Shown here: in pieces, positions 1 to 64,000 of the stretch
How the letters are laid out: each line of letters begins with the position of its first letter
Position numbering within the stretch: position 1 is the stretch's first letter
DNA from: Okamejei kenojei
Taxonomy: Eukaryota
Assembly: GCA_035221665.1 (NCBI GenBank)
Contig: CM069160.1
Coordinates: forward strand, 30,566,001 to 30,630,000
Direction of reading: 5' to 3'
Length of the DNA: 64,000 bases
The notes under the pieces: model-generated
Databases searched by the model: none
Seen by the model: the letters and a program-made list of their open reading frames with translations, nothing else
Told to the model about the DNA's origin: nothing
Made by a program: the position numbers and the translations under genes

Positions 1-1489
1 CTCTTTTTTTAGTTTCACTCTCTCCGCACTCGCCAATGCATGCTCCATTTTGGCGGAAACGCAACTCTGTGTTAATCTCCTCTCCCGACGGTCGTCCTTC
101 TCGTTCCGTGAGGGTCTCGGTTGAAGAAAGCGGTGTCTCAGAGCCCGGTTACTCCGCGCTGTTTGCTGGGCGCCGGTTACAGACTTGGTGGGGCAGGAGG
201 GTCCCCTGGACGAGGAGAGCTGAAGCGGCCCGCGCCGGGGGATTTGGACTAAGGGATTTATTGGTGGGGGAGGGGAATTAGATGGTAAGATGGGGAATTG
301 GCCGCCGGGGGGGGGGATTGCGGGTATTATTACTTGACCAAAGAAATGACCAGAGGTGTTGTCTTGGAGCGGTGGCGCTCAGGGACAGATCCCATGTTTG
401 CCAGCGGTTCAAGGGACACCCCCCTCTCACCCCCCCTCCCCTTCCCCCCCCCTGGTTGCCCCCTTCCTCTGGCCCACAGCCCTCCCTACGCGGAGGTGCA
501 GGCGCTCTCGGGTCGTTGGGGGGCCCCCTTGAGGAGGAATCTATGTAGGGAAGAGAAGGAGGAGACACAAGGAACTTGGTTTACAACTTGCCAACAAGAG
601 TCCCAGTTTCAGTAGTTAGAGAATAGTTTGAGAGTTAGTTCTGTAAGAAGGTAAAGAGTGGTCTCGCACCCGAAACGTCGCCTATCTCACTTTCGCTCCT
701 TAAGATGCTGCTGCACCCGCTGCTGTGTTTCTCCAGCCTTTTTGTCTTGTACTCCCAGCTACAGTAGTGTTAAAGAGGAAGAGATAGGAACATGCAGGAT
801 GATGGAGATTTCGAGGGTACAACAAAAAGCTGGGAGAAACCTCAGCGGCGTGTGCAGCAGCATTCTTAGGAGCGATGGAGATAGGCGGAGTACTACGAAA
901 TCGACGTTTTCGGGTCTGAAGACCCTTTCTTCAGATCTCATTGAGACCCTTCTTCAGATGCTCGTTTTCGGTGTGGTCGAAGGGGTACCCTTCTTCAGGA
1001 CTCGGTCGGCCTGAATAGTAGGGTCTTCGACCGAACCGAAACGTCGCCTATCTCCTTCGCTCCTTTGATGCTGCTGCCACCCGCTAGGTTTCTCCAGCTT
1101 TTTGTGTTACCCCAGCTACAGTTTAAGTCCCACCTGCCGTTGCGCTTGGAGTCCATATCCACCAAACAGTCCTTGTCCAAGGGTCTAGACCCGAAACTCG
1201 TCTCCGCCTATCGCCTCTTGACCTCTAGATGCTGCCTGCACCCGCTGAGTTTTCTCCGCTTTTTGTGTAACCACCTGTCCATGTACCTGTCTGTTTCTTA
1301 AACGTTGTGGATATAGTCCCAGCCCCTACTACTCTCCTCAACTGTCACAATGAATGGCAGGGCAGTGTCTCGAAGGGACAAATGGCCTCCTCCTGCGCCT
1401 ATTTTCTTGTGTTTCCCACCCAAGTTCCATATCTATACACTGGATGAGGTACTTCCAGCACTCTGTCTTTTCTGCAGGGTTGACCAGGG

Positions 1490-2262
1490 AGGTGGGGGGT
1501 GAGGCATGGGGGTGGTGGATTGGAGGTGGGGGGGGGGGGTGGGCGGTGGGGATGGAGGTGGGGCGGTTGTCGGTGAGGATGGGGGGTGGGGCTGGGAGTG
1601 AGGGTGAGGATGAGGATGAGGTGTTATGTGGGGCTGAGGGTGTCTGTGGGGTGGGGCTGGGGAGTGACGGTGGGGGATGGGGCTTTGTGGGGCTGGGGGT
1701 GGGGTTGGGGTGGTGTGGGGCTGGGGGTGGGGATGAGGATAGGGTGGGGCTGGTTCTGGGAGAGTGACGGTGGGGATGGGTGTGGGGCTGGGGGGTGAGG
1801 GTGGGGTTGGGTGTGGGGATGGGGTGCTTGGTGTTGGGTTGGGGATGAGGTAGGGGTGGGGCTGGAGTGTGACGGTGGGGGATGGCTGTGTGGCGGCTGG
1901 GGTTGTTGAGGGGTTGGGGGTTGAGGGTTGGGGGTGGGGGGTGAGGTATGCGTGTGGGGTGGGGTGAGGATGGGTGTGGGGCTGGCAATGAGGGATGGGT
2001 GGTGAGATGATGTGGGGCCTGGGGGTGGGGTTTGGTGGGGGTGAGGATGGGGGTGGGGATGGGTGAGGATAGGGGAATGGGGGTGTGGATGGGTGGGGGT
2101 GCGGTATTGGGGGTTGCGAGATAGGAGATCGGGGGTCTGAGGATGGGAGTGGAGGGTGAGGATGGAGTGAGGGTGTGAGGATTAGGGGTTGGGTCGTGGG
2201 GATGGGGGTGAGGATGGGTGTTGGGATTGGGGGTTTGTGAGGGTGGGGTGGGGGGGGGGGAG
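1490..2262. repeat. G/T-rich low-complexity tract
   Basis: GGGGT/GAGGAT-type degenerate repeats close to a contig end. Confidence 0.85.
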
Positions 2263-2552
2263 TTAATTAATAAATGGTAAGGAGAAAGGCCAGGAAAATG
2301 AAATAAAAGACATAAAACGGTTTTGTGAGTTAAGATGTTAGGGAAGAAAGGCATATTGTGAAGCCAGCGAGAGTTCAAAGTAAGTTTAAGTCAAGTCACC
2401 ATTATTTGTCACATACCGTCATACAAGCTGTACAGCGAAAAAAAATTATCCGCACGTAAGTCAATACGTCATCACGCGCGGAAAAATTTTTCCTGTGAAC
2501 TGATACGTCAGTCAATTATCTGAGCTCACAGTCTATACTCATCTTCTCTATG

Positions 2553-3052
2553 NNNNNNNNNNNNNNNNNNNNNNNNNNNNNNNNNNNNNNNNNNNNNNNN
2601 NNNNNNNNNNNNNNNNNNNNNNNNNNNNNNNNNNNNNNNNNNNNNNNNNNNNNNNNNNNNNNNNNNNNNNNNNNNNNNNNNNNNNNNNNNNNNNNNNNNN
2701 NNNNNNNNNNNNNNNNNNNNNNNNNNNNNNNNNNNNNNNNNNNNNNNNNNNNNNNNNNNNNNNNNNNNNNNNNNNNNNNNNNNNNNNNNNNNNNNNNNNN
2801 NNNNNNNNNNNNNNNNNNNNNNNNNNNNNNNNNNNNNNNNNNNNNNNNNNNNNNNNNNNNNNNNNNNNNNNNNNNNNNNNNNNNNNNNNNNNNNNNNNNN
2901 NNNNNNNNNNNNNNNNNNNNNNNNNNNNNNNNNNNNNNNNNNNNNNNNNNNNNNNNNNNNNNNNNNNNNNNNNNNNNNNNNNNNNNNNNNNNNNNNNNNN
3001 NNNNNNNNNNNNNNNNNNNNNNNNNNNNNNNNNNNNNNNNNNNNNNNNNNNN
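2553..3052. other. Assembly gap (500 N)
   Basis: N run. Confidence 1.
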
Positions 3053-4295
3053 CATAGAGAATAGTATTGTAGAGTGGATAAGGGAGAACCTGAAGAAGTG
3101 ATTATATCTGAACTTTCAGAGGCGATAAGAGATTAGCATTCAAACTTGAAAGCACACGTATTTGGGGTTCAGTATTGATGTGGGTAGGAGAACTGGCTGG
3201 CAGACAGAAGCCAAAGAGTATAGGAGTAAAACGGTCTTTTCAGAATGACAGGCAGTGACAAGTGGGGTAACCAAACAAGGCTCATGCAGGAACCCCAGCT
3301 ATTTACAATATATATAATGATCTGATGAGGGAATTGAATGCAAACATCTCCAAGTTTACGGATTGACACGAAGCTGGGGAGGCAGTGTTACTGTTAGGGG
3401 GCTGCAAGGTGACTTGGATAGGCTGGGTGAAGTGGGCAAATGCCATGGCAGATGCAGTATAATGTGGATAAATGTGAGGTTATCCACTTTGCGGCAAAAA
3501 CAGAGGGTAACTATTTTCTGAATGGTGGTTCTGATTAGAAAAAGGGGAAGATGCAACGTAGACCTGGGGTGTCCTGGTACACCAGTCATTGAAAGTAGGA
3601 TGCAGGTGCAGCAGGCTGTGAAGAAAGCGAATGGTATGTTGGCATTCATAGCATAAAAGGATTTGTGTACAAGAACAGGGAGGTTTCTTGCAGTTGTACA
3701 GGGTCTTGGTGAGGCCACACCTGGAGTATTGCATACAAGTTTTGGTCATCCTCATCTGAGAAACGACATTCCTTGCCATTAGAGGGGAGTACAGAGAAGG
3801 TTCACCAGGGACTGATTCCTGGGATGGCAAGGACTTCATACGAAGAGGAGACTGGATAGACTGGCTGGTACTCGCTGGAATTTAGGAGATTGAGGGGGGA
3901 TCTTTATAGAGACTTACAAAAATTCTTAAAGGTTGGACAGGCTAGATGCAGAAGATTGTCCCCGATGTTGGAACTCTAGAACAAGGGGTCACAGTTTTAA
4001 GGATTAAGGGGGAAGTCTTTTAGGACCGAGATGAGAAAGATCTTATTTCACACAGAGAGTGGTGAGTCTGTGGAATTCTCTGCCACAGAAGGTAGTTGAG
4101 GCCAGTTCATTGGCATATATTTAGAGGGAGTTAGATGTGGCCCTTGTGGCTAAAGGAGGATCAGGGGGTATGGAGAGAAGGCAGGTACAGGATACTGAGT
4201 TGTATGATCAGCCATAATCATATTGCATGGCGGTGCAGGCTCGAAGGGCCGAATGGACCTACTCCTGCACCTATTGTCTATGTTTCTGTTTCTAT
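3053..4295 (+). mobile_element. CR1 LINE 3' fragment (indel-rich)
   Basis: Same family as 18710-20885, ending in a ctatgttt tail. Confidence 0.9.
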
Positions 4296-4630
4296 GATTC
4301 TACTCCAACATGAATCCGTCACGTACACTGACCACTAAATAGTGTGTAATAGAATTACGAAGATTAAAATTGAACACAAATGCATTTACATATGAATTAG
4401 CCTATTGATCACTATTTCTCTCATGACCTCTCGTGGAACCCTTGCGTTCCGGGGAACCCGGTTGCGAAACACTGCTGTGGACGGTTGGATTTGCAACCAT
4501 AATTTATTGTTCTTCATCTCTCACATCATCGTCTACACCTCTCGTTTTCCTTTGTCCCAAATCAGTCTGAAGAAGTGTCTCGACCCGAAACATCACCCAT
4601 TCCTTCTCTCCAGAAATGCAGCTGTCTGTC

Positions 4631-5170
4631 CATAAAACATAGAACAATAGGCAGGAGGAGGCCATTTCGCCCTTCGAGCTAGAACCACCATTCATTGTGA
4701 TCATTGTTGATCTTCCCCTATCTATAACCCGTGCCTGCCTTCTCCCCATATCCCTTGATTCCACTAACCCCTAGAGCTCTATCTAACGCTCTCTTAAATC
4801 CATCCATTGACTTGGCCTCCACTGCCCTCTGTGGCAGGGAATTCCATAAATTCACAACTCTTTGGCTGAAAAAGTATTTTCTCACCTCAGTCTTAAATGA
4901 CCTCCCCTTTATTCTAAGACTGTGGCCCCTAGCTTTGGACTCACCCAACATTGGGAACATATTTCCTGCATCTAGCTTGTCCAGTCCTTTTATAATTGCA
5001 TATGTTTCTATAAGATCACCCTTCATCCTTCTAAACTCTAGTGCATACAAGCCTTGTCTTTTCAATCTTTCCTCGTAGAACAGTCCCGCCATCCCAGGGA
5101 TCAATTTCGTGATCCTACGTTGCACTGCCTCAATCACAAGCATGTCCTTCCTCAAATTAGGAGACCAAAA
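4631..5170 (-). mobile_element. CR1 LINE 3' fragment
   Basis: ORF 4718..5155 VQRRITKLIPG..GDLIETY..QRVVNLWNSLP. Confidence 0.9.
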
Positions 5171-6445
5171 TGTAATGTAACTCCCGCTGAGTTACTCCAG
5201 CCTATTGTGTCTATCTTCGGTCTAAACCAGCATCTGTAGTTCCTTCCTACTCTTTCCTTTGAATGGACAGCACACAAACTATTTAGCTTTTCATTGCAGC
5301 TTGGTATTCATAACAATAAGACTTGTTAGGACTCTAGGGTGCCAGCTATAGGGTGAGGTTGAGTCGGCTGGGTCTCTATTCCATGGAGCGTAGGAGGATG
5401 AGGGGAGATCTCACAGAGGTGTACAAAATCATGAGAGGAATAGATCTGCTAGATGCACAGTCTTTTACCCAATCTTTAAGAAAGAACTGCCGATGCCGGA
5501 AAAATCGAAGGTAGACAAAAATGCTGGAGAAACTCAGCGGGTGAGGCAGCACCTATGGAGCGAAGGAATAGGTGACGTTTCGGGTCGAGACCCTTCTTCA
5601 GACTGAACTAAGTGTGTCTTCCTTCGAGTCTCTTACCCAGAGTAGGGGAATCGAGGACCAGAGGACATAGGTTCAAGGTGAAGGGGAAACGATAGAATAG
5701 AATCTGAGGGTAACTTTTTTCACACAGAGGGTGGTGGGTGTATGGAACAAGTTGCCGGAGGAGGTAGTTGAGGCTGGGACTATCCAATCGTTTAAGAAAC
5801 AGTTGGACCGGTGCATGGATGGGACAGGTTTGGAGGGATATGGAACCAAGCGCAGGCAGGTGGGACTAATGTTGCTGGGACATTGTTGGCTGGTGTGGGC
5901 AAGTTGGGACGAAGGGCCTGTTGCCACACAGTTATCACTCCATGACTCAACGAACAATAAGCGAAACTAAAATCGTCCAATTCCTTGTCCAATTTGGAAA
6001 AGGGTTTTTTCTTTGCAGGAGTGAGTGGCTGCTGTTCCGATTTTTAACTCGGGCACTGAGGAGCGGGCCCGGGGAGGTGGGGACGACTCAACAGGTGAGT
6101 GAGACCCATTGGACATCTCTCAGCCGCTGGGACAAAGCGATCGCTCCACCTTCTTTGCAACTTAGCGGAGACTCGCTGGAAGTGGAAGGGGACACCCCGT
6201 AGGAGTTCTGAGGCTATCTCAACGAATATTGTTTTGTCAAAACAAGGAACTGCAGATGCTGTTTAACACACAAAAAAAACACAGAGTGCTGGAGTAAAAT
6301 AGAAACATGGAAAATAGGAGTAGGCCATTCAGCCCCTGGGGCCAGCACCGCCATTCAATATGATTTTGGCTGCTGGCTGCATGGCTGTTTTTCCCCATAT
6401 TTAGAAGGTTGGGAGGGGATCTTATTGAAACATATAAGATTGTTA

Positions 6446-6482
6446 AGGGTCTGAAGAAGGGTCTCGACCCGAAACGTCACCT
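6446..6482 (+). ncRNA. Minimal hammerhead ribozyme motif (further copies with cores at 10879, 14271, 18351)
   Basis: GGGU CUGAAGA A GGGU CUCG ACCC GAAAC GUC ACCU: intact core, stem II, palindromic ACGU stem III, 4-bp stem I. Confidence 0.75.
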
Positions 6483-8096
6483 GTTCCTTCGCTCCATAGA
6501 TGCTGCCTCAACCGCTGAGTTTCTCCAGCATTTTTGTCTTCTTTCAATTTTTCCAGCATCTGCAGCTCTTAAACTTTAAGGGTTTGGACACGCTAGAGGC
6601 AGGAAACATGTTCCTGATTGTTGGGGGAGTCCCTAACCAGGGCCACAGTTTAAGAATAAGGGGTAAGACATTTAGAACGGTGAGATGAGGAAACACTTTT
6701 TCGCACAGAGAGTTGTGAGTCAATGGAATTCTTTGCCTCAGAGGGCGTGGAGGCAGGTTCATCTGGATACTTTCAAGAGAGAGCTAGATCGGGCTCTTAA
6801 AGATAGAAGAATAGAAACATAGAAAAATACGTGCAGGCGTAAGCCATTCGGCCCTTCGAGCCTGCACCGCCATTCAATATTGATCAATGGCTGATCGTTC
6901 AACTCCGTATCCTGTACCTGTCTTTGCTCCATACCCCCTGATCCCTTTAGCCGCAAGGGCCACATCTAACTCCCTCTTATATATAGCCAATGAACTGGCC
7001 TCAACTACCTTCTATGTCAGAGAATTCCAGAGACTCACCACTCTCTGTGTGAAAAATGTTTTTCTCATCTCGGTCCTAAAAGACTTCCCCCTTATCCTTA
7101 AACTGTGACCCCTTGTTCTGGAGTTCCCCAACATCGGGAACAATCTTCCTGCATCTAGCCTGTCCAACCCCTTAAGAACTTTGTAAGTTTCTATAAGATC
7201 CCCCCTCAATCTTCTAAAGTCTAGCGGCTACAAGCCGAGTCTATCCAGTCTTTCCTCATATGAAAGTCCTGACATCCCAGGAATCAGTCTGGTGAACCTT
7301 CTCTGTACCCCCTCAATGGCAAGAATGTCTTTCCTCAGATTAGGAGACCAAAACTGTACGCAATACTCCGGGTGTGGTCTCACCAAAACCCTGTACAACT
7401 GCAGTAGAACCTCCCTGCTCCTATACTTAAAACCTTTTTGCTATGAATGTCCAACATACCATTTGCTTTTCTTCACGGACTGCTGCACCTGCATGCCTAC
7501 TTTCAATGACTGGTGTACCATAACACCCAGGTCTCGTTACATCTCCCCTTTTCCTAATTGGCCACCATTCAGATAACAGTCTACTTTCCTGTTTTTGCCA
7601 CCAAAGTGGATAACCTCACATTTATCCACATTATACTGCACCTGCCATGCATTTGCCCACTCGCCAAGCCTATCCAAGTCACCTTGCAGCCTCCTAGCAT
7701 CCTCCTCACACCTAACACTGCCCCCCAGCATCATGTCACCTGCAAACTTGGAGATGTTGCATTCAATTCCCTCGTCCAAATCATTAATATATATTGTAAA
7801 TAGCTGGGGTCCCAGCACTGAGCCTTGCGGTACCCCATTAGTCACTGCCTGCCATTCTGAAAAGGACCCGTTTACTCCTACACTTTGCTTCCTGTCTGCC
7901 AGCCAGTTCTCTATCCACATCAAATTGAGGCAGTGCAACGTAGGATCACGAGATTGATCCCTGGGATGGCGGGACTGTTCTACGAGGAAAGATTGAAAAG
8001 ACAAGGCTTGTATGCACTAGAGTTTAGAAGGATGAGGGGTGATCTTATAGAAACATATGCAATTATAAAAGGACTGGACAAGCTAGATGCAGGAAA

Positions 8097-9236
8097 GGGT
8101 ACACAAAAAGCTGGAGAAACTCAGCGGGTGCAGCAGCATCTAAGGAGCGAAGGAGATAGGCGACGTTTCGGGTTGAGACCCTTCTTCAGACTGGTCAGGG
8201 ATCAGGGAAACGAGAGATATAGACGGTGATGTGGAGAGATAAGGAACAATGAGTGAAAGATATGCAAAAAAGTATCGGTGATAAAGGGAACAAGCCATTG
8301 TAAAGCTGTTTGTGGTGTGAAATTAAGAAGCTGGTGCGACTGGGTGGGGGAGGGAGATAGAGATAGAGGGAATGCCAGGGCCCGAGGGCTGAGGGAGAGG
8401 TGGGAAGGGGAGGAGACAGTAAGGGTTAACAGAATTGAGAAAATTCAATATTCAAGCCCAAAGGATGCAGACTCCCCAAGCGGAATATGAGGTGCTGTTC
8501 CTCCAGCTTGCGGTGTTGCTCACTCTGGCCGTGGAGGAGGCCCAGGACGAGAGGTCGGGATGTGGAATGGGAGGGGGAGTTGAAGTGCTGAGCCACCGGG
8601 AGGTCGGGTTGGTTATTGCGGACCGAGCGGAGGTGTTCGGCGAAGCGATCGCCAAGCCTCCGCTTGGTCTCACTGATATAGATCATCTGGCATCTGGAGC
8701 AGCGGATGCAATAGATGAGGTTATGGAGGAGGGTGCAGGTGAAACCTCTGTCGGACCTGGAAGGACTGCTTGGGTCCCTGAAAGGAGTGGAGGGGGGAGG
8801 TGAAGGGACAAGTGTTGCATTTCTTGCGGTTGCAAGGGAAAGTGCCCGGGGAAGGGGTAGAGTGGGAGGGGAGGGAAGAATGGACAAGGGAGTTGCGGAG
8901 GGAGCGGTCTTTCCGGAAGGCAGACAGGGGGGGGAGATGGAAAGATTGTGGCGGGTGGAGGGGTCACGTTGGAGGTGGCGAAACTGGCGGAGGACTATAT
9001 GTTGTATTTGCCGGCTGGTGGGGTGAAAGGTGAGGACCAGGGGGACTCTGCCCTGTTTGCGAGTGGGGGAATGGGGAGCGAGGGCAGTGTTGCGGGGTAT
9101 GGAGGAGACCCTGGTGCGAGCCTCATCAATAGTGTGGGAGGGGAATCCCCGTTCTCTGAAGAATGAGGCCATTTGTGATGACCTGGTGTGGAACACCTCA
9201 TCCTGGGAGCAGATGCGGCGTAGACGGAGGAATTGG
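8097..9236 (-). mobile_element. 5'-truncated Penelope-like retroelement (GIY-YIG endonuclease) with 11-bp target-site duplication
   Basis: ORF 8426..9196: NLIYCIRCSRCQMIYISETKRRLGDRFAEH..PVAQHFN. GATGCAGGAAA is duplicated at 8086-8096 and 9237-9247. Confidence 0.92.
8158..8194 (-). ncRNA. Minimal type I hammerhead ribozyme motif in the Penelope 3' repeat
   Basis: Minus strand reads CAGU CUGAAGA A GGGU CUCA ACCC GAAAC GUC GCCU. Confidence 0.75.
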
Positions 9237-12200
9237 GATGCAGGAAATATGTTCCCAATTAAACCAGTATCTGCAGTTCCTTCCTACTCTTTCCTTTGAA
9301 TGGACAGCACACGAACTATTTGGCTTTTCATTGCAGCTCGGTATTCATAACAATAAGACTTGTTAGGACTCTAGGGTGCCAGCTATCGGGTGAGGTTGAG
9401 TCGGCTGGGTCTCTATTCCATGGAGCGTATGAGTATGAGGGGAGATCTCACAGAGGTATACAAAATCATGAGAGGAATAGATCTGCTAGATGCACAGTCT
9501 TTTACCCAATCTTTAAGAAAGAACTGCCGATGCCGGAAAAATCGAAGGTAGACAAAAATGCTGGAGAAACAGAGGACATAGGTTCAAGGTGAAGGGGAAA
9601 CGATAGAATAGGAATCCGAGGGGTAACTTTTTCACACAGAGGGTGGTGGGTGTATGGAACAAGTTGTCGGAGAAGGTAGTCGAGGCTGGGACTATCCAAT
9701 CGTTTAAGAAACAGTTGGATCGGTACATGGATGGGACAGGTTTGGAGGGATATGGACCAAGCGCAGGCAGGTGGGACTAATGTTGCTGGGACATTGTTGG
9801 CTGGTGTGGGCAAGTTGGGACGAAGGGCCTGTTGCCACACAGTTATCACTCCATGACTCAACGAACAATAAGCGAAACTAAAATCGTCCAATTCCTCGTC
9901 CAATTTGGAAAAGGGTTTGTCTTTGCAGGAGTGAGTGGCTGCTGTTCCGATTTTTAACTCGGGCACGGAGGAGCGGGCCCGGGGAGGTGGGGACGACTCA
10001 ACAGGTGAGTGAGACCCCTGGACATCTCTCAGCCGCTGGGACAAAGCGATCGCTCCACCTTCTTTGCAACTTAGCGGAGACTCGCTAGAAGGTGGAAGGG
10101 GACACCCCGCTGTTCCCCCCCCCCCCCCCCCGGGATGAGGCTGGGACCGAGACCAGGGTTGGTTTCCCGGGGCCGGAGTGCCAGTTTGCCCCCCGCTCGG
10201 GAGAGCGTGGGGGCCGGTGCGGGTCAGGGAAGGTCTAGGCGGCGGCCGGGAGAGTTGGTCCGTTCACTGGGATCGTTATACAGCGTGTAAAACAGGCCCT
10301 TCGGCCCAACGTGCCCCATCTACACTAGTCCCACCTGCCTGCGCTTGGTCCACATCTCTCCAAACATGTCCTATCCATCTACTGTATTTCAACGTTGGGA
10401 TAGTCCCCAGCCTCAAACTACCTCCTCCGGCAGCTTTGTTCCACACACCCAACACCATCTGTGTGGAAAGACATGTTCGTTCACAGCGCTCTCGGCCGGG
10501 AATGTAGCTGCGAGTCCGACCATGCAAAGAAAATATTAAATCCCCTTCTCATTCTCACAGACCGGCACAAACTGTTGTAGTAACTCTCAGCGGGACAGGC
10601 AGGCAGCATCTTTGGAGAGAAGGAGTGGGGGTCGTTTCTAGTCGAGACACTTCTTCAGACTCTGCATTTTCAAGATCCATCAGTCTGAAGAAATGCCTCG
10701 ACCCGAAATGTCACCCATTCCTTCTCTCCAGGGACGCTGCCTGGAGAGAAGGAATTCAGCCCCTGGGGCCAACACCGCCATTCAATATGACTTTGGCTGC
10801 TGGCTGCATGGCTGCTTTTTCCCCATATTTAGAAGGTTGGGAGGGGATCTTATTGAAACATATAAGATTGTTAAGGGTCTGAAGAAGGGTCTGGACCCGA
10901 AACGTCACCTGTTCCTTCGCTCCATAGATGCTGCCTCACCCCCGCTGAGTTTCTCCAGCATTTTTTTATCTTCTTTCAATTTTTCCAGCATCTGCAGCTC
11001 TTAAACTTTAAGGGTTTGGACACGCTAGAGGCAGGACACATGTTCCCGATTGTTGGGCGAGTCTCCGAATCATGGCCACAGTTTAAGAATAAGGGGTAAG
11101 ACATTTAGAACGGAGATGAGGAAACACTTTTTCGCACAGAGAGTTGTGAGTCAGTGGAATTATTTGCCTCAGAGGGCGGTGGAGGCAGGTTCTCTGGATA
11201 CTTTCAAGAGAGAGCTAGATCGGGCTCTTAAAGATAGAAGAATAGAAACATAGAAAATACGTGCAGGAGTAAGCCATTCGGCCCTTCGAGACTGCACCAC
11301 CATTCAATATGATCATGGCTGATCGTTCAACTCCGTATCCTGTACCTGTCTTTGCTCCATACCCCCTGATCCCTTTAGCCACAAGGGCCACATCGAACTC
11401 CCTCTTCAATATAGCCAATGAACTGGCCTCAACTACCTTCTCTGTCAGAGAATTCCAGAGACTCACCACTCTCTGTGTGAAAATGTTTTTCTCATCTCGG
11501 TCCTAAAAGACTTCCCCCTTATCCTTAAACTGTGAGCCCTTGTTCTGGAGTTCCTCAACATCGGGAACAATCTTCCTGCATCTAGCCTGTCCAACCCCTT
11601 AAGAATTTTGTAAGTTTCTATAAGATCCCCCCTCAATCTTCTAAAGTCTAGTGGCTACAAGCCGAGTCTATCCAGTCTTTCCTCATATGAAAGTCCTGAC
11701 ATCCCAGGAATCAGTCTGGTGAACCTTCTCTGTACCCCCTCAATGGCAAGAATGTATTTCCTCAGATTTGGAGACCAAAACTGTACGCAATACTCCACGT
11801 GTGGTCTCACCAAAACCCTGTACAACTGCAGTAGAAACTCCCTGCTCCTATACTTAAAACCTTTTGCTATGAATGCCAACATACCATTCGCTTTCTTCAC
11901 GGCCTGCTGCACCTGCATGCCTACTTTCAATGACCACTACCATAACACCCAGGTCTCGTTACATCTCCCCTTTTCCTAATTGGCCACCATTCAGATAACA
12001 GCCTACCTTCCTAGTTTTGCCACCGAAGTGGATAACCTCACATTTATCCACATTATACTGCATCTGCCCATGCATTTTGCCCACTCGCCCAGCCTATCCA
12101 AGTCACCTTGCAGCCTCCTAGCATCCTCCTCACACCTAACACTGCCCCCCAGCATCATGTCACCTGCAAACTGGAGATGTTTGCATTCAATTCCCTCGTC

Positions 12201-15200
12201 CAAATCATTAATATATATTGGTAAATAGCTGGGGTACCAGCACTGAGCCTTGCGGTACCCCATTAGTCACTGCCTGCCATTCTGAAAAGGACCCATTTAC
12301 TCCTACACTTTGCTTCCTGTCTGTCCAGCCAGTTCTCTATCCACATCAAATTGAGGCAGTGCAACGTAGGATCACGAGATTGATTCCCTGGGATGGCGGG
12401 ACTGTTCTACGAGGAAAGATTGAAAAGACAAGGCTTGTATGCACTAGAGTTTAAGAAGGATGAGGGGTGATCTTATAGAAACATATGCAATTATAAAAGG
12501 ACTGGACAAGCTAGATGCAGGAAATATGTTCCCAATTAAACCAGCATCTGTAGTTCCTTCCTACTCTTTCCTTTGAATGGACAGCACACAAACTATTTAG
12601 CTTTTCATTGCAGCTCGGTATTCATAACAATAAGACTTGTTAGGACTCTAGGGTGCCAGCTATAGGTGAGGTTGAGTAGGCTGGGTCTCTATTCCATGGA
12701 ACATAGGAGTATGAGGGGAGATCTCACAGAGGTGTACAAAATCATGAGAGGAATAGATCTGCTAGATGCACAGTCTTTTACCCAATCTTTAAGAAAGAAC
12801 TGCCGATAGCTGGAAAAATCGAAGGTAGACAAAAATGCTGGAGAAACTCAGCAGGTGAGGCAGCATCTATGGAGCGAAGGAATAGGTGACGTTTCGGGTC
12901 GAGACCCTTCTTCAGACTCTTCTTCTAAGTGTGTCTTCCTTCGAGTCTCTTACCCAGAGTAGGGGAATCGAGGACCAGAGGGCATAGGTTCAAGGTGAAG
13001 GGGAAACGATAGAATAGGAATCTGAGGGGTAACTTTTTCACACAGAGGGTGGTGGGTGTATGGAACAAGTTGCCGGAGGAGGTAGTTGAGGCTGGGACTA
13101 TCCAATCGTTTAAGAAACAGTTGGACAGGTTTGGAGGGATATGGACCAAGCGCAGGCAGGTGGGACTAATGTTGCTGGGACATTGTTGGCTGGTGTGGGC
13201 AAGTTGGGACGAAGGGCCTGTTGCCACACAGTTATCACTCCGTGACTCAACGAACAATAAGCGAAACTAAAATCGTCCAATTCCTCGTCCAATTTGGAAA
13301 AGGGTTTGTCTTTGCAGGAGTGAGTGGCTGCTGTTCCGATTTTTAACTCGGGCACGGAGGAGCGGGCCCGGGGAGGTGGGGACGACTCAACAGGTGAGTG
13401 AGACCCCTGGACATCTCTCAGCCGCTGGGACAAAGCGATCGCTCCACCTTCTTTGCAACTTAGCGGAGACTCGCTAGAAGGTGGAAGGGGACACCCCGCT
13501 GTCCCCCCCCCCCCCCCCCCCCCCCCCGGGATGAGGCTGGGACCGAGACCAGGGTTGGTTTCCCGGGGCCGGAGTGGCCAGTTTGCCCGCTCGGGAGAGC
13601 GTGGGGGCCGGTGCGGGTCAGGGAAGGTCTAGGCGGCGGCCGGGAGAGTTGGTCCGTTCACTGGGATCGTTATACAGCGTGTAAACAGGCCCTTCGGCCC
13701 AACGTGCCCCATCTACACTAGTCCCACCTGCCTGCGCTTGGTCCACATCTCTCCAAACATGTCCTATCCATCTACCTGTATTTCAACGTTGGGATAGTCC
13801 CAGCCTCAACTACCTCCTCCAGCAGCTTGTTCCACACACCCAACACCATCTGTGTGGAAAAGACATGTTCGTTCACAGCGCTCTCGGCCGGGAATGTAGC
13901 TGCGAGTCCGACCATGCAAAGAAAATATTAAATCCCCTTCTCATTCTCACAGACCGGCACAAACTGTTGTAGTAACTCTCAGCGGGACAGGCAGGCAGCA
14001 TCTTTGGAGAGAAGGAGTGGGGGTCGTTTCTAGTCGAGACACTTCTTCAGACTCTGCATTTTCAAGATCCATCAGTCTGAAGAAATGCCTCGACCCGAAA
14101 TGTCACCCATTCCTTCTCTCCAGGGACGCTGCCTGGAGAGAAGGAATTCAGCCCCTGGGGCCAACACCGCCATTCAATATGACTTTGGCTGCTGGCTGCA
14201 TGGCTGCTTTTTCCCCATATTTAGAAGGTTGGGAGGGGATCTTATTGAAACATATAAGATTGTTAAGGGTCTGAAGAAGGGTCTGGACCCGAAACGTCAC
14301 CTGTTCCTTCGCTCCATAGATGCTGCCTCACCCGCTGAGTTTCTCCAGCATTTTTATCTTCTTTCAATTTTTCCAGCATCTGCAGCTCTTAAACTTTAAG
14401 GGTTTGGACACGCTAGAGGCAGGACACATGTTCCCGATTGTTGGGCGAGTCCCGAATCATGGGCCACAGTTTAAGAATAAGGGGTAAGACATTTAGAACG
14501 GAGATGAGGAAACACTTTTTCGCACAGAGAGTTGTGAGTCAGTGGAATTATTTGCCTCAGAGGGCGGTGGAGGCAGGTTCTCTGGATACTTTCAAGAGAG
14601 AGCTAGATCGGGCTCTTAAAGATAGAAGAATAGAAACATAGAAAATACGTGCAGGAGTAAGCCATTCGGCCCTTCGAGACTGCACCACCATTCAATATGA
14701 TCATGGCTGATCGTTCAACTCCGTATCCTGTACCTGTCTTTGCTCCATACCCCCGATCCCTTTAGCCACAAGGGCCACATCGAACTCCCTCTTCAATATA
14801 GCCAATGAACTGGCCTCAACTACCTTCTCTGTCAGAGAATTCCAGAGACTCACCACTCTCTGTGTGAAATGTTTTTCTCTCATCTCGGTCCTAAAAAGAC
14901 TTCCCCTTATCCTTAAACTGTGAGCCCTTGTTCTGGAGTTCCTCAACATCGGGAACAATCTTCCTGCATCTAGCCTGTCCAACCCCTTAAGAATTTTGTA
15001 AGTTTCTATAAGATCCCCCCTCAATCTTCTAAAGTCTAGTGGCTACAAGCCGAGTCTATCCAGTCTTTCCTCATATGAAAGTCCTGACATCCCAGGAATC
15101 AGTCTGGTGAACCTTCTCTGTACCCCCTCAATGGCAAGAATGTATTTCCTCAGATTTGGAGACCAAAACTGTACGCAATACTCCACGTGTGGTCTCACCA

Positions 15201-16640
15201 AAACCCTGTACAACTGCAGTAGAAACTCCCTGCTCCTATACTTAAAACCTTTTGCTATGAATGCCAACATACCATTCGCTTTCTTCACGGCCTGCTGCAC
15301 CTGCATGCCTACTTTCAATGACCACTACCATAACACCCAGGTCTCGTTACATCTCCCCTTTTCCTAATTGGCCACCATTCAGATAACAGCCTACCTTCCT
15401 AGTTTTGCCACCGAAGTGGATAACCTCACATTTATCCACATTATACTGCATCTGCCATGCATTTGCCCACTCGCCCAGCCTATCCAAGTCACCTTGCAGC
15501 CTCCTAGCATCCTCCTCACACCTAAACACTGCCCCCAGCATCATGTCACCTGCAAACCTGGAGATGTTGCATTCAATTCCCTCGTCCAAATCATTAATAT
15601 ATATTGTAAATAGCTGGGGTACCAGCACTGAGCCTTGCGGTACCCCATTAGTCACTGCCTGCCATTCTGAAAAGGACCCATTTACTCCTACACTTTGCTT
15701 CCTGTCTGCCAGCCAGTTCTCTATCCACATCAAATTGAGGCAGTGCAACGTAGGATCACGAGATTGATCCCTGGGATGGCGGGACTGTTCTACGAGGAAA
15801 GATTGAAAAGACAAGGCTTGTATGCACTAGAGTTTAGAAGGATGAGGGGTGATCTTATAGAAACATATGCAATTATAAAAGGACTGGACAAGCTAGATGC
15901 AGGAAATATGTTCCCAATTAAACCAGCATCTGTAGTTCCTTCCTACTCTTTCCTTTGAATGGACAGCACACAAACTATTTAGCTTTTCATTGCAGCTCGG
16001 TATTCATAACAATAAGACTTGTTAGGACTCTAGGGTGCCAGCTATAGGGTGAGGTTGAGTAGGCTGGGTCTCTATTCCATGGAACATAGGAGTATGAGGG
16101 GAGATCTCACAGAGGTGTACAAAATCATGAGAGGAATAGATCTGCTAGATGCACAGTCTTTTACCCAATCTTTAAGAAAGAACTGCCGATGCTGGAAAAA
16201 TCGAAGGTAGACAAAAATGCTGGAGAAACTCAGCAGGTGAGGCAGCATCTATGGAGCGAAGGAATAGGTGACGTTTCGGGTCGAGACCCTTCTTCAGACT
16301 CTTCTTCTAAGTGTGTCTTCCTTCGAGTCTCTTACCCAGAGTAGGGGAATCGAGGACCAGAGGGCATAGGTTCAAGGTGAAGGGGAAACGATAGAATAGG
16401 AATCTGAGGGGTAACTTTTTCACACAGAGGGTGGTGGGTGTATGGAACAAGTTGCCGGAGGAGGTAGTTGAGGCTGGGACTATCCAATCGTTTAAGAAAC
16501 AGTTGGACAGGTTTGGAGGGATATGGACCAAGCGCAGGCAGGTGGGACTAATGTTGCTGGGACATTGTTGGCTGGTGTGGGCAAGTTGGGACGAAGGGCC
16601 TGTTGCCACACAGTTATCACTCCGTGACTCAACGAACAAT

Positions 16641-16775
16641 AAGCGAAACTAAAATCGTCCAATTCCTCGTCCAATTTGGAAAAGGGTTTGTCTTTGCAGG
16701 AGTGAGTGGCTGCTGTTCCGATTTTTAACTCGGGCACGGAGGAGCGGGCCCGGGGAGGTGGGGACGACTCAACAG
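16641..16775 (+). promoter_or_regulatory. Putative promoter and non-coding 5'UTR exon of gene 1 (copy 4; the other copies' donors are at 6094, 10004 and 13393)
   Basis: Non-repeat island with IRF-element-like AAGCGAAACT, two CCAAT motifs and a GC-rich, ATG-free segment ending in the strong donor CAG|gtgagt. Confidence 0.5.
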
Positions 16776-18709
16776 GTGAGTGAGACCCCTGGACATCTCT
16801 CAGCCGCTGGGACAAAGCGATCGCTCACCTTCTTTGCAACTTAGCGGAGACTCGCTAGAAGGTGGAAGGGGGACACCCCGCTGTCCCCCCCCCCCCCCCC
16901 CCCCCCCGGGATGAGGCTGGGACCGAGACCAGGGTTGGTTTCCCGGGGCCGGAGTGGCCAGTTTGCCGCTCGGGAGAGCGTGGGGGCCGTGCGGGTCAGG
17001 GAAGGTCTAGGCGGCGGCCGGGAGAGTTGGTCCGTTCACTGGGATCGTTATACAGCGTGTAAACAGGCCCTTCGGCCCAACGTGCCCCATCTACACTAGT
17101 CCCACCTGCCTGCGCTTGGTCCACATCTCTCCAAACATGTCCTATCCATCTACCTGTATTTCAACGTTGGGATAGTCCCAGCCTCAACTACCTCCTCCGG
17201 CAGCTTGTTCCACACACCCAACACTGTGTGGAAAAGACATGTTCGTTCACAGCGCTCTCGGCCGGGAATGTAGCTGCGAGTCCGACCATGCAAAGAAAAT
17301 ATTAAATCCCCTTCTCATTCTCACAGACCGGCACAAACTGTTGTAGTAACTCTCAGCGGGACAGGCAGGCAGCATCTTTGGAGAGAAAGAGTGGGGGTCG
17401 TTTCTAGTCGAGACACTTCTTCAGACTCTGCATTTTCAAGATCCATCAGTCTGAAGAAATGCCTCGACCCGAAATGTCACCCATTCCTTCTCTCCAGGGA
17501 CGCTGCCTGTCCCGCTGTGTTACTCCAGCATTTTGTGTCTATCTTCGGTGTAAACCAGCATCTGCAGTTCCTTCCTACAATTAACTCAGTGTTTGGAGAG
17601 AGTTGAGAGATACAGTGTGGAAACAGGCCCTTCGGCCCATCGAGTCCACGGAGACCACTGATCACCATTCACACTAGTATTATGGTATCCCACTTACTTA
17701 TCCTCCACCTATACATAGAAACATAGAAAATAGGAGTAGGCCATTCGGCCCTTCGAGCCAGCACCAATATGATCATGGCTGATTATCCAAAATCGGTAGC
17801 CCATTCCTGCCTTCTCCCCATATCCCTTGATTCCTTTAGGCGCTGAGAGCTAAATCTAATTTTCTCTAAAAAACATCCAGTGAATTGGACTCCACTGGCC
17901 AGATTCACTGATCGATCCAATGACTTTATCCAGAGGCTGGCAGGAGAACAGGACTCGGTTGTGCTGGACAATCTCCGTGCATTTAAGAGAAATCTAGAAA
18001 AAGCCCAAGGGCGAGAGAGCAGGAGGAAGGTTTTGACTGGGGTGGGATGAATTAAATCAGGCGAGCAGAGACTTGTAGCAGACACACTGTCTGTGTGGTT
18101 GGAGCCTGAGGCGTATCTCTACGAATATTGTTTTGTCAAAACAAGAAACTGCAGATGCTGTTTAACACACAAAAAAAACACAGAGTGTTGGAGTAAAATA
18201 GAAACATAGAAAATAGGAGTAGGCCATTCAGCCCCTGGGGCCAGCACCGCCATTCAATATGATTTTGGCTGCTGGCTGCATGGCTGCTTTTTCCCCATAT
18301 TTAGAAGGTTGGGAGGGGATCTTATTGAAACATATAAGATTGTTAAGGGTCTGAAGAAGGGTCTCGACCCGAAACGTCACCTGTTCCTTCGCTCCATAGA
18401 TGCTGCCTCACCCGCTGAGTTTCTCCAGCATTTTTGTCTTCTTTCAATTTTTCCAGCATCTGCAGCTCTTAAACTTTAAGGGTTTGGACACGCTAGAGGC
18501 AGGAAACATGTTCCCGATTGTTGGGGGAGTCCCGAACCAGGGGCCACAGTTTAAGAATAAGGGGTAAGACATTTAGAACGGAGATGAGGAAACACTTTTT
18601 CGCACAGAGAGTTGTGAGTCAGTGGAATTCTTTGCCTCAGAGGGCGGTGGAGGCACGTTCTCTGGATACTTTCAAGAGAGATCTAGATCGGGCTCTTAAA
18701 GATAGAAGA

Positions 18710-20885
18710 ATAGAAACATAGAAAATACGTGCAGGAGTAAGCCATTCGGCCCTTCGAGCCTGCACCGCCATTCAATATGATCATGGCTGATCATTCAACT
18801 ACGTATCCTGTACCTGTCTTTTCTCCATACCCCCTGATCCCTTTAGCCACAAGGGCCACATCTAACTCTCTCTTAAATATAGCCAATGAACTGGCCTCAA
18901 CTACCTTCTATGTCAGAGAATTCCAGAGACTCACCACTCTCTGTGTGAAAAATGTTTTTCTCATCTCGGTCCTAAAAGACTTCCCCCTTATCCTTAAACT
19001 GTGACCCCTTGTTCTGGAGTTCCCCAACATCGGGAACAATCTTCCTGCATCGAGCCTGTCCAACCCCTTAAGAATTTTGTAAGTTTCTATAAGATCCCCC
19101 CTCAATCTTCTAAAGTCTAGTGGCTACAAACCGAGTCTATCCAGTCTTTCCTCATATGAAAGTCCTGCCATCCCAGGAATCAGTCTGGTGAACCTTCTCT
19201 GTACCCCTTCAATGGCAAGAATGTCTTTCCTCAGATTAGGAGACCAAAACTGTACGCAATACTCCGGGTGTGGTCTCACAAAAACCCTGTACAACTGCAG
19301 TAGAACCTCCCTGCTCTTATACTTAAAACCTTTTGCTATGAATGCCAACATACCATTTGCTTTCTTCACGGACTGCTGCACCTGCATGCCTACTTTCAAT
19401 GACTGGTGTACCATAACACCCAGGTCTCGTTACATCTCCCCTTTTCCTAATTGGCCACCATTCAGATAACAGTCTACTTTCCTGTTTTTGCCACCGAAGT
19501 GGATAACCTCACATTTATCCACATTATACTGCATCTGCCATGCATTTGCCCACTCGCCCAGCCTATCCAAGTCACCTTGCAGCCTCCTAGCATCCTCCTC
19601 ACAGCTAACGCTGCCCCCCAGCATCATGTCACCTGCAAACTTGGAGATGTTGCATTCAATTCCCTCGTCCAAATCATTAATATATATTGTAAATAGCTGG
19701 GGTACCAGCACTGAGCCTTGCGGTACCCCATTAGTCACTGCCTGCCATTCTGAAAAGGACCCGTTTACTCCTATACTTTGCTTCCTGTCTGCCAGCCAGT
19801 TCTCTATCCACATCAATACTGAACCCCCAATACCGTGTGCTTTAAGTTTGCATACTAATCTCTTATGTGGGACCTTGTCAAAAGCCTTCTGAAATAGATA
19901 TAACACATCCACTGGTTCTCCCTTATCCACTCTACTAGTTACATCCTCGAAAAATTCTATAAGATTCGTCAGACATGATTTACCTTTCGTAAATCCATGC
20001 TGACTTTGTCCAATGATTTCACCACTTTCCAAATGTGCTGCTATTTCATCGTTAATAACTGACTCTAGCATTTCCCCCACTACCGATGTTAGACTAACTT
20101 GTCTGTAATTCCCCATTTTCTCTCTCCCTCCTTTTTTTAAAAGTGGGGTTACATTAGCTACCCTCCAATCCTCAGCAACTACTCCAGAATCTAAAGAGTT
20201 TTGAAAATGATCACTGATGCCATCCACTATATCTGTGGCTACTTCCTTGAGTACTCTGGGATGCAGACTATCTGGCCCTGGGGATTTATCTGCCTTTAAT
20301 CCATTCAATTTACCCAACACCACTTCCCGGCTAACCTGGATTTCACTCAGTTCCTCCATCTCATTTGACCCCGGTCCCCTGCTATTTCCGGCAGATTATT
20401 TATGTCTTCCTTAGTGAAGACAGAACCAAAGTAGTTATTCAATTGGTCTGCAATGTCCTTGTTTCCCATGATCAACTCACCTGTTTCTGACTGCAAGGGA
20501 CCTACATTTGTTTCAACTAATCTTTTTCTCTTCACATATCTATAAAAACTTTTGCAGTCAGTTTTTATGTTCCCTGCCAGTTTTCTTTCATAATCTATTT
20601 TCCCTTTCCTAATTAAGCCCATTGTCCTCCTCTGCTGGACTCTGAATGTCTCCCAGTCCTCTGGTAGGTTGCTTTTTCTGGCTAATTTGTATGCTTCATC
20701 TTTTGTTTTGATACTATCCCTCATTTCCCTTGTTATCCAGAATGCACTACCTTCCCTGATTTGTTCTTTTGCCAAACTGGGATGAACAATTGTTGTAGTT
20801 CATCCATGCCTTCCATTGCACATCCACTGTCAACCCTGTAAGAATCAATTGCCAGTCTATCTTGGCCAATTCACGTCTCATACCT
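18710..20885 (-). mobile_element. CR1 LINE, about 2.2 kb 3' portion of ORF2 plus 3'UTR
   Basis: KSPGPD..HPRVLKE, QHGFTKGKSCLTNL, KAFDKVPH, GVPQGSVL, FAGD, RGDLIETYKI. Shorter duplicates at about 6810-7923, 11240-12349 and 14630-15733. Confidence 0.95.
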
Positions 20886-21294
20886 TTACTTTCCAGCGGA
20901 GTCGGGGATATGGGTCGAAGGCAGGAACAGGGATGATCAGCCATGATCACATTGAATGACGGTGCCGGCTCAATGGACCGAGTGGCCTCCTCCTGCACCT
21001 ATTGACTATTGTCTATATCCCTTGATTCCTTTAGCCCTGAGAACTAAATCACTAGGGACAATTTACCGAGGGCCACTTAACCGACAAATCCGTATGTTTT
21101 GGGGATGTGGGAGGAAACCGGAGCACCTGGTGGAAATCCACGTGGTCCCAGGGAGAAACTCTACACACACAGACAGCACCTGACATCAGGATCAAAGCTT
21201 GTCCCTGGTGATGTGAGGTAGTGGATTTACCAGCTGCTCGATTGTGCTGTCGTTAAAAGATGCTCTAAAATATAAATATATATTCTCTTTGCAG

Positions 21295-21385
21295 GTGAAA
21301 CAGTTCAATTATTTCATTCCAGTGATGAAGGGAAGATGCTGCTGTTGTTGTCTTGTGTTTGTACTTGTTCAAGCAGTTATGATGG
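21295..21385 (+). CDS. Butyrophilin/B7-like gene 1, signal-peptide exon (ATG 21325; MKGRCCCCCLVFVLVQAVMM-G)
   Basis: Acceptor ttctctttgcag|, donor G|gtaagc. The 61 coding nt give phase 1, in frame with the IgV exon at 22910. Hydrophobic core present. Confidence 0.8.
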
Positions 21386-22409
21386 GTAAGCAAATAAATT
21401 GTTAATAGTTCTGTTTAGTTTAGTTTGGAGAAACTGTGCGCTGAGTCCGCACAAATCCCCGCACATTAACACTATCCTACACCCACTAGAGACAGTAATC
21501 TACAAACCTGCACAAGCCGAAGATTTCGGAGAAAACCCACGCAGTTTGCACGGAGAACTCGGTACAGACAGCGCCCATAGTCGGGATCGAACCCGGGTCT
21601 CCGGCGCTGCAAAGCAGCAACTGTACCGCTACGCCAACGTGGCCACCCCAGCAGCACGGAGTAGTGCAGTCGCGTAGTAGTGTTGCCGCCTCACAGCGCC
21701 AGAGACCTGGGTTCGATCCTGACCACGGAGGCGGAGTTTGTACGTTCTCCCCAATACTGTGTGGGTTTTCTGCAGGTGCTCCAGGTTTCCTGACACATTC
21801 TAAAGAGGTGCAGGCGCAAACTCGGTATCGACACCACCCGCAGTTAGGATCGAACCCAGATCTCTGGCGCTCCAAGGCAGCAACAGCCCCACTGTGCCAC
21901 CATGCCGCCCAAAATGCAGAAAAGAGGAACTGCAGATGCTGGTTAATATAAAAAAGGACACTGAGTGCTGGGGTAACTTAACATGTCAGGCAGCATCTCT
22001 AGAGAACTCTAAAAATTGAATTTAGTTTGGTTTAATTTTGAACGGAATTCAAAATTGCCCTTTGGCCCACACTCTCACACTATCCTATACACACCAGGGA
22101 CAATTTACAATGTCACCAAGCCAGCTGACCTACAAACCTGTACATCTTTGCCGTGTGGGAGGAATCCGGAGCTCCCGGAGAAAAACAACACGGTTGCGAG
22201 GAGGAGTTACAAACTCCGTACAGGCAGCACCCGTAGTCAGGATCGAACTCTGGGTTTTTGGCACTGTGCGGCAACAAATCTACCGCTGCGCCATTGTGCC
22301 TGCACCTAAGTACTCTGGTTAATACGGAAGATAGACACAAAATGCTGGAGTAACTCAGCGGGACAGGCAGCATCTCTGGAGAGAAGGAATGTGTGACATT
22401 TCAGGTCAA

Positions 22410-22790
22410 TAGACTGTATGTGCATGAGTAGACCATTCGGCCCTTCGAGCCAGCACCGCCATTCAATGTGATCATGGCTGATCATCCCCAATCAGTACCT
22501 GTTCCTGCCTTCTCCCCATATCTCTTAACTCCACTATCTTTAAGAGCCCTATCTAGCTCTCTTTTGAAAGTATCCAGAGAACCGGCCTCCACCGCCCTCT
22601 GAGGCAGAGAATTCCACAGACTCACAACTCTCTGTGAGAAAAAGTGGTTCCTCATCTCCGTTCTAAATGGCTTACCCCTTATTCTCAAACTGTGTGGCCC
22701 TTGGGTCTGGACTCCCTCAACATCGGGAACGTGTTTCCTGCCTCTAACGTGTCCAAACCTTAATAATCTTATATGTTTCAATAAGATAAT
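22410..22790 (-). mobile_element. CR1 LINE 3' fragment
   Basis: QRVVSLWNSLPQRAVEA and 3'UTR hairpin. Confidence 0.85.
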
Positions 22791-22909
22791 GTTTCTTCTG
22801 ACTCCTTGTTCTCCTGAGACGCTGCCTGTTAATACTGTGTTTTGTGTCTATCTTTGGTGTAAGCCAGTTCCTTCCTACACACTTTGTTTAATATGTTGCC
22901 TTTCGCCAG

Positions 22910-23251
22910 GGGAAGCCAATTATATTTCGCCTGAAAGTCCCTTTTACGGCGTAGTGGGTGGCGATGTCATCTTGGGGTGCTGGTTGAGACCAGTTACAGC
23001 CCTGAAGGAATTGGAGGTGCGATGGTTTAAGTCAACAAAGCTGGTACATTTGTACTCTGGCGGTCAGGATCGACTGGATGTGCAGAACAAGGCTTATCGA
23101 GGGAGGACGGATCTCTTTCCCAAAGAGTTTCACCTCGGAAATGCCTCACTTAAACTGAAGTGGATTAAAGCCTCAGACAATGGCATGTACACCTGTTCCA
23201 CCAGGACCAACACCACCTATCTGCAGATGGGGCTGTATCTGGCCGTTGAAG
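22910..23251 (+). CDS. Butyrophilin/B7-like gene 1, IgV exon 1
   Basis: 342-nt phase 1-1 exon (ccag| ... G|gtgagt): GGDVILGC..LEVRWF..VHLYSGGQD..YRGRTDLF..GNASLKL..SDNGMYTC, a typical BTN/B7 V-set pattern. Confidence 0.93.
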
Positions 23252-23344
23252 GTGAGTCCCACCTGTGGGAAACCATTTTGGGCCTCATACCTGAGGAAAG
23301 GTGTGCTGGTGTTGAACAGGGTCCGGGGGGGTTAACGAGAATGA

Positions 23345-23865
23345 TCTCCTAATTTGAGGAAGGACAGTGCAGCGTAGGTTCACGAGATTGATCCCTGGGA
23401 TGGCGGGACTGTCATATGAGGACAGATTGAAAAGACCAGGCTTGCATTCACTGGAGTTTAGAAGGGTGAGGGGGGATCTTATGGAAACTGAAAAAAATAT
23501 AAAAGGACTGGACAAACTAGGTGCGGGAAAAAATTTCCCAATGTTGAGCGAGTCCAGAACCAGGGGCCACAGTCTGAGAATAAAGGGGAGGTCATTTAAG
23601 ACTGAGGTGAGAAAAAACTTTTTCACCCAGAGAGTTGTGAATTTATGGAATTCCCTGCCACAGAGGGCAGCGGAGGCCAAATCACTGGATGGATTTAAGA
23701 GAGAGTTAGATAGAACTCTAGGGGCTAGTGGAATCAAGGGATATGGGGAGGAGGCAGGCACGGGTTATTGGTAGGGGACGATCAGCCATGATCACAATGA
23801 ATGGCGGTGCTGGCTCGAAGGGCCGAATGGTCTCCTCCTGCACCTATTTTCTATGTTTCTATGTT
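23345..23865 (+). mobile_element. CR1 LINE 3' fragment
   Basis: ORF 23367..23774 followed by a tttctatg tail. Confidence 0.9.
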
Positions 23866-23901
23866 TCAATGATTGGGTTAATGTACGATGAGCGTTTGAC
23901 G

Positions 23902-24345
23902 TAGGGTTGCCAACTTTCTCACTCCCAAATAAGGGACGAAAGTTCAAAATACGGGACAAATTCCCGACAGCAATTTGTTGACCGACTCGGCCGTGGCTGG
24001 GTGAATGATGAGTTGGCCCGGGTGTTGGACTGCACACAAAGCCCAGCCGGCGGGCCAGCTGATAGGTTTTGGCCCAGGCCGCAAGCAAAGTCCGGTACCC
24101 CATCCAACTCATGAACTGATGAGAAGGAGGGGCGGTGGGGATGTCGGCTATAAGCGAAGGTTGGACAGTTGGCCGTGCCGGACCGCCACGGGCGAGGCGC
24201 TGCTGCTGCTGCTGCTGCACTCCATGGGCTGCACTACGTCGTGAGAGGTGAGGCGGGACCGGACGCGGCGCTCCAACCCGACAGTCCCTTCGACCCGAGT
24301 AGTAGCAGTCAAATACGGGACAAGGGCAGTCCCTTACGGGAGTCC
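23902..24345. mobile_element. MITE with TAGGGTTGCCAAC terminus (hAT-Blackjack-like); relatives at about 35277-35843, 60595-61421, 62264-62760
   Basis: Shared termini and subterminal GGGAC/GTCCC motifs across four copies. Confidence 0.7.
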
Positions 24346-24624
24346 AGGGGGGATTTACGAGAATGATCCCCGGAATAATTGTGTTAACGTACGATGAGCG
24401 TTTGATGGCACTGGGCTTCCACTTGCTGGAGTTTCAGAAGGATGAGGGGGTACCTCATTGAAACTTGCCGAACTTACGCTAGCGGGCGAGTCTAGAGCCA
24501 GATGCACAGCGTGAGAATGAAAGGACGTACCTTCAGAAAGTAGAAGAGAAGGAATTTATTTTGTCAGAGGGTGGTGAATCTGTGGAATTGATTGCTACAG
24601 ATGGCTGTGGAGGTCAAGAGAGAG

Positions 24625-25360
24625 TCAATAGACAATAGACAATAGATGCACTGAGTAGGCCATTCGGCCCTTTGAGCCAGCACCACCATTGTGATCATGG
24701 CTGATCATCCACAATCAGTACCCCGTTCTTGCCTTCTTCCATATCCCTTAACTCTGCTATCTATAAAAATCTATCTAGCTCTCTCTTGAAAGCATCCAGA
24801 GAACCAGCCTCCACCCCCCTCTGAGGTAGAGAATTCCACAGACTCAAAACTCTTTGTGTGAAAAAGTGTTTCCTCATCTTTATTCTAAATGGCTTAGACC
24901 TTCTTAAACTGTGTGGCCCCTGGTTCTGGACTCCCCCAACATCGGAAACATGTCTCCTACCTCTAGCATGTCCAAACCCTGAATAATCTTATATGTTTCA
25001 ATAAGATCCCCTCTCATCCTTCTAAACGCCAGAGTATACAAGCCCAGCACATTCTCTCAGCACATGACAGCCTGGCCATCCCAGGAATTAACCATGTAAA
25101 CCTACGCTGCACTCCATCAATAGCAATACTGTCCTACCTCAAATTAGGGGACCAAAACTGCACACAATACTTCAGGTGTGGTCTCATTAGGGCCCAGTAC
25201 AACGGCAGAAGGACCTCTTTGCTCTGCTACTCAACTCCTATTGTTAAGAAGGCCAACATGCCATTCGTTTTCTTCACTGCCTGCTGTACCTGAATGCTTA
25301 CTTTCATTGACTGGTGAACAAGGACCCCCAGATCCTATTGTATTTCCCCTTTTCCCAAGT
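24625..25360 (-). mobile_element. CR1 LINE 3' fragment nested in another CR1 remnant (about 24350-24619, resuming at about 30851-31030)
   Basis: (caataga)n tail on the + strand; the host element is interrupted at ggtcaag and resumes after the DIRS. Confidence 0.8.
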
Positions 25361-25521
25361 TTCAAGAGTCAAGAGTGTTTTTTTTGTCATATTTCACAGA
25401 ACAATTAAATTCTCACTTGCTGCAGCACAACAGAGTATGTGAACAATGTCCACTGTGAACAATAGAATACAAATAACAATATGACAGTTCAGTGTGTGTA
25501 TATATACACATACTCACAAAT

Positions 25522-25717
25522 NNNNNNNNNNNNNNNNNNNNNNNNNNNNNNNNNNNNNNNNNNNNNNNNNNNNNNNNNNNNNNNNNNNNNNNNNNNNNNN
25601 NNNNNNNNNNNNNNNNNNNNNNNNNNNNNNNNNNNNNNNNNNNNNNNNNNNNNNNNNNNNNNNNNNNNNNNNNNNNNNNNNNNNNNNNNNNNNNNNNNNN
25701 NNNNNNNNNNNNNNNNN
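25522..25717. other. Assembly gap (196 N)
   Basis: N run. Confidence 1.
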
Positions 25718-26316
25718 GTCCACTGTGAACAATAGAATAGTAAGATTAAACGAGAACTCACCTGTTCGAAGTTTGATCGTTATTTTACGAGGAGTTACGA
25801 TGAGGGATTACGTGAAGAGCCCGCCTCACGCTGGTAACGGCATACTTCAAAGCAACGGCATGAAAAACACAGAACACCAAAGCCGGAGTAACATAGTAAG
25901 GCTCATAAAAAGACTTAGAACCACCATTTGATCATTTATTTTTACGAGGGTGGGAGTGGAGGGCACGTAATCCCTCATCGTAACTCCTCGTAAAATAACG
26001 ATCAAAACTTCGAACAGGTGAGTTCTCGTTTAATCTTACTATTTTACTTCGGAGTCACGTGAGTGACTACGTGAAGAGTTTTAAAAGCTTTCTGTGTTTT
26101 TTATGTCGTAGAATTAATCCGTACGACAGTCCGGCTAAGTAAACACATACATGAGAAAGCAGACAAATGTTAGATCTTTTCACAATTAAATTTTTTAATG
26201 GTTGAAAGACCATATAATACCCTCCTTATATTTGAGGGAAAAATGATTACAAGTGACAAAAGATATCAGTGACTACACAACTGATTATAGCAATTAATAG
26301 CAAACAAAGCAGGTGA

Positions 26317-27290
26317 TTATAGTGCTCCCAACACCGCATGTCCAAAGCTTGTCATAGTGTGAACAGGTTTGTTGTAGAACTTTGAAAAAGTTTCTTCTTT
26401 ACTCCACCCTGCGATTTTTAAAATATGCTCGAGAGGTACGTCCCGCCCCTTCGCCGCGGACGTAGCTGCCGCCCTGGTGGAGTGAGATTTGAAGACATCA
26501 GTGTCTACTCCCGCTAAAACCAACACCTGTTTCAACCATTTTGAGATAGTTTGAACTGAAGCTTTTGTGTGTGGCTTTTTGTGCGTAAGCAGTAATGTCT
26601 TTTTCGTTTCCTCGAAAAGTGTCCGTAACTTTAATATATTGGTTCAAATGTCTAACCACACACAAAGCAGGCTCAATATGAAAAGCTTGAAAGGTTACCT
26701 TTGTTCCAGATCTCCCTGGTCTACTTTGTTTGATCAGATCGTAAACATAGAATACAACGTTATCTGTAGTCACATGCATACAGTCTAAACGCAACATTTG
26801 TAAAGTTTGCACTCTTTGGGCTGAGACCAGTGACATTAACATGACCAATTTCAATGTTAACCTATCCAATGGCAACCCTTCAATTGGAGTCCATTCTCTA
26901 AGTAGAGCAAGTACAATGCTCACATCCCAAATCTCTGTATATCTAGGTTTTGGCGGATTCATGTGAAAAATTCCTTTCATGAATCGTGATATTAATGGAT
27001 GCGACCCAATTGATTTCTCACCAGTCATAAGTCCTAAATAGGACGACAAGGCACTGCGTGCAGTGTTAATGGCACTGTAACTTAAATGTTGCCCAAAGTG
27101 CAAATTGGCAAGGAATTCCAAAAACATGAGTAACATTCACAGAATCATCAGAAATATTTGACTGTGTGCAAAATTCTTCCCATTTCTTAATATGTGTCAT
27201 ATATTGTTTCTGTGTGCTATCTCGCCATGATGCGCCAATAACTGTCAAAGTTTGGTCCGACAATCCCAGTTCCTGTAGTGGTCTGGTCAA
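26317..27290 (-). CDS. DIRS tyrosine recombinase (frameshifted into three ORF pieces)
   Basis: SAQRVQTL, HSTRAAATS and AGWSKEETFSKFY motifs, plus an N-terminal integrase SAM-like region (STQKQYMTHIKKWEEFC). Confidence 0.9.
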
Positions 27291-29200
27291 AACCTGCAGA
27301 TTAACAAATTCATATATGCATATAATGGGTAACCTTCATTTGTTACTGGATTAGTCAAGATATCACTACAGTTAGGAATTTGGATATACGGTTCTTTAAT
27401 CATATTCAGCATAACTGGGAACCAAGGTTGAGTTGGCCAATTTGGCACTACCAACAATCCGGAAGCTGAATCTTGCTCTATTTTCTTCAAGCATCTCTGG
27501 ATCAGAGCAAATGGTGGAAAAGCATAAAAGAACATTTTTCCCCAGTGTAATGAAAATGCATCTACTGCAACTGCGTCCGGATCGTGTTCCCAAGACACAT
27601 AATGAGGCAATTGATGATTAAGCCTGGATGCAAACAAATCAATTTCTGGCAACCCAAATCGTCTAACAATATTCTTAAATATTGCTGGCTTAAGCATCCA
27701 TTCCGTATTATCTTTAAAAAATCCTGGACCTTTCATCTGCTACCACATTGTCTTTACCTGGAATATAGCTTGCTGAAATCCATATCTGCCGACCAATACA
27801 CCATTGCCATATCTCATTGACCAGACAATCACATGATACTGATCTAACTCCCCCCATGTGATTAATGTAAACCACAGCGTTTTATTGTCTAATTGTATTA
27901 ACACATGCAGACCTTGTTTTAGCACAACAATATGCTTTAAGCCCATAAAAGGCCCCCAATAATTCCAAATAGTTAATACCATACTCTTGGAGAAACACTT
28001 GTTCTTCAGTTTTCCATCTACCTCCACAACTGGAGGATAAATCTGTGGCCCCCCATCCGAGAGCACTAGCATCGTTTGTAAAACCATTTCAGGCTGTTTA
28101 ATCATGATCTTCTTAGCAGCTTGTGGGACATTTTCAACCCACCATTGCAATTCCAATACTGCTTTCCTTGTTAATTGCATAGGCCTGTCAAAGTGACCTG
28201 CCTTATCTTTAAGAGCCCTTACTTTGTCCCTTTGAAGATTTTGATAATGTAATGGCCCAAATTCCACTGCCGGAAATGCTGCCACCAGTGTACCAATGAC
28301 TTTTGCCACTTCTCGGATGGAGGGATAAGGTTTGTGAATGAGGTAATTACACATTTGCAAAATATCATTTGTCTTCTTTGCTGGCAAAGTAACTAACATA
28401 GTCACTGAGTTAATTACAAACCCCAGAAAATCAATTGATGAACTGGCTGCAGCTGGGATTTAATTGGATGAATTAAGAATCCAAGCTCTTTAAACAAAGC
28501 TTTAGTAACTGAAATTGAGTGCTCAGCTGACTCTTGACTATCGTTAATAATCAGAATATCATCCAGATAAGCCATTACAATGTGTTTCTGTGCTCTTAAT
28601 TGAGCTAAAACTGGTTTCAACAGTTTTTGTAAAGAGTCTAGGAGCCGAACTTAATCCATTTGGTAAAGCTTTGAACTGCCATAATTGCCCCTGCCAATAA
28701 AACTTTAAGTATCTCCGAAAAAGATGATGAATTGCTAAGAATAATAGGCGTCTTTCAAATCAATCTTAGCCATATAAGAACCTGCTGAAATCAAATATTT
28801 TGCAGTATTGAATGTCTCCATCTTAAAATGTTTGTATTCTACAAACTTATTTAGATCTGTAAGGTCTAGAATAATTCTACAACCACCATCTTTCTTATCT
28901 CTGCGAAAATATATTAGAGACAAATTGATGCTTATGTTCACAAGTTTTTTTTCAATTACCCCTTTTTCGGATAATTTGTCAATTTCCACATTAATCTCCA
29001 TTCTTTCTTCTGGAGAAAACACATAAGCATAAGCAGGTTTATTCTGTACAGGAGGATTGACCCTTCTTTAAAAATAATAATAGCTCCTGAAACTGCTTGT
29101 AATATAAATCGATCAGAAGTAATATTAAGCCAGGCATTATAAAATTTTTGCAATCTCCCTCCAACTGGAGATTCATCCACAGTTTCTTTAAGGATAGAAG
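27287..29200 (-). CDS. DIRS pol: reverse transcriptase, RNase H and Dam-like methyltransferase domain (frameshifted)
   Basis: PVGGRLQKFYNAW, GGCRIILDL..LNKFV, KIDLKDAYY, AYLDDILI, IDLFASRLNHQL, FYAFPPF. Confidence 0.9.
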
Positions 29201-29203
29201 TCT

Positions 29204-30423
29204 TTAATACCTCTCCATAGGAGCGTGATGGTCTCCTCTTTCCCGAATGCAGGGAAGCAGTGGCCTGTGCAGCACGATAATACTTTCGTGACAAATTTCT
29301 GCCTCTATAACGAAAATCAAAACCCCTTCGGGCCGAAAACCCTTTTCTTTGTCCAGAGACAAAAGGCTTAATAGTGCTAAAATATTTAGCTTCTTCATCC
29401 AACTGTTTCAGTTGTTTCGGCAGATTTTCTCCAAACAAATACCCAGGAGCTTGAACTCCACTTTCTTGACACAGGCTTGCATATCTAGGGTGAAATATGG
29501 GCCGAATCGCCATTTTCCTCATGCAATTTGATCTCATAAAAACGAATTGCACAATAAGCCCAAAGTATCTTTTTGAATCTTGTCCATTTCCAGATTCTCC
29601 ATTTGCCTGCCAAATGCCGTGATGGCAGCCGAAAATAATTTTAGCACCTTTTGAAATTTCACTTCTTGGGCTCTCATACTTGGAGTCATAGACGCCCATA
29701 CCATCGGATTCACCGTAGGCACTTCCAATGAGGCACAATTGCCTGGTGCTTTATATAATTCTGATAATTCATTCATCACAGTATTATGAAGCTGGTGAGA
29801 TACCATATAATTTATATTGGCAGCTAGGCTTTCTTCCATAGCCTCACCACTTCCTTCGGGTATAGCAAAAAACTTGTGCTATCCCAGGCAGATCAAGCCT
29901 TTTCTTTTTACTTTGTGGCGTGCTTTCAAAAGCCATTTCAACTTCAGCAGGGTCTGCTTTCTGCAGCCCTAATTTCCATCGGGATATTATCCCATGAGAC
30001 TTCTTCCAGCCCAAATCGTGGGTCTGGAGTATCATATTCCCAACTTGGCCCACAGCCATATTCATCATAATCAAACCCCTCAGGGATTTTTTGGGATTCA
30101 TGTGGGTACTGTGACCCTTGTCTCATAATAGTTTGGAGAACTTTCTCCATATGCTCCATTTTTAGCCACATAGTTTTATTGTCTGGAGGTCTTTCAAAAT
30201 CAGAATCATCAGAAACCACGGGCCTCACAGTTTTCTTTTTGCATTTCTTAGGAGCATTTTCCTCCGTGGTTATAATTTCCGGAGAATCTGGAAATTCTAT
30301 ATCGGGTAAATTAGTGGCCAGCGGTATCGGAACCGGGTCCACTCTAGCTTCGCGTCCCGTATATTTACTTTCACCCCGGGAGGCTCTCTTCACCCGCGAA
30401 ACCTTCTTTCCCGATTTCTCCAT
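29204..30423 (-). CDS. DIRS gag-like ORF1 (frameshifted)
   Basis: Position upstream of pol; PGNC..LEVPTVNP..W and YLFGENL segments typical of DIRS gag. Confidence 0.7.
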
Positions 30424-30702
30424 TTTTGTAAAAATTTATCTGTGCTCAATCAGCACGTTAACGTCTAAATTTTTACTTTTAGTTTCGATGCTGGAGCCAT
30501 CCAGCGTAACTTCAAAACCGCCCCGATGTAACTTCACTTACCTGCGGGCCGTTCCGACCGCTGCGAGGAGCTGCTCCTTACTGCAGCTCCTCCTTTCGCC
30601 GTCAGCGTCGACGTCATGCCGTTACCAGCGTGAGGCGGGCTCTTCACGTAGTCACTCACGTGACTCCGAAGTAAAATACAAATAACAATATGACAGTTCA
30701 GT

Positions 30703-30744
30703 GTGTGTATATATACACATACTCACAAATACACATATATATAG

Positions 30745-30781
<37 letters not shown>

Positions 30782-30810
30782 ACACACTCACGCACACATA
30801 TGTACACGCA
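30703..30810. repeat. (TA)n/(CA)n microsatellite
   Basis: Seen directly. Confidence 0.9.
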
Positions 30811-31046
30811 AATAAAATACAATAGAGCAATAATAACAATAATAGTCGAAGGTCAAGTCATTGGATATTTATAAGGCAGAGATTGCCAGATTCTTGATTA
30901 GTAAGAGTGCCAGGCGTTATGCGGAGAAGGCAGGAGAATGGAGTTGAGAGGGAGCGATAGATCAGCCGTGATTGAATGGCGGAGTAGACTTGATGGGCCA
31001 GGTGGCTTAATTCTGCTCCTATAAGTTATGAATTTATTAATCCTCA

Positions 31047-31630
31047 AGTCAAGCCAAGTCCACTTTATTTGTCACATTCACATACAAGATGTACAGGGAA
31101 AGTGGCAATGCCTGCGGGATTGTGTAAAAACTACAGAACAGAACAGAATGAGTATTGACATTAAAAAAATAAGACGCAATAGTATTTACTCCTTGGTGAG
31201 ATCAGAGTTTACAGTCCTGATGGCCTGTGGGAAGAAACTCCGTCTCATCCTCTCTGTTTTCACAGCGTGACAGCGGAGGTGTTTGCCTGACCGTAGCAGC
31301 TGGAACAGTCCGTTGCTGGGGGGGGGGGGTAGGGGTCCCCCATAATGTTGCTGGCTGTGGATCTGCACCTCCTGGTGTATAGGTCCTGCAGGGGTGTGAG
31401 TGTAGTTCCCATAGTGTGTTCGGCCGAACGCACTACTCTCTGCAGAGCCTTCCTGTCCTGGGCAGAGCAGTTCCCAAACCAGATTGTGATGTTGCCGGAC
31501 AAGATGCTTTCTACAGCCCCAGAGTAGAAGGACTGAAGGATCCTAAGAGAGACTCTGAATTTCCTCAGCTGCCTGAGGTGGTAAAGGCGCTGCCTTGCCT
31601 TACTCACCAGTATGGCAGCGTGTGATGTCC
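31047..31630 (-). mobile_element. Rex1/Babar-type LINE 3' fragment
   Basis: KARQRLYHLRQLRKF..AVESILSGNITIWFGNC..LQRVVRSAE, RMRRSFFPQAIR; caagt-repeat tail. Confidence 0.85.
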
Positions 31631-31646
31631 CTGTCACTCTGAGTAG

Positions 31647-31928
31647 GTTTTGAACTCCAGCCCCGGATCCGCCTGGAAAAAAGCACCGAGCAAGAATTGC
31701 ACGAGGTGTGCACGTCCGATGGATGGTTTCCCCAGACGGGGATATGGTGGCAGGATGGGAGTGGACAGGATGTGATCGTGCGGTCTGAAACTCGGTTCAT
31801 CGAGGACTTCAGCGGGCTGATCACTGTCCACAGTCACATCGATGTCAGGAGCGATTCCGTGAACAGGTATTCCTGTTTCGTGGGAAGTCGCTCATGGTGG
31901 ACAAAAGAGGCCCATCTTCAGATATCAG
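31647..31928 (+). CDS. Butyrophilin/B7-like gene 1, IgC exon 1
   Basis: 282-nt open phase 1-1 exon (gagtag| ... TCA G|gtacgt): GFELQPRIRLE..VCTSDGWFPQTGIWW..GLITVHSHIDV..YSCFV..LQIS, a BTN/CD80-type C domain. Confidence 0.9.
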
Positions 31929-31948
31929 GTACGTCAGTGACTGGAAAT

Positions 31949-33496
31949 CAGGCACGTGCCGTGAGTAATTACTCGGGTAGGCAGTCAGTCGGCTTTTTAA
32001 AAATCTTAAACCGCGCATGCGCAGATTGTTCTCTTCGTAAAAAATAAAAAATAAGTAACAATTCAATTTTACCAAGGCTTCTCAATCTCCTTCATTTTCT
32101 AATCACTGAATGGGTGGGGGACGGAGGATGAAGGCAGGTGGAGAGATGGTGGGAAAAACGGGAGCACACCGGGACGTTGAATCAGTTGTCATCTTATTGA
32201 ATGACAATACTAATTCAAGGGTCCATTTGGAGGGAGAGTTCTTCACAGCGCGTGGAGAGTCTGTGCCAGGGGTTAAAGATGCGGGGAGGGCAGGAGTGTT
32301 GAAAAGGAGGGAAGTCAGAGATCATGTCAGACTCACTCACCGCTGCCGCAGCGCTCCGGGCACGGACAGCAGAACTGGCCGCCACTTCCGGGGATAGAAG
32401 CAGCTCGGGTGTGCGCGGCCGCCGGGACCCGACAACAGAACCGGCTGCCACTTCAGCACCTTCTGCCGGCCCGCTCACCTCTGGCAGTTCTGTCCGTCTG
32501 AACATCTCTCACCTGCCGCTCGCCGGCTTCGCTCATGTCAACCGCATCCCGCAAATCCTTAAATTCCCACAGCTGAGTAACCTCAACTGGTCCCGTGAAC
32601 CCGCTATCGGAATTTAAAGATTTGCGGGATGCCGGCCGGCGAGCGGCAGGTGAGAGATGTTCAGACGGAGAGCACAGCCAGAGGAGACGGGGACTTGCAG
32701 ACGGGGCTGAAGTGGCTGAAATGGCAGGGTCCCGGCGGCCGCTCAAAGTCAGTCACCCGAGCTGCTTCCTTCCTCAGAAGTGGCGGCCAGTTGTGCTGTC
32801 CGTGCCCGGAGCGCTGCGGCAGCTGCCCAAGCTAATTCACTCCCCGGCCACAATAAAACCATATAGCAATTACAGCACGGAAACAGGCCATCTCCGCCCT
32901 TTTACTCCATGTCACACACTTACTCTCACCTAGTCCCATCTACCTGCATTCAGACCGGAGCGTGGCAAGGTTACTGACCCCGAACCTCTCCTTCACAACG
33001 CCAGACTCCCCAAACACTGTGAACGGAGCTCTCCCCCCCCCCCCCCCACCCCGGGAAATACAGCATTTATAAAAATTAAGCATCAAGAAATGCACGTTAT
33101 TGGTACATTAAGTCCATTCTTCACTTTTTGTTTCCTGAGAAACTATTAAAATAATGGCAATCCATATTCGAAAATCCCGCCAAGAAACTCGCGCTGGGCA
33201 TGCGCAGTATACTGCTGCGCCTGCGCAGTGCTGCAAAGGCAGAATTTCTGCTGCCTTCAGCTCCCCTTGAAACTGACGGCTAAGGCAGTGCTGACGGCCC
33301 GTGGGCTGCACAGAGCTTCCCGTGTTACAAGCGCTGAGGACGAAAGGCACGGAAAATTATACCTACCTAAGAGATCCATCTCTTAGATAGGCATAATTCT
33401 CCCATGCCTTTACTATTTATATTTAATAATTGCCATTTCATAATCTTAATCAGGGTAGGCAGTGTCTACCTTGCCTACCCTGACGGCACGTGCCTG
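31949..33496. mobile_element. Non-autonomous hAT-type DNA transposon
   Basis: 14-bp terminal inverted repeat CAGGCACGTGCCGT/ACGGCACGTGCCTG with 8-bp TSD CTGGAAAT (31941-31948, 33497-33504); absent from the paralogous intron after 36698. Confidence 0.9.
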
Positions 33497-33555
33497 CTGG
33501 AAATCATTCCACCTTCGGTTGACACAGAATCGCAACACAGAGCAACTGCCTCTCG

Positions 33556-33850
33556 AGGGTAGACAAAAATGCTGGAGAAACTCAGCGGGTGAGGCAGCAT
33601 CTATGGAGGGAAAGGAAATAGGCGGCGTTTCGGGTCAAGACCCTTCTTCAGACTGATGTGAGGGTGGGGGGCGGGAAGAAGAAAGGAAAAGGCGGAGACA
33701 GTGGGCTGACTGAGAGCTGGGAAGGGGAGGAGAAAGCAGGGACTACCTGAAATTGGAGAAATCAATGTTCATACTGCTGGGGTGCAAACTGCTCAAGTGA
33801 AATATGAGGTGCTGCTCCTCAGTATAACTCAGTAAAACTGCCTCTCGAGT
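33556..33850 (-). mobile_element. Penelope 3' remnant
   Basis: Reverse complement of EEQHLIF-like coding sequence plus the hammerhead-bearing terminal repeat. Confidence 0.75.
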
Positions 33851-34895
33851 ATAATTACCTTAATTTAAATCCTAATCTCAGATACGATACGATAGAACTT
33901 TATTTACCTCAGGAGGGGAATTGATCTGTCAACAGTTCTATAAGCACAAAATATATTAAACATGAAAATAGACAATAGGTGCAGGAGTGGCCATTCGGCC
34001 CTTCGAGCAAACACCGCCATTCAATGTGATCATGGCTGATCATCCCCAATCAGTACCCCGTACCTGCCTTCTCCCCATATCCCCTGACTCTGCTATCTCT
34101 AAGAGCCCTATCTAGCTCTCTCTTGAAAGTATCCAGAGAACCGGCCTCCACCACCTCTGAGGCAGAGAATTCCACAGACTCACAAACTCTCTGTGTGAAA
34201 AAATGTTTCCTCGTCTCCGTTCTAAATGGCTTACCCCTTATTCTGAAACTGGCCCCTGGTTCTGGACTCCCCCAACATCGGGAAATAAAGTGACGAGTGG
34301 AAAGGATTGGGGATGTGCAAAGATTGGTGAGGTGTGGGGGGGAGGGGGGAGGGGGAGGAGAGGGGGGGAGGGGGGGAGGGGTGGGGAGAGAGGAGTCAGT
34401 CTCAGTCTACCCCACGACAGAAGGGGGAGGAGTTGTGCACAGAAGCATAGATAATAGGTGCAGGAGTAATATGATCATGGCTGATCATCTAAAATCAATA
34501 CCCCCTTCCTGCTTTTCCCCCCATATCCCTTGATTCCTTATCCCTTGATGAATCAAGGATTCTTTGAGGAATCAAGGGCTAGGCCCCTATAGGCAGCACC
34601 CATAGTCAGGATCGAACCCGGGTCTCTGGTGCTGTGAGTCAGAAACTCTAAGGCTGGCCACCGTGCCCGCTGCTGAGTCCTCCGCTTAATACGGAGGATA
34701 GGCACAAATGGTGGAGTAACTCAGCGGGACAGGCAGCATCTCTGGAGGATAGGAATGATTGACGTTTCGGGTCGAGAGCCTTCTTCAGGCTCCTTTTCCC
34801 CCAGACCCGTTTGGTCACTACAGTGTTTTGTGTCTATCTTCGGTGTAAGCCAGATCTTTCCTTCACTCTTTGTTTAATATGTTGCCTTTCTCCAG

Positions 34896-35238
34896 AGAAT
34901 CCCGATGTTATTTCGTCAAGAAGTTTTGTCACCAGCGTAGTGGGGTGGTGATATCCTCCTGGAGTGCAGGTTGAGGCCAGTTACAGCCCTGAAGGAATTG
35001 GAGGTGAGATGGTTTACATCAGGGTCGCTGGTACATTTATACACCGGCGGGCAGGATCGACTGGACGCGCAGGACGAGGCTTATCGAGGGAGGACAGAAC
35101 TCTTTCAGGAAGAGTTTCACCGCGGAAATGCCTCACTTAAACTGAAGTGGATTAAATTCTCAGACATTGGCATCTACACCTGCTCCACCAAGACCAAAAC
35201 CTCCCACCTGCAGATGGCACTGTATCTGGATGTTGAAA
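34896..35238 (+). CDS. Butyrophilin/B7-like gene 1, IgV exon 2 (one extra G at 34942-34945)
   Basis: Paralogue of exon 22910-23251. It is 343 nt (342+1); removing one G from the GGGG run restores ENPDVISSRSFVTSVVGGDILLECRLRPVTALKELEVRWF...DIGIYTC. Splice sites intact. Confidence 0.88.
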
Positions 35239-35364
35239 GTAAGTCCCACCTGTGGAAAACCTTTTTGGGCCCCATAGGGTCGCCAACTGTCCCGGTTTAG
35301 TCGGGACATCCCATATATTGGGCTAAATTGGTTTGTCCCGTACGGGACCGCCCTTGTCCTGTAC

Positions 35365-35700
35365 GTGACTGCTATCGTTTCGCCGAACACCTCCGCTCGG
35401 TCTGCAATAACCAATCCGACCTCCCGGTGGCTCAGCACTTCAACTCCCCCTCCCCATTCAGCATCCGACCTCTCTGTCCTGGGCCTCCTCCACGGCCAGA
35501 GTGAGCAGCACCGCAAATTGGAGGAACAGCACCTCATATTCCGCTTGGGGAGTCTGCATCCTCTTGGAGAGAACATTGAATTCTCTCAATTCTGTTGATC
35601 CTTGCTGTCTTGTGCACTTCCAAACCTCTCCCTCAGCCCTCGGGCTCCTCCTCCTCCTTTTTCCTTTCTCCCCCCCCCCCCCCCGCCTACCCCATCAGTC
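35365..35700 (+). mobile_element. Penelope GIY-YIG C-terminal remnant nested in a MITE
   Basis: Near-identical to the 8426-8673 region: QHRKLEEQHLIFRLGSLHP. Confidence 0.85.
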
Positions 35701-36413
35701 CAAACCTCCCCTGCAGTCCAGCACAGGGCCAACTCATCATTCACTCAGCCATGGCCGAGTCGGTCAACGAATTGCCGTCAGGAATTTGTCCCGTATTTTG
35801 ACCTTTTGTCCCTTATTTGGGAGTGAGAAAGTTGTCAACCCTACATCAAACGCTCATTGTATGTTAACCCAATCATTTCCGGAGATCATTCTCATAAACG
35901 TGCTTAATTCTGCTCCTATAAATTATGAATTTGTTAATCCTCAGGAGATTTTGTGTCTCTGTTGCTGTGTTTCTGTGTCGGTATCTTTGTGTCTTTTTGT
36001 CTCTCTGCCTCAGTCTTTAGTTTAGTTTTAGAGACACAGCGCGGAAACAGGCCCTTCGGCCCACCGGGTCCATGCCGACCAGCGATCCCAGCACACTAAC
36101 TCCATCCTACACCCACTAGGGACATTTTTTTAACATTTACCAAGCCACCTAACCTCTTTGGAGTGTGGGAGGAAATGGAAGATCTCAGAGAAAACCCACG
36201 CTAGTCATGGGGAGTACGTACAAACTCCATACAGACAGCACCCATAGTCAGGATCGAACCCGGGTCTCCGCCATTGCATTCGCTGTAAGGCAGCAACTCT
36301 ACCACTGCGCCACCGTGGTCGCCCTGCCTCTGTCTCTGTTTCTCTGCCTCTATGACCCGATGAATCCATGTCTCTACGTGTCTCTGACCTCATCTCCCTG
36401 TGACTCTGAGTAG

Positions 36414-36698
36414 GTTTTGGACTCCAGCCCTTGATCCGCTTGGAAGAACGCACCGAGCAAGGAGTGGTTGTTGTGTGCACGTCCGATGGGTGGTTTCCCG
36501 AGCCGGAGTTATGGTGGCTGGATGGGAGTAGACGGGATGTGACTGCGCGGTCTGACACTTGGTTCACCGAGGACTCCAGCGGGCTGATCACTGTCCACAG
36601 CTATCTCTTTGTCAGGGGCGATGCCGTGAACAGGTATTCCTGTTTCATGCAAAGTCACTTACTGAGGCAAACACGAAAGGCTCACCTTCAGATATCAG
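36414..36698 (+). CDS. Butyrophilin/B7-like gene 1, IgC exon 2
   Basis: 285-nt open phase 1-1 exon: FGLQPLIRLEE..VVCTSDGWFPEPELWW..YSCFMQS..LQIS; paralogue of 31647-31928. Confidence 0.9.
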
Positions 36699-37330
36699 GT
36701 AGGTCAGAGATCTTTCCACCTTCGGTTGACACAGAGTCGCAGCAACAGAGCAACTGCCTCCCGAGTATAACTGGATAGCAGTAACAGTGTCGGCCCGAGT
36801 CAGCTTCGATTTACGTAGGAAATTCATGCTTGACTTATCTTCTGGAATTTTTTGAGGATGTAACTAGGAAAACAGACAAGTGGAGAGCCAGTGTACCTGG
36901 ACTTTGAGAAAGCCTTTGATAAGGTCCCACATAGGAGATTAATGGGCATTTACTGATTACCAAGCCAATTAACCTACAAACCTGTACCTCTTTAGAGTGT
37001 GGGAGGAAACCAAAGATCTCGGAGAAAACCCACGCAGGTCGCGGTGAGAACGTGCAAACTCCGTACAGACAGCATCAGAAAATTGTCTATTGTCTATTCT
37101 CACCGAGAGTTGGGATGGAACCCGGGCCTCCGGCGCTGCATTCGTGTAAGGCAGCAACTCTACCGCTTGGTATCCTGAATATTTTTTGATCTGCATTCTT
37201 TTTTGCGTCTTTGACATACAGAATATTTTGAAGTAATTTGGAGGCACAGCATGGAAACAGGCCCATCGGCCCACTGAATCCATGCCAACCATCAGCAACC
37301 CATTCACACTAATTCTGTTATCACACTTGA

Positions 37331-37650
37331 AGCCCTGTCCCACTGTACGAGTTCATTCGAAGAGTTCTCCCGAGTTTGCCCTGATTCGAACTCGGAGATA
37401 TACGGTAATGGCCGCTCGTCGGTACTCGGGATTCTCGTGGACATTTTCAACATGTCGAAAAATCTTCACGAGTCTTCCCGAGCCTACCCGCCGTTAGCGA
37501 GCCTTCCCGAGTACCTGCCATTAGCGCTGAGAGACGTCCCCGAGCTCCGAAGTACCCGCTACGTTCATTCTCCATGCTAGCAGGAGTTTGATTTTTTTTT
37601 TTTAACTCGGGAGAGCTCTTGAATGAACTCGCATCGTGGGACAGGGCCAT
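37331..37650. mobile_element. MITE with G(G/C)CCTGTCCCACT termini (Harbinger-like); relatives at about 38687-38927, 39794-39960, 44868-45170, 61817-62078
   Basis: Terminal inverted repeats ..CCTGTCCCAC / GTGGGACAGG..; 3-bp TWA-like flanks in some copies. Confidence 0.75.
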
Positions 37651-37771
37651 TACTCATCCTCCACCTACACGCCAGGGGCAATTTACAGAGGACCAGTCAA
37701 CGTACAAAACCTGCACGTCTTTGGGATGTGTGAGAGGAAACCGGAGCATCCTGAGAAACCCCATGTGGTCT

Positions 37772-38405
37772 TGTCGTGGCCCAAATATGCTTAAAAGGAC
37801 AGGCAAATAAAATCAGTATTAGCAGTAATCTTTAACCTGCCAGGCGGGTGTAGTACAAATCCCTTTACACTACGCTAATAACAGACTATAGGGAAATCCC
37901 CACACACACAGACAATGATTCACTACATGTAGATATATATCCCAATATTTGACGATTCAGCAATACGTTATCTATAAGGTTAGTTCAGCCTCTTGCTTCT
38001 TAAGATGGACAGATCCTTAAGATGGACAGCATCGCAAGATTGACAGAAGAGTGACAGGTTATTCTGATAGAGGAAGGGTTATTCATATATGGATATATGA
38101 GAAGGTTACATTTCTGCAGAACAAGCATTTTGGTTTTTTCTCCGAATGATGTACATCGTAATCTAGTCAGTCTGAATTTTCTCCTATGTTTCTGTTACAA
38201 AGGAGACATTAGAGAAACTTGTGCGTGTTATCTCGCTTATGTTATTAGAAAGAGGAACATCGCCAGTCTGCTGACCTTGTTAAGTACTGGAGGCAAGGGT
38301 TAGCACTTGTTTTGCTAGCTTAGCAATTCGATAGAGGAAGGTTAAAACTTGTCATCATTTCAGCGGACTCCATTTTGTATTTTTAAATAATGATGAACTT
38401 CCACA
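37772..38405. mobile_element. Probable solo LTR inserted in a SINE
   Basis: TGT...ACA termini, about 634 bp, interrupts a SINE that resumes at 38406; imperfect 4-bp flank repeat gtct/ttct. Confidence 0.5.
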
Positions 38406-39199
38406 TTCTCAGGGAGAATGTGCAAACTCCACACACACACAGGCAGCACCTGAGGTCAGGAGTGAACCCGGGTCTCTGGTTCTGTGAGGCAGCAACTGCC
38501 ATTTGCAGTATAATTTGTCAATATAATTTTGATAGAATTCAGTATCTGAGCTTACAGCTGAGATTTGATCATATCATTGAAACGTATAAGATTATTAAGT
38601 GTTTGGACACGCTAGAGGCAGGTAACATGTTCCCAATGTTTGGGGAGTTCAGAACTAGGGGCCACAGTTTAAGATGAAGAGGTAAAGGGTCTGTTCCACT
38701 TGCCGATTTTTTTTTGGCGATAGCCGGCGTCATATCAGGGTCTCCAAAAGATTTGAACATTTCAAAATCCAGCGGCGACAAAAAAAATGTTGCTACACTT
38801 GAAAAAACACCGCGCGTCAAAACGCCATCACGCCACATCATCGCCGCGTCACGCCGCTTATTTTTCGGTGAACGTCAGTTAATGATGTCGGCAGTCGCCG
38901 AAAAAATCATCACGCGGGACAGGCCCTTATGCCATTTAGAACGGAGATGAGGAACCGCATTTTCAAACAGAGAGTTGTGACTCTGTGGAGTTCTCTGCCT
39001 CAGAGGGCAATGGACGCCGGTTCTCTGGAAACTTTCAAGAGAGAGCTAGATAGGGCTCTTGAATATAGCGGAGTCAAGGGATATGGGGAGAAGGCAGGAA
39101 CGGGGTACTGATTGTGGATGTCGGCCTTGATCACATTGAATGGCGGTGCTGGCTTGAAGGGCCGAATGGCCTACTCCTCTGCACCTATTATCTATTGAG

Positions 39200-39555
39200 T
39201 CCAAGTACCTTGGAGTGTACCTGGATAGTAAACTGGACTGGTCCAAGAATGGTGAGGCCCTGTACGAGAAGGGACAGAGCCATCTATACTTCCTCAGGAG
39301 GCTCTGCTCCTTCAACGTCTGCAGTAAGATGCTGCAGACACTCTACCATTCAGTGGTGGCCACTCTTCTCTGTCGTGTGTGCTGGGGCAGCAGGGCAAAC
39401 GCCGCAGATGCCAACAGGATTAACAAGCTCATCAGTAAGGCCGGCTCCGTCCTGGGGGCGGAGTTGGATTCACGGGAGGTGGTCTCGGAGGGGAGGATGC
39501 TCCTCAAACTGCGGAGCATCTTAGATAATACAGCTCACCCCCTCCATGACACACT
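39200..39555 (+). mobile_element. Rex1/Babar-type LINE fragment
   Basis: YLGVYLDSKLDWS..KGQSHLYFLRRL..ILDNTAHPLH. Confidence 0.85.
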
Positions 39556-40038
39556 GAAGCAAGGAACTGCAGGTGCTGTTTTTTGTACTAAAGTCAGACA
39601 CAAAGCTCTGGAGTGACTGCGCGGGCCAGGCAGCATCTCTGGAAAAAAAGGGATGGGTGGGCGACATTTCGGGTCGGGACCCTTCTTCGGACTCACCTTT
39701 CGCGTTAACTTGGGACCCGTCTGGAGAAGTATCCCGACCCGAAACCTCACCCATCCCTTGTCTCCAGAGATGCTGCCTGACCCACTGAGTTATGGGCCTG
39801 TCCCACTTAGGCGATTTTTTTTGTGTCAACAGGCGCCTGCCACAAAGTTTTCAACATGTTGAAAATTTCTCGGCGACAGTGCGACAATTTCTGCTGTCGT
39901 AGGTTGTGGGTGAATTCCATTAAAATTAGTCCCTGGCAGTCGCCTAAGTGGGACAGGCCCATTCAAGCACTTGGTGCTGACCGTTGCAATCTAATAGCCC
40001 TGTTCTCTTGCCGACAAAGATCATATGATCATTGCTTG

Positions 40039-40199
40039 CCAATCCCATGATTAGTTTCCCTTTGCCCGTCCCACCCATTTATACTTAACTTTTTGGTGAA
40101 ACGGCTTTTTTTTGGGCGGGGGATCCCTGAGTCAACCGGGTCTCGGGCCCGGGGGGGTGGGTTTAGCGGCCGCGCCAGGGCATTCATCGGGGGAGTGAG
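40039..40199 (+). promoter_or_regulatory. Putative promoter and non-coding first exon of gene 2
   Basis: CCAAT at 40039, ISRE-like AGTTTCCCTTTG at 40053-40064, CpG-rich segment, donor GAG|gtgagt at 40199/40200; lies upstream of an SP exon that has an acceptor. Confidence 0.45.
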
Positions 40200-41798
40200 G
40201 TGAGTTTCAGGGACTGAAAGCGCTCCTCGGTTTGCCAGCGAGAGTCGTTAAAAGGGAAACCCCCGGGGCGCCGTTCGGGTCCGAAGTCCGGGTTGGTGCG
40301 GTTCAGGGAGTTAAGGCGGCAGTCGGTGACTGACTGACTGATCGGGAGAAGTGGTGGGACGTATTTCTTTATTTATTCCCAGGCACCCACCCGTTTCCAA
40401 TCTCCGACAAGCAGATTTTCGCTGCGAGGCCGTCGATTTGACATAAGGGGGTAAAACTTCCTGGTGCATGTTCTGAAATTCTGGGCGGAGCAGTGGTGGA
40501 CCTGGGAGCGGCACTAGGAACTGCAGGCGCTAGTAACCAGGAAAAGTGCCGAAGGGCAACTCGGAGGGTCGTAGAGTGACACCGCGTGGAAACAGACTCC
40601 TCGGTCTAACTTGCCCACACCGGCCAACTTGTCCCAGCTACACTAGTCCCACCTGGTGACCTGCCTTGGACAGGTTTGGCCCATGTCCCTCCAAACCTGC
40701 CCTATCCATGTACCTGTCCAACTGTTTCTTAAACGATGCAATAGTCCCAGCCTCAACTACCTCCTCTGGCAGCTTGTTCCATGCACCCACCCACCACCCT
40801 TTGTGTGGAAAAGTTACCCCTCAGAATCCTATTAAATCTTTCCCCTTCAAACTGGACACGCTAGATGCAGGAATAAAAACGTTCCCAATGTTGGGGGAGT
40901 CCAGAACTAGGGGCCACAGACTAAGAATAAAGAGGAAAGTAGACAAAAATGCTGGAGAAACTCAGCGGGTGAGGCAGCATCTATGGAGCGAAGGAAATAG
41001 GCGACGTTTCGGGTCGAGGCCATTCTTCAGACTGACCCGAAATGTCACCTCTCCATAGATGCTGCCTCACCCGCTGTGTTTCTCCAGCATTTATGTCTAC
41101 CTTCGATTTTTCCAGCATCTGCAGTTCTTTCTTAAGAATAAAGGGGAGGCCATTTAAAACTGAGATGCGAAAAAACATTTTCTCCCAGAGAGTTGTGAAT
41201 TTGTGGAACTTTTCTGTCGCGGTAGGCAGTAGAGGCCGATTCACTGGATGAATTTAAAAGGGAGTTAGATATAGCTCCAGGGGCTATTGGAATCAAGGGA
41301 TATGGGGAGAAGGCAGGCACGGGTTACTGATTGTGGATGATCAGCGGGTGAGGCAGCATCTATGGAGCGAAGGAAATAGGCAACGTTTCTGGTCGAAAGA
41401 AGGGTCTCGACCCAAAACGTTGCCTATTTCCTTCGCTCCATAGATGCTGCCTCACCCGCTGAGTTTCTCCAGCATTTTTGTCTACCTTCTATGTTTCTAT
41501 GTTCACCTTAAACCTATGTCCTCAGGTCTTCGATTTACCTAGCCTGGGCAAGAGACTCTGTGCATTTACCCGATCAATTCCTCTCATGATTTTATACACC
41601 TATAAAATAGGTCAGGTAGCATCTGTGGAGGGAATGGACAGTTGATGTTTCGGATCAAGACCCTTCTTCAGATCAGCTGAGTTACCCCCATTGCTTGTAG
41701 AAACAAGGAACTGCAGATGCTGGTTAATAAACAAAAGGACACAAAGTGCTGGTGTATCTCAGCGGATCAGGCAGCATCTCTGAACATGGATAGGTGAC

Positions 41799-43455
41799 AA
41801 TAGACAATAGGTGCAGGAGCAGGCCATTCAGCCCTTCAAGCCAGCACCGCCATTCAATGTGATCATGGCTGATCATCCCCAATCAGTACCCCGTTCCTGC
41901 CTTCTCCCCATATCCCCTGACTCCGCTATTTTTAAGAGGTCTTTCTAACTCTCCCTTGAAAGCATAGAGAGGACCGGCCTCCACTGCCATGTGAGGCAGA
42001 GAATTCCGACTAACCATATAACAATTACAGCACAGAAACAGGCCCTCTCGGCCCTTCCAGTCCATGCCGACCATTTGTTTTCCCCTAGTCCCATCTACCT
42101 GCACTCAGACCATACCCCTCCATTCCCTTCACATCCATATACCTATCCACTTTACTTTTAAATGTTAAAATCGATCCTGCCTCCACCACTTCTGCTGGAA
42201 GCTCATTCCACACAGCCACCACCCTCTGAGTAAAGAAGTTCCCCCTCACGTTACCCCTAAACTTCTGTCCCTTAATTCTCATGTCATGCCCTCTTGTTTG
42301 AATCTTCCCTACCCTCAATGGGAGAAGCTTATCCACATCAACTCTGTCTATCCCTTTCATCATTTTAAAGACCTCAATCAAGTCCCCACTTAACCTTCTG
42401 CGCTCCAAAGAATAAAGACCTAACTTGTTCAACCTTTCTCTGTAACATAGTTGCTGGAACCCAGGCAACATTCTAGTAAATCTCCTCTGTACTCTCTCTA
42501 TTTTGTTGACATCCTTCCTATAATTAGGCGACCAAAATTGTACACCATACTCCAGAATTGGTCTTACCAATGCCTTGTACAATTTTAACATTACTTCCCT
42601 ACTCCTATATTCAATGCTCTGATTTATAAAGGCCAGCACACCAAAGGCTTTCTTTACCACCCTATCTACATGCGATTCCACCTTCAGGGAACTATGCACA
42701 ATTATTCCTAGATCCCTCTGTTCCACAGCATTCCTCAATTCCCTACCATTTACCATGTATGTCCTATTTTGATTTGTCCTGCCAAGATGTAGCACTTCAC
42801 ACTTAACAGCATTAAACTCCATCTGCCATCTTTCAGCCCACTTTTCCAAATGGCCCAAATCTCTCTGTCGACTTTGAAAATCTACTTCATTATCCACAAC
42901 ACCACCTATCTTAGTATCATCTGCATACTTACTTATCCAATTTTCCACCCCATCATCCAGATCATTGATGTAATTCCACAGACTCACAACTCTCTGCGTG
43001 AAAAGGTATTTCCTCATCTCCGTTCTTAATGGCTTACCCCTTGTTCCTAAACTGTGGCCCCTGGTTCTGGACTCCCCCAACATCGGGAGCATGTTTCCTG
43101 CCCCTAGTGTGTCCAATCCCTTAATAATCTTATATGTTTCAATAAGAGTCCCTCTCATCCTTCTAAACTCCAGAGTATACAAGCCCAGCCACTCCATTCT
43201 CTCAACATATGATAGACCCGCCATCCCGGGAATTAACCTTGTTGAACCTACCCTGCACTCCCTCAATAGCAAGAATGTCCTTCCTCAAATTTGGAGACCA
43301 AAACTGCACACAATACTCCAGGTGTGGTCTCACTAGGGCCCTGTACACCTGCAGAAGGACCTCTTTGCTCCTATTCTCAACTCCTCTTGTTATGAAGGCC
43401 AACGTGCCATTTGCTTTCTTCACTGCCTGCCGTACCTGAATGCTTACTTTCTGTG
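41799..43455 (-). mobile_element. Nested CR1 LINEs (second subfamily at about 42010-42972 inserted in a first)
   Basis: YADDTKIGG-containing segment interrupts LWNSLP of the host element; aattcc occurs on both sides. Confidence 0.88.
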
Positions 43456-43859
43456 ACGATTCAGGGATGTAGATGTTTAAGAAAGAACTGCAGATGCTGA
43501 AAAAATCAAAGCTAGTCAAAAAATGCTGGAGAAACTCAGCAGGTGAGGCAGCATGTATGGAGGGAAGGAATAGGTGACCTTTATCTGAAGAAGAGTCTAG
43601 CCCCGAAACGTCACCTATTCCTTCGCTCCATAGATGCTGCCTCACCCGCTGAGTTTCTCCAGGGATGTAGATGGGTGTTGGGGACTGCTCTCTAGTTGGT
43701 GAGAGGATGGTTCAGTTGCCTGATAACAGCTGGGAGGAAAACTGTCCCTGAAACTGGAGGTGTGCGTCTTCACGCTTCTTGCCTAATGGGAGAGGGGAGA
43801 AGAGGGAGTGACTGGGGGTGAGACTGGTCCTTGATTATGCTGCTGGCCTTTTCTTTAAA

Positions 43860-44540
43860 GTGTCATAAACAATATTTATAAATAAATGAATTGAATGTGT
43901 CCAAAAAGGAGCAGGAATAAGCCAAAGCTTATTAATTCCCACCCATTATTCAAAAAAAGATAGAAAAAAAATTGAAAAAAAACCCCTCATGTACTATACA
44001 GTATCTCTTAGTCATACCCATCACCCTATAATCACCCTTCCCAATACAATCAGCATAACAAATATGCCACTTACAATCACGTATCCTCATCCCAATATCC
44101 TTTTAAAAAAGTGTTTTTGCACATCTTTTTTAACTGAATTATGTTTGTGCTAAGTTTTATCTCCTGTTCCAGACCATTCCACAAATTCACCCCACAGATT
44201 GCTATGCACATACTTTTTAAGAGTTGTTCTGACATTGAGTTTTTTAAAATTAAGTTCCCCTCTCAAATTATACCTGCCCTGTCTTTCCATAAACAGTTTT
44301 TGTATATTTCCCGGAAGTAAAATGATTTCTTGCTTTGCACATGATTTGTGCAGTCTTAAATTTAACCATATCGGTGAACTTCAGGGTATGTGACTTTAAC
44401 AATAATAAATTGGAATGGTCCATATATCCAACGTTATTGATGATTCTTATGGCTCTTTTTTGTAATGTGCATAATGGCTGTAGGTTGGTTTTGTAAGAGT
44501 TACCCCATATCTCCACACAGTAACTCATATCTGGCAATAT
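43860..44540 (-). mobile_element. L2/Crack-type LINE 3' fragment
   Basis: YCVEIWGNSYKTNLQPLCTLQKRAIRII. Confidence 0.75.
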
Positions 44541-44688
44541 GGCAGATGTGCCTTGCTGAGGCAGTGTGAAGTGCAGATGGAGTCGACGGGAGGGAGGTTG
44601 GTTTGCGTGATGGTCTGGGCTATGACGTGGGATAAATATTCAGAACCATGTATTTTTTCCTTGTTTCGTGCGTGGCTATTCTACACAG

Positions 44689-44757
44689 GTCTGACAGACA
44701 TGAAAGAATATTATCTCCCTCTGCTTTTACTTCCTGGAATTCTGTTTCCAGCAAATG
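44689..44757 (+). CDS. Butyrophilin-like gene 2, signal-peptide exon (ATG 44700; MKEYYLPLLLLPGILFPAN-G)
   Basis: Acceptor ctacacag|, donor G|gtaagc, 58 coding nt (phase 1), hydrophobic core. Confidence 0.85.
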
Positions 44758-46744
44758 GTAAGCAACACTGGCATTTATATTTTTTAATTAATAAATAAAT
44801 AATGTTTGAGAATGTGAACTTATACTTGAGCAGTGAGCTATCAACGGAAGAGCACTTAGAATGTAAAAGCCCTGTCCCACTGTACGAGTTCATTCAAGAG
44901 TTCTCCCCGAGTTTGCCCTGATTCAAACTCGGAAATTTACGGTAATGGCCGCTCGTAAGTACTCGGGGCTCTCGTGGACATTTTTCTTCACGAGAAAAAT
45001 CTTCACGAGTCTTCCCGAGCTTACCTGCCGTTAGCGAATCTTCCCAAGTACCTGCCGTTAGCGTTACGAGCCGCAAAGAGACATCCCCAAGCTCCGACGT
45101 ACCCGCTACGGTCATTCTCCGTGCTTACCGCGAGTTTGATTTGAATTAACTCGTACAGTGGGACAGGCCATACGTTAGCAACGGTACAGGGAAAAACAAC
45201 ATCTGAACAAGTTTTTCAGGTTCAGCAAAGATTCAGAATCTGAAATCTGTTGTGTTGAAGGAATATTTGAATAGTCGAGCAGGTCTCAGATTTCAAGCAA
45301 TACTTTAACAAAATGGCTGCTGTCTGTACGGAGTTTGCACGTTCTCCCTGCAATTGCGTGGGTCTTCATCCGGGTGCTCTGGTTTCCTTCCACTTTCCAA
45401 GGACGTGCGACGCGCGGGTTTGTAGGTTAAGTGGCTTCTGTAAATTGTCCCCACCGTGTAGCATAGAACTAGTGTATGGGGTATTCGCTGGTCAGAGCAG
45501 ACTCGCTGGGGCATAGGGCCTGTTTCCATGATGTATCTCTAAACTAAACTGAACTAAACTAATGCGTCAAAATTATTTAATTATTCACCGTAGTTCCTTG
45601 CAGAATATCTCAACTAAAAACGAACATAAACTTAGAAAGGAGATGAAGGGGAATTTAATTAGTCAGAGGGTGGTGAAACTGTTCTTCTTCTTGCGTTTGA
45701 GGCAGAAGAAGTGGTGAGGCCTTCTGCATTCTGCTTCTTCAGGGTGATGTCATCCGGTTGGACATCCGTAGGAGCCGACCTAAGAAGGGTGCATGCTCTG
45801 GGTTGGCACCAAGCTGCGGTGACTGCGGTTGCATTAGGGCTTCTGCTTCTGCTGCTGTCTCTGTTTGTTGTTAATAGACAATAGAAATATAGAAACATAG
45901 AAATTAGGTGCAGGAGCAGGAGATTCGGCCCTTCGAGCCTGCACCGCCATTAAATATGATCATGGCTGATCATCCAACTCAGTATCCTGTACCTGCCTTC
46001 TCTCCATACCCCCTGATCCCTTTAGCCACAAGGGCCACATCTAACTCCCTCTTAAATATAGCTAATGAATTGGCCTCAACTACCTTCTGTGGCAGAGAAT
46101 TCCAGAGACTCACCACTCTCTGTGTGAGAAATGTTTTCCTCATCTAGGTCCTAAAGGAATTCCCCCTTATCCTTAGACTGTGACCCCTTGTTCTGGACCT
46201 CCCCAACATCGGGAACATTCTTCCTGCATCTCGCCTATCCAACCCTTAAGAATTTTGTACGTTTCAATAAGATCCCCCCTCAGTCTTCTAAATTCAAGCC
46301 GAGTCTATCCAGTCTTTCCTGAAAGTCCTGGCATCCCAGAAATCAATAGGTGTAGGAGTAGGCCATTTGGCCATTGGAGCCTTAAACTGTGGCCCCTGGT
46401 TCTGGACTCCCTCAACATTGGGAATATGTATCCTAACTCTAGCGTGTCCAGACCCTTAATCACGGGTCGCAGTTTCAGAATAAGGGGTAAGCCATTTAGA
46501 ACGAAGACGAGGAAACACTTTTTCACACAGAGAGTGGTGAGTCTGTGGAATTCTCTGCCTCAGAGGGCGGTGGAGGCCGGTTTTTCTGGATACTTTCAAG
46601 AGAAAGCTAGATAGGGCTATTGAAGACAGGGGATATGGGGAGAAGGCACTAACGGGGTACTGATTTGTGGATGATCAGCCATGATCACATTGAATGGCGG
46701 TGCTGGCTCGAAGGGCCGAATGGCCTACTCCTGCACCTATTGTC

Positions 46745-47055
46745 TATTGATGTATGGCGGGGTAGACCCGATGGGCTGAATGGCCTAATTCTGCACCCAT
46801 TATCTATTGTCTATAATGTATGGCGGGGTAGACTCGATGGGCCGAATGGCTTAATTCTGCACCTATTATCTATTGTCTATGATGTATGGCAGGGTAGACT
46901 CGATGGGCTGAATGGCCTAATTCTACATCTATTATCTATTGTCTATGATGTATGGTGGGGTAGACTCGATGGGCTGAATGGCCTAATTCTACATCTATTG
47001 TCTATGATGTATGGCGGGGTAGACTCGATGGGCCGAATGGCCTAATTCTGCTCCT
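46745..47055 (+). repeat. 66-bp minisatellite (about five units) derived from CR1 3' ends
   Basis: TATGG(C/T)(G/A)GGGTAGAC recurs at 46753, 46819, 46885, 46951 and 47010. Confidence 0.9.
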
Positions 47056-47104
47056 GTGACGTGAACATTTCCTGACATTTCGCTTTTTTTAAAACCGTGC
47101 GCAG

Positions 47105-47459
47105 CAGTCAAGTTCACAATCGTTGGCCCAGACCGGCCCGTTTGTAGGAGTCGTGGGCGAAACAGTGACACTGGAATGTCACCTCGAGCCCAAGGAACCG
47201 ATTGACAAGATGACCGTCCCGGTGGCTAAAGTCAGACCTCGACTTTGCGGTTCACATGTTCAGAAACGGCAAGGACGTGACCAATACGCAAGACGATGAT
47301 TACAGAGGGACGGACCGAGCTGTTCAAGGACCAAATGGTGGAAGGAAACGCATCCCTCAGGATAAAGGACATCAAAGTTACCGATGAGGGGAACTATATT
47401 TGCTCAGTTTGACAATGGGGTTGTCTTTGAAGAAACTCCAATTGACTTGAAAGTTGGAG
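47105..47459 (+). CDS. Butyrophilin-like gene 2, IgV exon (four single-base homopolymer insertions)
   Basis: After removing four extra bases: AVKFTIVGPDRPVVGVVGETVTLECHLEPKEPIDKMTVRWLK..VHMFRNGKD..YRGRTELFKDQMVEGNASLRIKDIKVTDEGNYICSV..IDLKVG. Splice sites gcag|(cag) and G|gttagt. Confidence 0.88.
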
Positions 47460-48119
47460 GTTAGTGCACACGTTATTAATAGACAAACATATTACATTGG
47501 TCATTGTCTGACGAATTGATAGTAGACTTTGGGGCAACCCCCCCCCATTCCCTCACCCCATTCACCATCAATAAAACCACATTCATATCTGTGGTGGAGA
47601 AAAATGCTGGAGAAACGCCACGGGTGAGGCAGCATCTACGGAGCGAAGGAATAGTGGGGGGGGGGGGAGGGGGAATTCAAGGGTTACCTGAAAAATCAAT
47701 GTTCAAAATCAACCTGGGTTGTAAGGTGCCCAAGCGAAATATGAGATATTGTTCCTCCAATTTGCATGTGGCCTCACTCTGACAGTGGAGGAGACCCGGG
47801 ACAGAAAGGTCAGTACGGGAATGGGAAGGGGAGTTGAAATGTTTGCCAACCGGCTGATCACAAGGGCTAAGGTGGACTGGGCGTTAAAAAGCGTCAGCGA
47901 AGGAATCTTAGGCAGACATAATTGCTGGAGAAACTCAGCGGGTGAGGCAGCATCAACGGAGCGAAGGAACAGGTGACGTTTCGGGTCGAGTCCCTTCTTC
48001 AGGCATCTCGACCTGAAATGTCGCCTATTCCTTTGCTCCATAGATGCTGCCTCACCTGCTGAGCTTCTCCAGCATTTTATTTCTACCTTCGATTTTTCCA
48101 GCATCTGCAGTTCCTTCTT

Positions 48120-48850
48120 AAACACCATCAACATCACAGTCACATCTGTGGAGTCTTTTAAGTTCCTGGGAACCATCATCTCCGAGGGGTCTTAAATGGG
48201 GGGGGGGGGGGGGGTGGCGGGCGCGGGCGCGGAGGGACACCATCGACTCCACAGTGAAAAAGAAGGCACCGCAGAGGATGTATTCCTGTGGCAGCTGTGG
48301 AAGCACAATCTGCCACAGGGCAATGATGGTCCAATTCTACACGGCCATCGTAGAGTCTGTCCTCAACTTCTCTCGTCAATTGGTCTGGTTTGGCTCAGCA
48401 CCCAGCACGGACATCCGGAGCTGCAGCGAATCGTCCGACCAGCTGCAAAGGTTATTGGCTGCAGCCTTCCCTCCATTGACGAACTGTACACTGCAAGGGC
48501 CAGGAATGCGAGCGGGTAAGATCATCTCTGACCCCTTCTCACCCTGGCCACAAACTCTTTGAATCACTTCCCTCTGGAAGGCGACTCCGGACTGTCAAAG
48601 CTGCCCACAGGCAGACATAAAAACCAGTAGTATCTCTACTCAATAACCAAAAATCTGTAGCCCTCCTTTTTGCTCTAATATTTTATTTAATTCACATGTT
48701 TAATCGATAAGTTTTATTATTAAAGCTAATGTTTTGTGTCATTCCTTACTGTCACTGGTCTTGTCATGTTGTCACTTTTGGGCGGTGCACCAAGGCAAAT
48801 TCCTTGTATGTGAATATGGTTGGCAATTAAACTTATCCATTCATTTCATT
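48120..48850 (+). mobile_element. Rex1/Babar-type LINE 3' fragment
   Basis: FKFLGTII..KKA.QRMY..FYTAIVESVL; (cattc)n-like tail. Confidence 0.8.
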
Positions 48851-50553
48851 AATTCAGTTCTGAAGATGTGTCCCGACCCGTAATGTCACCTAGATTAGTT
48901 TTATATCATTGTCACATGGCTGAGGTACAGTGAAAACGCACTTATGCTATAAAGCAAGTAAAGGACTACTGAAAACAATCAAGCTGTCCACTGCGGCAAG
49001 ATAAATGATTCATAAGAGTAGATTATTAAGTCCAAATAAAGTCTCAGTAAAGGAAAGTTCATATCGGACTTCATGAAAGAATGGGGTTGACTGGGCTTGT
49101 AATCACTGGAATCTTTGAGGCGTGAGGGCTCTTATAGAATCATTCACAGTCTTAAACGATTTGGGACGTGCAGGTACAGTAGGCAGTGATGAAGAAACCC
49201 GAAATGGCATGTTGGTCTTCATAACAAGAGGAGTAGAGTATAGGAGCAAAGAGGTTCCTTCTGCAGTTGTACATAGCCCTAGTGAGACCGCACCTTGGGT
49301 ATTGTGTGCAAATTAGGGTCTCCTAATTTGAGGAAGGCATTTATTGCTATTGAGGGAGTTGAGTATAGGAATTAATCAGGTTCACCTGGTTAATTTTCCG
49401 GAATGGCGGGACTCGACATATGATTGAAATAAGGTCGACTGGGCTTGTATCACTGGAATTTAGAAGGATGAGGGGGGAATCTTATAGAAGTATATCAGTT
49501 CTTCAAGGATTGGACGGGCTAGATGTTGGGGGAGTCAGAACAGGGGTTCACAGTTCAGGAAACAAGGGGTAGGCAAGCCATTTAGGACTGTGATGAGTAA
49601 AAACTTTTGTCACCCAGAGAATTGTGAATCTGTGGAATTCTCTAGCCTCAGAAGCATTGGGAGCCTTTCTCTGAATGCTTTCCAAGAGAAATTTCGATAG
49701 AGCTTTAAAGATGGCGGGATCACTTAGACAATAGGTGCAGGAGGTCGGCATTCGACACTCAGCCAGCACCACCATACATAGAATCATAGAAAAATAGGTG
49801 CAGGGAGTAGGCCATTCGAGCCTTGCCACCGCCATTTCAATATGGATCATGGATGATCCATTCCAAACTCAGTATCCTGTACCTGCCTTCTCTCCCATAC
49901 CCCCTGATCCCTTAGCCACAAGGGCCACATCTAACTCCCTTTAAATATAGTCAATGAACTCGGCCTCAACTACCTTCTGTGGCAGAGAATTCCGACTCTA
50001 CCACTGCTGTGTGTGAAAATCTTTTTCTCATCTCTGCCCTAAAAGACTTCACCTTAGCCTTATACTGTGACCCCTTGGTTCTGGAGTTCCCCAACATCGG
50101 GAACATCTTCCTGCATCTAGCCTGTCACAAACCCTTAGAAATTTTGTAAGTCTCTATAAGATCCCCCCTCATCTTCTAAATTCCTGCGATCACTGTGGTA
50201 GTGGCTGATCAATCCACAAGCAGTACCCCGTTCCTGCCTTTCTCCCCGTACCCCTGACTCCGCTATCTTTATGACCCTATCTAATATATTGGGATCACTC
50301 CCATTTCTCCCTAGTTATGGGATATGGGGAGAAGGCAGGAACGGTGGGGTACTGATATGGTGGATGAACTGCCATGATCACAGTGAAATGGCGGTGATGG
50401 TTCGAATTAGGGCCGAATGGCCTACTACTGCAACTAGTGTCTATTGTACTGCCGATGGGCCCCAAATATCCTAAACCTGCTCCTATGAATTTATGAACTT
50501 ATGAACTTGTTGCTAAATTCTATGTTATACTTGAATCCTTGTTAATCTTATAG

Positions 50554-50854
50554 GTTTGGGTTCATGACCACTGGATCTACATACAGAGGCGATATGAGGA
50601 AAAGTGGAATTCAGATTGGTCTGTGAGTCTAATGGCTGGTATCACGCTCCATCGATACATGGGATTTCGTGGCGAGAAAGGAGAAAGAGAATTTAACTTT
50701 TAAAATGCTGATATAAATTACAGCAGGATTCGAAACAACTTATTATGCCAGAGCAAAGTAACTTGTATCACAAGGTTTCGACAAACAAGGTTCAGCTGTA
50801 TTTTATTGGAATCGAGTATTGGCGGATAGAACAGGAGCCTTATTGAGATCGCAG
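50554..50854 (+). CDS. Butyrophilin-like gene 2, IgC exon (indel-degraded)
   Basis: tag|GT TTG GG.. start, recognisable SGIQ-LVCESNGWY segment, end IEIA G|gtttgt; multiple indels. Confidence 0.7.
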
Positions 50855-50869
50855 GTTTGTATATTGTCA

Positions 50870-51420
50870 ATATCTTTCCAGGTGAGCAGAGGTTTCAACG
50901 GCACCTCCTTCAACTCCTCATCTACTGCATCCATGCTCTAGGTGTCACCTTCTCTACATCGGTGAGGACTAAGCGCAGGTCGGCGAACGCTCCCTCGCCC
51001 AACACCTCCGCTCAGGTCTGTACAGACCATCCTGAGCTCCCCAGGTGGCCCCCGCAGAACTTAAACTCCCCCTCCATACCCAATCTGACCTTTTGTCCTG
51101 GGCCTTCCTCCATTGGACAGAGGTGAGCCCAGCGCAAATTGGAGGGGCAGTACCTCTATTACGCTTGGGTAGTTTACACCCCAGTGGGTATGGAGCATTG
51201 AAATTCTCTAATTTCAGGTAGTCCTGGCTTTCTCCCTCCTTTCCCTCACCTTCCCAGCTCTCCCTCATAGACTTTACTGTCTCCGCCTCTTCATTTCCTT
51301 TCCCCCCCTCCCACCCACTCAGTCCTGATGTTGGGTCTCGACCCTAACGTCACCTACTACTTTTCTCCATAGATGCGCCCTCACCCGTGAGTTTCTACAG
51401 CATTTTTATCTCTATTGTAT
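50870..51420 (+). mobile_element. Penelope 3' remnant (error-rich)
   Basis: Recognisable degraded GIY-YIG coding sequence and terminal repeat. Confidence 0.7.
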
Positions 51421-52849
51421 ATTGTCAACTGCAGTTTAAAATAGGTTGACTTGCAGATGTAAATTCCGGCACATGTCAGATGAGAGGAATAATAAAAATA
51501 ATATAATATCGAGGTAATAGAACTAGACAATAGGTTCAGGAGGAAGCATTCGGCCTTCCAGCCAGCTCCGTCATTCTTTGTGGTATGGCTGTGCATCCAC
51601 AATCAGTAACCAGTGCCTGCCTTCTCCCCATATCCCTTGCATTCCAATAGTCCCTAAAGCTTGTGTCTAACTCGCTCTTTTAATTTATCTAGCTGAATTG
51701 GCACTCCACTGCCTTTGGGCATGGTTTCCACAAATGCACAAACTCTCTGGGTGAAACGTTTTTTCTCATCTCAGATTTAACTGGCATCCTCCTTTTCATT
51801 CTTAGACTGTGGCCCTGGTTCTGGACTCCCCCATCATTGGGAACCCTTTTCCTGCAACTAGTTTGTTCCAAGTCCCTTTTATAATTTTTATACCCATAAT
51901 AATCTTATATGTTTCCATAAGATCCCCTTCTCATTCTTCTAAAACTCCAGTGAATACAAAAAGGGGGCCCAGTCTTTCAATCTTTATTCATTTTGACAGT
52001 CCCGCTTAATCTCGTGAACCCTACGCTGCCCACTCCTCAATTGGGGCCCCCAAGGATGTCCTTCCTGAATCTCCGAGAGGCCACCTGGCGAAACAATCTT
52101 GGTTGTGCCTGGATGAGTTTTAGAGATACAGCGGCGGAAAACTAGCCCTATCGAGCTACCGAGCCCACACCAACCAGCAATCACCTCGTACAATAGCGAT
52201 TTCCTACACACCAGGCACCAATCATACAGAAGCAATTAACCTACGAGCACTGAACGTCTTTTGATGTGTGGGATGAATCCGGAGAAAAACCCACCTGGTC
52301 ACAGGGAGAGAGAAACCATGCAAAACTCATACAGATTAGCACACGTACATCCAGGGATCGAACCCAGTCTCTGGTGCCAGTAAGGGGTAGCAACTCTCCA
52401 CTGCACCAAGGAAGTTGGGTCTTGATTTGGAAAAGTCACATATTCATTATCTCCAGTGATGCTGCCTGGAGACCTTCTGAGTTAGTCCACAATTTTACGC
52501 CTATGAATATTAACGATGTTTTTCTTTCAGTAAATGTGCAAAAGGATTGATTTGTGATGGGAAAACAATTTCTTCTGTTCAGAGGGTGATGAATCTGTGG
52601 AATTCATTGCACCAGATGGCTGTAGAGGCCAAAGTTAATTTGATATTTTTAAGATGGGTATTGGCAGTACGGGTGTTATGGGATCAAGGCAGGTGATTGG
52701 GGTTGAGAAGGGAACGAATAGATCAGGGCATGATTGGCATGGTGAGTTGACCAGAGGGGCTGGAATGGCCTAATTTCTGCCCCTAGGAACTTATGAAATG
52801 AAATATTTTCCACGCAACATTGTCTAAATCACTGACATTTCTATTGCAG

Positions 52850-52971
52850 ATATCTTCTTCCCAGTTGTATTCAGGATGGCTGGTGTTATTATCCTGGTCT
52901 TTGTCATTTGTTTGTAATCGCGCTTGGTTTAGCCATTTTTTGGACTCTGTAAGAAGACGTATCACATGAAG
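52850..52971 (+). CDS. Butyrophilin-like gene 2, transmembrane exon (indel-degraded)
   Basis: ttgcag|AT ATC TTC TTC CCA gives DIFFPVV-SGWLVL..FVIALGLAIFW plus basic residues, then G|gtacgt. Resembles the BTN juxtamembrane FFP..W motif. Confidence 0.7.
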
Positions 52972-53029
52972 GTACGTTAATCTACTACCACTGCACTGGG
53001 CAATTATCGGCAGCTTTCAACATAAAATG

Positions 53030-53630
53030 GAAAAACCATATAACCAATAACAATTACAGGCACGGAACAGGCCCTCTCGGCCCTTCCGGTCCGTGTGACG
53101 ACCATTTGTTTTCCCTTAGTCCCTTCTACCTGCACTCAGACCATTACCCCTCCATTCCACTTCACGTCCATATACCTATCCACTGTTACTCTTAAATGTT
53201 AAATCGATCCTGCCTCCACCACTACTGCTGGAAGCTCATTCCACACAGCCACCACCCTCTGAGTAAAGAAGTTCCCCCTCATGTTACCCCCTAAACTTCT
53301 GTCCCTTAATTCTATGTTAATGCCCTCTTGTTTGAATCTTCCTTACCCTCAATGGGAAAAAAAAACGTATCCCGTCAAAACTTTCTGTCTAGCCCTTTCA
53401 TCATTTTAAAGACCTCAATTCAAGTCCCCCTTAACCTTCTGCGTCCAAAAGAATTAAAGACCTACTTGTTCAACCATTTCTCCTGTAACATAGTTGCTGG
53501 AAACCTGGCAACATTCTAGTAAAGCTCCTCTGACTCTCTCTATTTTGTTGACATCCTTCCTATAACTAGGCGGACCAAAATTGTACACTCATACTCCAGA
53601 ATTGGTCTTACCATGCCTTGTACAATTTTA
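53030..53630 (-). mobile_element. CR1 LINE 3' fragment, same subfamily as 42010-42972
   Basis: Close nucleotide similarity to 42012-42590. Confidence 0.85.
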
Positions 53631-54280
53631 GAAACTCTGTTACTCTTTCATCGCTAAAGAATGAACGGAAACGGATAGGCAATCAAATTTTGAGTTTAGT
53701 TTATGAGGTACAGAGTAGAAAGTATGCCCTTCGGCCCACTTCGTTCACGCCAACCAGTCGGTTCAACCATTAACGCTCAGGTTCTCGTTTTTCACCTTAG
53801 AAACAGGCAGGACGGAAAACCCAGGGGGGCCGAGGGGAACATATCCCCATGTATGATAGAGGTGGGGGAATCCCCCCCCCCCCCCCACAAACTATATGTA
53901 ATCAGCGATTTTAAAATCTCCGCTTTCCGCGAGACAGGTGGGCTGCGATCGGGGCGCCGATTGGACGAGAGAGACGGTCGGTCAGCAGGCAATGGGGGCG
54001 GGACATGATGATTATGCGCGATGATTGGAGGACGGGGAGGAGTAGGGAGGGGGGGTGGAAGTACTGGAGGATAGATCACGGTGATGGGAGGAGGGGAGAC
54101 GAGGCACAGACCTGCGCCTCTTCCACAGCATCATCTCCAGCGTTGGCCCGTCCCATCGCGTGCCCCCCACCCAGTCCATTGGGTAGCAGAGAGGTCGGGC
54201 GTCAGACGCGTGCTGTACACCCAGGCCACAAGCCAACGCAGAAAAGAGCAGCGCTAAACCAGCAATACTATCTCTCTATG

Positions 54281-54780
54281 NNNNNNNNNNNNNNNNNNNN
54301 NNNNNNNNNNNNNNNNNNNNNNNNNNNNNNNNNNNNNNNNNNNNNNNNNNNNNNNNNNNNNNNNNNNNNNNNNNNNNNNNNNNNNNNNNNNNNNNNNNNN
54401 NNNNNNNNNNNNNNNNNNNNNNNNNNNNNNNNNNNNNNNNNNNNNNNNNNNNNNNNNNNNNNNNNNNNNNNNNNNNNNNNNNNNNNNNNNNNNNNNNNNN
54501 NNNNNNNNNNNNNNNNNNNNNNNNNNNNNNNNNNNNNNNNNNNNNNNNNNNNNNNNNNNNNNNNNNNNNNNNNNNNNNNNNNNNNNNNNNNNNNNNNNNN
54601 NNNNNNNNNNNNNNNNNNNNNNNNNNNNNNNNNNNNNNNNNNNNNNNNNNNNNNNNNNNNNNNNNNNNNNNNNNNNNNNNNNNNNNNNNNNNNNNNNNNN
54701 NNNNNNNNNNNNNNNNNNNNNNNNNNNNNNNNNNNNNNNNNNNNNNNNNNNNNNNNNNNNNNNNNNNNNNNNNNNNNNNN
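54281..54780. other. Assembly gap (500 N)
   Basis: N run. Confidence 1.
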
Positions 54781-57600
54781 CCGATTAGGAAAAAGGGGAA
54801 GATGCGCGAGGACCTGGGTGTTCATGGTACACCAGTCATTGAAATTAGGCCTGCAGGTGCAGCAGGCAGGTGAAAAAAAGCGAATGGTATGAGTAGCTTT
54901 CATAGCAAAAGGATTTGACGTACAGGAGCGGGGAGGTTACTACTTCAGTTGTACAGGGTCTTGGTGAGACCACACCGGAGTATTGCGTGCAGTTTTGGTC
55001 TCCAAATCTGAGGAAGGACGCTTATTGCCAAAGAGGGAGTGCAGAGAAGGTTCACCAGACTGATTCCTGGGGATGTAAGGGACTGTCTTATGAAGAAAGA
55101 CTCGGAATGGACTCGGGTTTATACTCTCTGGGAATTTAGGAGATTAAGCAGGAGATCTTATAGGAAACTTACAAAATCTTAAGGGGTTGGACAGGCTAGA
55201 TGCAGGGAAGAATGTTTTCCGTTTTGGGAAAAGTCCTGGGGTCAAGGGGTCCAGCTTAGATAAGGGGGAAATCCTTTAAGACTGAGATGAGTGAAAGGAA
55301 CTTTTCTTCCACACAGAGAGTGGTGAGTCTCTGGAACTCTCTTTGTCCACCAGAGGGTAGTTGAGGGCCAGTTCATTGGCTATATTTAAAGGAGTTGAGT
55401 TGGATGTGGCCCTTGTGGCTAAGGCGGATCCAGGAGGGTATGGAGAGAAGGCAGGTACGGGATACTGAGTTGGATTGATCGCCATGATCATATTGAATGG
55501 CGGTGCAGGCTCGAAGGGCTGGAATGGCCTACTCCTGCACCTAATTTCTATGTTTCTATGTTTTCTATGGCTGATCATCAAAATCAGTATCCTGTAACTG
55601 CATTCTCTCCATACCCCAGATCCCTTTAGGCCACAAAGGGGGCCACACTAACTCCCTCTTAAACATATAAGCCAAATTAACTGGGCCTCAACTACCTTCT
55701 GTGGCAGGAGAAATTCCACAGATTCACCACTCTGTGTGACAAATAATTTTCTCATCTCGGGTTCCTAAAAGACTTTCCCCCTTATCCAATGAACTGGCCT
55801 CAACTAACCCTTTCTGTGGCAAAGAATTCCCACAAAGTTTCCACCACTCTCTGTGTTGGAAAAAATGATTTTTTCTCATCTCGGTCCTATAAAGACTTTC
55901 CCCCCTTATCCTTAAACTGTGGGACCCCTCGTTCTGGACTTCCCCATATCGGGGAACCATCTTCCTGCATCTTGCCTGTCCAAACCACTCTTAAGAATTT
56001 TGTAAAGTTTTCTATTGAAGATCCCCCCTCAATCTTTCTAAAATTCTAGTGAGTACAAGCCGAAGGTTCTTATCCGGGTCTTTCTTGAAAAGTTCCTGCT
56101 ATCCCAGGAAATCAGTCTGGTGTACATTTCTCTGTAACTCCCTCTATTGGCAATAATGTCTTTTCCTCAGATTAGGGGACCAAAACTGTACGGGGGGGGG
56201 GGCAATATTCCAGGCGTGTGGCCTCACCAAGGGGACCGTGTACAACTGCAGTGTAGATACCTCCTGCTCTTGTACCTCAAAATCCCTTTTGCTATTGAAT
56301 TGCTAACATTTACCATTCGCTTTCCTCTCTAACCTGCCTGCACCTAACATGTCTTACTTGCTATGACTGGGTGTTTACCATGACACCCAGGTCTCGTTGC
56401 ATCTCCTCTTTTCCCCTAATCGGGCGCCAACCCTTTCAGTATAAGTCTACTTTTCTGTTTTTTGCCACCAAAGTGGTTAAACCTCACATTTCTACCACAT
56501 TATACTGCATTCTGCCACTGCATTTTTGCCCACTCAACCCAACAAATTCCCAAGTCACCCCCCCCCCCATCATGCAGCCTCCCTAGCATCCTTCCTCACA
56601 GGCTTAACATTGCCCCCCAGCTTCGGCGTTCAAATCCGCCAAATGGGTGATTTTGCATTCTCAATTCCCTCTTCCAGTTTATTAATATATATGTTTCTGT
56701 AAATAGCTGGGGCCCCAGCACTGAGGCCTTGCCTGGTACCCCCACTAGTCACTGCCTGCCATTCTGAAAAATGGACCCGTTTTACTCCTTACCTTTTGCT
56801 TGCCTGTTTGCAAAAGCAAGTTCTTTATATCCCCACATCAAGACTGAACCCCCAACTACTGGGTTACTTTACGTTTGCATACTAATCTTCTTATGTATGA
56901 CCTTGTCGAAAGCCTTCCGAAAAAGTCCAGATATAAAAAACACCCATCCACTGGTTCTCTTATCCCCTTACTAGTTACTATCCTTTGAAGAATTCTATAA
57001 GATTCGTCCAGACATGATTTACCTTTTCGTAAATCCATGTTGGGGACTTTGGTCTAATGATGTTCACCACTTTCCAAATGTTTACTGCTATTCCATGTTG
57101 CTTAATAACTGACTTCTAGGCATTTCCCCCACTACCAATGTTAAGTGACTAAACTGGTCTGTAGTTTCCCCGTTTTTCTCCTCTCCCTCCCTTTTTAAAA
57201 AGTGGAGGGTTACATTAGCTCACCCTCCTATCCTCAGGAAACAACAGGGTAATCTAAAAGAGTTTTGGACAAATTATCACTAATGCATCCACTATTTCTT
57301 GGGGCTATACTTCCTTAGTTTACTCTGGGATGCAGCCTCTCTGGCCCTGGGGGGGGGATTTATCGGCCTTTAAATCCATTCAAATTTTACCTAAAATACA
57401 CCACTTTCCCGGATACCTGGATTTTCCTCAGTTCCCCCATCTCATTTTGACCCCCGGTCCCCCTCTATTTCTGGGGCAGATTATTTATGTCTTCCCTTAG
57501 TGAAGACAGGAACCAAAGTTGTTATTCAAATGGTCTGCCATGTTCCTTGTTTCCCCACGATCAAGGGTTCACCAGTTTTCTGGACTGCAAGGGACCTACA
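54781..57600. mobile_element. Tail-to-tail CR1 LINE fragments (+ 54781-55565, - about 55566-57600), indel-rich
   Basis: Colinear with 18710-20510 but with many indels. Confidence 0.85.
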
Positions 57601-58684
57601 GGGGAAAAGCGTGCAAACAGGGTACTGATGAGGATGATCAGCTCACGAGCACATTGAATGGCAGTGCTGGATCAAAGGGCTGATGGCCCTACTCCTGCAT
57701 ATTGTCTATTGTTTAAATCTCCCCTGGGACTCTCAATGGCAGCACATTCCCATCTCAGATACGGGGCTCAAAAGATGCTTCACAATGCACCAAATGCGGT
57801 CTGACCAGTGCCTTGTAAAGCCTCAGCTTTTGCATCGCTGCTTTGATTGTGATGATCCTGCAATGATTTGGAGGTTCCAGAATTTACTTTAATGGTGGAA
57901 GTTTGCCTGGTGTGGCATGTTAATTAGGTTGATTAAAGTTAAATGGTAGGGAAACCAGGAACTGGTTTGCAAAAATACACCAGTGAGCTGGAGTAATTGG
58001 AGAAGGGTCCAGACCAGAAATGTCACCTATCCATTTCCTCCAGAGCCGCTGGCCTGAACCTGCTGCGTCACTCCAGCCCTTGTGTATTTGTGGAGACCAA
58101 GGTGCAGGACCTGTTCCCGATCCGTAGCTCCAGTTGCACTTGCCCTATATGATGCAATAGCAATTCGCCCTCCCCTCCTGTGAGGTGAAAAGTTCAGGGA
58201 GTGTTCTGTGTCGCAACATTGGATCGAAGTGTGTTGGAAGCTGGCAGGAAATGATTTTAACAGTAAAAAATCTATTGAAAGTTGCCATTTGTAAAGCTTT
58301 AATCGCGAATAATGTGAAATGTAGGATGAAATCTTCAGTGAAGCTGCTCACTGCTAGCCCGGGACTTTGTGACGTCATCAGTGAAAGCTGGTTGTTTTAA
58401 TTCAAAGTCTTTTGATGTTTTTAAACTTCTTTACTTATCAGTAATTAGTCGAGAAATAAAGCATAAAATGTTCAGTGAAGGTGACGGCCACGAGGGGAAA
58501 CATTCAATAAAATATGTAAAAATGTAAATCTTTACAGCGAGGATGTTTTGCGAAGAAGTAAAGACCCCCACATATAAAACACACATATACTCATGCACAA
58601 GATCAGACTTTTAATAAGTAAATGATGATTAGGACTTGTTGATCTTCTAAAGTGATGGACCTAAAGTTTTCGATTGTATTACAG

Positions 58685-58788
58685 TTCATTGTTGGTGAGG
58701 ATGGATCCTGTGGTGTAATCTACGAAACAATTTGTGGTGAGGGTCCGCCCATATGCTACCATATTGGGACCACTGTTCTAGATTATTG
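58685..58788 (+). CDS. CRAT: Carnitine O-acetyltransferase-like, internal exon (catalytic-His region)
   Basis: acag|FIVGEDGSCGVIYETICGEGPPI..ATIL-DH-VLDY|gt aligns from memory to CRAT FIVAEDGSCGLVYEHAAAEGPPIVTLLDYVIEY. Confidence 0.85.
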
Positions 58789-60372
58789 GTTAAGATCTTC
58801 TTCTTGTAGAGTCCGCACACAAGATTTAGAAGTTGTTCAGCCAGGCATTCTTGGCATCTGCTGCAATGAGAGGGGATCTTTTTTAAAACATACAAGACTA
58901 TTAAGGGTTTGGACACGCTAGAGGCAGGAAACATGTTCCCGATGTAGAGAGTCCAAGAACCAGGGGCCACAGTTTTTTTTAGAATAAGGGGAGAAAGCCA
59001 TTAGAACGGAGATGAGGAAAACACTTTTTCACACAGATAGTTGAGAGTCTGTAGAATTCTCTGTCTCATAGGGCGGTGGAGGCTGGTCTCTGGATACTTT
59101 CAAGAGAGAGCTAGACAGGCTCTTGAAGATAGGCAGAGTCGGGGGATATGGGGGAGAGGCTGGAAAAAACGGGGGTACTGATTATGGATGATCAGCCGTG
59201 GATCACAGTGAAAGGCGGTTGCTGGCTTGAAGGGCCAAATGGCCTACTCCTGCACCCATTGTCTATTGTCTACCACTGCGCGGACACAGTGGGGCTGAAG
59301 GGCCTGTTTCCGCGCTGTATCTCTAAACTAAATTGAAGTCACCTTTTCCATCTTGCATGCCCCGGGTATTAATTGTTAATTCTTTCAAAAAAAAAAAAAG
59401 GTGCACTGCAGTGAAGGTTTAAATATGGTTTTATTAGATTAAGATTAGATTAGATTTTATTAATTGTCATTCGAACCTCAGAGAGGCTCAAACGAAACTC
59501 CGTTTTCTACAGCCATACACAAAACAATTCCTACAAAACATACAAACAATTCAATTTACAGAAAAACATCCATCACAGTGAATTTCCTCTTCTGTGATGG
59601 AAGGCAAAGTCTTTTCTCTCCCCCGCACCATTTCTCTCCCGATGTCGAAGCCCCAGGCGGGCGTTGTTAAGTCCCACGGTCATTGAAGGCCGCGCCGGGC
59701 GATGTACGGCCCGCTCCAGGTTCCAAAAGGTCACAAAGTTGGAGCCCCCGGCGGGCACTGGAAATGTCCTGTGGCCATTTAAAGCCGCGCCAGGCGATGT
59801 ACGGCCCCGCTCTGGGTTGTTCCAACCCCGCGACACGGGCAGGAGAGAAGTTGCGTTGCGGGCGCTCCGGAAATGCGGGTCTCTCACCCAGACCCGTGAG
59901 CTCCCGATATCCGACAGTCCCCGGTCTGCAGCTGCAGGGCTGGAGCTGCGGAGTCGGCGCGCAGCGGCGTTCGCCACCACTCCCCATTGCTCGAGGCCAG
60001 CCAGCCCCACGACGGTGAGTCCGCAGATCCGCAGGCTCCGTGACTGGAGCCCCCCAGGTCGTCCCAGTCGGAGGCGCTCCACGGTGCTAGGCCCCAACGG
60101 ACAATGGAGACCCGACAGGGAAAAAAAGTCGGGTCTCCCGTGCAGGGAAGAAGATTTTAAAAGTTTTCCCCCTCCCCCCCAGTTAGAAGGAACAATTACA
60201 AAAAAAACACAATACAACTACATTTAACTAGACAACAAAAGACGGGGGACAGGCTGTGTAGGGGTTCATTGCAAACGCGCGTCGCGCCAACGCACTTCTG
60301 CCTTTAGATGGACACTTATTAAGTATCATCCCTGGATTCAACATCTTTACTTCTTACTTTCGCCTTTTGTAG

Positions 60373-60495
60373 CAAGGAAGGACCCGGATACAGTTCGCGC
60401 TCCAATGATTCCGCTGCCATTACCCAAAAACTGTACTTTTACATCACTCCAGAGATAAAGTGGGATATTGAGCACGCAAAACGGAATCTGGACAT
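60373..60495 (+). CDS. CRAT: Carnitine O-acetyltransferase-like, internal exon
   Basis: Indel-corrected PDTVRAPMIPLPLPKKLYFYITPEIKWDIEHAKRNLDI vs CRAT [38 protein letters not shown]; tag| and |gtgagt. Confidence 0.88.
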
Positions 60496-61519
60496 GTGAG
60501 TATCATTGTGGCTACTTGTGTGAATCAGCTCGACTAGATACAGGTCTCTAACAAAGGCCCAGTATTTAACTCCTGAAGTATATTCAGTCATGGGGAGGTT
60601 GCCAACTGTCCCTTATTAGCGGGACATTGGGGGCTAAATTGGTTTTGTCCCAGCAAGGGACCGCCCTTGTCCCGTATTTGACTGCACCTGTCCAAAACTG
60701 GGCTTTGTGTGCAGTCCAGCACCCGGGCCAACTCTTCATTCACCCAGCCACGGCCGTGATTGTGCAGGAGCCCGCGGAGCGGAGGGGGCGGTGAGGATGG
60801 CGGGGGATTAGCGCGGGCGGGACGGGGGGGGTACCCAGGCCGCGGTGAGGCTTACGGGGCGCGACGGAGATTGGGGCGGGTATTAGAAGCGGGGAGGACG
60901 GCGAGGCTGGGAGGGGGGCGGCGGGGGGGCGGAGAGGGGGACGGGGTGGGGGGGGAGGCATGCGCGGGGGGGAGGGGCAGGGGGGCAGATGGGGGGGGGG
61001 GGGCGGGGGCGGAGGGGGCTGGCGCAGTGGGCGGGGCGCGCGGCGGTATTGGTCCCGTTAGGGGTGGGGGGTGGATTGGCGGGGCGTCCCCCCCCCGACC
61101 CCTGGCGGAGGGGGGCGGAGGGGGGGCGCTGGGCGGGGCGGCGGAGTGCCATGGGCGTCGTGTCTTCTGGGTGTCGTTCGTTTTCGTTTTTCTGTCATTT
61201 CTCTTTCTCTCTGTCTGTCTTTTTTTTTTTGTGTTTATTCGGTTTTGTTGTGGTCCATTGCTCTCTTCTCTTTCTCTCTTCATATTTTTAACTTCATTTC
61301 TCTTCAACTCTTTTTTTTTTTTCTCTTTTTTTTTTTATTTCTTTTTCACCAATTGGTCTGAATTTGGTCCCGTATTTTGACCTTTTGTCCCATATTTGGG
61401 AGTGGAAAGTTGGCAACCCTAATGAGTAGTTCGGCAGAATACGAAAAATAGAAAGGTAAAGCACAGGAAGAGGCCCTTCGGCCCACATTGTCTGTACCGA
61501 ACATGATGTCTGGACCAAG

Positions 61520-61812
61520 GGGCGGCCCAGTGGCGCAACTGTAGAATGCAGCGCCTCACAGCGGCAGAGACCCGGGTTCAAATCAGGACTATGGGGTGCT
61601 GTCTGTGAGGAGTTTGTACGTTCTCCCTGTGACCTGCGGTGGGGTTTCTCCGGGTCCTCTACGGTTTTCCTCCCACACTCCAAAGACGTGCAGGTGTGTT
61701 GGGTAATTGGCTCTCTGGTATAATTATTCAATTGTCCCGGGAGTGTGTTGTTGTAGATTAGTTTCGTGCACAGGGTGGTGGGGACTCTGTGGGCTGAAGG
61801 GCCTGTTTCTGC
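61520..61812 (+). mobile_element. tRNA-derived SINE (HE1-like); further copies or fragments at about 21050-21250, 21410-21910, 22020-22300, 36015-36325, 36940-37170, 45315-45560, 52115-52410
   Basis: A-box-like GTGGCGCA.. and B-box GGGTTCAAATC, conserved body, GAAGGGCCTGTTTC CR1-like tail. Confidence 0.8.
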
Positions 61813-61967
61813 CTGAAGGGTCTGTCCCACTTTCACGACCTAATTCACGACCTTTTTACTCAAGGACATTTTTCATCAGGCTAGAAAAAACACCGTGACC
61901 TACTTGATGCCAACGCAGTACTATGACTAGCATCATGACCTGCTACGATTACCTACGACATCTTACG

Positions 61968-62002
<35 letters not shown>

Positions 62003-62122
62003 AGGCCTCGTGGCGACCATGTTGCGAGTATGAGTCAAGGGCAAAATCGGCAGAGGTCGTGAACGTGGGACAGGCCCATTATATCTCTAAACTCTAACAT
62101 TGAAACAATGTCTCTGTTCCAG

Positions 62123-62246
62123 TTTAGTCAACGGACTGGACATCAGCTGCTTCACGTACAGAAACTTTGGAAAAAGACTTCCCCAAAAAACATGGCATAG
62201 CCCGGACTGTTTGTACAGATGGCCCTTCAGTTGTCCCTTACTTCAG
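62123..62246 (+). CDS. CRAT: Carnitine O-acetyltransferase-like, internal exon
   Basis: Indel-corrected LVN.LDISCFTYRNFGKDFPKKHG.SPD.FVQMALQL.YFR vs CRAT [37 protein letters not shown]; ccag| and |gtatgt. Confidence 0.85.
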
Positions 62247-63730
62247 GTATGTACTCTGAGAAGGGTTTCCAACTCCCTTCACTCCAAATAAGGGACAAAT
62301 GGTCAAAATAAGGGACAAAATTCCCACACGGCAATTCGTTGACCGACTCGGCCGTGGCTGGGTGGATGATGGGTTGGCCCGGGTGCTGGACTGCACACAA
62401 AGCCCAGCCGGGGGCCAGCTGAGGGGGTTTGGCCTGCGCGCAAGTCCAGCGCCTCGCCAGACTCATGAAACGATGATTGGCCGTGGAGAAGGAGGGATGG
62501 TGGGGGTTTGTCCGCGGTAAGCGAAGGTTCGGGACAGCTGGCCGGGCTGCCGACCGACGGGGGGACACGGGTGAGGCGCTGCTGCTGCTGCACTCCATGG
62601 GCTGCACCACGTCGGGACGGGTGTGAGGCGGGGGCCGGACGAGATGCTCCAACCCGGACAGTCCCCTCGATCCGAGTAGTGAGTAGCAGCCAAATATGCG
62701 ACAAGGGAGGTCTCGTAATGGACAATCCAATTTAGCCCAATATTACGGGATGTCCAGGCTTTGTTTTATAATATTTGTCCCCTTCAGTTTGTAAATTCTT
62801 TATTATCCAGACTTAACAAACCTTTCCAAGGTTTCACACCAATCTGTGAAAATAAAGTTCTACGCAGCACAGTTTTAAAATGAATGGTCCTAAATAGGTT
62901 TGTAGATCAACGGTATTGGCTCTTTGGATCCGTGTATGGTTTTTGCTGCCTACGGCCTGATCCATAATCCATGTTCACGTTTCCCACACCACTGCCAGCT
63001 CGTGCATGCGGGCAGCCACGTGGAGTTTTAAATTTAACTTATGATTCGGAGCCTCCAGTACTCATCTTGATGGTCTGGTATGTATATATTCTTGGTATAG
63101 AGGGAGTGCAGCGTAGTTCACAAGGTTAATTCCCAGGATGGCGGAACTGTCATAAGCTGAGAGAATGGAGCGGTGGGCTTGTGCACTCTGGAGTTTAGAA
63201 GGATGAGAGGGCATCTTATTGAAACATAGAAGATCATTAAGAGTTTTTGGACACGCTGGAGGCAGGGAACATGTTCCAATGTTGGGGGAGTCCAGAACCA
63301 GGGGCCAGGTTAGTTTAAGAATAAGGGGATATCCATTTATAACGGAGATTTAGGAAACCCTTTTTCACAGAGAGTTGTGGGTTCTATGAAATTCTCTGCC
63401 TCGGAGGGCGGTGGAGGCGGTTCTCTGGATACTTTCGAGAGAGAGCTAGATGGGGCTCTTAAAGATAGTGGAGTCGGGGGATATGGGGAGAAGGCAGGAA
63501 CGGGGCGGTACTGATTGGGGATGATCAGCCATGATCACATTGAATGGTGGTGCTGGCTTGAAGGGCCGAATGGCCTACTCCTGCACTATTGCCTATTGTG
63601 TACAAAATTAAATACTTTTGAGTTGTGTACAAATTAAAGTACTTTGAGTGAAGCTGGGATCACTGCCTTATGGCCCTTTTATTGTCATTTTCCCCTATTA
63701 TATTATTTTTCTCTTTGTGACCACTTTTAG

Positions 63731-63865
63731 AATGTATAAGGAGCTGTGTTCGCTTGCGAGACTGTTTCACGAGGATCTTTCATTTGGGGCGCACAGATGT
63801 GGTACGATCCTCGTCCACAGATTCCTTGGAGTTTGTGGAAAGCATGGACAATGAAAAAAATTGAG
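63731..63865 (+). CDS. CRAT: Carnitine O-acetyltransferase-like, internal exon
   Basis: Indel-corrected MYKELCSACETVS.RIFHLGRTDVVRSSSTDSLEFVESMDNEKIE vs CRAT IYGQACATYESASLRMFHLGRTDTIRSASMDSLTFVKAMDD. Confidence 0.88.
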
Positions 63866-64000
63866 GTTAATTCTCCCTTGGAAGTTCACAAAAAATAGAA
63901 CTCTCTCCCACAACTAACTTTATGAGGATGTTGCCAGGATTCAAAGGTTGAGCTACAGGGAGAGGTTGAGCAGGCTGGGGACTCTATTCCTGGAGCGCAG

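What the first reader, a model, noticed from the sequence alone, without database searches (positions are those of the whole stretch)
21295..52971. Butyrophilin-like locus with a recently doubled V-C-V-C gene lacking its own TM exon: secreted 4-Ig form or read-through 6-Ig receptor
Seen: SP-V1-C1-V2-C2 exons, all phase 1. V1/V2 and C1/C2 are close paralogues that also share flanking intron sequence (tgtttaatatgttgcctttc.ccag; gt.agtcccacctgtgg), so the V-C module was duplicated in this lineage. Between 36698 and the next gene (~40000) I find only repeats and no hydrophobic exon. Known: V-C-V-C occurs in mammalian BTNL2 and 4Ig B7-H3, and BTNs regulate gamma-delta T cells. Inference: this is an independent origin of the architecture. 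The product is either a soluble 4-Ig BTN-like protein or, because the phases are compatible, C2 splices to gene 2's V exon (47105) to give V-C-V-C-V-C-TM.
Basis: partly seen in the sequence, partly recalled or inferred. Interest (0 to 1): 0.8.

Follow-up and report, generated by a model that had tools for sequence, protein, structure and literature searches.

The report
Skate fused long-and-short butyrophilin gene
In skates, a doubled immune-receptor module with no membrane anchor of its own is joined to the neighbouring butyrophilin gene in sequence contigs of two related species, so this locus likely makes both a normal short receptor and an unusually long hybrid one.

Summary
The SP-V1-C1-V2-C2 exons are real and all phase 1, and no family TM exon follows them. 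The read-through option is the supported one. Contigs from two other organisms join C2 directly and in frame to the downstream gene's V3 exon. The little-skate RefSeq locus has a long isoform, SP-V1-V2-C2-V3-C3-TM-B30.2 (801 aa, five Ig, no C1), and a short SP-V3-C3-TM-B30.2 isoform.

Trees put V1/V2/C1/C2 and V3/C3 in two old elasmobranch BTN subfamilies. The long form is therefore a chimera of neighbouring genes and is independent of BTNL2.

Corrections: the doubling is shared with Amblyraja and Leucoraja, so it is not specific to this species. The window's V2 carries a one-base frameshift that is probably an assembly error. The window contig is probably an unpurged haplotig of an inverted copy about 110 kb upstream. 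Whether C1 is included (five or six Ig) is open, and the junction is not shown in this species.

The parts
21295..21385 (+). Leader exon of the long isoform (ATG at 21325, phase 1); needs an upstream non-coding exon, not located
   Evidence: matches the N-termini of P0002 and P0129
22910..23251 (+). IgV exon V1 (BTN subfamily A)
   Evidence: 84/113 aa identical to both the Amblyraja and the Leucoraja V1
25740..30675 (-). DIRS-like retrotransposon in the V1-C1 intron, absent from the inverted twin (approximate ends)
   Evidence: (tyrosine-recombinase hit below cut-off)
31647..31928 (+). IgC exon C1; open in the window, broken by a -1/+1 indel pair in the twin, absent from the Leucoraja long isoform, present in the Amblyraja model
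34896..35238 (+). IgV exon V2; extra G at 34942 in the window, probably an assembly error
   Evidence: (X1 contig 34824-35326: 0 other letters, 1 gap)
36414..36698 (+). IgC exon C2; its donor is joined to V3 in contigs of two other organisms
40180..40480 (+). GC-rich stretch, likely the promoter or first exon of the short isoform (inferred); 40230-40306 is conserved with Amblyraja
   Evidence: (P0002 tail matches here)
44689..44757 (+). Leader exon SP3 of the short isoform (69 nt), skipped in the long isoform
   Evidence: P0122, P0130 and P0131-cluster proteins; X7/X16 contigs have 70 nt upstream of V3
47105..47459 (+). IgV exon V3 (BTN subfamily B), shared by both isoforms; 4 extra bases in the window, open in the twin
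   Evidence: (X1 contig: 4 gaps)
50554..50854 (+). IgC exon C3, indel-rich in the window, open in the twin
52850..52971 (+). TM exon, indel-rich in the window, open in the twin. Cytoplasmic exons and B30.2 lie outside the window, in the twin only (C30:30445408-30435069, minus strand)
3053..54280 (.). Stretch between two 500-N runs that duplicates C30:30450426-30488634 in inverted orientation; probable unpurged haplotig

Best explanation
The V-C-V-C exons are likely the front half of a long isoform of a fused, two-leader butyrophilin locus: C2 is joined in frame to the downstream V3 exon in contigs of two related species, and it likely does the same here, giving a membrane receptor of five or six Ig domains with a B30.2 tail. 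An upstream promoter would give SP1-V1-(C1)-V2-C2-V3-C3-TM-B30.2, skipping the SP3 leader. A downstream promoter would give the ordinary SP3-V3-C3-TM-B30.2. Inferred history: two neighbouring complete BTN genes of different old subfamilies; in a skate ancestor the upstream gene doubled its V-C module, lost its TM and B30.2 exons, and was captured by the downstream gene because all exons are phase 1. Inferred function: by analogy with mammalian BTNs, the distal V1/V2 would offer a new, fast-evolving binding surface (T-cell receptor or another ligand) on the conserved signalling tail of gene 2.
For: (1): 2 of 4 runs laid on C2 (X8 organism B, X12 organism C, two studies) each hold a contig covering 36412-36698 with 29 or 30 other letters and no gaps. 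Both run on for 32 letters; the 30 shown match the V3 start at 26 of 30 (compared by eye) and stay in frame. Depths 7.0 and 14.9. (2): Leucoraja XP_055521749.1 (X1, 801 aa, V-V-C-V-C-TM-SPRY) and XP_055521750.1 (X2, 479 aa). (3) No own TM exon; the Amblyraja model also lacks one and ends in sequence matching 40230-40306. (4) Short isoform: 4 Logan proteins of 479 aa besides P0122 in cluster 1; X7 and X16 contigs cover V3 with 70 nt upstream, fitting SP3 by length. (5) Trees: V1+V2 form a skate clade (100/99) inside subfamily A; V3/C3 lie in subfamily B; one clade is rejected, p-AU 1.4e-4. (6) V1, V2 and C2 are open here (V2 in the twin) and in Leucoraja; simulated neutral survival of all three is 0.0001-0.13 depending on assumed divergence and indel rate. 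dN/dS against a paralogue is 0.44 for V2 (p 0.001) and 0.48-0.52 for C2 (p 0.02-0.03).
Against: The junction is shown only in other organisms. X8 and X12 are not on record as RNA, are assembled contigs, and bridge by 32 letters, just over the tool's 31-letter rule; a contig across two genes does not show a single transcript. Either may be the species behind the RefSeq model, so the lines may not be independent. RefSeq models are predictions and disagree: Amblyraja has V1-C1-V2 with no C2 and no fusion, Leucoraja has no C1. What lies upstream of V2 in the X8/X12 contigs was not seen. dN/dS is 1.06 for C1 vs C2 and 0.68 (p 0.25) for V1 vs V2, so relaxation is not excluded. Each assembled copy here has one broken Ig exon in the cassette. 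No function was tested.
Confidence: 0.75

Rival explanations
1. The main product is a secreted V-C-V-C protein: C2 reads on into its intron, adds 26 residues, stops at 36778 and is polyadenylated nearby.
For: Open frame past the C2 donor to 36778; AATAAA at 37806; the Amblyraja model also has no TM. Soluble B7-family forms are known (PMC3172298, abstract).
Against: Both C2-type contigs found in relatives continue into V3, not into intron. The Leucoraja long isoform is membrane-bound. The 37232 candidate exon is repeated sequence. A minor soluble form beside the long one is not excluded.
Confidence: 0.1
2. In this species the upstream cassette is decaying; only the short gene is functional and any read-through is noise.
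For: Frameshifts in window V2 and twin C1; a polymorphic 5-kb insertion in the V1-C1 intron; C1-C2 dN/dS 1.06; the distal domains diverge 21-33% from orthologues against 4-10% for V3/C3; homology at the C1 acceptor reaches only about 22 nt upstream, where a LINE-like ORF begins.
Against: A short-read-type contig over V2 differs from the window by one gap only, which fits removal of the extra G. All four Ig exons keep both cysteines and their splice sites. Neutral survival of V1+V2+C2 is unlikely. The junction is kept in two other organisms.
Confidence: 0.12
3. Separate question: the window holds a true second, inverted gene copy (segmental duplicate) rather than a duplicate haplotype.
For: It is assembled about 110 kb from the twin and differs by a 5-kb insertion, by tandem-unit number (4 vs 2) and by up to 46 mismatches per 2 kb in the repeat-rich 14-20 kb part.
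Against: The duplicated stretch fills the space between two 500-N runs almost exactly; 34-48 kb differs by only 0-6 mismatches per 2 kb; the end is indel-rich; and the flanks on either side overlap each other by about 19-26 kb with indel-rich identity. The window copy stops before the cytoplasmic and B30.2 exons.
Confidence: 0.2

Closest known systems
Leucoraja erinacea RefSeq XP_055521749.1 / XP_055521750.1 ('butyrophilin-like protein 2' X1 and X2)
   Same: Orthologous locus; long fused and short isoforms; V1, V2, C2, V3, C3 are one-to-one orthologues
   Different: Its long model has no C1 (five Ig). It is an automatic annotation; I found no paper on it
Canonical butyrophilins (IgV-IgC-TM-B30.2)
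   Same: [quoted passage not shown]
   Different: Five or six Ig domains from two subfamilies on one TM-B30.2, plus a two-leader locus
Mammalian BTNL2
   Same: V-C-V-C tandem (PMC6017450, passages)
   Different: Independent origin; BTNL2 lacks B30.2 (same paper) and its V pair is 43% identical against 71% here
4Ig B7-H3
   Same: Tandem V-C exon duplication giving long and short ectodomain isoforms (PMC3172298, abstract)
   Different: B7-H3 duplicates within one gene; here the extra domains come from a neighbouring gene of another subfamily. No B7-H3 sequence was in my trees
Human BTNL8*3
   Same: Chimera of adjacent BTN-family genes: one gene's ectodomain on the other's B30.2 (PMC3729544, abstract and section 8)
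   Different: That is a polymorphic deletion that swaps parts and keeps two Ig domains; here ectodomains are stacked by splicing, the downstream gene stays intact, and the arrangement is shared across skate genera

Membership tests
Butyrophilin (BTN/BTNL) | IgV plus BTN-type IgC ectodomain | tested here: met
   PF07686 and PF22705 over cut-off for V1, C1, V2, C2
Butyrophilin (BTN/BTNL) | Single TM followed by B30.2/SPRY | tested here: met
   Supplied by gene 2: TM, three short cytoplasmic exon hits and B30.2 in the twin; SPRY in P0129. For the cassette it depends on the C2-V3 splice, seen only in relatives
Butyrophilin (BTN/BTNL) | Domains group with BTN-annotated proteins | tested here: met
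   Nested among shark and ray proteins named butyrophilin-like; no non-BTN B7 outgroup was included
Butyrophilin (BTN/BTNL) | Linkage to the MHC chromosome | tested here: met
   15 of 15 MHC_I matches are on C30, at 1.5-8.5 Mb, over 20 Mb away
Butyrophilin (BTN/BTNL) | Regulation of gamma-delta T cells or TCR binding | not testable with these tools
   Analogy only (PMC6868513, start of abstract)
BTNL2 orthologue | V1 shares descent with BTNL2 V1 | tested here: not met
   AU test rejects, p = 1.0e-5
BTNL2 orthologue | No B30.2 tail | tested here: not met
   The long isoform of the orthologous locus ends in SPRY
4Ig B7-H3 (CD276) | Orthology to CD276 | not tested
   No CD276 or HHLA2 sequence was returned by name for use in the trees; best named hits are all butyrophilin-like

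The most novel reading that the evidence does not exclude
Skates have hard-wired a butyrophilin heteromer into one chain: fast-evolving subfamily-A V domains (74-79% identical between genera) ride on the conserved subfamily-B V-C-TM-B30.2 (90-96%), and promoter choice plus C1 skipping switches the receptor between two, five and six Ig domains to set which T-cell receptor or ligand it meets and at what distance.
Probability: 0.25. Interest if true: 0.72.

Novelty: new variant of a known kind. Interest (0 to 1): 0.5.

Why it matters
Butyrophilins outside mammals are almost unstudied (PMC12841164). This locus shows a receptor being built by gene capture: a tail-less BTN cassette borrows its neighbour's membrane anchor and B30.2 domain while the neighbour stays intact. 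It gives a natural long/short pair with the same signalling tail, and rapidly changing distal V domains that are good candidates for testing BTN ligands, including gamma-delta TCRs, in cartilaginous fish. It is a variant architecture in a known family and is already present as an automatic little-skate gene model, which limits surprise.

Tried and rejected
No RNA holder was listed for V2; this says nothing on expression. Organism-A runs gave no cover of the cassette: X7 and X16 had depth 0 at 36604, and X17 and X18 held only a C contig whose downstream letters match the 34.6-34.7 Mb paralogue type. These blanks are not evidence either way. One search was flooded by repeats, so its joint tables were cut and C1 could not be judged; whether the twin's C1 indels are real stays open.

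A hydrophobic frame at 45706-45885 was rejected as a TM exon: it is a dispersed repeat (40 of 40 scored candidates matched, 296 found). A second hit at 42465 lies in LINE sequence.

Read depth could not settle haplotig versus duplicate because no single-copy control was laid. The first non-coding exon of the long isoform was not found; a locus-specific 3.4-kb tandem unit upstream is only a candidate.

The AlphaFold model of P0129 (mean pLDDT 72.7, pTM 0.34, 15 sequences) shows beta-strand domains, a TM helix and a beta tail but no reliable domain packing; no fold search was run.

Tree rows dropped: arowana P0012, Mobula P0150, Hypanus P0117 and Stegostoma P0071 from both trees, plus P0001 V2 and P0005 V1 from the V tree; the AU tests used 27 of the 55 V rows. 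The search of earlier findings returned nothing. Literature searches listed no paper on skate butyrophilin isoforms; subscription journals are not covered and no supplements were read, so a description there could be missed.
Full report
What is in the window. The sequence is from a cartilaginous fish, most likely a skate, judged by its closest proteins. It lies at G000:C30:30566001-30630000. Pfam gives V-set for V1/V2 and the BTN-type C2-set_3 for C1/C2. V1/V2 and C1/C2 are about 82% identical in DNA, with shared intron flanks. Downstream is a second unit with its own leader (44689-44757), V3, C3 and TM.

No TM exon of its own. tblastn with TM segments of two family members found TM exons after four paralogous C exons and the twin's gene-2 TM, but nothing between C2 and gene 2. 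A paralogue's TM exon found no remnant at DNA level. A hydropathy scan of every YAG acceptor from 36699 to 47100 gave three hits; two are one dispersed repeat and one is LINE sequence.

Assembly state. The stretch between the 500-N runs (3053-54280) has an inverted twin at C30:30450426-30488634, 96.7-97.9% identical. From 34 to 48 kb the two differ by 0-6 mismatches per 2 kb; past 48 kb the differences become indel-rich, and there only the twin keeps open frames. The sequences flanking this stretch overlap each other by about 19-26 kb. I read it as an unpurged haplotype placed between overlapping contigs (about 0.8); the N runs cannot be proven to be gaps. The window's V2 has an extra G at 34942. 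Between 34780 and 35340 the window and twin differ only by that base and one substitution, and a contig of run X1 over 34824-35326 has no other letters and one gap, so the frameshift is probably an error; the gap's place was not printed, and X1 may not be independent of the assembly. The twin's C1 has a -1/+1 indel pair with stops between, status unknown. The cytoplasmic exons and B30.2 of gene 2 exist only in the twin.

What follows C2. Laying four runs on C2 alone at 80% likeness gave, in X8 (organism B) and X12 (organism C), contigs of 874 and 947 nt that span the exon with 29 and 30 other letters and no gaps. That is C2 length; C1 is 3 nt shorter. Both continue at exactly 36698 for 32 letters, and the 30 shown match the start of V3 (47105) at 26 positions, in frame. 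This skips 10.4 kb including the SP3 leader, which points to spliced RNA although the runs are not on record as RNA. The other two runs held only a paralogue. Independently of my laying, the Leucoraja RefSeq locus has isoform X1 (801 aa: SP1-V1-V2-C2-V3-C3-TM-B30.2) and X2 (479 aa: SP3-V3-C3-TM-B30.2). The short form is also seen as Logan proteins, and organism-A contigs X7 and X16 cover V3 exon-to-exon with 70 nt upstream, fitting SP3 by length. The Amblyraja model has V1-C1-V2 and then runs into sequence matching 40230-40306, with no TM. So C1 is in one model and out of the other; five or six Ig is open.

Origin. In domain trees V1 and V2 form a skate clade (100/99) in which V1s and V2s sort by position across this species, Amblyraja and Leucoraja. 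C1 pairs with the Amblyraja C (93/55, weak) and C2 with the Leucoraja C (95/87). The doubling therefore predates these genera and postdates the sampled Narcine and Pristis sequences. V3/C3 belong to a different subfamily that has shark members; forcing V1/V2 with V3 is rejected (p-AU 1.4e-4), as is grouping V1 with BTNL2 V1 (1.0e-5). The long form is thus a chimera of two neighbouring BTN genes. The order of events (doubling, tail loss, capture) is inferred.

Selection. Distal domains change fast: V1 84/113, V2 89/112, C2 73/94 and C1 62/93 identical to orthologues, against V3 110/115 and C3 85-86/94. dN/dS against a 34.6-Mb paralogue is 0.65 for V1 (p 0.08), 0.44 for V2 (p 0.001), 0.46-0.61 for C1 (p 0.01-0.10) and 0.48-0.52 for C2 (p 0.02-0.03). 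Within the pair it is 0.68 (V, p 0.25) and 1.06 (C). Simulated neutral survival of V1+V2+C2 is 0.0001-0.13 over the four settings tried. This favours a maintained but fast-evolving cassette and cannot separate positive selection from relaxation.

How it likely works. Shown: exon anatomy, absence of an own TM, the C2-V3 join in two other organisms, the two RefSeq isoforms, the two-subfamily ancestry. Inferred: two promoters, the same splice in this species, surface expression. By analogy: mammalian BTN IgV domains bind gamma-delta TCRs directly (PMC6868513, start of abstract) and B30.2 senses intracellular ligands (PMC12841164, introduction), so the long form would couple a new distal binding face to gene 2's tail. 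Ligands other than TCRs are possible (same paper).

How unusual. Among the 302 proteins held at that point, 121 had a B30.2 match and 14 of these had three or more Ig domains before it; by my own profiles three had four or more (P0001 VVVC, P0235 VVVVC, P0129 VVCVC). All are predictions and the set is a search result, not a census. Extra V domains are therefore recurrent in fish BTN models, including a second V-(broken C)-V-C gene in this genome. What stands out here is the inter-subfamily fusion with a retained short isoform. The closest described cases are BTNL2 (PMC6017450, passages), 4Ig B7-H3 (PMC3172298, abstract) and BTNL8*3 (PMC3729544, abstract and one section). I recall, from no call, that some mouse Btnl genes were reported with four Ig domains; passages of PMC4539525 did not address this. 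Five searches listed no paper on this locus.

Verdict. A real feature; a new variant of a known family; already visible as an automatic gene model in a relative. Interest 0.5.

Noticed in passing
window 25740-30675 (-): DIRS-like retrotransposon with internal inverted and complementary repeats, inserted in a short tandem repeat of the V1-C1 intron and absent from the twin, so likely polymorphic.
   Followed up: partly
G000:C30:34567821-34600754 (L014-L017, L033): A paralogue with leader, V, a C exon truncated after about 96 nt, V, C, TM and a downstream B30.2: a second, separate V-C doubling in which the first C is broken.
   Followed up: partly
window 5200-20000: A 3.4-kb tandem unit with a locus-specific core, 4 copies here and 2 in the twin; may hold the long isoform's first exon or promoter.
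   Followed up: partly
window 54781-64000 and L008-L009 against C30:30542400-30568533: Indel-rich direct overlap of 19-26 kb between the sequences flanking the window's main stretch, a likely false duplication in the assembly.
   Followed up: yes
G000:C30:30648767-30661274 (L009-L011): A complete V-C-TM-B30.2 butyrophilin of a third lineage (groups with Narcine P0004) just beyond the window.
   Followed up: partly
G000:C30:1.5-8.5 Mb and 32.3-34.9 Mb: All 15 MHC class I matches and a large BTN-like V/C exon cluster lie on the same contig as the window.
   Followed up: no
window 44689-44757: The SP3 leader exon is 69 nt and open in the C2 frame, so a C2-SP3-V3 splice would also stay in frame and put a hydrophobic stretch mid-protein; not seen in any contig.
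   Followed up: no
P0123 (Amblyraja gene 2, isoform X2): A model that skips the TM exon, giving V-C-B30.2 without an anchor.
   Followed up: no

Follow-up and report, generated by a model that had tools for sequence, protein, structure and literature searches.

A DIRS1-type retrotransposon and an uninterrupted copy of its target site in a butyrophilin-like intron of a skate-like vertebrate

Introduction

The DIRS1-like superfamily, whose type element is DIRS-1 of Dictyostelium, is characterized by a gag / RT-RH-MT / YR order in which the tyrosine recombinase (YR) frame overlaps the end of pol, by YLDD and HSTR motifs, and by inverted terminal repeats (ITRs) with conserved and divergent parts, a right extension, an internal complementary region (ICR), and ATT at the ends and at their junction (PMC3266345). 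The junction in the existing model is 3 bp long, with ATT as its commonest motif (PMC3266345, PMC7192593), although no experimental study has addressed how specific the DIRS recombinase is, and DIRS-1 cDNA was found to be mostly linear and single-stranded, with a circle junction that could not be amplified and inverse PCR that failed (PMC7192593). In the elements listed from teleosts, frogs, and lizards the conserved ITRs measure 102-148 bp and the ends read GTT, TTT, or CTT, while the mollusc elements LgDIRS1 and AcaDIRS1/2 are of a short-ITR, ATT type, with conserved ITRs of 31-36 bp, a right extension of 48 bp, and ICR halves of 39-45 and 86-88 bp (PMC3266345, Table 3). A search by title and abstract, with Repbase, Dfam, and subscription journals outside its scope, found no paper on DIRS elements in skates, and the passages of PMC4350176 available to us hold nothing on these elements in cartilaginous fish.

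Here we describe an element in a 64-kb stretch of DNA from a skate-like vertebrate (the window) that shows the superfamily features listed above, with a putative gag recognized by weak similarity. By its measurements only, it resembles the mollusc elements, with a conserved ITR of 35 bp, a right extension of about 45 bp, and ICR halves of 38 and 80 bp, in a vertebrate rather than a mollusc host. It differs from the superfamily pattern in an apparent fourth shared base at one site, in reading frames that are broken as assembled, and in an empty site assembled adjacent to it. This arrangement is also comparable to a described assembly error, false heterotype duplication of the 'flanking contigs' type, in which two haplotypes lie on either side of a gap (PMC8081667, PMC9516828).

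Results

The element extends over 25739-30674 on the minus strand, 4936 bp between two 3-bp cores. As the earlier note had proposed, it is virtually certain to be a DIRS1-type retrotransposon, with RT/RH/MT, tyrosine recombinase, ITRs, and ICR all found, and it is full length. The 3' terminus (25736-25843, minus strand) consists of the right extension (about 25736-25781) and an ITR (about 25782-25843) whose strictly conserved part is 25809-25843, and its pairing with the ICR has a z of -18. The 5' terminus, an ITR at 30616-30677 (minus strand), begins with the core ATT at 30675-30677. Within the ICR (25964-26078, minus strand), 80 bases are complementary to the 3' end and 38 to the 5' end; the two halves overlap on the junction core at 26041-26043, which has TTACT, a 5-base direct repeat, on each side (TTACT-ATT-TTACT in the element sense). 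The circle junction predicted from the two ends (64 bases, 30 from each end plus AATA) occurs once, as an exact reverse complement at 26010-26073, bearing out the earlier claim that the ICR carries it. The termini belong to the ITR type, with a right extension and an ICR that pairs with each end, rather than to the type with split direct repeats, and ATT is present at both ends, in the ICR, and at the empty site.

All three reading frames lie on the minus strand and are broken as assembled, a point on pol and the recombinase that the earlier note had left out. The gag-like ORF1 (29385-30423, end not defined) is in several frame pieces that are weakly similar (22-46% identity) to ORF1 of the complete relatives L001, L005, and L021, and a Pfam search of it gave no match. 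Pol (27200-29192), comprising RT, RNase H, and methyltransferase, is free of in-frame stops and has nine one-base frame breaks from 29010 to 27200, with a tenth near 29047 in a longer alignment. Its RT matches an RT protein at 65%, and a continuous frame-aware alignment to P0002 includes the YLDD and RH motifs. The methyltransferase region is 41-58% identical to the corresponding regions of 81 loci, and its Pfam matches, Dam-like (E 0.0015) and PCIF1-like, are both under the curated cut-offs. In place of a DDE integrase the element encodes a tyrosine recombinase with its catalytic residues (26320-27299; R, HSTR, W, and Y columns kept), with no stop, two one-base frame breaks near 27122 and 26602, and a C-terminal piece that matches Pfam Phage_integrase just under the curated cut-off (E 9e-6). 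The best match of the recombinase, at 56% identity, is Leucoraja erinacea LOC129695449 (P0008), which is annotated as uncharacterized and carries RH-MT and YR of a different family; the matches below it are from marine invertebrates where named. No match to an exact 20-base terminus pattern was found in metagenome or viral contigs, and viral contigs gave no relative in the recombinase alignment and one, lacking element ends, in the methyltransferase alignment.

The earlier note had placed the element in a BTN intron, and butyrophilin-like IgV and IgC exons do flank it. IgV exon 1 of this B7/BTN family gene (22910-23251, plus strand; Pfam V-set E 7e-10; AG/GT ends) has structural matches to BTN2A1 and CD276 and is 75% and 55% identical to skate butyrophilin-like proteins; the host gene is a member of a multi-copy family. 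IgC exon 1 (31647-31928, plus strand) matches Pfam C2-set_3, the butyrophilin Ig-C domain, and a second V-C pair follows on the same strand at about 34895-35240 and 36410-36700 (C2-set_3 E values, 3e-13 and 3e-18). The element sits in the intron between the first pair, 23252-31646. For B30.2 (PRY/SPRY), no Pfam match was obtained among the 99 plus-strand ORFs of at least 58 codons after 36700, and tblastn with two B30.2-bearing proteins gave no match in the window; the domain may be absent, as in BTN-like genes, or lie beyond the window.

An uninterrupted copy of the target site (25448-25521, 74 bases; core AAT at 25466-25468) forms the end of the contig before an assembly gap of 196 N (25522-25717), which is smaller than the window's two 500-N gaps and does not share their edge motif. 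The first 22 of these 74 bases are identical to 25718-25739 and the last 56 to 30675-30730, upholding the claim that the uninterrupted site joins both element flanks. The two matches overlap by four bases (22+56-74), AATA, leaving 25740-30674 (4935 bp) as element-only DNA; nothing is doubled beyond the shared core, in line with the earlier statement that DIRS elements integrate without a true target-site duplication. The left flank of the filled site (25718-25738) starts directly after the gap and ends in the core AAT at 25736-25738, while the right flank (30678-30730) is identical to 25469-25521 and continues into an (AT)n tract at 30735-30779. No second copy of the 74-mer was found elsewhere in the 64-kb window. 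The empty site is part of a high-copy repeat, lying in its tail; summed contig depth over 25340-25530 is 88,509-334,363 in three sequencing runs, a quantity not taken here as a copy number.

The earlier note had read AATA as a 4-bp crossover core. For the family as a whole this reading found no support: the core is very probably the known 3-bp ATT, with the fourth shared base due to chance. In an ICR alignment AAT is invariant in 7/7 elements, whereas the position after it is not conserved (A, G, G, A, T, T, A), and in a search of 49 loci of at least 3 kb, out of 81 fetched, three elements gave exact end-to-ICR sets, all overlapping by ATT. A core longer by one base, TATT in the element sense and thus beyond the described trinucleotide, would account for the overlap of four at the window site, but we consider it improbable. 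Four of the six listed contigs joined at the right end of the element (plus strand) depart after 30677, that is after AAT (three in X15 and one in X1; next base T or G in two), and two retain the A, although these joints rest on contig ends of 22-26 letters, mostly from another organism and probably from sister families. Relatives with the same TATT junction as the window's (L017, L018, L019, and L021) have the T in 0/3 distinct 5' flanks, and the fourth base is matched in 5/12 distinct 5' flanks overall, a count that omits L014, L031, and L059, whose match does not start at ATT. On the other side, sister families with an AATT junction have the extra A in 5/7 distinct flanks, with L075 showing a full 4-base overlap, so some families, as judged from these flanks, may prefer a longer target. 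Given a 3-bp AAT core, the overlap would be extended on either side at 48% of the 2399 AAT sites in the window and on the observed side at 24%, so that chance already supplies a fourth base at an appreciable rate. A target consensus beyond the core (three of five bases alike on each side) was unsupported by the few other flanks. From an empty/filled pair alone one cannot tell whether the shared bases are a crossover core or a target-site duplication; the former is favoured here because the ICR, and only the ICR, argues for it.

The copy is very likely young, in agreement with the earlier claim of a recent insertion into what is an abundant family. Its paired terminal and ICR bases are identical at 79/79, 38/38, and 35/35 positions with one homopolymer indel, with no substitution in about 150 paired terminal bases, and the roughly 570 codons of pol and 325 of the recombinase include no stop. 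The same two frames hold 11 breaks, all of one base, which together with several private substitutions relative to the X1 contigs (40 listed of 205 rows) could instead mark an older, decayed element with real mutations. For nine of the 11 breaks, however, an indel of matching sign lies within 8 bases in the X1 contigs, though carried by only 28-61% of X1 depth, while the other two lack an indel row among the 12 listed of 37; eight of the 12 listed indel places fall in runs of at least four. Because nine of the breaks fall where public contigs of the family have indels too, they are probably, for the most part, long-read consensus errors in a young copy, and indels in CLR consensus are known to give frameshifts (PMC8081667). 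The surrounding assembly is itself indel-rich: tandem units elsewhere in the window show 38 gap openings for 12 mismatches, and there are frame changes in host exons V2 and V3 as well. For a decayed element the lack of stops would have a probability of 0.07-0.002, assuming (not measuring) 5-12 substitutions per indel, and about 300 paired terminal bases free of substitution a probability of 0.002 or less, which makes decay an improbable explanation. Positions 25759/26020 and 25788/25990 hold two variants found in this copy alone, each a complementary terminus/ICR pair that differs from 93-99.7% of aligned depth in three runs.

Discussion

Taken as a whole, the locus is best explained, with somewhat better than even confidence, by a recent full-length DIRS1-type insertion together with an allelic empty copy. 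As described in the literature for such elements, the RNA would be reverse transcribed and the ends completed on the ICR, where the 3' and 5' ends meet at ATT. The element's tyrosine recombinase would then have crossed this junction ATT with the genomic ATT at 25466-25468, so that an ATT stands at each side and no base was lost or gained, and the T beside the core would be the element's own end, matching the target by chance. If the insertion took place on one chromosome, the assembled sequence ahead of the gap may derive from the empty haplotype and that behind it from the filled haplotype.

That the empty copy would be the other allele of the same site, and the insertion heterozygous, is plausible and somewhat more likely than not from the arrangement of the letters. 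A mark of false heterotype duplication, the same sequence at either side of a gap, is found here, with the difference that the doubled part is 74 bases only. A gap edge within 22 bases of either junction has a chance of about 0.8% (six gap edges), a figure that takes no account of the known excess of gaps at repeats. The empty copy could instead be a recent paralog or another copy of the repeat tail joined by the assembler, in which case the insertion may be fixed. This is less likely, yet it is the main alternative: the target lies inside a high-copy repeat, there are two skate butyrophilin-like paralogs on contigs of equal listed size, 3.4-kb tandem units of 95-98% identity lie at 5.2-19.8 kb, and short contig-end overlaps where the graph branches have been described (PMC8081667). 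Against it, all 74 of 74 bases are identical, although this bounds divergence only below about 4% and a recent paralog would also fit; the exon order V1-C1-V2-C2 runs unbroken through the gap with none doubled or missing, and no duplicate of at least 300 bases at 93% or more links the two sides of the gap. Counting against the allelic reading, among the 15 listed of 107 contig joints none crosses the gap and no contig spans either allele, and the best match among public sequencing runs contains only 0.46 of the flank's words, so that these runs may come from another species.

A true local tandem duplication of at least 270 bases, whose second unit carries the element as a fixed insertion, formally fits the letters if the 196 N hide real sequence. 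We regard it as very unlikely, since gaps have been reported between false, not true, duplicates (PMC9516828), and it would require a duplication of very recent date, then the insertion, and a gap that ends 22 bases short of the junction. A search for tandem arrays gave none at the site. A crossover between the two ATT cores would yield the empty sequence to the base, and precise recombinase-mediated excision in some cells could thus have produced it. Phage tyrosine recombinases work in both directions. Such excision is nonetheless extremely improbable here, as plain heterozygosity gives the same letters and the passages of the literature available to us describe none for DIRS elements; the same low standing applies to a family that would be active now, with an empty site arising by reversible excision in a mosaic animal.

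The locus agrees with the existing DIRS model and adds no extension to it. It carries two cautions: at any one site an overlap beyond three bases will arise in about half of cases, and in long-read assemblies young elements can be masked by frame breaks in repeats. A young and abundant vertebrate family with pairs of empty and filled sites would make both the target rule and the junction testable by reads and PCR alone.

Empty and filled copies of the target site flank an assembly gap

The minus-strand DIRS1-type element (25739-30674) lies antisense in the host intron that separates IgV exon 22910-23251 from IgC exon 31647-31928, downstream of which follow a second V-C exon pair and then a third V exon. 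These exons match butyrophilins and CD276, and they share 75% and 55% identity with butyrophilin-like proteins of skates, which bears out the butyrophilin intron named in the earlier note and points to a skate-like taxon; no B30.2 exon was found within the window, and "butyrophilin-like" is a fair label for the gene. IgV exons 2 and 3 (34895-34941; 47093-47409) change frame as assembled, being either erroneous or pseudogenes. Retroposon 3' pieces at 31189-31630 and 39158-39613 match Pfam ALKBH8_N, and one of them adjoins the acceptor of the IgC exon.

The window contains three N runs (500 at 2553, 196 at 25522-25717 and 500 at 54281). The 74 bases preceding the 196-N gap equal, with zero differences, the 22 bases following it plus the 56 bases at 30675-30730, and the two flank matches overlap by AATA. 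When the element ends were joined, the product was found once, as a 64-base exact reverse-complement match at 26010-26073 within the internal complementary region (ICR; 25964-26078). The earlier note had thus placed the empty and filled sites correctly to within a few bases and had rightly noted the reverse complement of the predicted circle junction inside the ICR. The gap edge lies 22 bases from the insertion junction, which ties the gap to the insertion. The two 500-N gaps share a 16-base motif, present with 0-2 errors at three of their four edges (2535-2552; 3053-3068, minus strand; 54263-54280) and more weakly at 19852-19867 elsewhere in the window; it resembles an untrimmed long-read barcode adapter. 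The motif is absent from the edges of the 196-N gap, which is therefore of another kind.

The empty and filled copies could be alleles or paralogs. The placing of two haplotypes on opposite sides of a gap is an assembly error described in PMC8081667 and PMC9516828; host exon order is unbroken across this gap, and no doubled sequence longer than 74 bases was found across it. The target site, however, lies within a high-copy repeat, the host gene family has paralogs, and an exact match over 74 bases is compatible with divergence of up to about 4%. No contig or joint crossing the gap was seen among 15 of the 107 joints, with 25491-25521 and 30700-30791 skipped as repeats. On balance we lean towards a heterozygous insertion, and the pre-insertion sequence is read correctly whether the copies are alleles or paralogs.

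The crossover core is probably three bases long

In the empty and filled pair alone, a crossover core and a target-site duplication look the same; it is the ICR, which holds the junction, that argues for the second ATT (AAT on the plus strand) having come with the element. In the published DIRS model, a 3-bp junction undergoes recombination with a genomic copy of the same trinucleotide, most commonly ATT (PMC3266345; PMC7192593), and TTT has been reported in Xenopus (PMC9210276). The earlier note had proposed a 4-bp core. Given a 3-bp core, an extra matching base on one side or the other would turn up by chance at 48% of the sites of this window. In an alignment of the ICRs of the window element and six relatives, AAT was invariant (7/7) while the following base varied (A, G, G, A, T, T, A), and the fourth base is thus probably a chance match. 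Related loci were also compared (81 in total, the best 80 of 355 confirmed metagenome stretches plus one viral); among the 49 of at least 3 kb, both ends exactly match the ICR in three, and the overlap is ATT in all three. In the three distinct flanks of a relative family sharing the TATT junction of the window element, the base preceding ATT is g, g and a. Six joints at the right end of the element were visible in public contigs, of which four leave directly after AAT and two retain the A (this count covers 15 of the 107 joints and 12 of the 88 insert rows, and the short contig ends come mostly from another organism). Read in the sense of the element, the junction is TTACT-ATT-TTACT, a repeat that assigns the T beside the core to the element. 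We consider it very probable that this family uses a 3-bp core.

With all families pooled, the fourth base was matched in 5/12 flanks, three loci whose match does not start at ATT being left out. In families with an AATT junction the A is carried by 5/7 distinct flanks, and L075 has a 4-base overlap if one mismatch is allowed. Three related families with this palindromic junction (L041, L064, L066, L075, L076, L078) have A before ATT in 5/5 distinct flanks; the A-junction loci L023 and L040 lack it. This small sample hints at a 4-base preference in a sister group. Two further records are unusual: in the L015/L016 contig a DIRS element is duplicated in perfect inverted orientation over 4780 bases, which is probably an artefact of assembly or amplification. 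L081, a record of 30.7 kb from a viral contig collection, has a DIRS-type methyltransferase region at 41% identity; a search of it for element ends found none.

The copy is probably young

Frames were read against relatives, with X placed at breaks. This revealed nine one-base breaks in pol from 29010 to 27200 (a second alignment added a tenth farther upstream), two in the recombinase, and no stop codon in either gene. Contigs from the public run X1 (organism A) cover all 30 bins of the window comparison, and at 9 of 11 break places an indel of matching sign lies at most 8 bases away (12 of 37 rows), carried by 28-61% of depth. About 150 pairs of terminal bases contain no substitution and a single homopolymer indel. 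The surrounding assembly is indel-rich: two tandem units differ by 12 mismatches but 38 gap openings, and the host V2 and V3 exons change frame; short indels are described in PMC8081667 as the commonest long-read consensus error. On these grounds we infer that the copy is probably young and its frame breaks mostly artefacts. The tandem units (about 3.4 kb, 5223-19816) are 95-98% identical and rich in CR1-like pieces; gap openings far outnumber mismatches between some of them, and the array may be partly mis-assembled.

Single X1 contigs reach depths of 6390 (119 bases, one difference) and 3634 (116 bases, two differences) against 18 in other records, a pattern suggestive of a large number of almost identical copies in organism A, although depth is not copy number and organism A may not be the species of the window. 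The window copy carries variants at complementary terminus and ICR places (25759/26020 and 25788/25990) that differ from 93-99.7% of aligned depth in three runs, as expected if the element ends are copied on the ICR, a region shown to be essential (PMC7192593). Terminal bins (25722-26103 and 30497-30687) exceed the depth of the median body bin by a factor of about 6 in X1 and about 180 in runs X5 and X15, and X5 loose ends at 26077 and 30641 continue into a different inverted terminal repeat (ITR). These ends are common to sister families or non-coding derivatives across the X1, X5 and X15 organisms.

A new DIRS1-type family member

On its minus strand the element carries a weakly conserved ORF1, a pol with RT, RNase H and methyltransferase, and a tyrosine recombinase gene overlapping the end of pol. 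Its ITR is about 63 bases (35 strictly conserved), its right extension about 45 bases and its ICR 38 + 80 bases. This architecture matches the DIRS1-like layout of PMC3266345; among the entries compared from its Table 3, the mollusc elements are nearest in part sizes. Among the best 120 of 239 recombinase matches, the top is a little-skate protein (56% identity), followed by marine-invertebrate proteins where named. Complete relatives (L001, L005, L021) have three open frames each. The final 50 bases (25740-25790) are 86-88% identical to relatives' ends (L001:5209-5258 region), whereas the proteins are only about 50% identical, and TGCCC just outside the ICR (25958-25963) is invariant in 7/7 aligned ICRs (including those of L005, L002, L004 and L021). 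From this conservation, both are candidate cis signals that may serve in priming or recombinase binding. Apart from its weakly conserved ORF1, the element has the DIRS1-like features tested, and it probably works like DIRS-1; its empty site is visible because the assembly breaks at the insertion, and it is a new DIRS1-type family member, a clean example of a known system that follows the ATT rule.

What the first reader, a model, noticed from the sequence alone, without database searches (positions are those of the whole stretch)
58685..63865. CRAT-like gene that appears to lack the catalytic histidine (candidate pseudoenzyme)
Seen: four exons absent from the ORF track match carnitine O-acetyltransferase. 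The YEHAAAEG motif reads in frame as YETICGEG (codon ACA at 58727-58729), and the YES motif reads CET (63755-63763). Known, from memory of mouse CrAT structures: His343 is the catalytic base and Tyr452/Ser454 bind carnitine. Inference: a conserved-fold paralogue that is catalytically dead or has changed substrate. Caveat: this region is indel-rich, so compensating errors could hide a His codon.
Basis: partly seen in the sequence, partly recalled or inferred. Interest (0 to 1): 0.7.

Follow-up and report, generated by a model that had tools for sequence, protein, structure and literature searches.

The report
Vertebrate CRAT paralogue lacking catalytic histidine
The flagged exons are an error-ridden second copy, likely an assembly artefact, of an intact skate gene (cratb) whose orthologues from sharks to birds mostly lack the catalytic histidine of carnitine acetyltransferase, so it is likely a long-conserved non-catalytic protein predicted to bind coenzyme A in mitochondria.

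Summary
The motifs are there as read (YETICGEG, CET), but the locus and one residue are wrong. Window 55567 onward is an indel-ridden partial duplicate of a gene 79-80 kb upstream, likely an assembly false duplication. A short-read contig matches the upstream copy exactly and lacks the extra base at 58727. The true motif is YEQSCGEG: His343 is Gln, not Thr. The upstream gene is intact (13 coding exons checked, 621 codons, 97% identical to annotated skate cratb). Its orthologues form one clade across jawed vertebrates (100/100). In 24 lineages His343 is Gln 20, His 2, Ala 1, Pro 1; Tyr452 is Tyr in 0; Ser554 is Gly in 24. The CoA-binding lysines, the fold (TM 0.97 to CRAT) and a mitochondrial-type N-terminus are kept; PTS1 is absent. 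cratb lies on the MHC chromosome and CRAT on a paralogous one, which suggests genome-duplication ohnologues. His reappeared three times in teleosts, zebrafish included, without Tyr452 or Ser554. Best reading: a conserved mitochondrial pseudoenzyme that likely binds CoA or short acyl-CoA. No activity or binding was tested. Ten literature searches found no report of the missing His.

The parts
54281..54780 (.). 500-N stretch just before the duplicated segment, probably a scaffold join (masking cannot be told apart)
55567..64000 (+). Start of a ~17 kb direct duplicate (runs on to window-equivalent ~72750) of C30:30542400 onward; 87-94% identical in its long blocks, differences mostly indels; likely unpolished false duplication
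58685..58788 (+). Error-laden copy of cratb exon 8 (active-site loop). Window reads YETICGEG; the intact copy at C30:30545300-30545400 reads YEQSCGEG (His343 to Gln)
   Evidence: 4 extra and 1 missing base, 0 substitutions
60378..60495 (+). Copy of cratb exon 9, 1 base missing (frameshift)
62123..62246 (+). Copy of cratb exon 10 (Lys419, Lys423 and Asp430 equivalents, CoA side); 3 extra, 2 missing bases, 3 substitutions
63731..63865 (+). Copy of cratb exon 11 with CET in place of YES (Tyr452 to Cys, Ser454 to Thr); 1 extra, 2 missing bases, 0 substitutions

Best explanation
The window holds a frameshifted 3' duplicate, likely an assembly artefact, of the intact gene cratb 79-80 kb upstream, which encodes a CRAT paralogue with His343 replaced by Gln, Tyr452 by Cys and Ser554 by Gly and is likely a catalytically dead, predicted mitochondrial protein that would still bind CoA or short acyl-CoA. 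Shown: the intact reading frame, the substitutions, one clade across jawed vertebrates, a basic acid-free N-terminus, no PTS1. Predicted: the CRAT fold. Inferred: origin in a vertebrate whole-genome duplication (cratb on the MHC chromosome, CRAT on a paralogous one); loss of general-base catalysis and transition-state stabilisation early on its stem; retention under purifying selection for over 400 million years as a ligand-binding pseudoenzyme. It would act as a matrix sensor or buffer of the acetyl-CoA/CoA pool and pass that state to a partner, by analogy with CPT1C and malonyl-CoA. Odds: window copy is not a separate functional gene 0.95; cratb has no or negligible carnitine acetyltransferase activity 0.8; it works through CoA/acyl-CoA binding 0.5.
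For: Artefact: the segment begins about 800 bp after a 500-N gap. Block 1 has 213 insertion and 39 deletion events against 76 substitutions in 4.9 kb, and 128 of 149 one-base insertions extend a run. Exons 2-7 have no second copy in C30:30560000-30680000, and 6 of 7 duplicated exons carry indels. The X1 contig equals the upstream copy and differs from the window by 9 gaps and 0 substitutions. Intact gene: 13 exons with AG/GT ends, stop-free, 621 aa, 97.3-97.4% identical to RefSeq skate cratb P0219 and P0222. Relatives of 631 aa lie on ~2.2 kb Logan contigs, which implies spliced transcripts. Substitutions, 24 cratb lineages vs 12 CRAT rows: His343 Q20/H2/A1/P1 vs H12; Tyr452 0 of 24 vs 12 of 12; Ser554 G24 vs S12. 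His343 is the general base and Lys419/Lys423 bind the CoA 3'-phosphate (PMC11852590, section 5 read). Lys423 is kept in 24 of 24, Lys419 in 23 of 24, Ser456 in 24 of 24. Position 343 tolerates Q, A, P, S and H, unlike a catalytic base. Clade support 100/100. Model pLDDT 85.8, TM 0.97 and rmsd 1.7 A to human CRAT. N-termini of 12 cratb proteins have 2-7 R/K and 0-1 D/E. PTS1-like ends in 0 of 164 cratb-set vs 23 of 53 CRAT-set rows. Synteny.
Against: No activity, binding or localisation data exist here. His is present in 23 of 162 cratb rows (cypriniforms including zebrafish, Paramormyrops, Aldrovandia), which could mean the site still matters. Much of the carnitine pocket is kept (Trp102 23/24, Tyr107 23/24, Thr465 22/24, Arg518 21/24, Glu347 23/24), as residual or altered catalysis would also predict. 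One turtle row has Tyr452 (P0199). The CoA site is not fully kept: Asp430 is Asn in 12 of 24 and Glu453 is Asp in 12 of 24; two turtles lose Lys419; bird orthologues have lost the Lys419/Lys423 segment. The roles of Ser554 (oxyanion hole) and Tyr452/Ser454 (carnitine carboxylate) are recalled, not read in any paper here; the only support from calls is the title of PDB 2h3w, an S554A/M564G ternary complex. The model was built on an alignment that includes active CRATs. Run X1 need not be the assembled individual.
Confidence: 0.55

Rival explanations
1. Cratb is a non-catalytic scaffold or regulatory subunit whose job is a protein contact (for example with Crat or a matrix dehydrogenase complex), and ligand binding is incidental.
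For: 26 clade-diagnostic columns are fixed in cratb and differ from CRAT, several far in sequence from the active-site motifs (e.g. LQTN to WKTD near 241-244). Birds keep the gene after losing the CoA-lysine segment.
Against: Lys423, Ser456 and Thr553 are invariant in 24 of 24 lineages and Lys419 in 23 of 24. No partner is known, and none was tested.
Confidence: 0.17
2. Cratb is still an enzyme with a changed reaction or acceptor, for example a slow acyl-CoA thioesterase or a transferase for a more nucleophilic acceptor (amine or thiol) that needs no His base, possibly using Cys452.
For: The fold and both tunnels are predicted intact. Gly554 is invariant (156 of 156 rows with a residue), which looks like a selected change. 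Cys452 is in 19 of 24 lineages. Glu347, Arg518, Trp102 and Tyr107 are largely kept.
Against: Cys452 is Ala, Ser or Asn in 5 of 24 lineages (squamates, turtle, gar, lungfish), so it is not an essential nucleophile. Position 343 drifts among Q, A, P, S and H, and 454 among T, S, I, M and V. No new invariant polar residue replaces His in the loop.
Confidence: 0.15
3. Cratb keeps weak carnitine acetyltransferase activity, restored in lineages that regained His (zebrafish and relatives).
For: His is present in three separate teleost lineages: 4 changes on the tree, single origin rejected at p-AU 1e-5. The carnitine-pocket aromatics are kept.
Against: No His-bearing cratb row has Tyr452 or Ser554 (0 of 25). 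Gln to His is a single third-position change, so neutral drift is enough (genetic code).
Confidence: 0.1
4. The window copy is a real recent segmental duplication that has decayed into a pseudogene.
For: It carries 55-108 substitutions per 4-5 kb block besides indels. The region holds other tandem copies of the last exon.
Against: Indels outnumber substitutions about 2-3 to 1, are biased to insertion and to homopolymer runs, and transitions are under half of substitutions. Three exons have indels and 0 substitutions. In run X1 the one listed contig over the exon has the upstream form. The neighbouring N-bounded segment is also a 97-99% inverted copy of nearby sequence.
Confidence: 0.08

Closest known systems
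Carnitine O-acetyltransferase CRAT (human 1nm8, mouse 1ndb/2h3p; Pfam PF00755)
   Same: Ungapped alignment over 584 residues, about 59-60% identity; predicted TM 0.97; CoA lysines, Glu347, Thr465, Arg518, Met564 kept; mitochondrial-type N-terminus.
   Different: His343 to Gln, Tyr452 to Cys, Ser454 to Thr, Ser554 to Gly; no PTS1; separate clade and chromosome (C30 vs C33, where the skate CRAT keeps His, YES and STS).
Annotated cratb / 'carnitine O-acetyltransferase-like' (zebrafish NP_001004594, skate XP_055521752)
   Same: This is the same gene: 97% identical to skate cratb, same clade. The lack of PTS1 in zebrafish Cratb is already noted (PMC8919083, one passage read).
   Different: Databases name it as an acetyltransferase. 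The loss of catalytic residues, its presence from sharks to birds and its likely origin before teleosts were not found in the searches made. Zebrafish, the best-studied member, happens to have His.
CPT1C, the proposed pseudoenzyme and malonyl-CoA sensor of the same family
   Same: Carnitine acyltransferase fold; minimal catalytic activity with retained acyl-CoA binding (PMC6927751, one passage read). It is the functional analogy used here.
   Different: CPT1C is an ER membrane protein of the CPT1 branch and, from memory, keeps its catalytic His. Cratb is a soluble CRAT-branch protein that has lost the catalytic residues themselves; no mammalian orthologue was seen.

Membership tests
Choline/carnitine acyltransferase family (PF00755) | Full-length Carn_acyltransf domain above the curated cut-off | tested here: met
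   P0219: 638.9 bits vs cut-off 22.3, profile 1-573 of 574
Choline/carnitine acyltransferase family (PF00755) | Two-domain fold | tested here: met
   Predicted only: pLDDT 85.8, TM 0.97, rmsd 1.7 A to 1nm8
Active CRAT (EC 2.3.1.7) | Catalytic His343 | tested here: not met
   Gln in the intact gene; His in 2 of 24 lineages
Active CRAT (EC 2.3.1.7) | Tyr452-Glu453-Ser454 carnitine motif (role recalled) | tested here: not met
   CET in skate; Tyr in 0 of 24 lineages, 1 of 149 rows with a residue
Active CRAT (EC 2.3.1.7) | Ser-Thr-Ser motif with Ser554 (oxyanion role recalled) | tested here: not met
   Gly in 156 of 156 cratb rows vs Ser in 52 of 52 CRAT rows with a residue
Active CRAT (EC 2.3.1.7) | CoA-phosphate lysines 419 and 423, and the Asp430-Glu453 pair | tested here: met
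   All four kept in skate; Lys423 24/24, Lys419 23/24, but Asp430 is Asn in 12/24 and Glu453 is Asp in 12/24
Active CRAT (EC 2.3.1.7) | Measured acetyl transfer between CoA and carnitine | not testable with these tools
   needs an enzyme assay
cratb orthology group | One clade with annotated cratb, roughly following the species tree | tested here: met
   100/100 for 21 jawed-vertebrate rows; 97% identity to skate cratb
MHC-paralogon ohnologue pair | Paralogues on MHC-paralogous chromosomes, split before sharks and bony fish | tested here: met
   15 of 15 MHC class I matches and a SKIV2L exon on C30; PBC matches on C30, C33, C10, C36 and one on C13; CRAT on C33. That PBX genes mark the four paralogons is recalled; only chromosome-level linkage was tested.
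Pseudoenzyme | Expressed, conserved, lacking catalytic residues | tested here: met
   tilapia cratb is expressed in liver (PMC11463132, passages read)
Pseudoenzyme | Shown inactive, with a non-catalytic function | not testable with these tools
   needs assays and genetics

The most novel reading that the evidence does not exclude
Non-mammalian vertebrates carry an unrecognised, roughly 500-million-year-old mitochondrial acetyl-CoA/CoA sensor built from a dead copy of CRAT. It arose in an early vertebrate genome duplication (the hagfish His-less gene would be its orthologue), sits on the MHC chromosome, was lost in mammals, and regained His three times in teleosts without regaining catalysis.
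Probability: 0.3. Interest if true: 0.8.

Novelty: new variant of a known kind. Interest (0 to 1): 0.62.

Why it matters
cratb is read as an active carnitine acetyltransferase in fish omics and as the 'b' partner of crata. The sequence says it is an ancient paralogue shared by sharks, bony fish, amphibians, reptiles and birds, with three active-site residues changed. If it is inactive, this family gains a pseudoenzyme defined by loss of catalytic residues, kept for over 400 million years, with an unknown mitochondrial job. The question is directly testable in zebrafish and medaka, and the three His regains give a natural experiment on whether a dead site can come back. The window locus itself matters only as a warning that this assembly region holds unpolished false duplicates.

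Tried and rejected
Thr at 343: rejected as a compensating-indel error. A hidden His codon: rejected, the codon is CAA. An ordinary pseudogene: rejected for the upstream gene. A teleost-specific 'b' duplicate: rejected by the tree. P0103 (Pteropus) looked like a mammalian cratb but is ordinary CRAT with an internally repeated block. No mammalian or crocodilian orthologue appeared (99, best 120 of 1362, best 120 of 1244 rows) or among the 10 of 150 representatives that I named; this is not proof of loss. Birds and a frog were missed by the word searches and found only. Expression in this species: no RNA holder was listed, and three runs guessed to be RNA did not cover the exon; this is no evidence either way. 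The first structure model (16 sequences) had pLDDT 48.5 and was discarded. Hagfish placement is unresolved: with cratb at 87/84; with CRAT rejected (p-AU 0.012); outside both not rejected (p-AU 0.194). The mixture-model tree finished only as the quick tree; searches used LG+G4. dN/dS was not computed because no orthologous coding DNA was on hand. No complex prediction was run because no specific partner is claimed. Two look-ups of earlier scan findings returned nothing. The primary structural papers on Ser554 and Tyr452 could not be read.
Full report
Observation. The letters are as reported. Codons from 58721 give YETICGEG with ACA at 58727-58729, and 63755-63763 gives CET. The first exon hits solved CRAT structures at E 7e-6, with Thr opposite the His of YEHAAAEG. 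A Pfam PF00755 search of the whole genome found 46 exon matches on six contigs, among them a full gene at C30:30528505-30557974, which ends about 8 kb before the window starts. The skate CRAT proper is on C33 and keeps YEH, YES and STS.

The window locus is a bad copy. Window 55567 to about 72750 aligns to C30:30542400 onward at an offset of about 79-80 kb for the exon-bearing blocks, at 87-94% identity in the long blocks. It starts about 800 bases after a 500-N stretch. The differences look like raw long-read error. Block 1 has 213 insertion events, 39 deletions and 76 substitutions in 4.9 kb, and 128 of 149 single-base insertions extend a run; blocks 2 and 3 give 75/42/55 and 149/71/108. Only exons 8-14 are duplicated; 6 of 7 carry indels, three of them with no substitution at all. 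The exon-8 region occurs full-length at 2 places in the genome (the other 38 matches are an ~80-base flanking repeat). A contig of run X1 (depth 17, guessed to be DNA) covers window 58603-58839 with 0 substitutions and 9 gaps, one being the base at 58727; run X4 also lacks that base. The same 232-base contig fits the upstream copy with 0 substitutions and 0 gaps. X1 need not be the assembled individual, so a real decayed duplicate is unlikely but not excluded. Window 3069-48530 is likewise largely a 97-99% inverted copy of C30:30456001-30488634.

The real gene is intact. Thirteen exons (C30:30528409-30554737) have AG acceptors and GT donors and give a stop-free frame of 621 residues. It is 97.4% and 97.3% identical to RefSeq cratb of two skates (P0219, P0222) and 57.7% to skate CRAT. 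The short first coding exon was not fixed. The active-site loop reads YEQSCGEG, exon 11 reads ACETVS and exon 13 reads LSTGQ. In mouse numbering His343 is Gln, Tyr452 is Cys, Ser454 is Thr and Ser554 is Gly. Identical motifs stand in the full-length skate proteins of the P0002 cluster, seven of them 631-aa proteins on 2.2-2.3 kb Logan contigs (P0002, P0223-P0228), which must be spliced transcripts since the gene spans 26 kb.

The change is ancient and shared. Three homologue searches gave 218 proteins; one SKIV2L-fused model (P0029) was left out and 217 were sorted by identity with the 18 site columns masked. The cratb set had 164 rows, two of them short fragments with the oyster-type motif that were misassigned. 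Without those two, His343 is Gln 132, His 23, Ala 4, Pro 3. Ser554 is Gly in 156 of 156 rows with a residue; Tyr452 is Tyr in 1 of 149. The CRAT set has His 53 of 53, Ser554 52 of 52 and Tyr452 51 of 53. These rows are redundant (isoforms, salmonids), so I also counted a hand-picked panel of 24 lineages against 12 CRATs: His343 Q20/H2/A1/P1, Tyr452 C19/A2/S2/N1, Ser554 G24; Lys423 24, Lys419 23, Ser456 24, Thr553 24, Trp102 23, Tyr107 23, Glu347 23, Thr465 22, Arg518 21; Asp430 is Asn in 12 and Glu453 is Asp in 12. Conservation is close to that of the enzyme: skate-bichir cratb 69% against skate-reedfish CRAT 73%.

Tree. With invertebrate outgroups, 21 jawed-vertebrate cratb rows form one clade (100/100) with sharks and rays branching first, beside a CRAT clade (98/97) (LG+G4, 32 rows; one search agrees). 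A search of 50% representatives, screened and named, added fast-evolving bird orthologues (YDPAVIDG; they group with turtle at 99), a low-quality frog model without the His exon, and a hagfish gene with Arg at 343 and Asn at 554. The hagfish joins cratb at 87/84; grouping it with CRAT is rejected (p-AU 0.012), placing it outside both is not (0.194). His-bearing cratb occurs in cypriniforms (zebrafish included), Paramormyrops and Aldrovandia. Parsimony gives 4 changes, read with the outgroup as one loss and three regains, and a single origin is rejected (p-AU 1e-5). None of them has Tyr452 or Ser554. No mammalian or crocodilian orthologue was seen, which the cut lists cannot prove.

Origin. All 15 MHC class I matches are on C30, as is a SKIV2L exon 81% identical to the SKIV2L part of a bichir model that fuses SKIV2L to cratb. 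PBC-domain matches lie on C30, C33, C10 and C36, with one on C13, and CRAT is on C33. From established knowledge (recalled), PBX1-4 mark the four MHC paralogons and human CRAT lies at 9q34. cratb and CRAT are therefore likely ohnologues, and the 'b' does not reflect the teleost duplication.

Mechanism. His343 is the general base, Lys419 and Lys423 bind the CoA 3'-phosphate, and Asp430 and Glu453 pair in the pantothenate site (PMC11852590, section 5 part 1 read). That Ser554 forms the oxyanion hole and Tyr452/Ser454 bind the carnitine carboxylate is recalled; PDB 2h3w is titled as an S554A/M564G ternary complex. Gln cannot act as a base. Losing the base, the oxyanion serine and a carnitine ligand together makes normal turnover unlikely (0.8). 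The fold is predicted intact: pLDDT 85.8 and pTM 0.88 on a 142-row alignment that includes CRATs, TM 0.97 to 1nm8. N-termini of 12 cratb proteins are basic and nearly acid-free, like CRAT's presequence. None of 164 rows ends in a PTS1-like tripeptide, as noted for zebrafish Cratb (PMC8919083, one passage). I commit to a mitochondrial pseudoenzyme that binds CoA or short acyl-CoA and acts as a sensor or buffer, by analogy with CPT1C (PMC6927751, one passage). Tilapia cratb is expressed in liver and rises under hypoxia (PMC11463132, passages); I did not check the tilapia sequence itself. Against this reading: the carnitine-pocket aromatics and Arg518 are largely kept, His recurs, and turtles and birds erode the CoA lysines. 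A scaffold (0.17), a changed chemistry (0.15) and residual activity (0.10) stay open. Binding, location and inactivity are all untested.

Novelty. The gene is annotated and named. Ten searches of the open library found no statement that it lacks the catalytic His. 'cratb' with 'carnitine' gave 4 papers (two read in passages, two seen as listings only); 'carnitine acetyltransferase' with 'pseudoenzyme' gave 0. Subscription journals, where family phylogenies and the structure papers appear, were not searchable, and no supplements were read, so a prior remark may exist. Verdict: the window locus is an artefact copy; the gene behind it is a new variant of a known kind, a candidate CRAT pseudoenzyme conserved across non-mammalian vertebrates. 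Interest 0.62.

Noticed in passing
window 3069-48530: Largely a 97-99% inverted copy of G000:C30:30456001-30488634, between N stretches, with internal tandem repeats at 9564-17509; likely a haplotig or false duplicate.
   Followed up: partly
G000:C30:30554522, 30557801 and 30562326 (L038, L039): The last cratb exon occurs three times in tandem just before the window: the second copy is 98% identical, the third has indels.
   Followed up: partly
L052:3259-3792 (-) and L034:720-1337 (+): A V-set Ig exon upstream and a PRY/SPRY exon downstream of cratb, butyrophilin- or TRIM-like. A sturgeon model (P0008) fuses a SPRY domain to cratb, which hints at a conserved neighbour.
   Followed up: partly
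window about 26500-30000 (-): A run of ORFs that resemble a DIRS-type retrotransposon by eye; not tested.
   Followed up: no
P0054-P0094 (teleost zgc:154046-like proteins): A second teleost CRAT clade keeps His and YES, but many members change Ser552 to Tyr or Phe and lack PTS1.
   Followed up: no
P0327 (Notolabrus celidotus): A divergent CRAT-like protein that keeps His but has lost the YES and STS motifs, a further possible change of function.
   Followed up: no
P0318, P0338, P0356, P0476 (birds): Bird cratb is very diverged (branch 1.37), rich in Gly, Pro, Ala and Arg, and often on short contigs, like other hard-to-find avian genes.
   Followed up: partly
P0138 (Epinephelus coioides): A cratb protein is labelled 'catalase' in its source.
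   Followed up: no
cratb positions 430 and 453: The Asp430-Glu453 pair becomes Asn-Asp in most teleosts, which looks like a coupled change.
   Followed up: no
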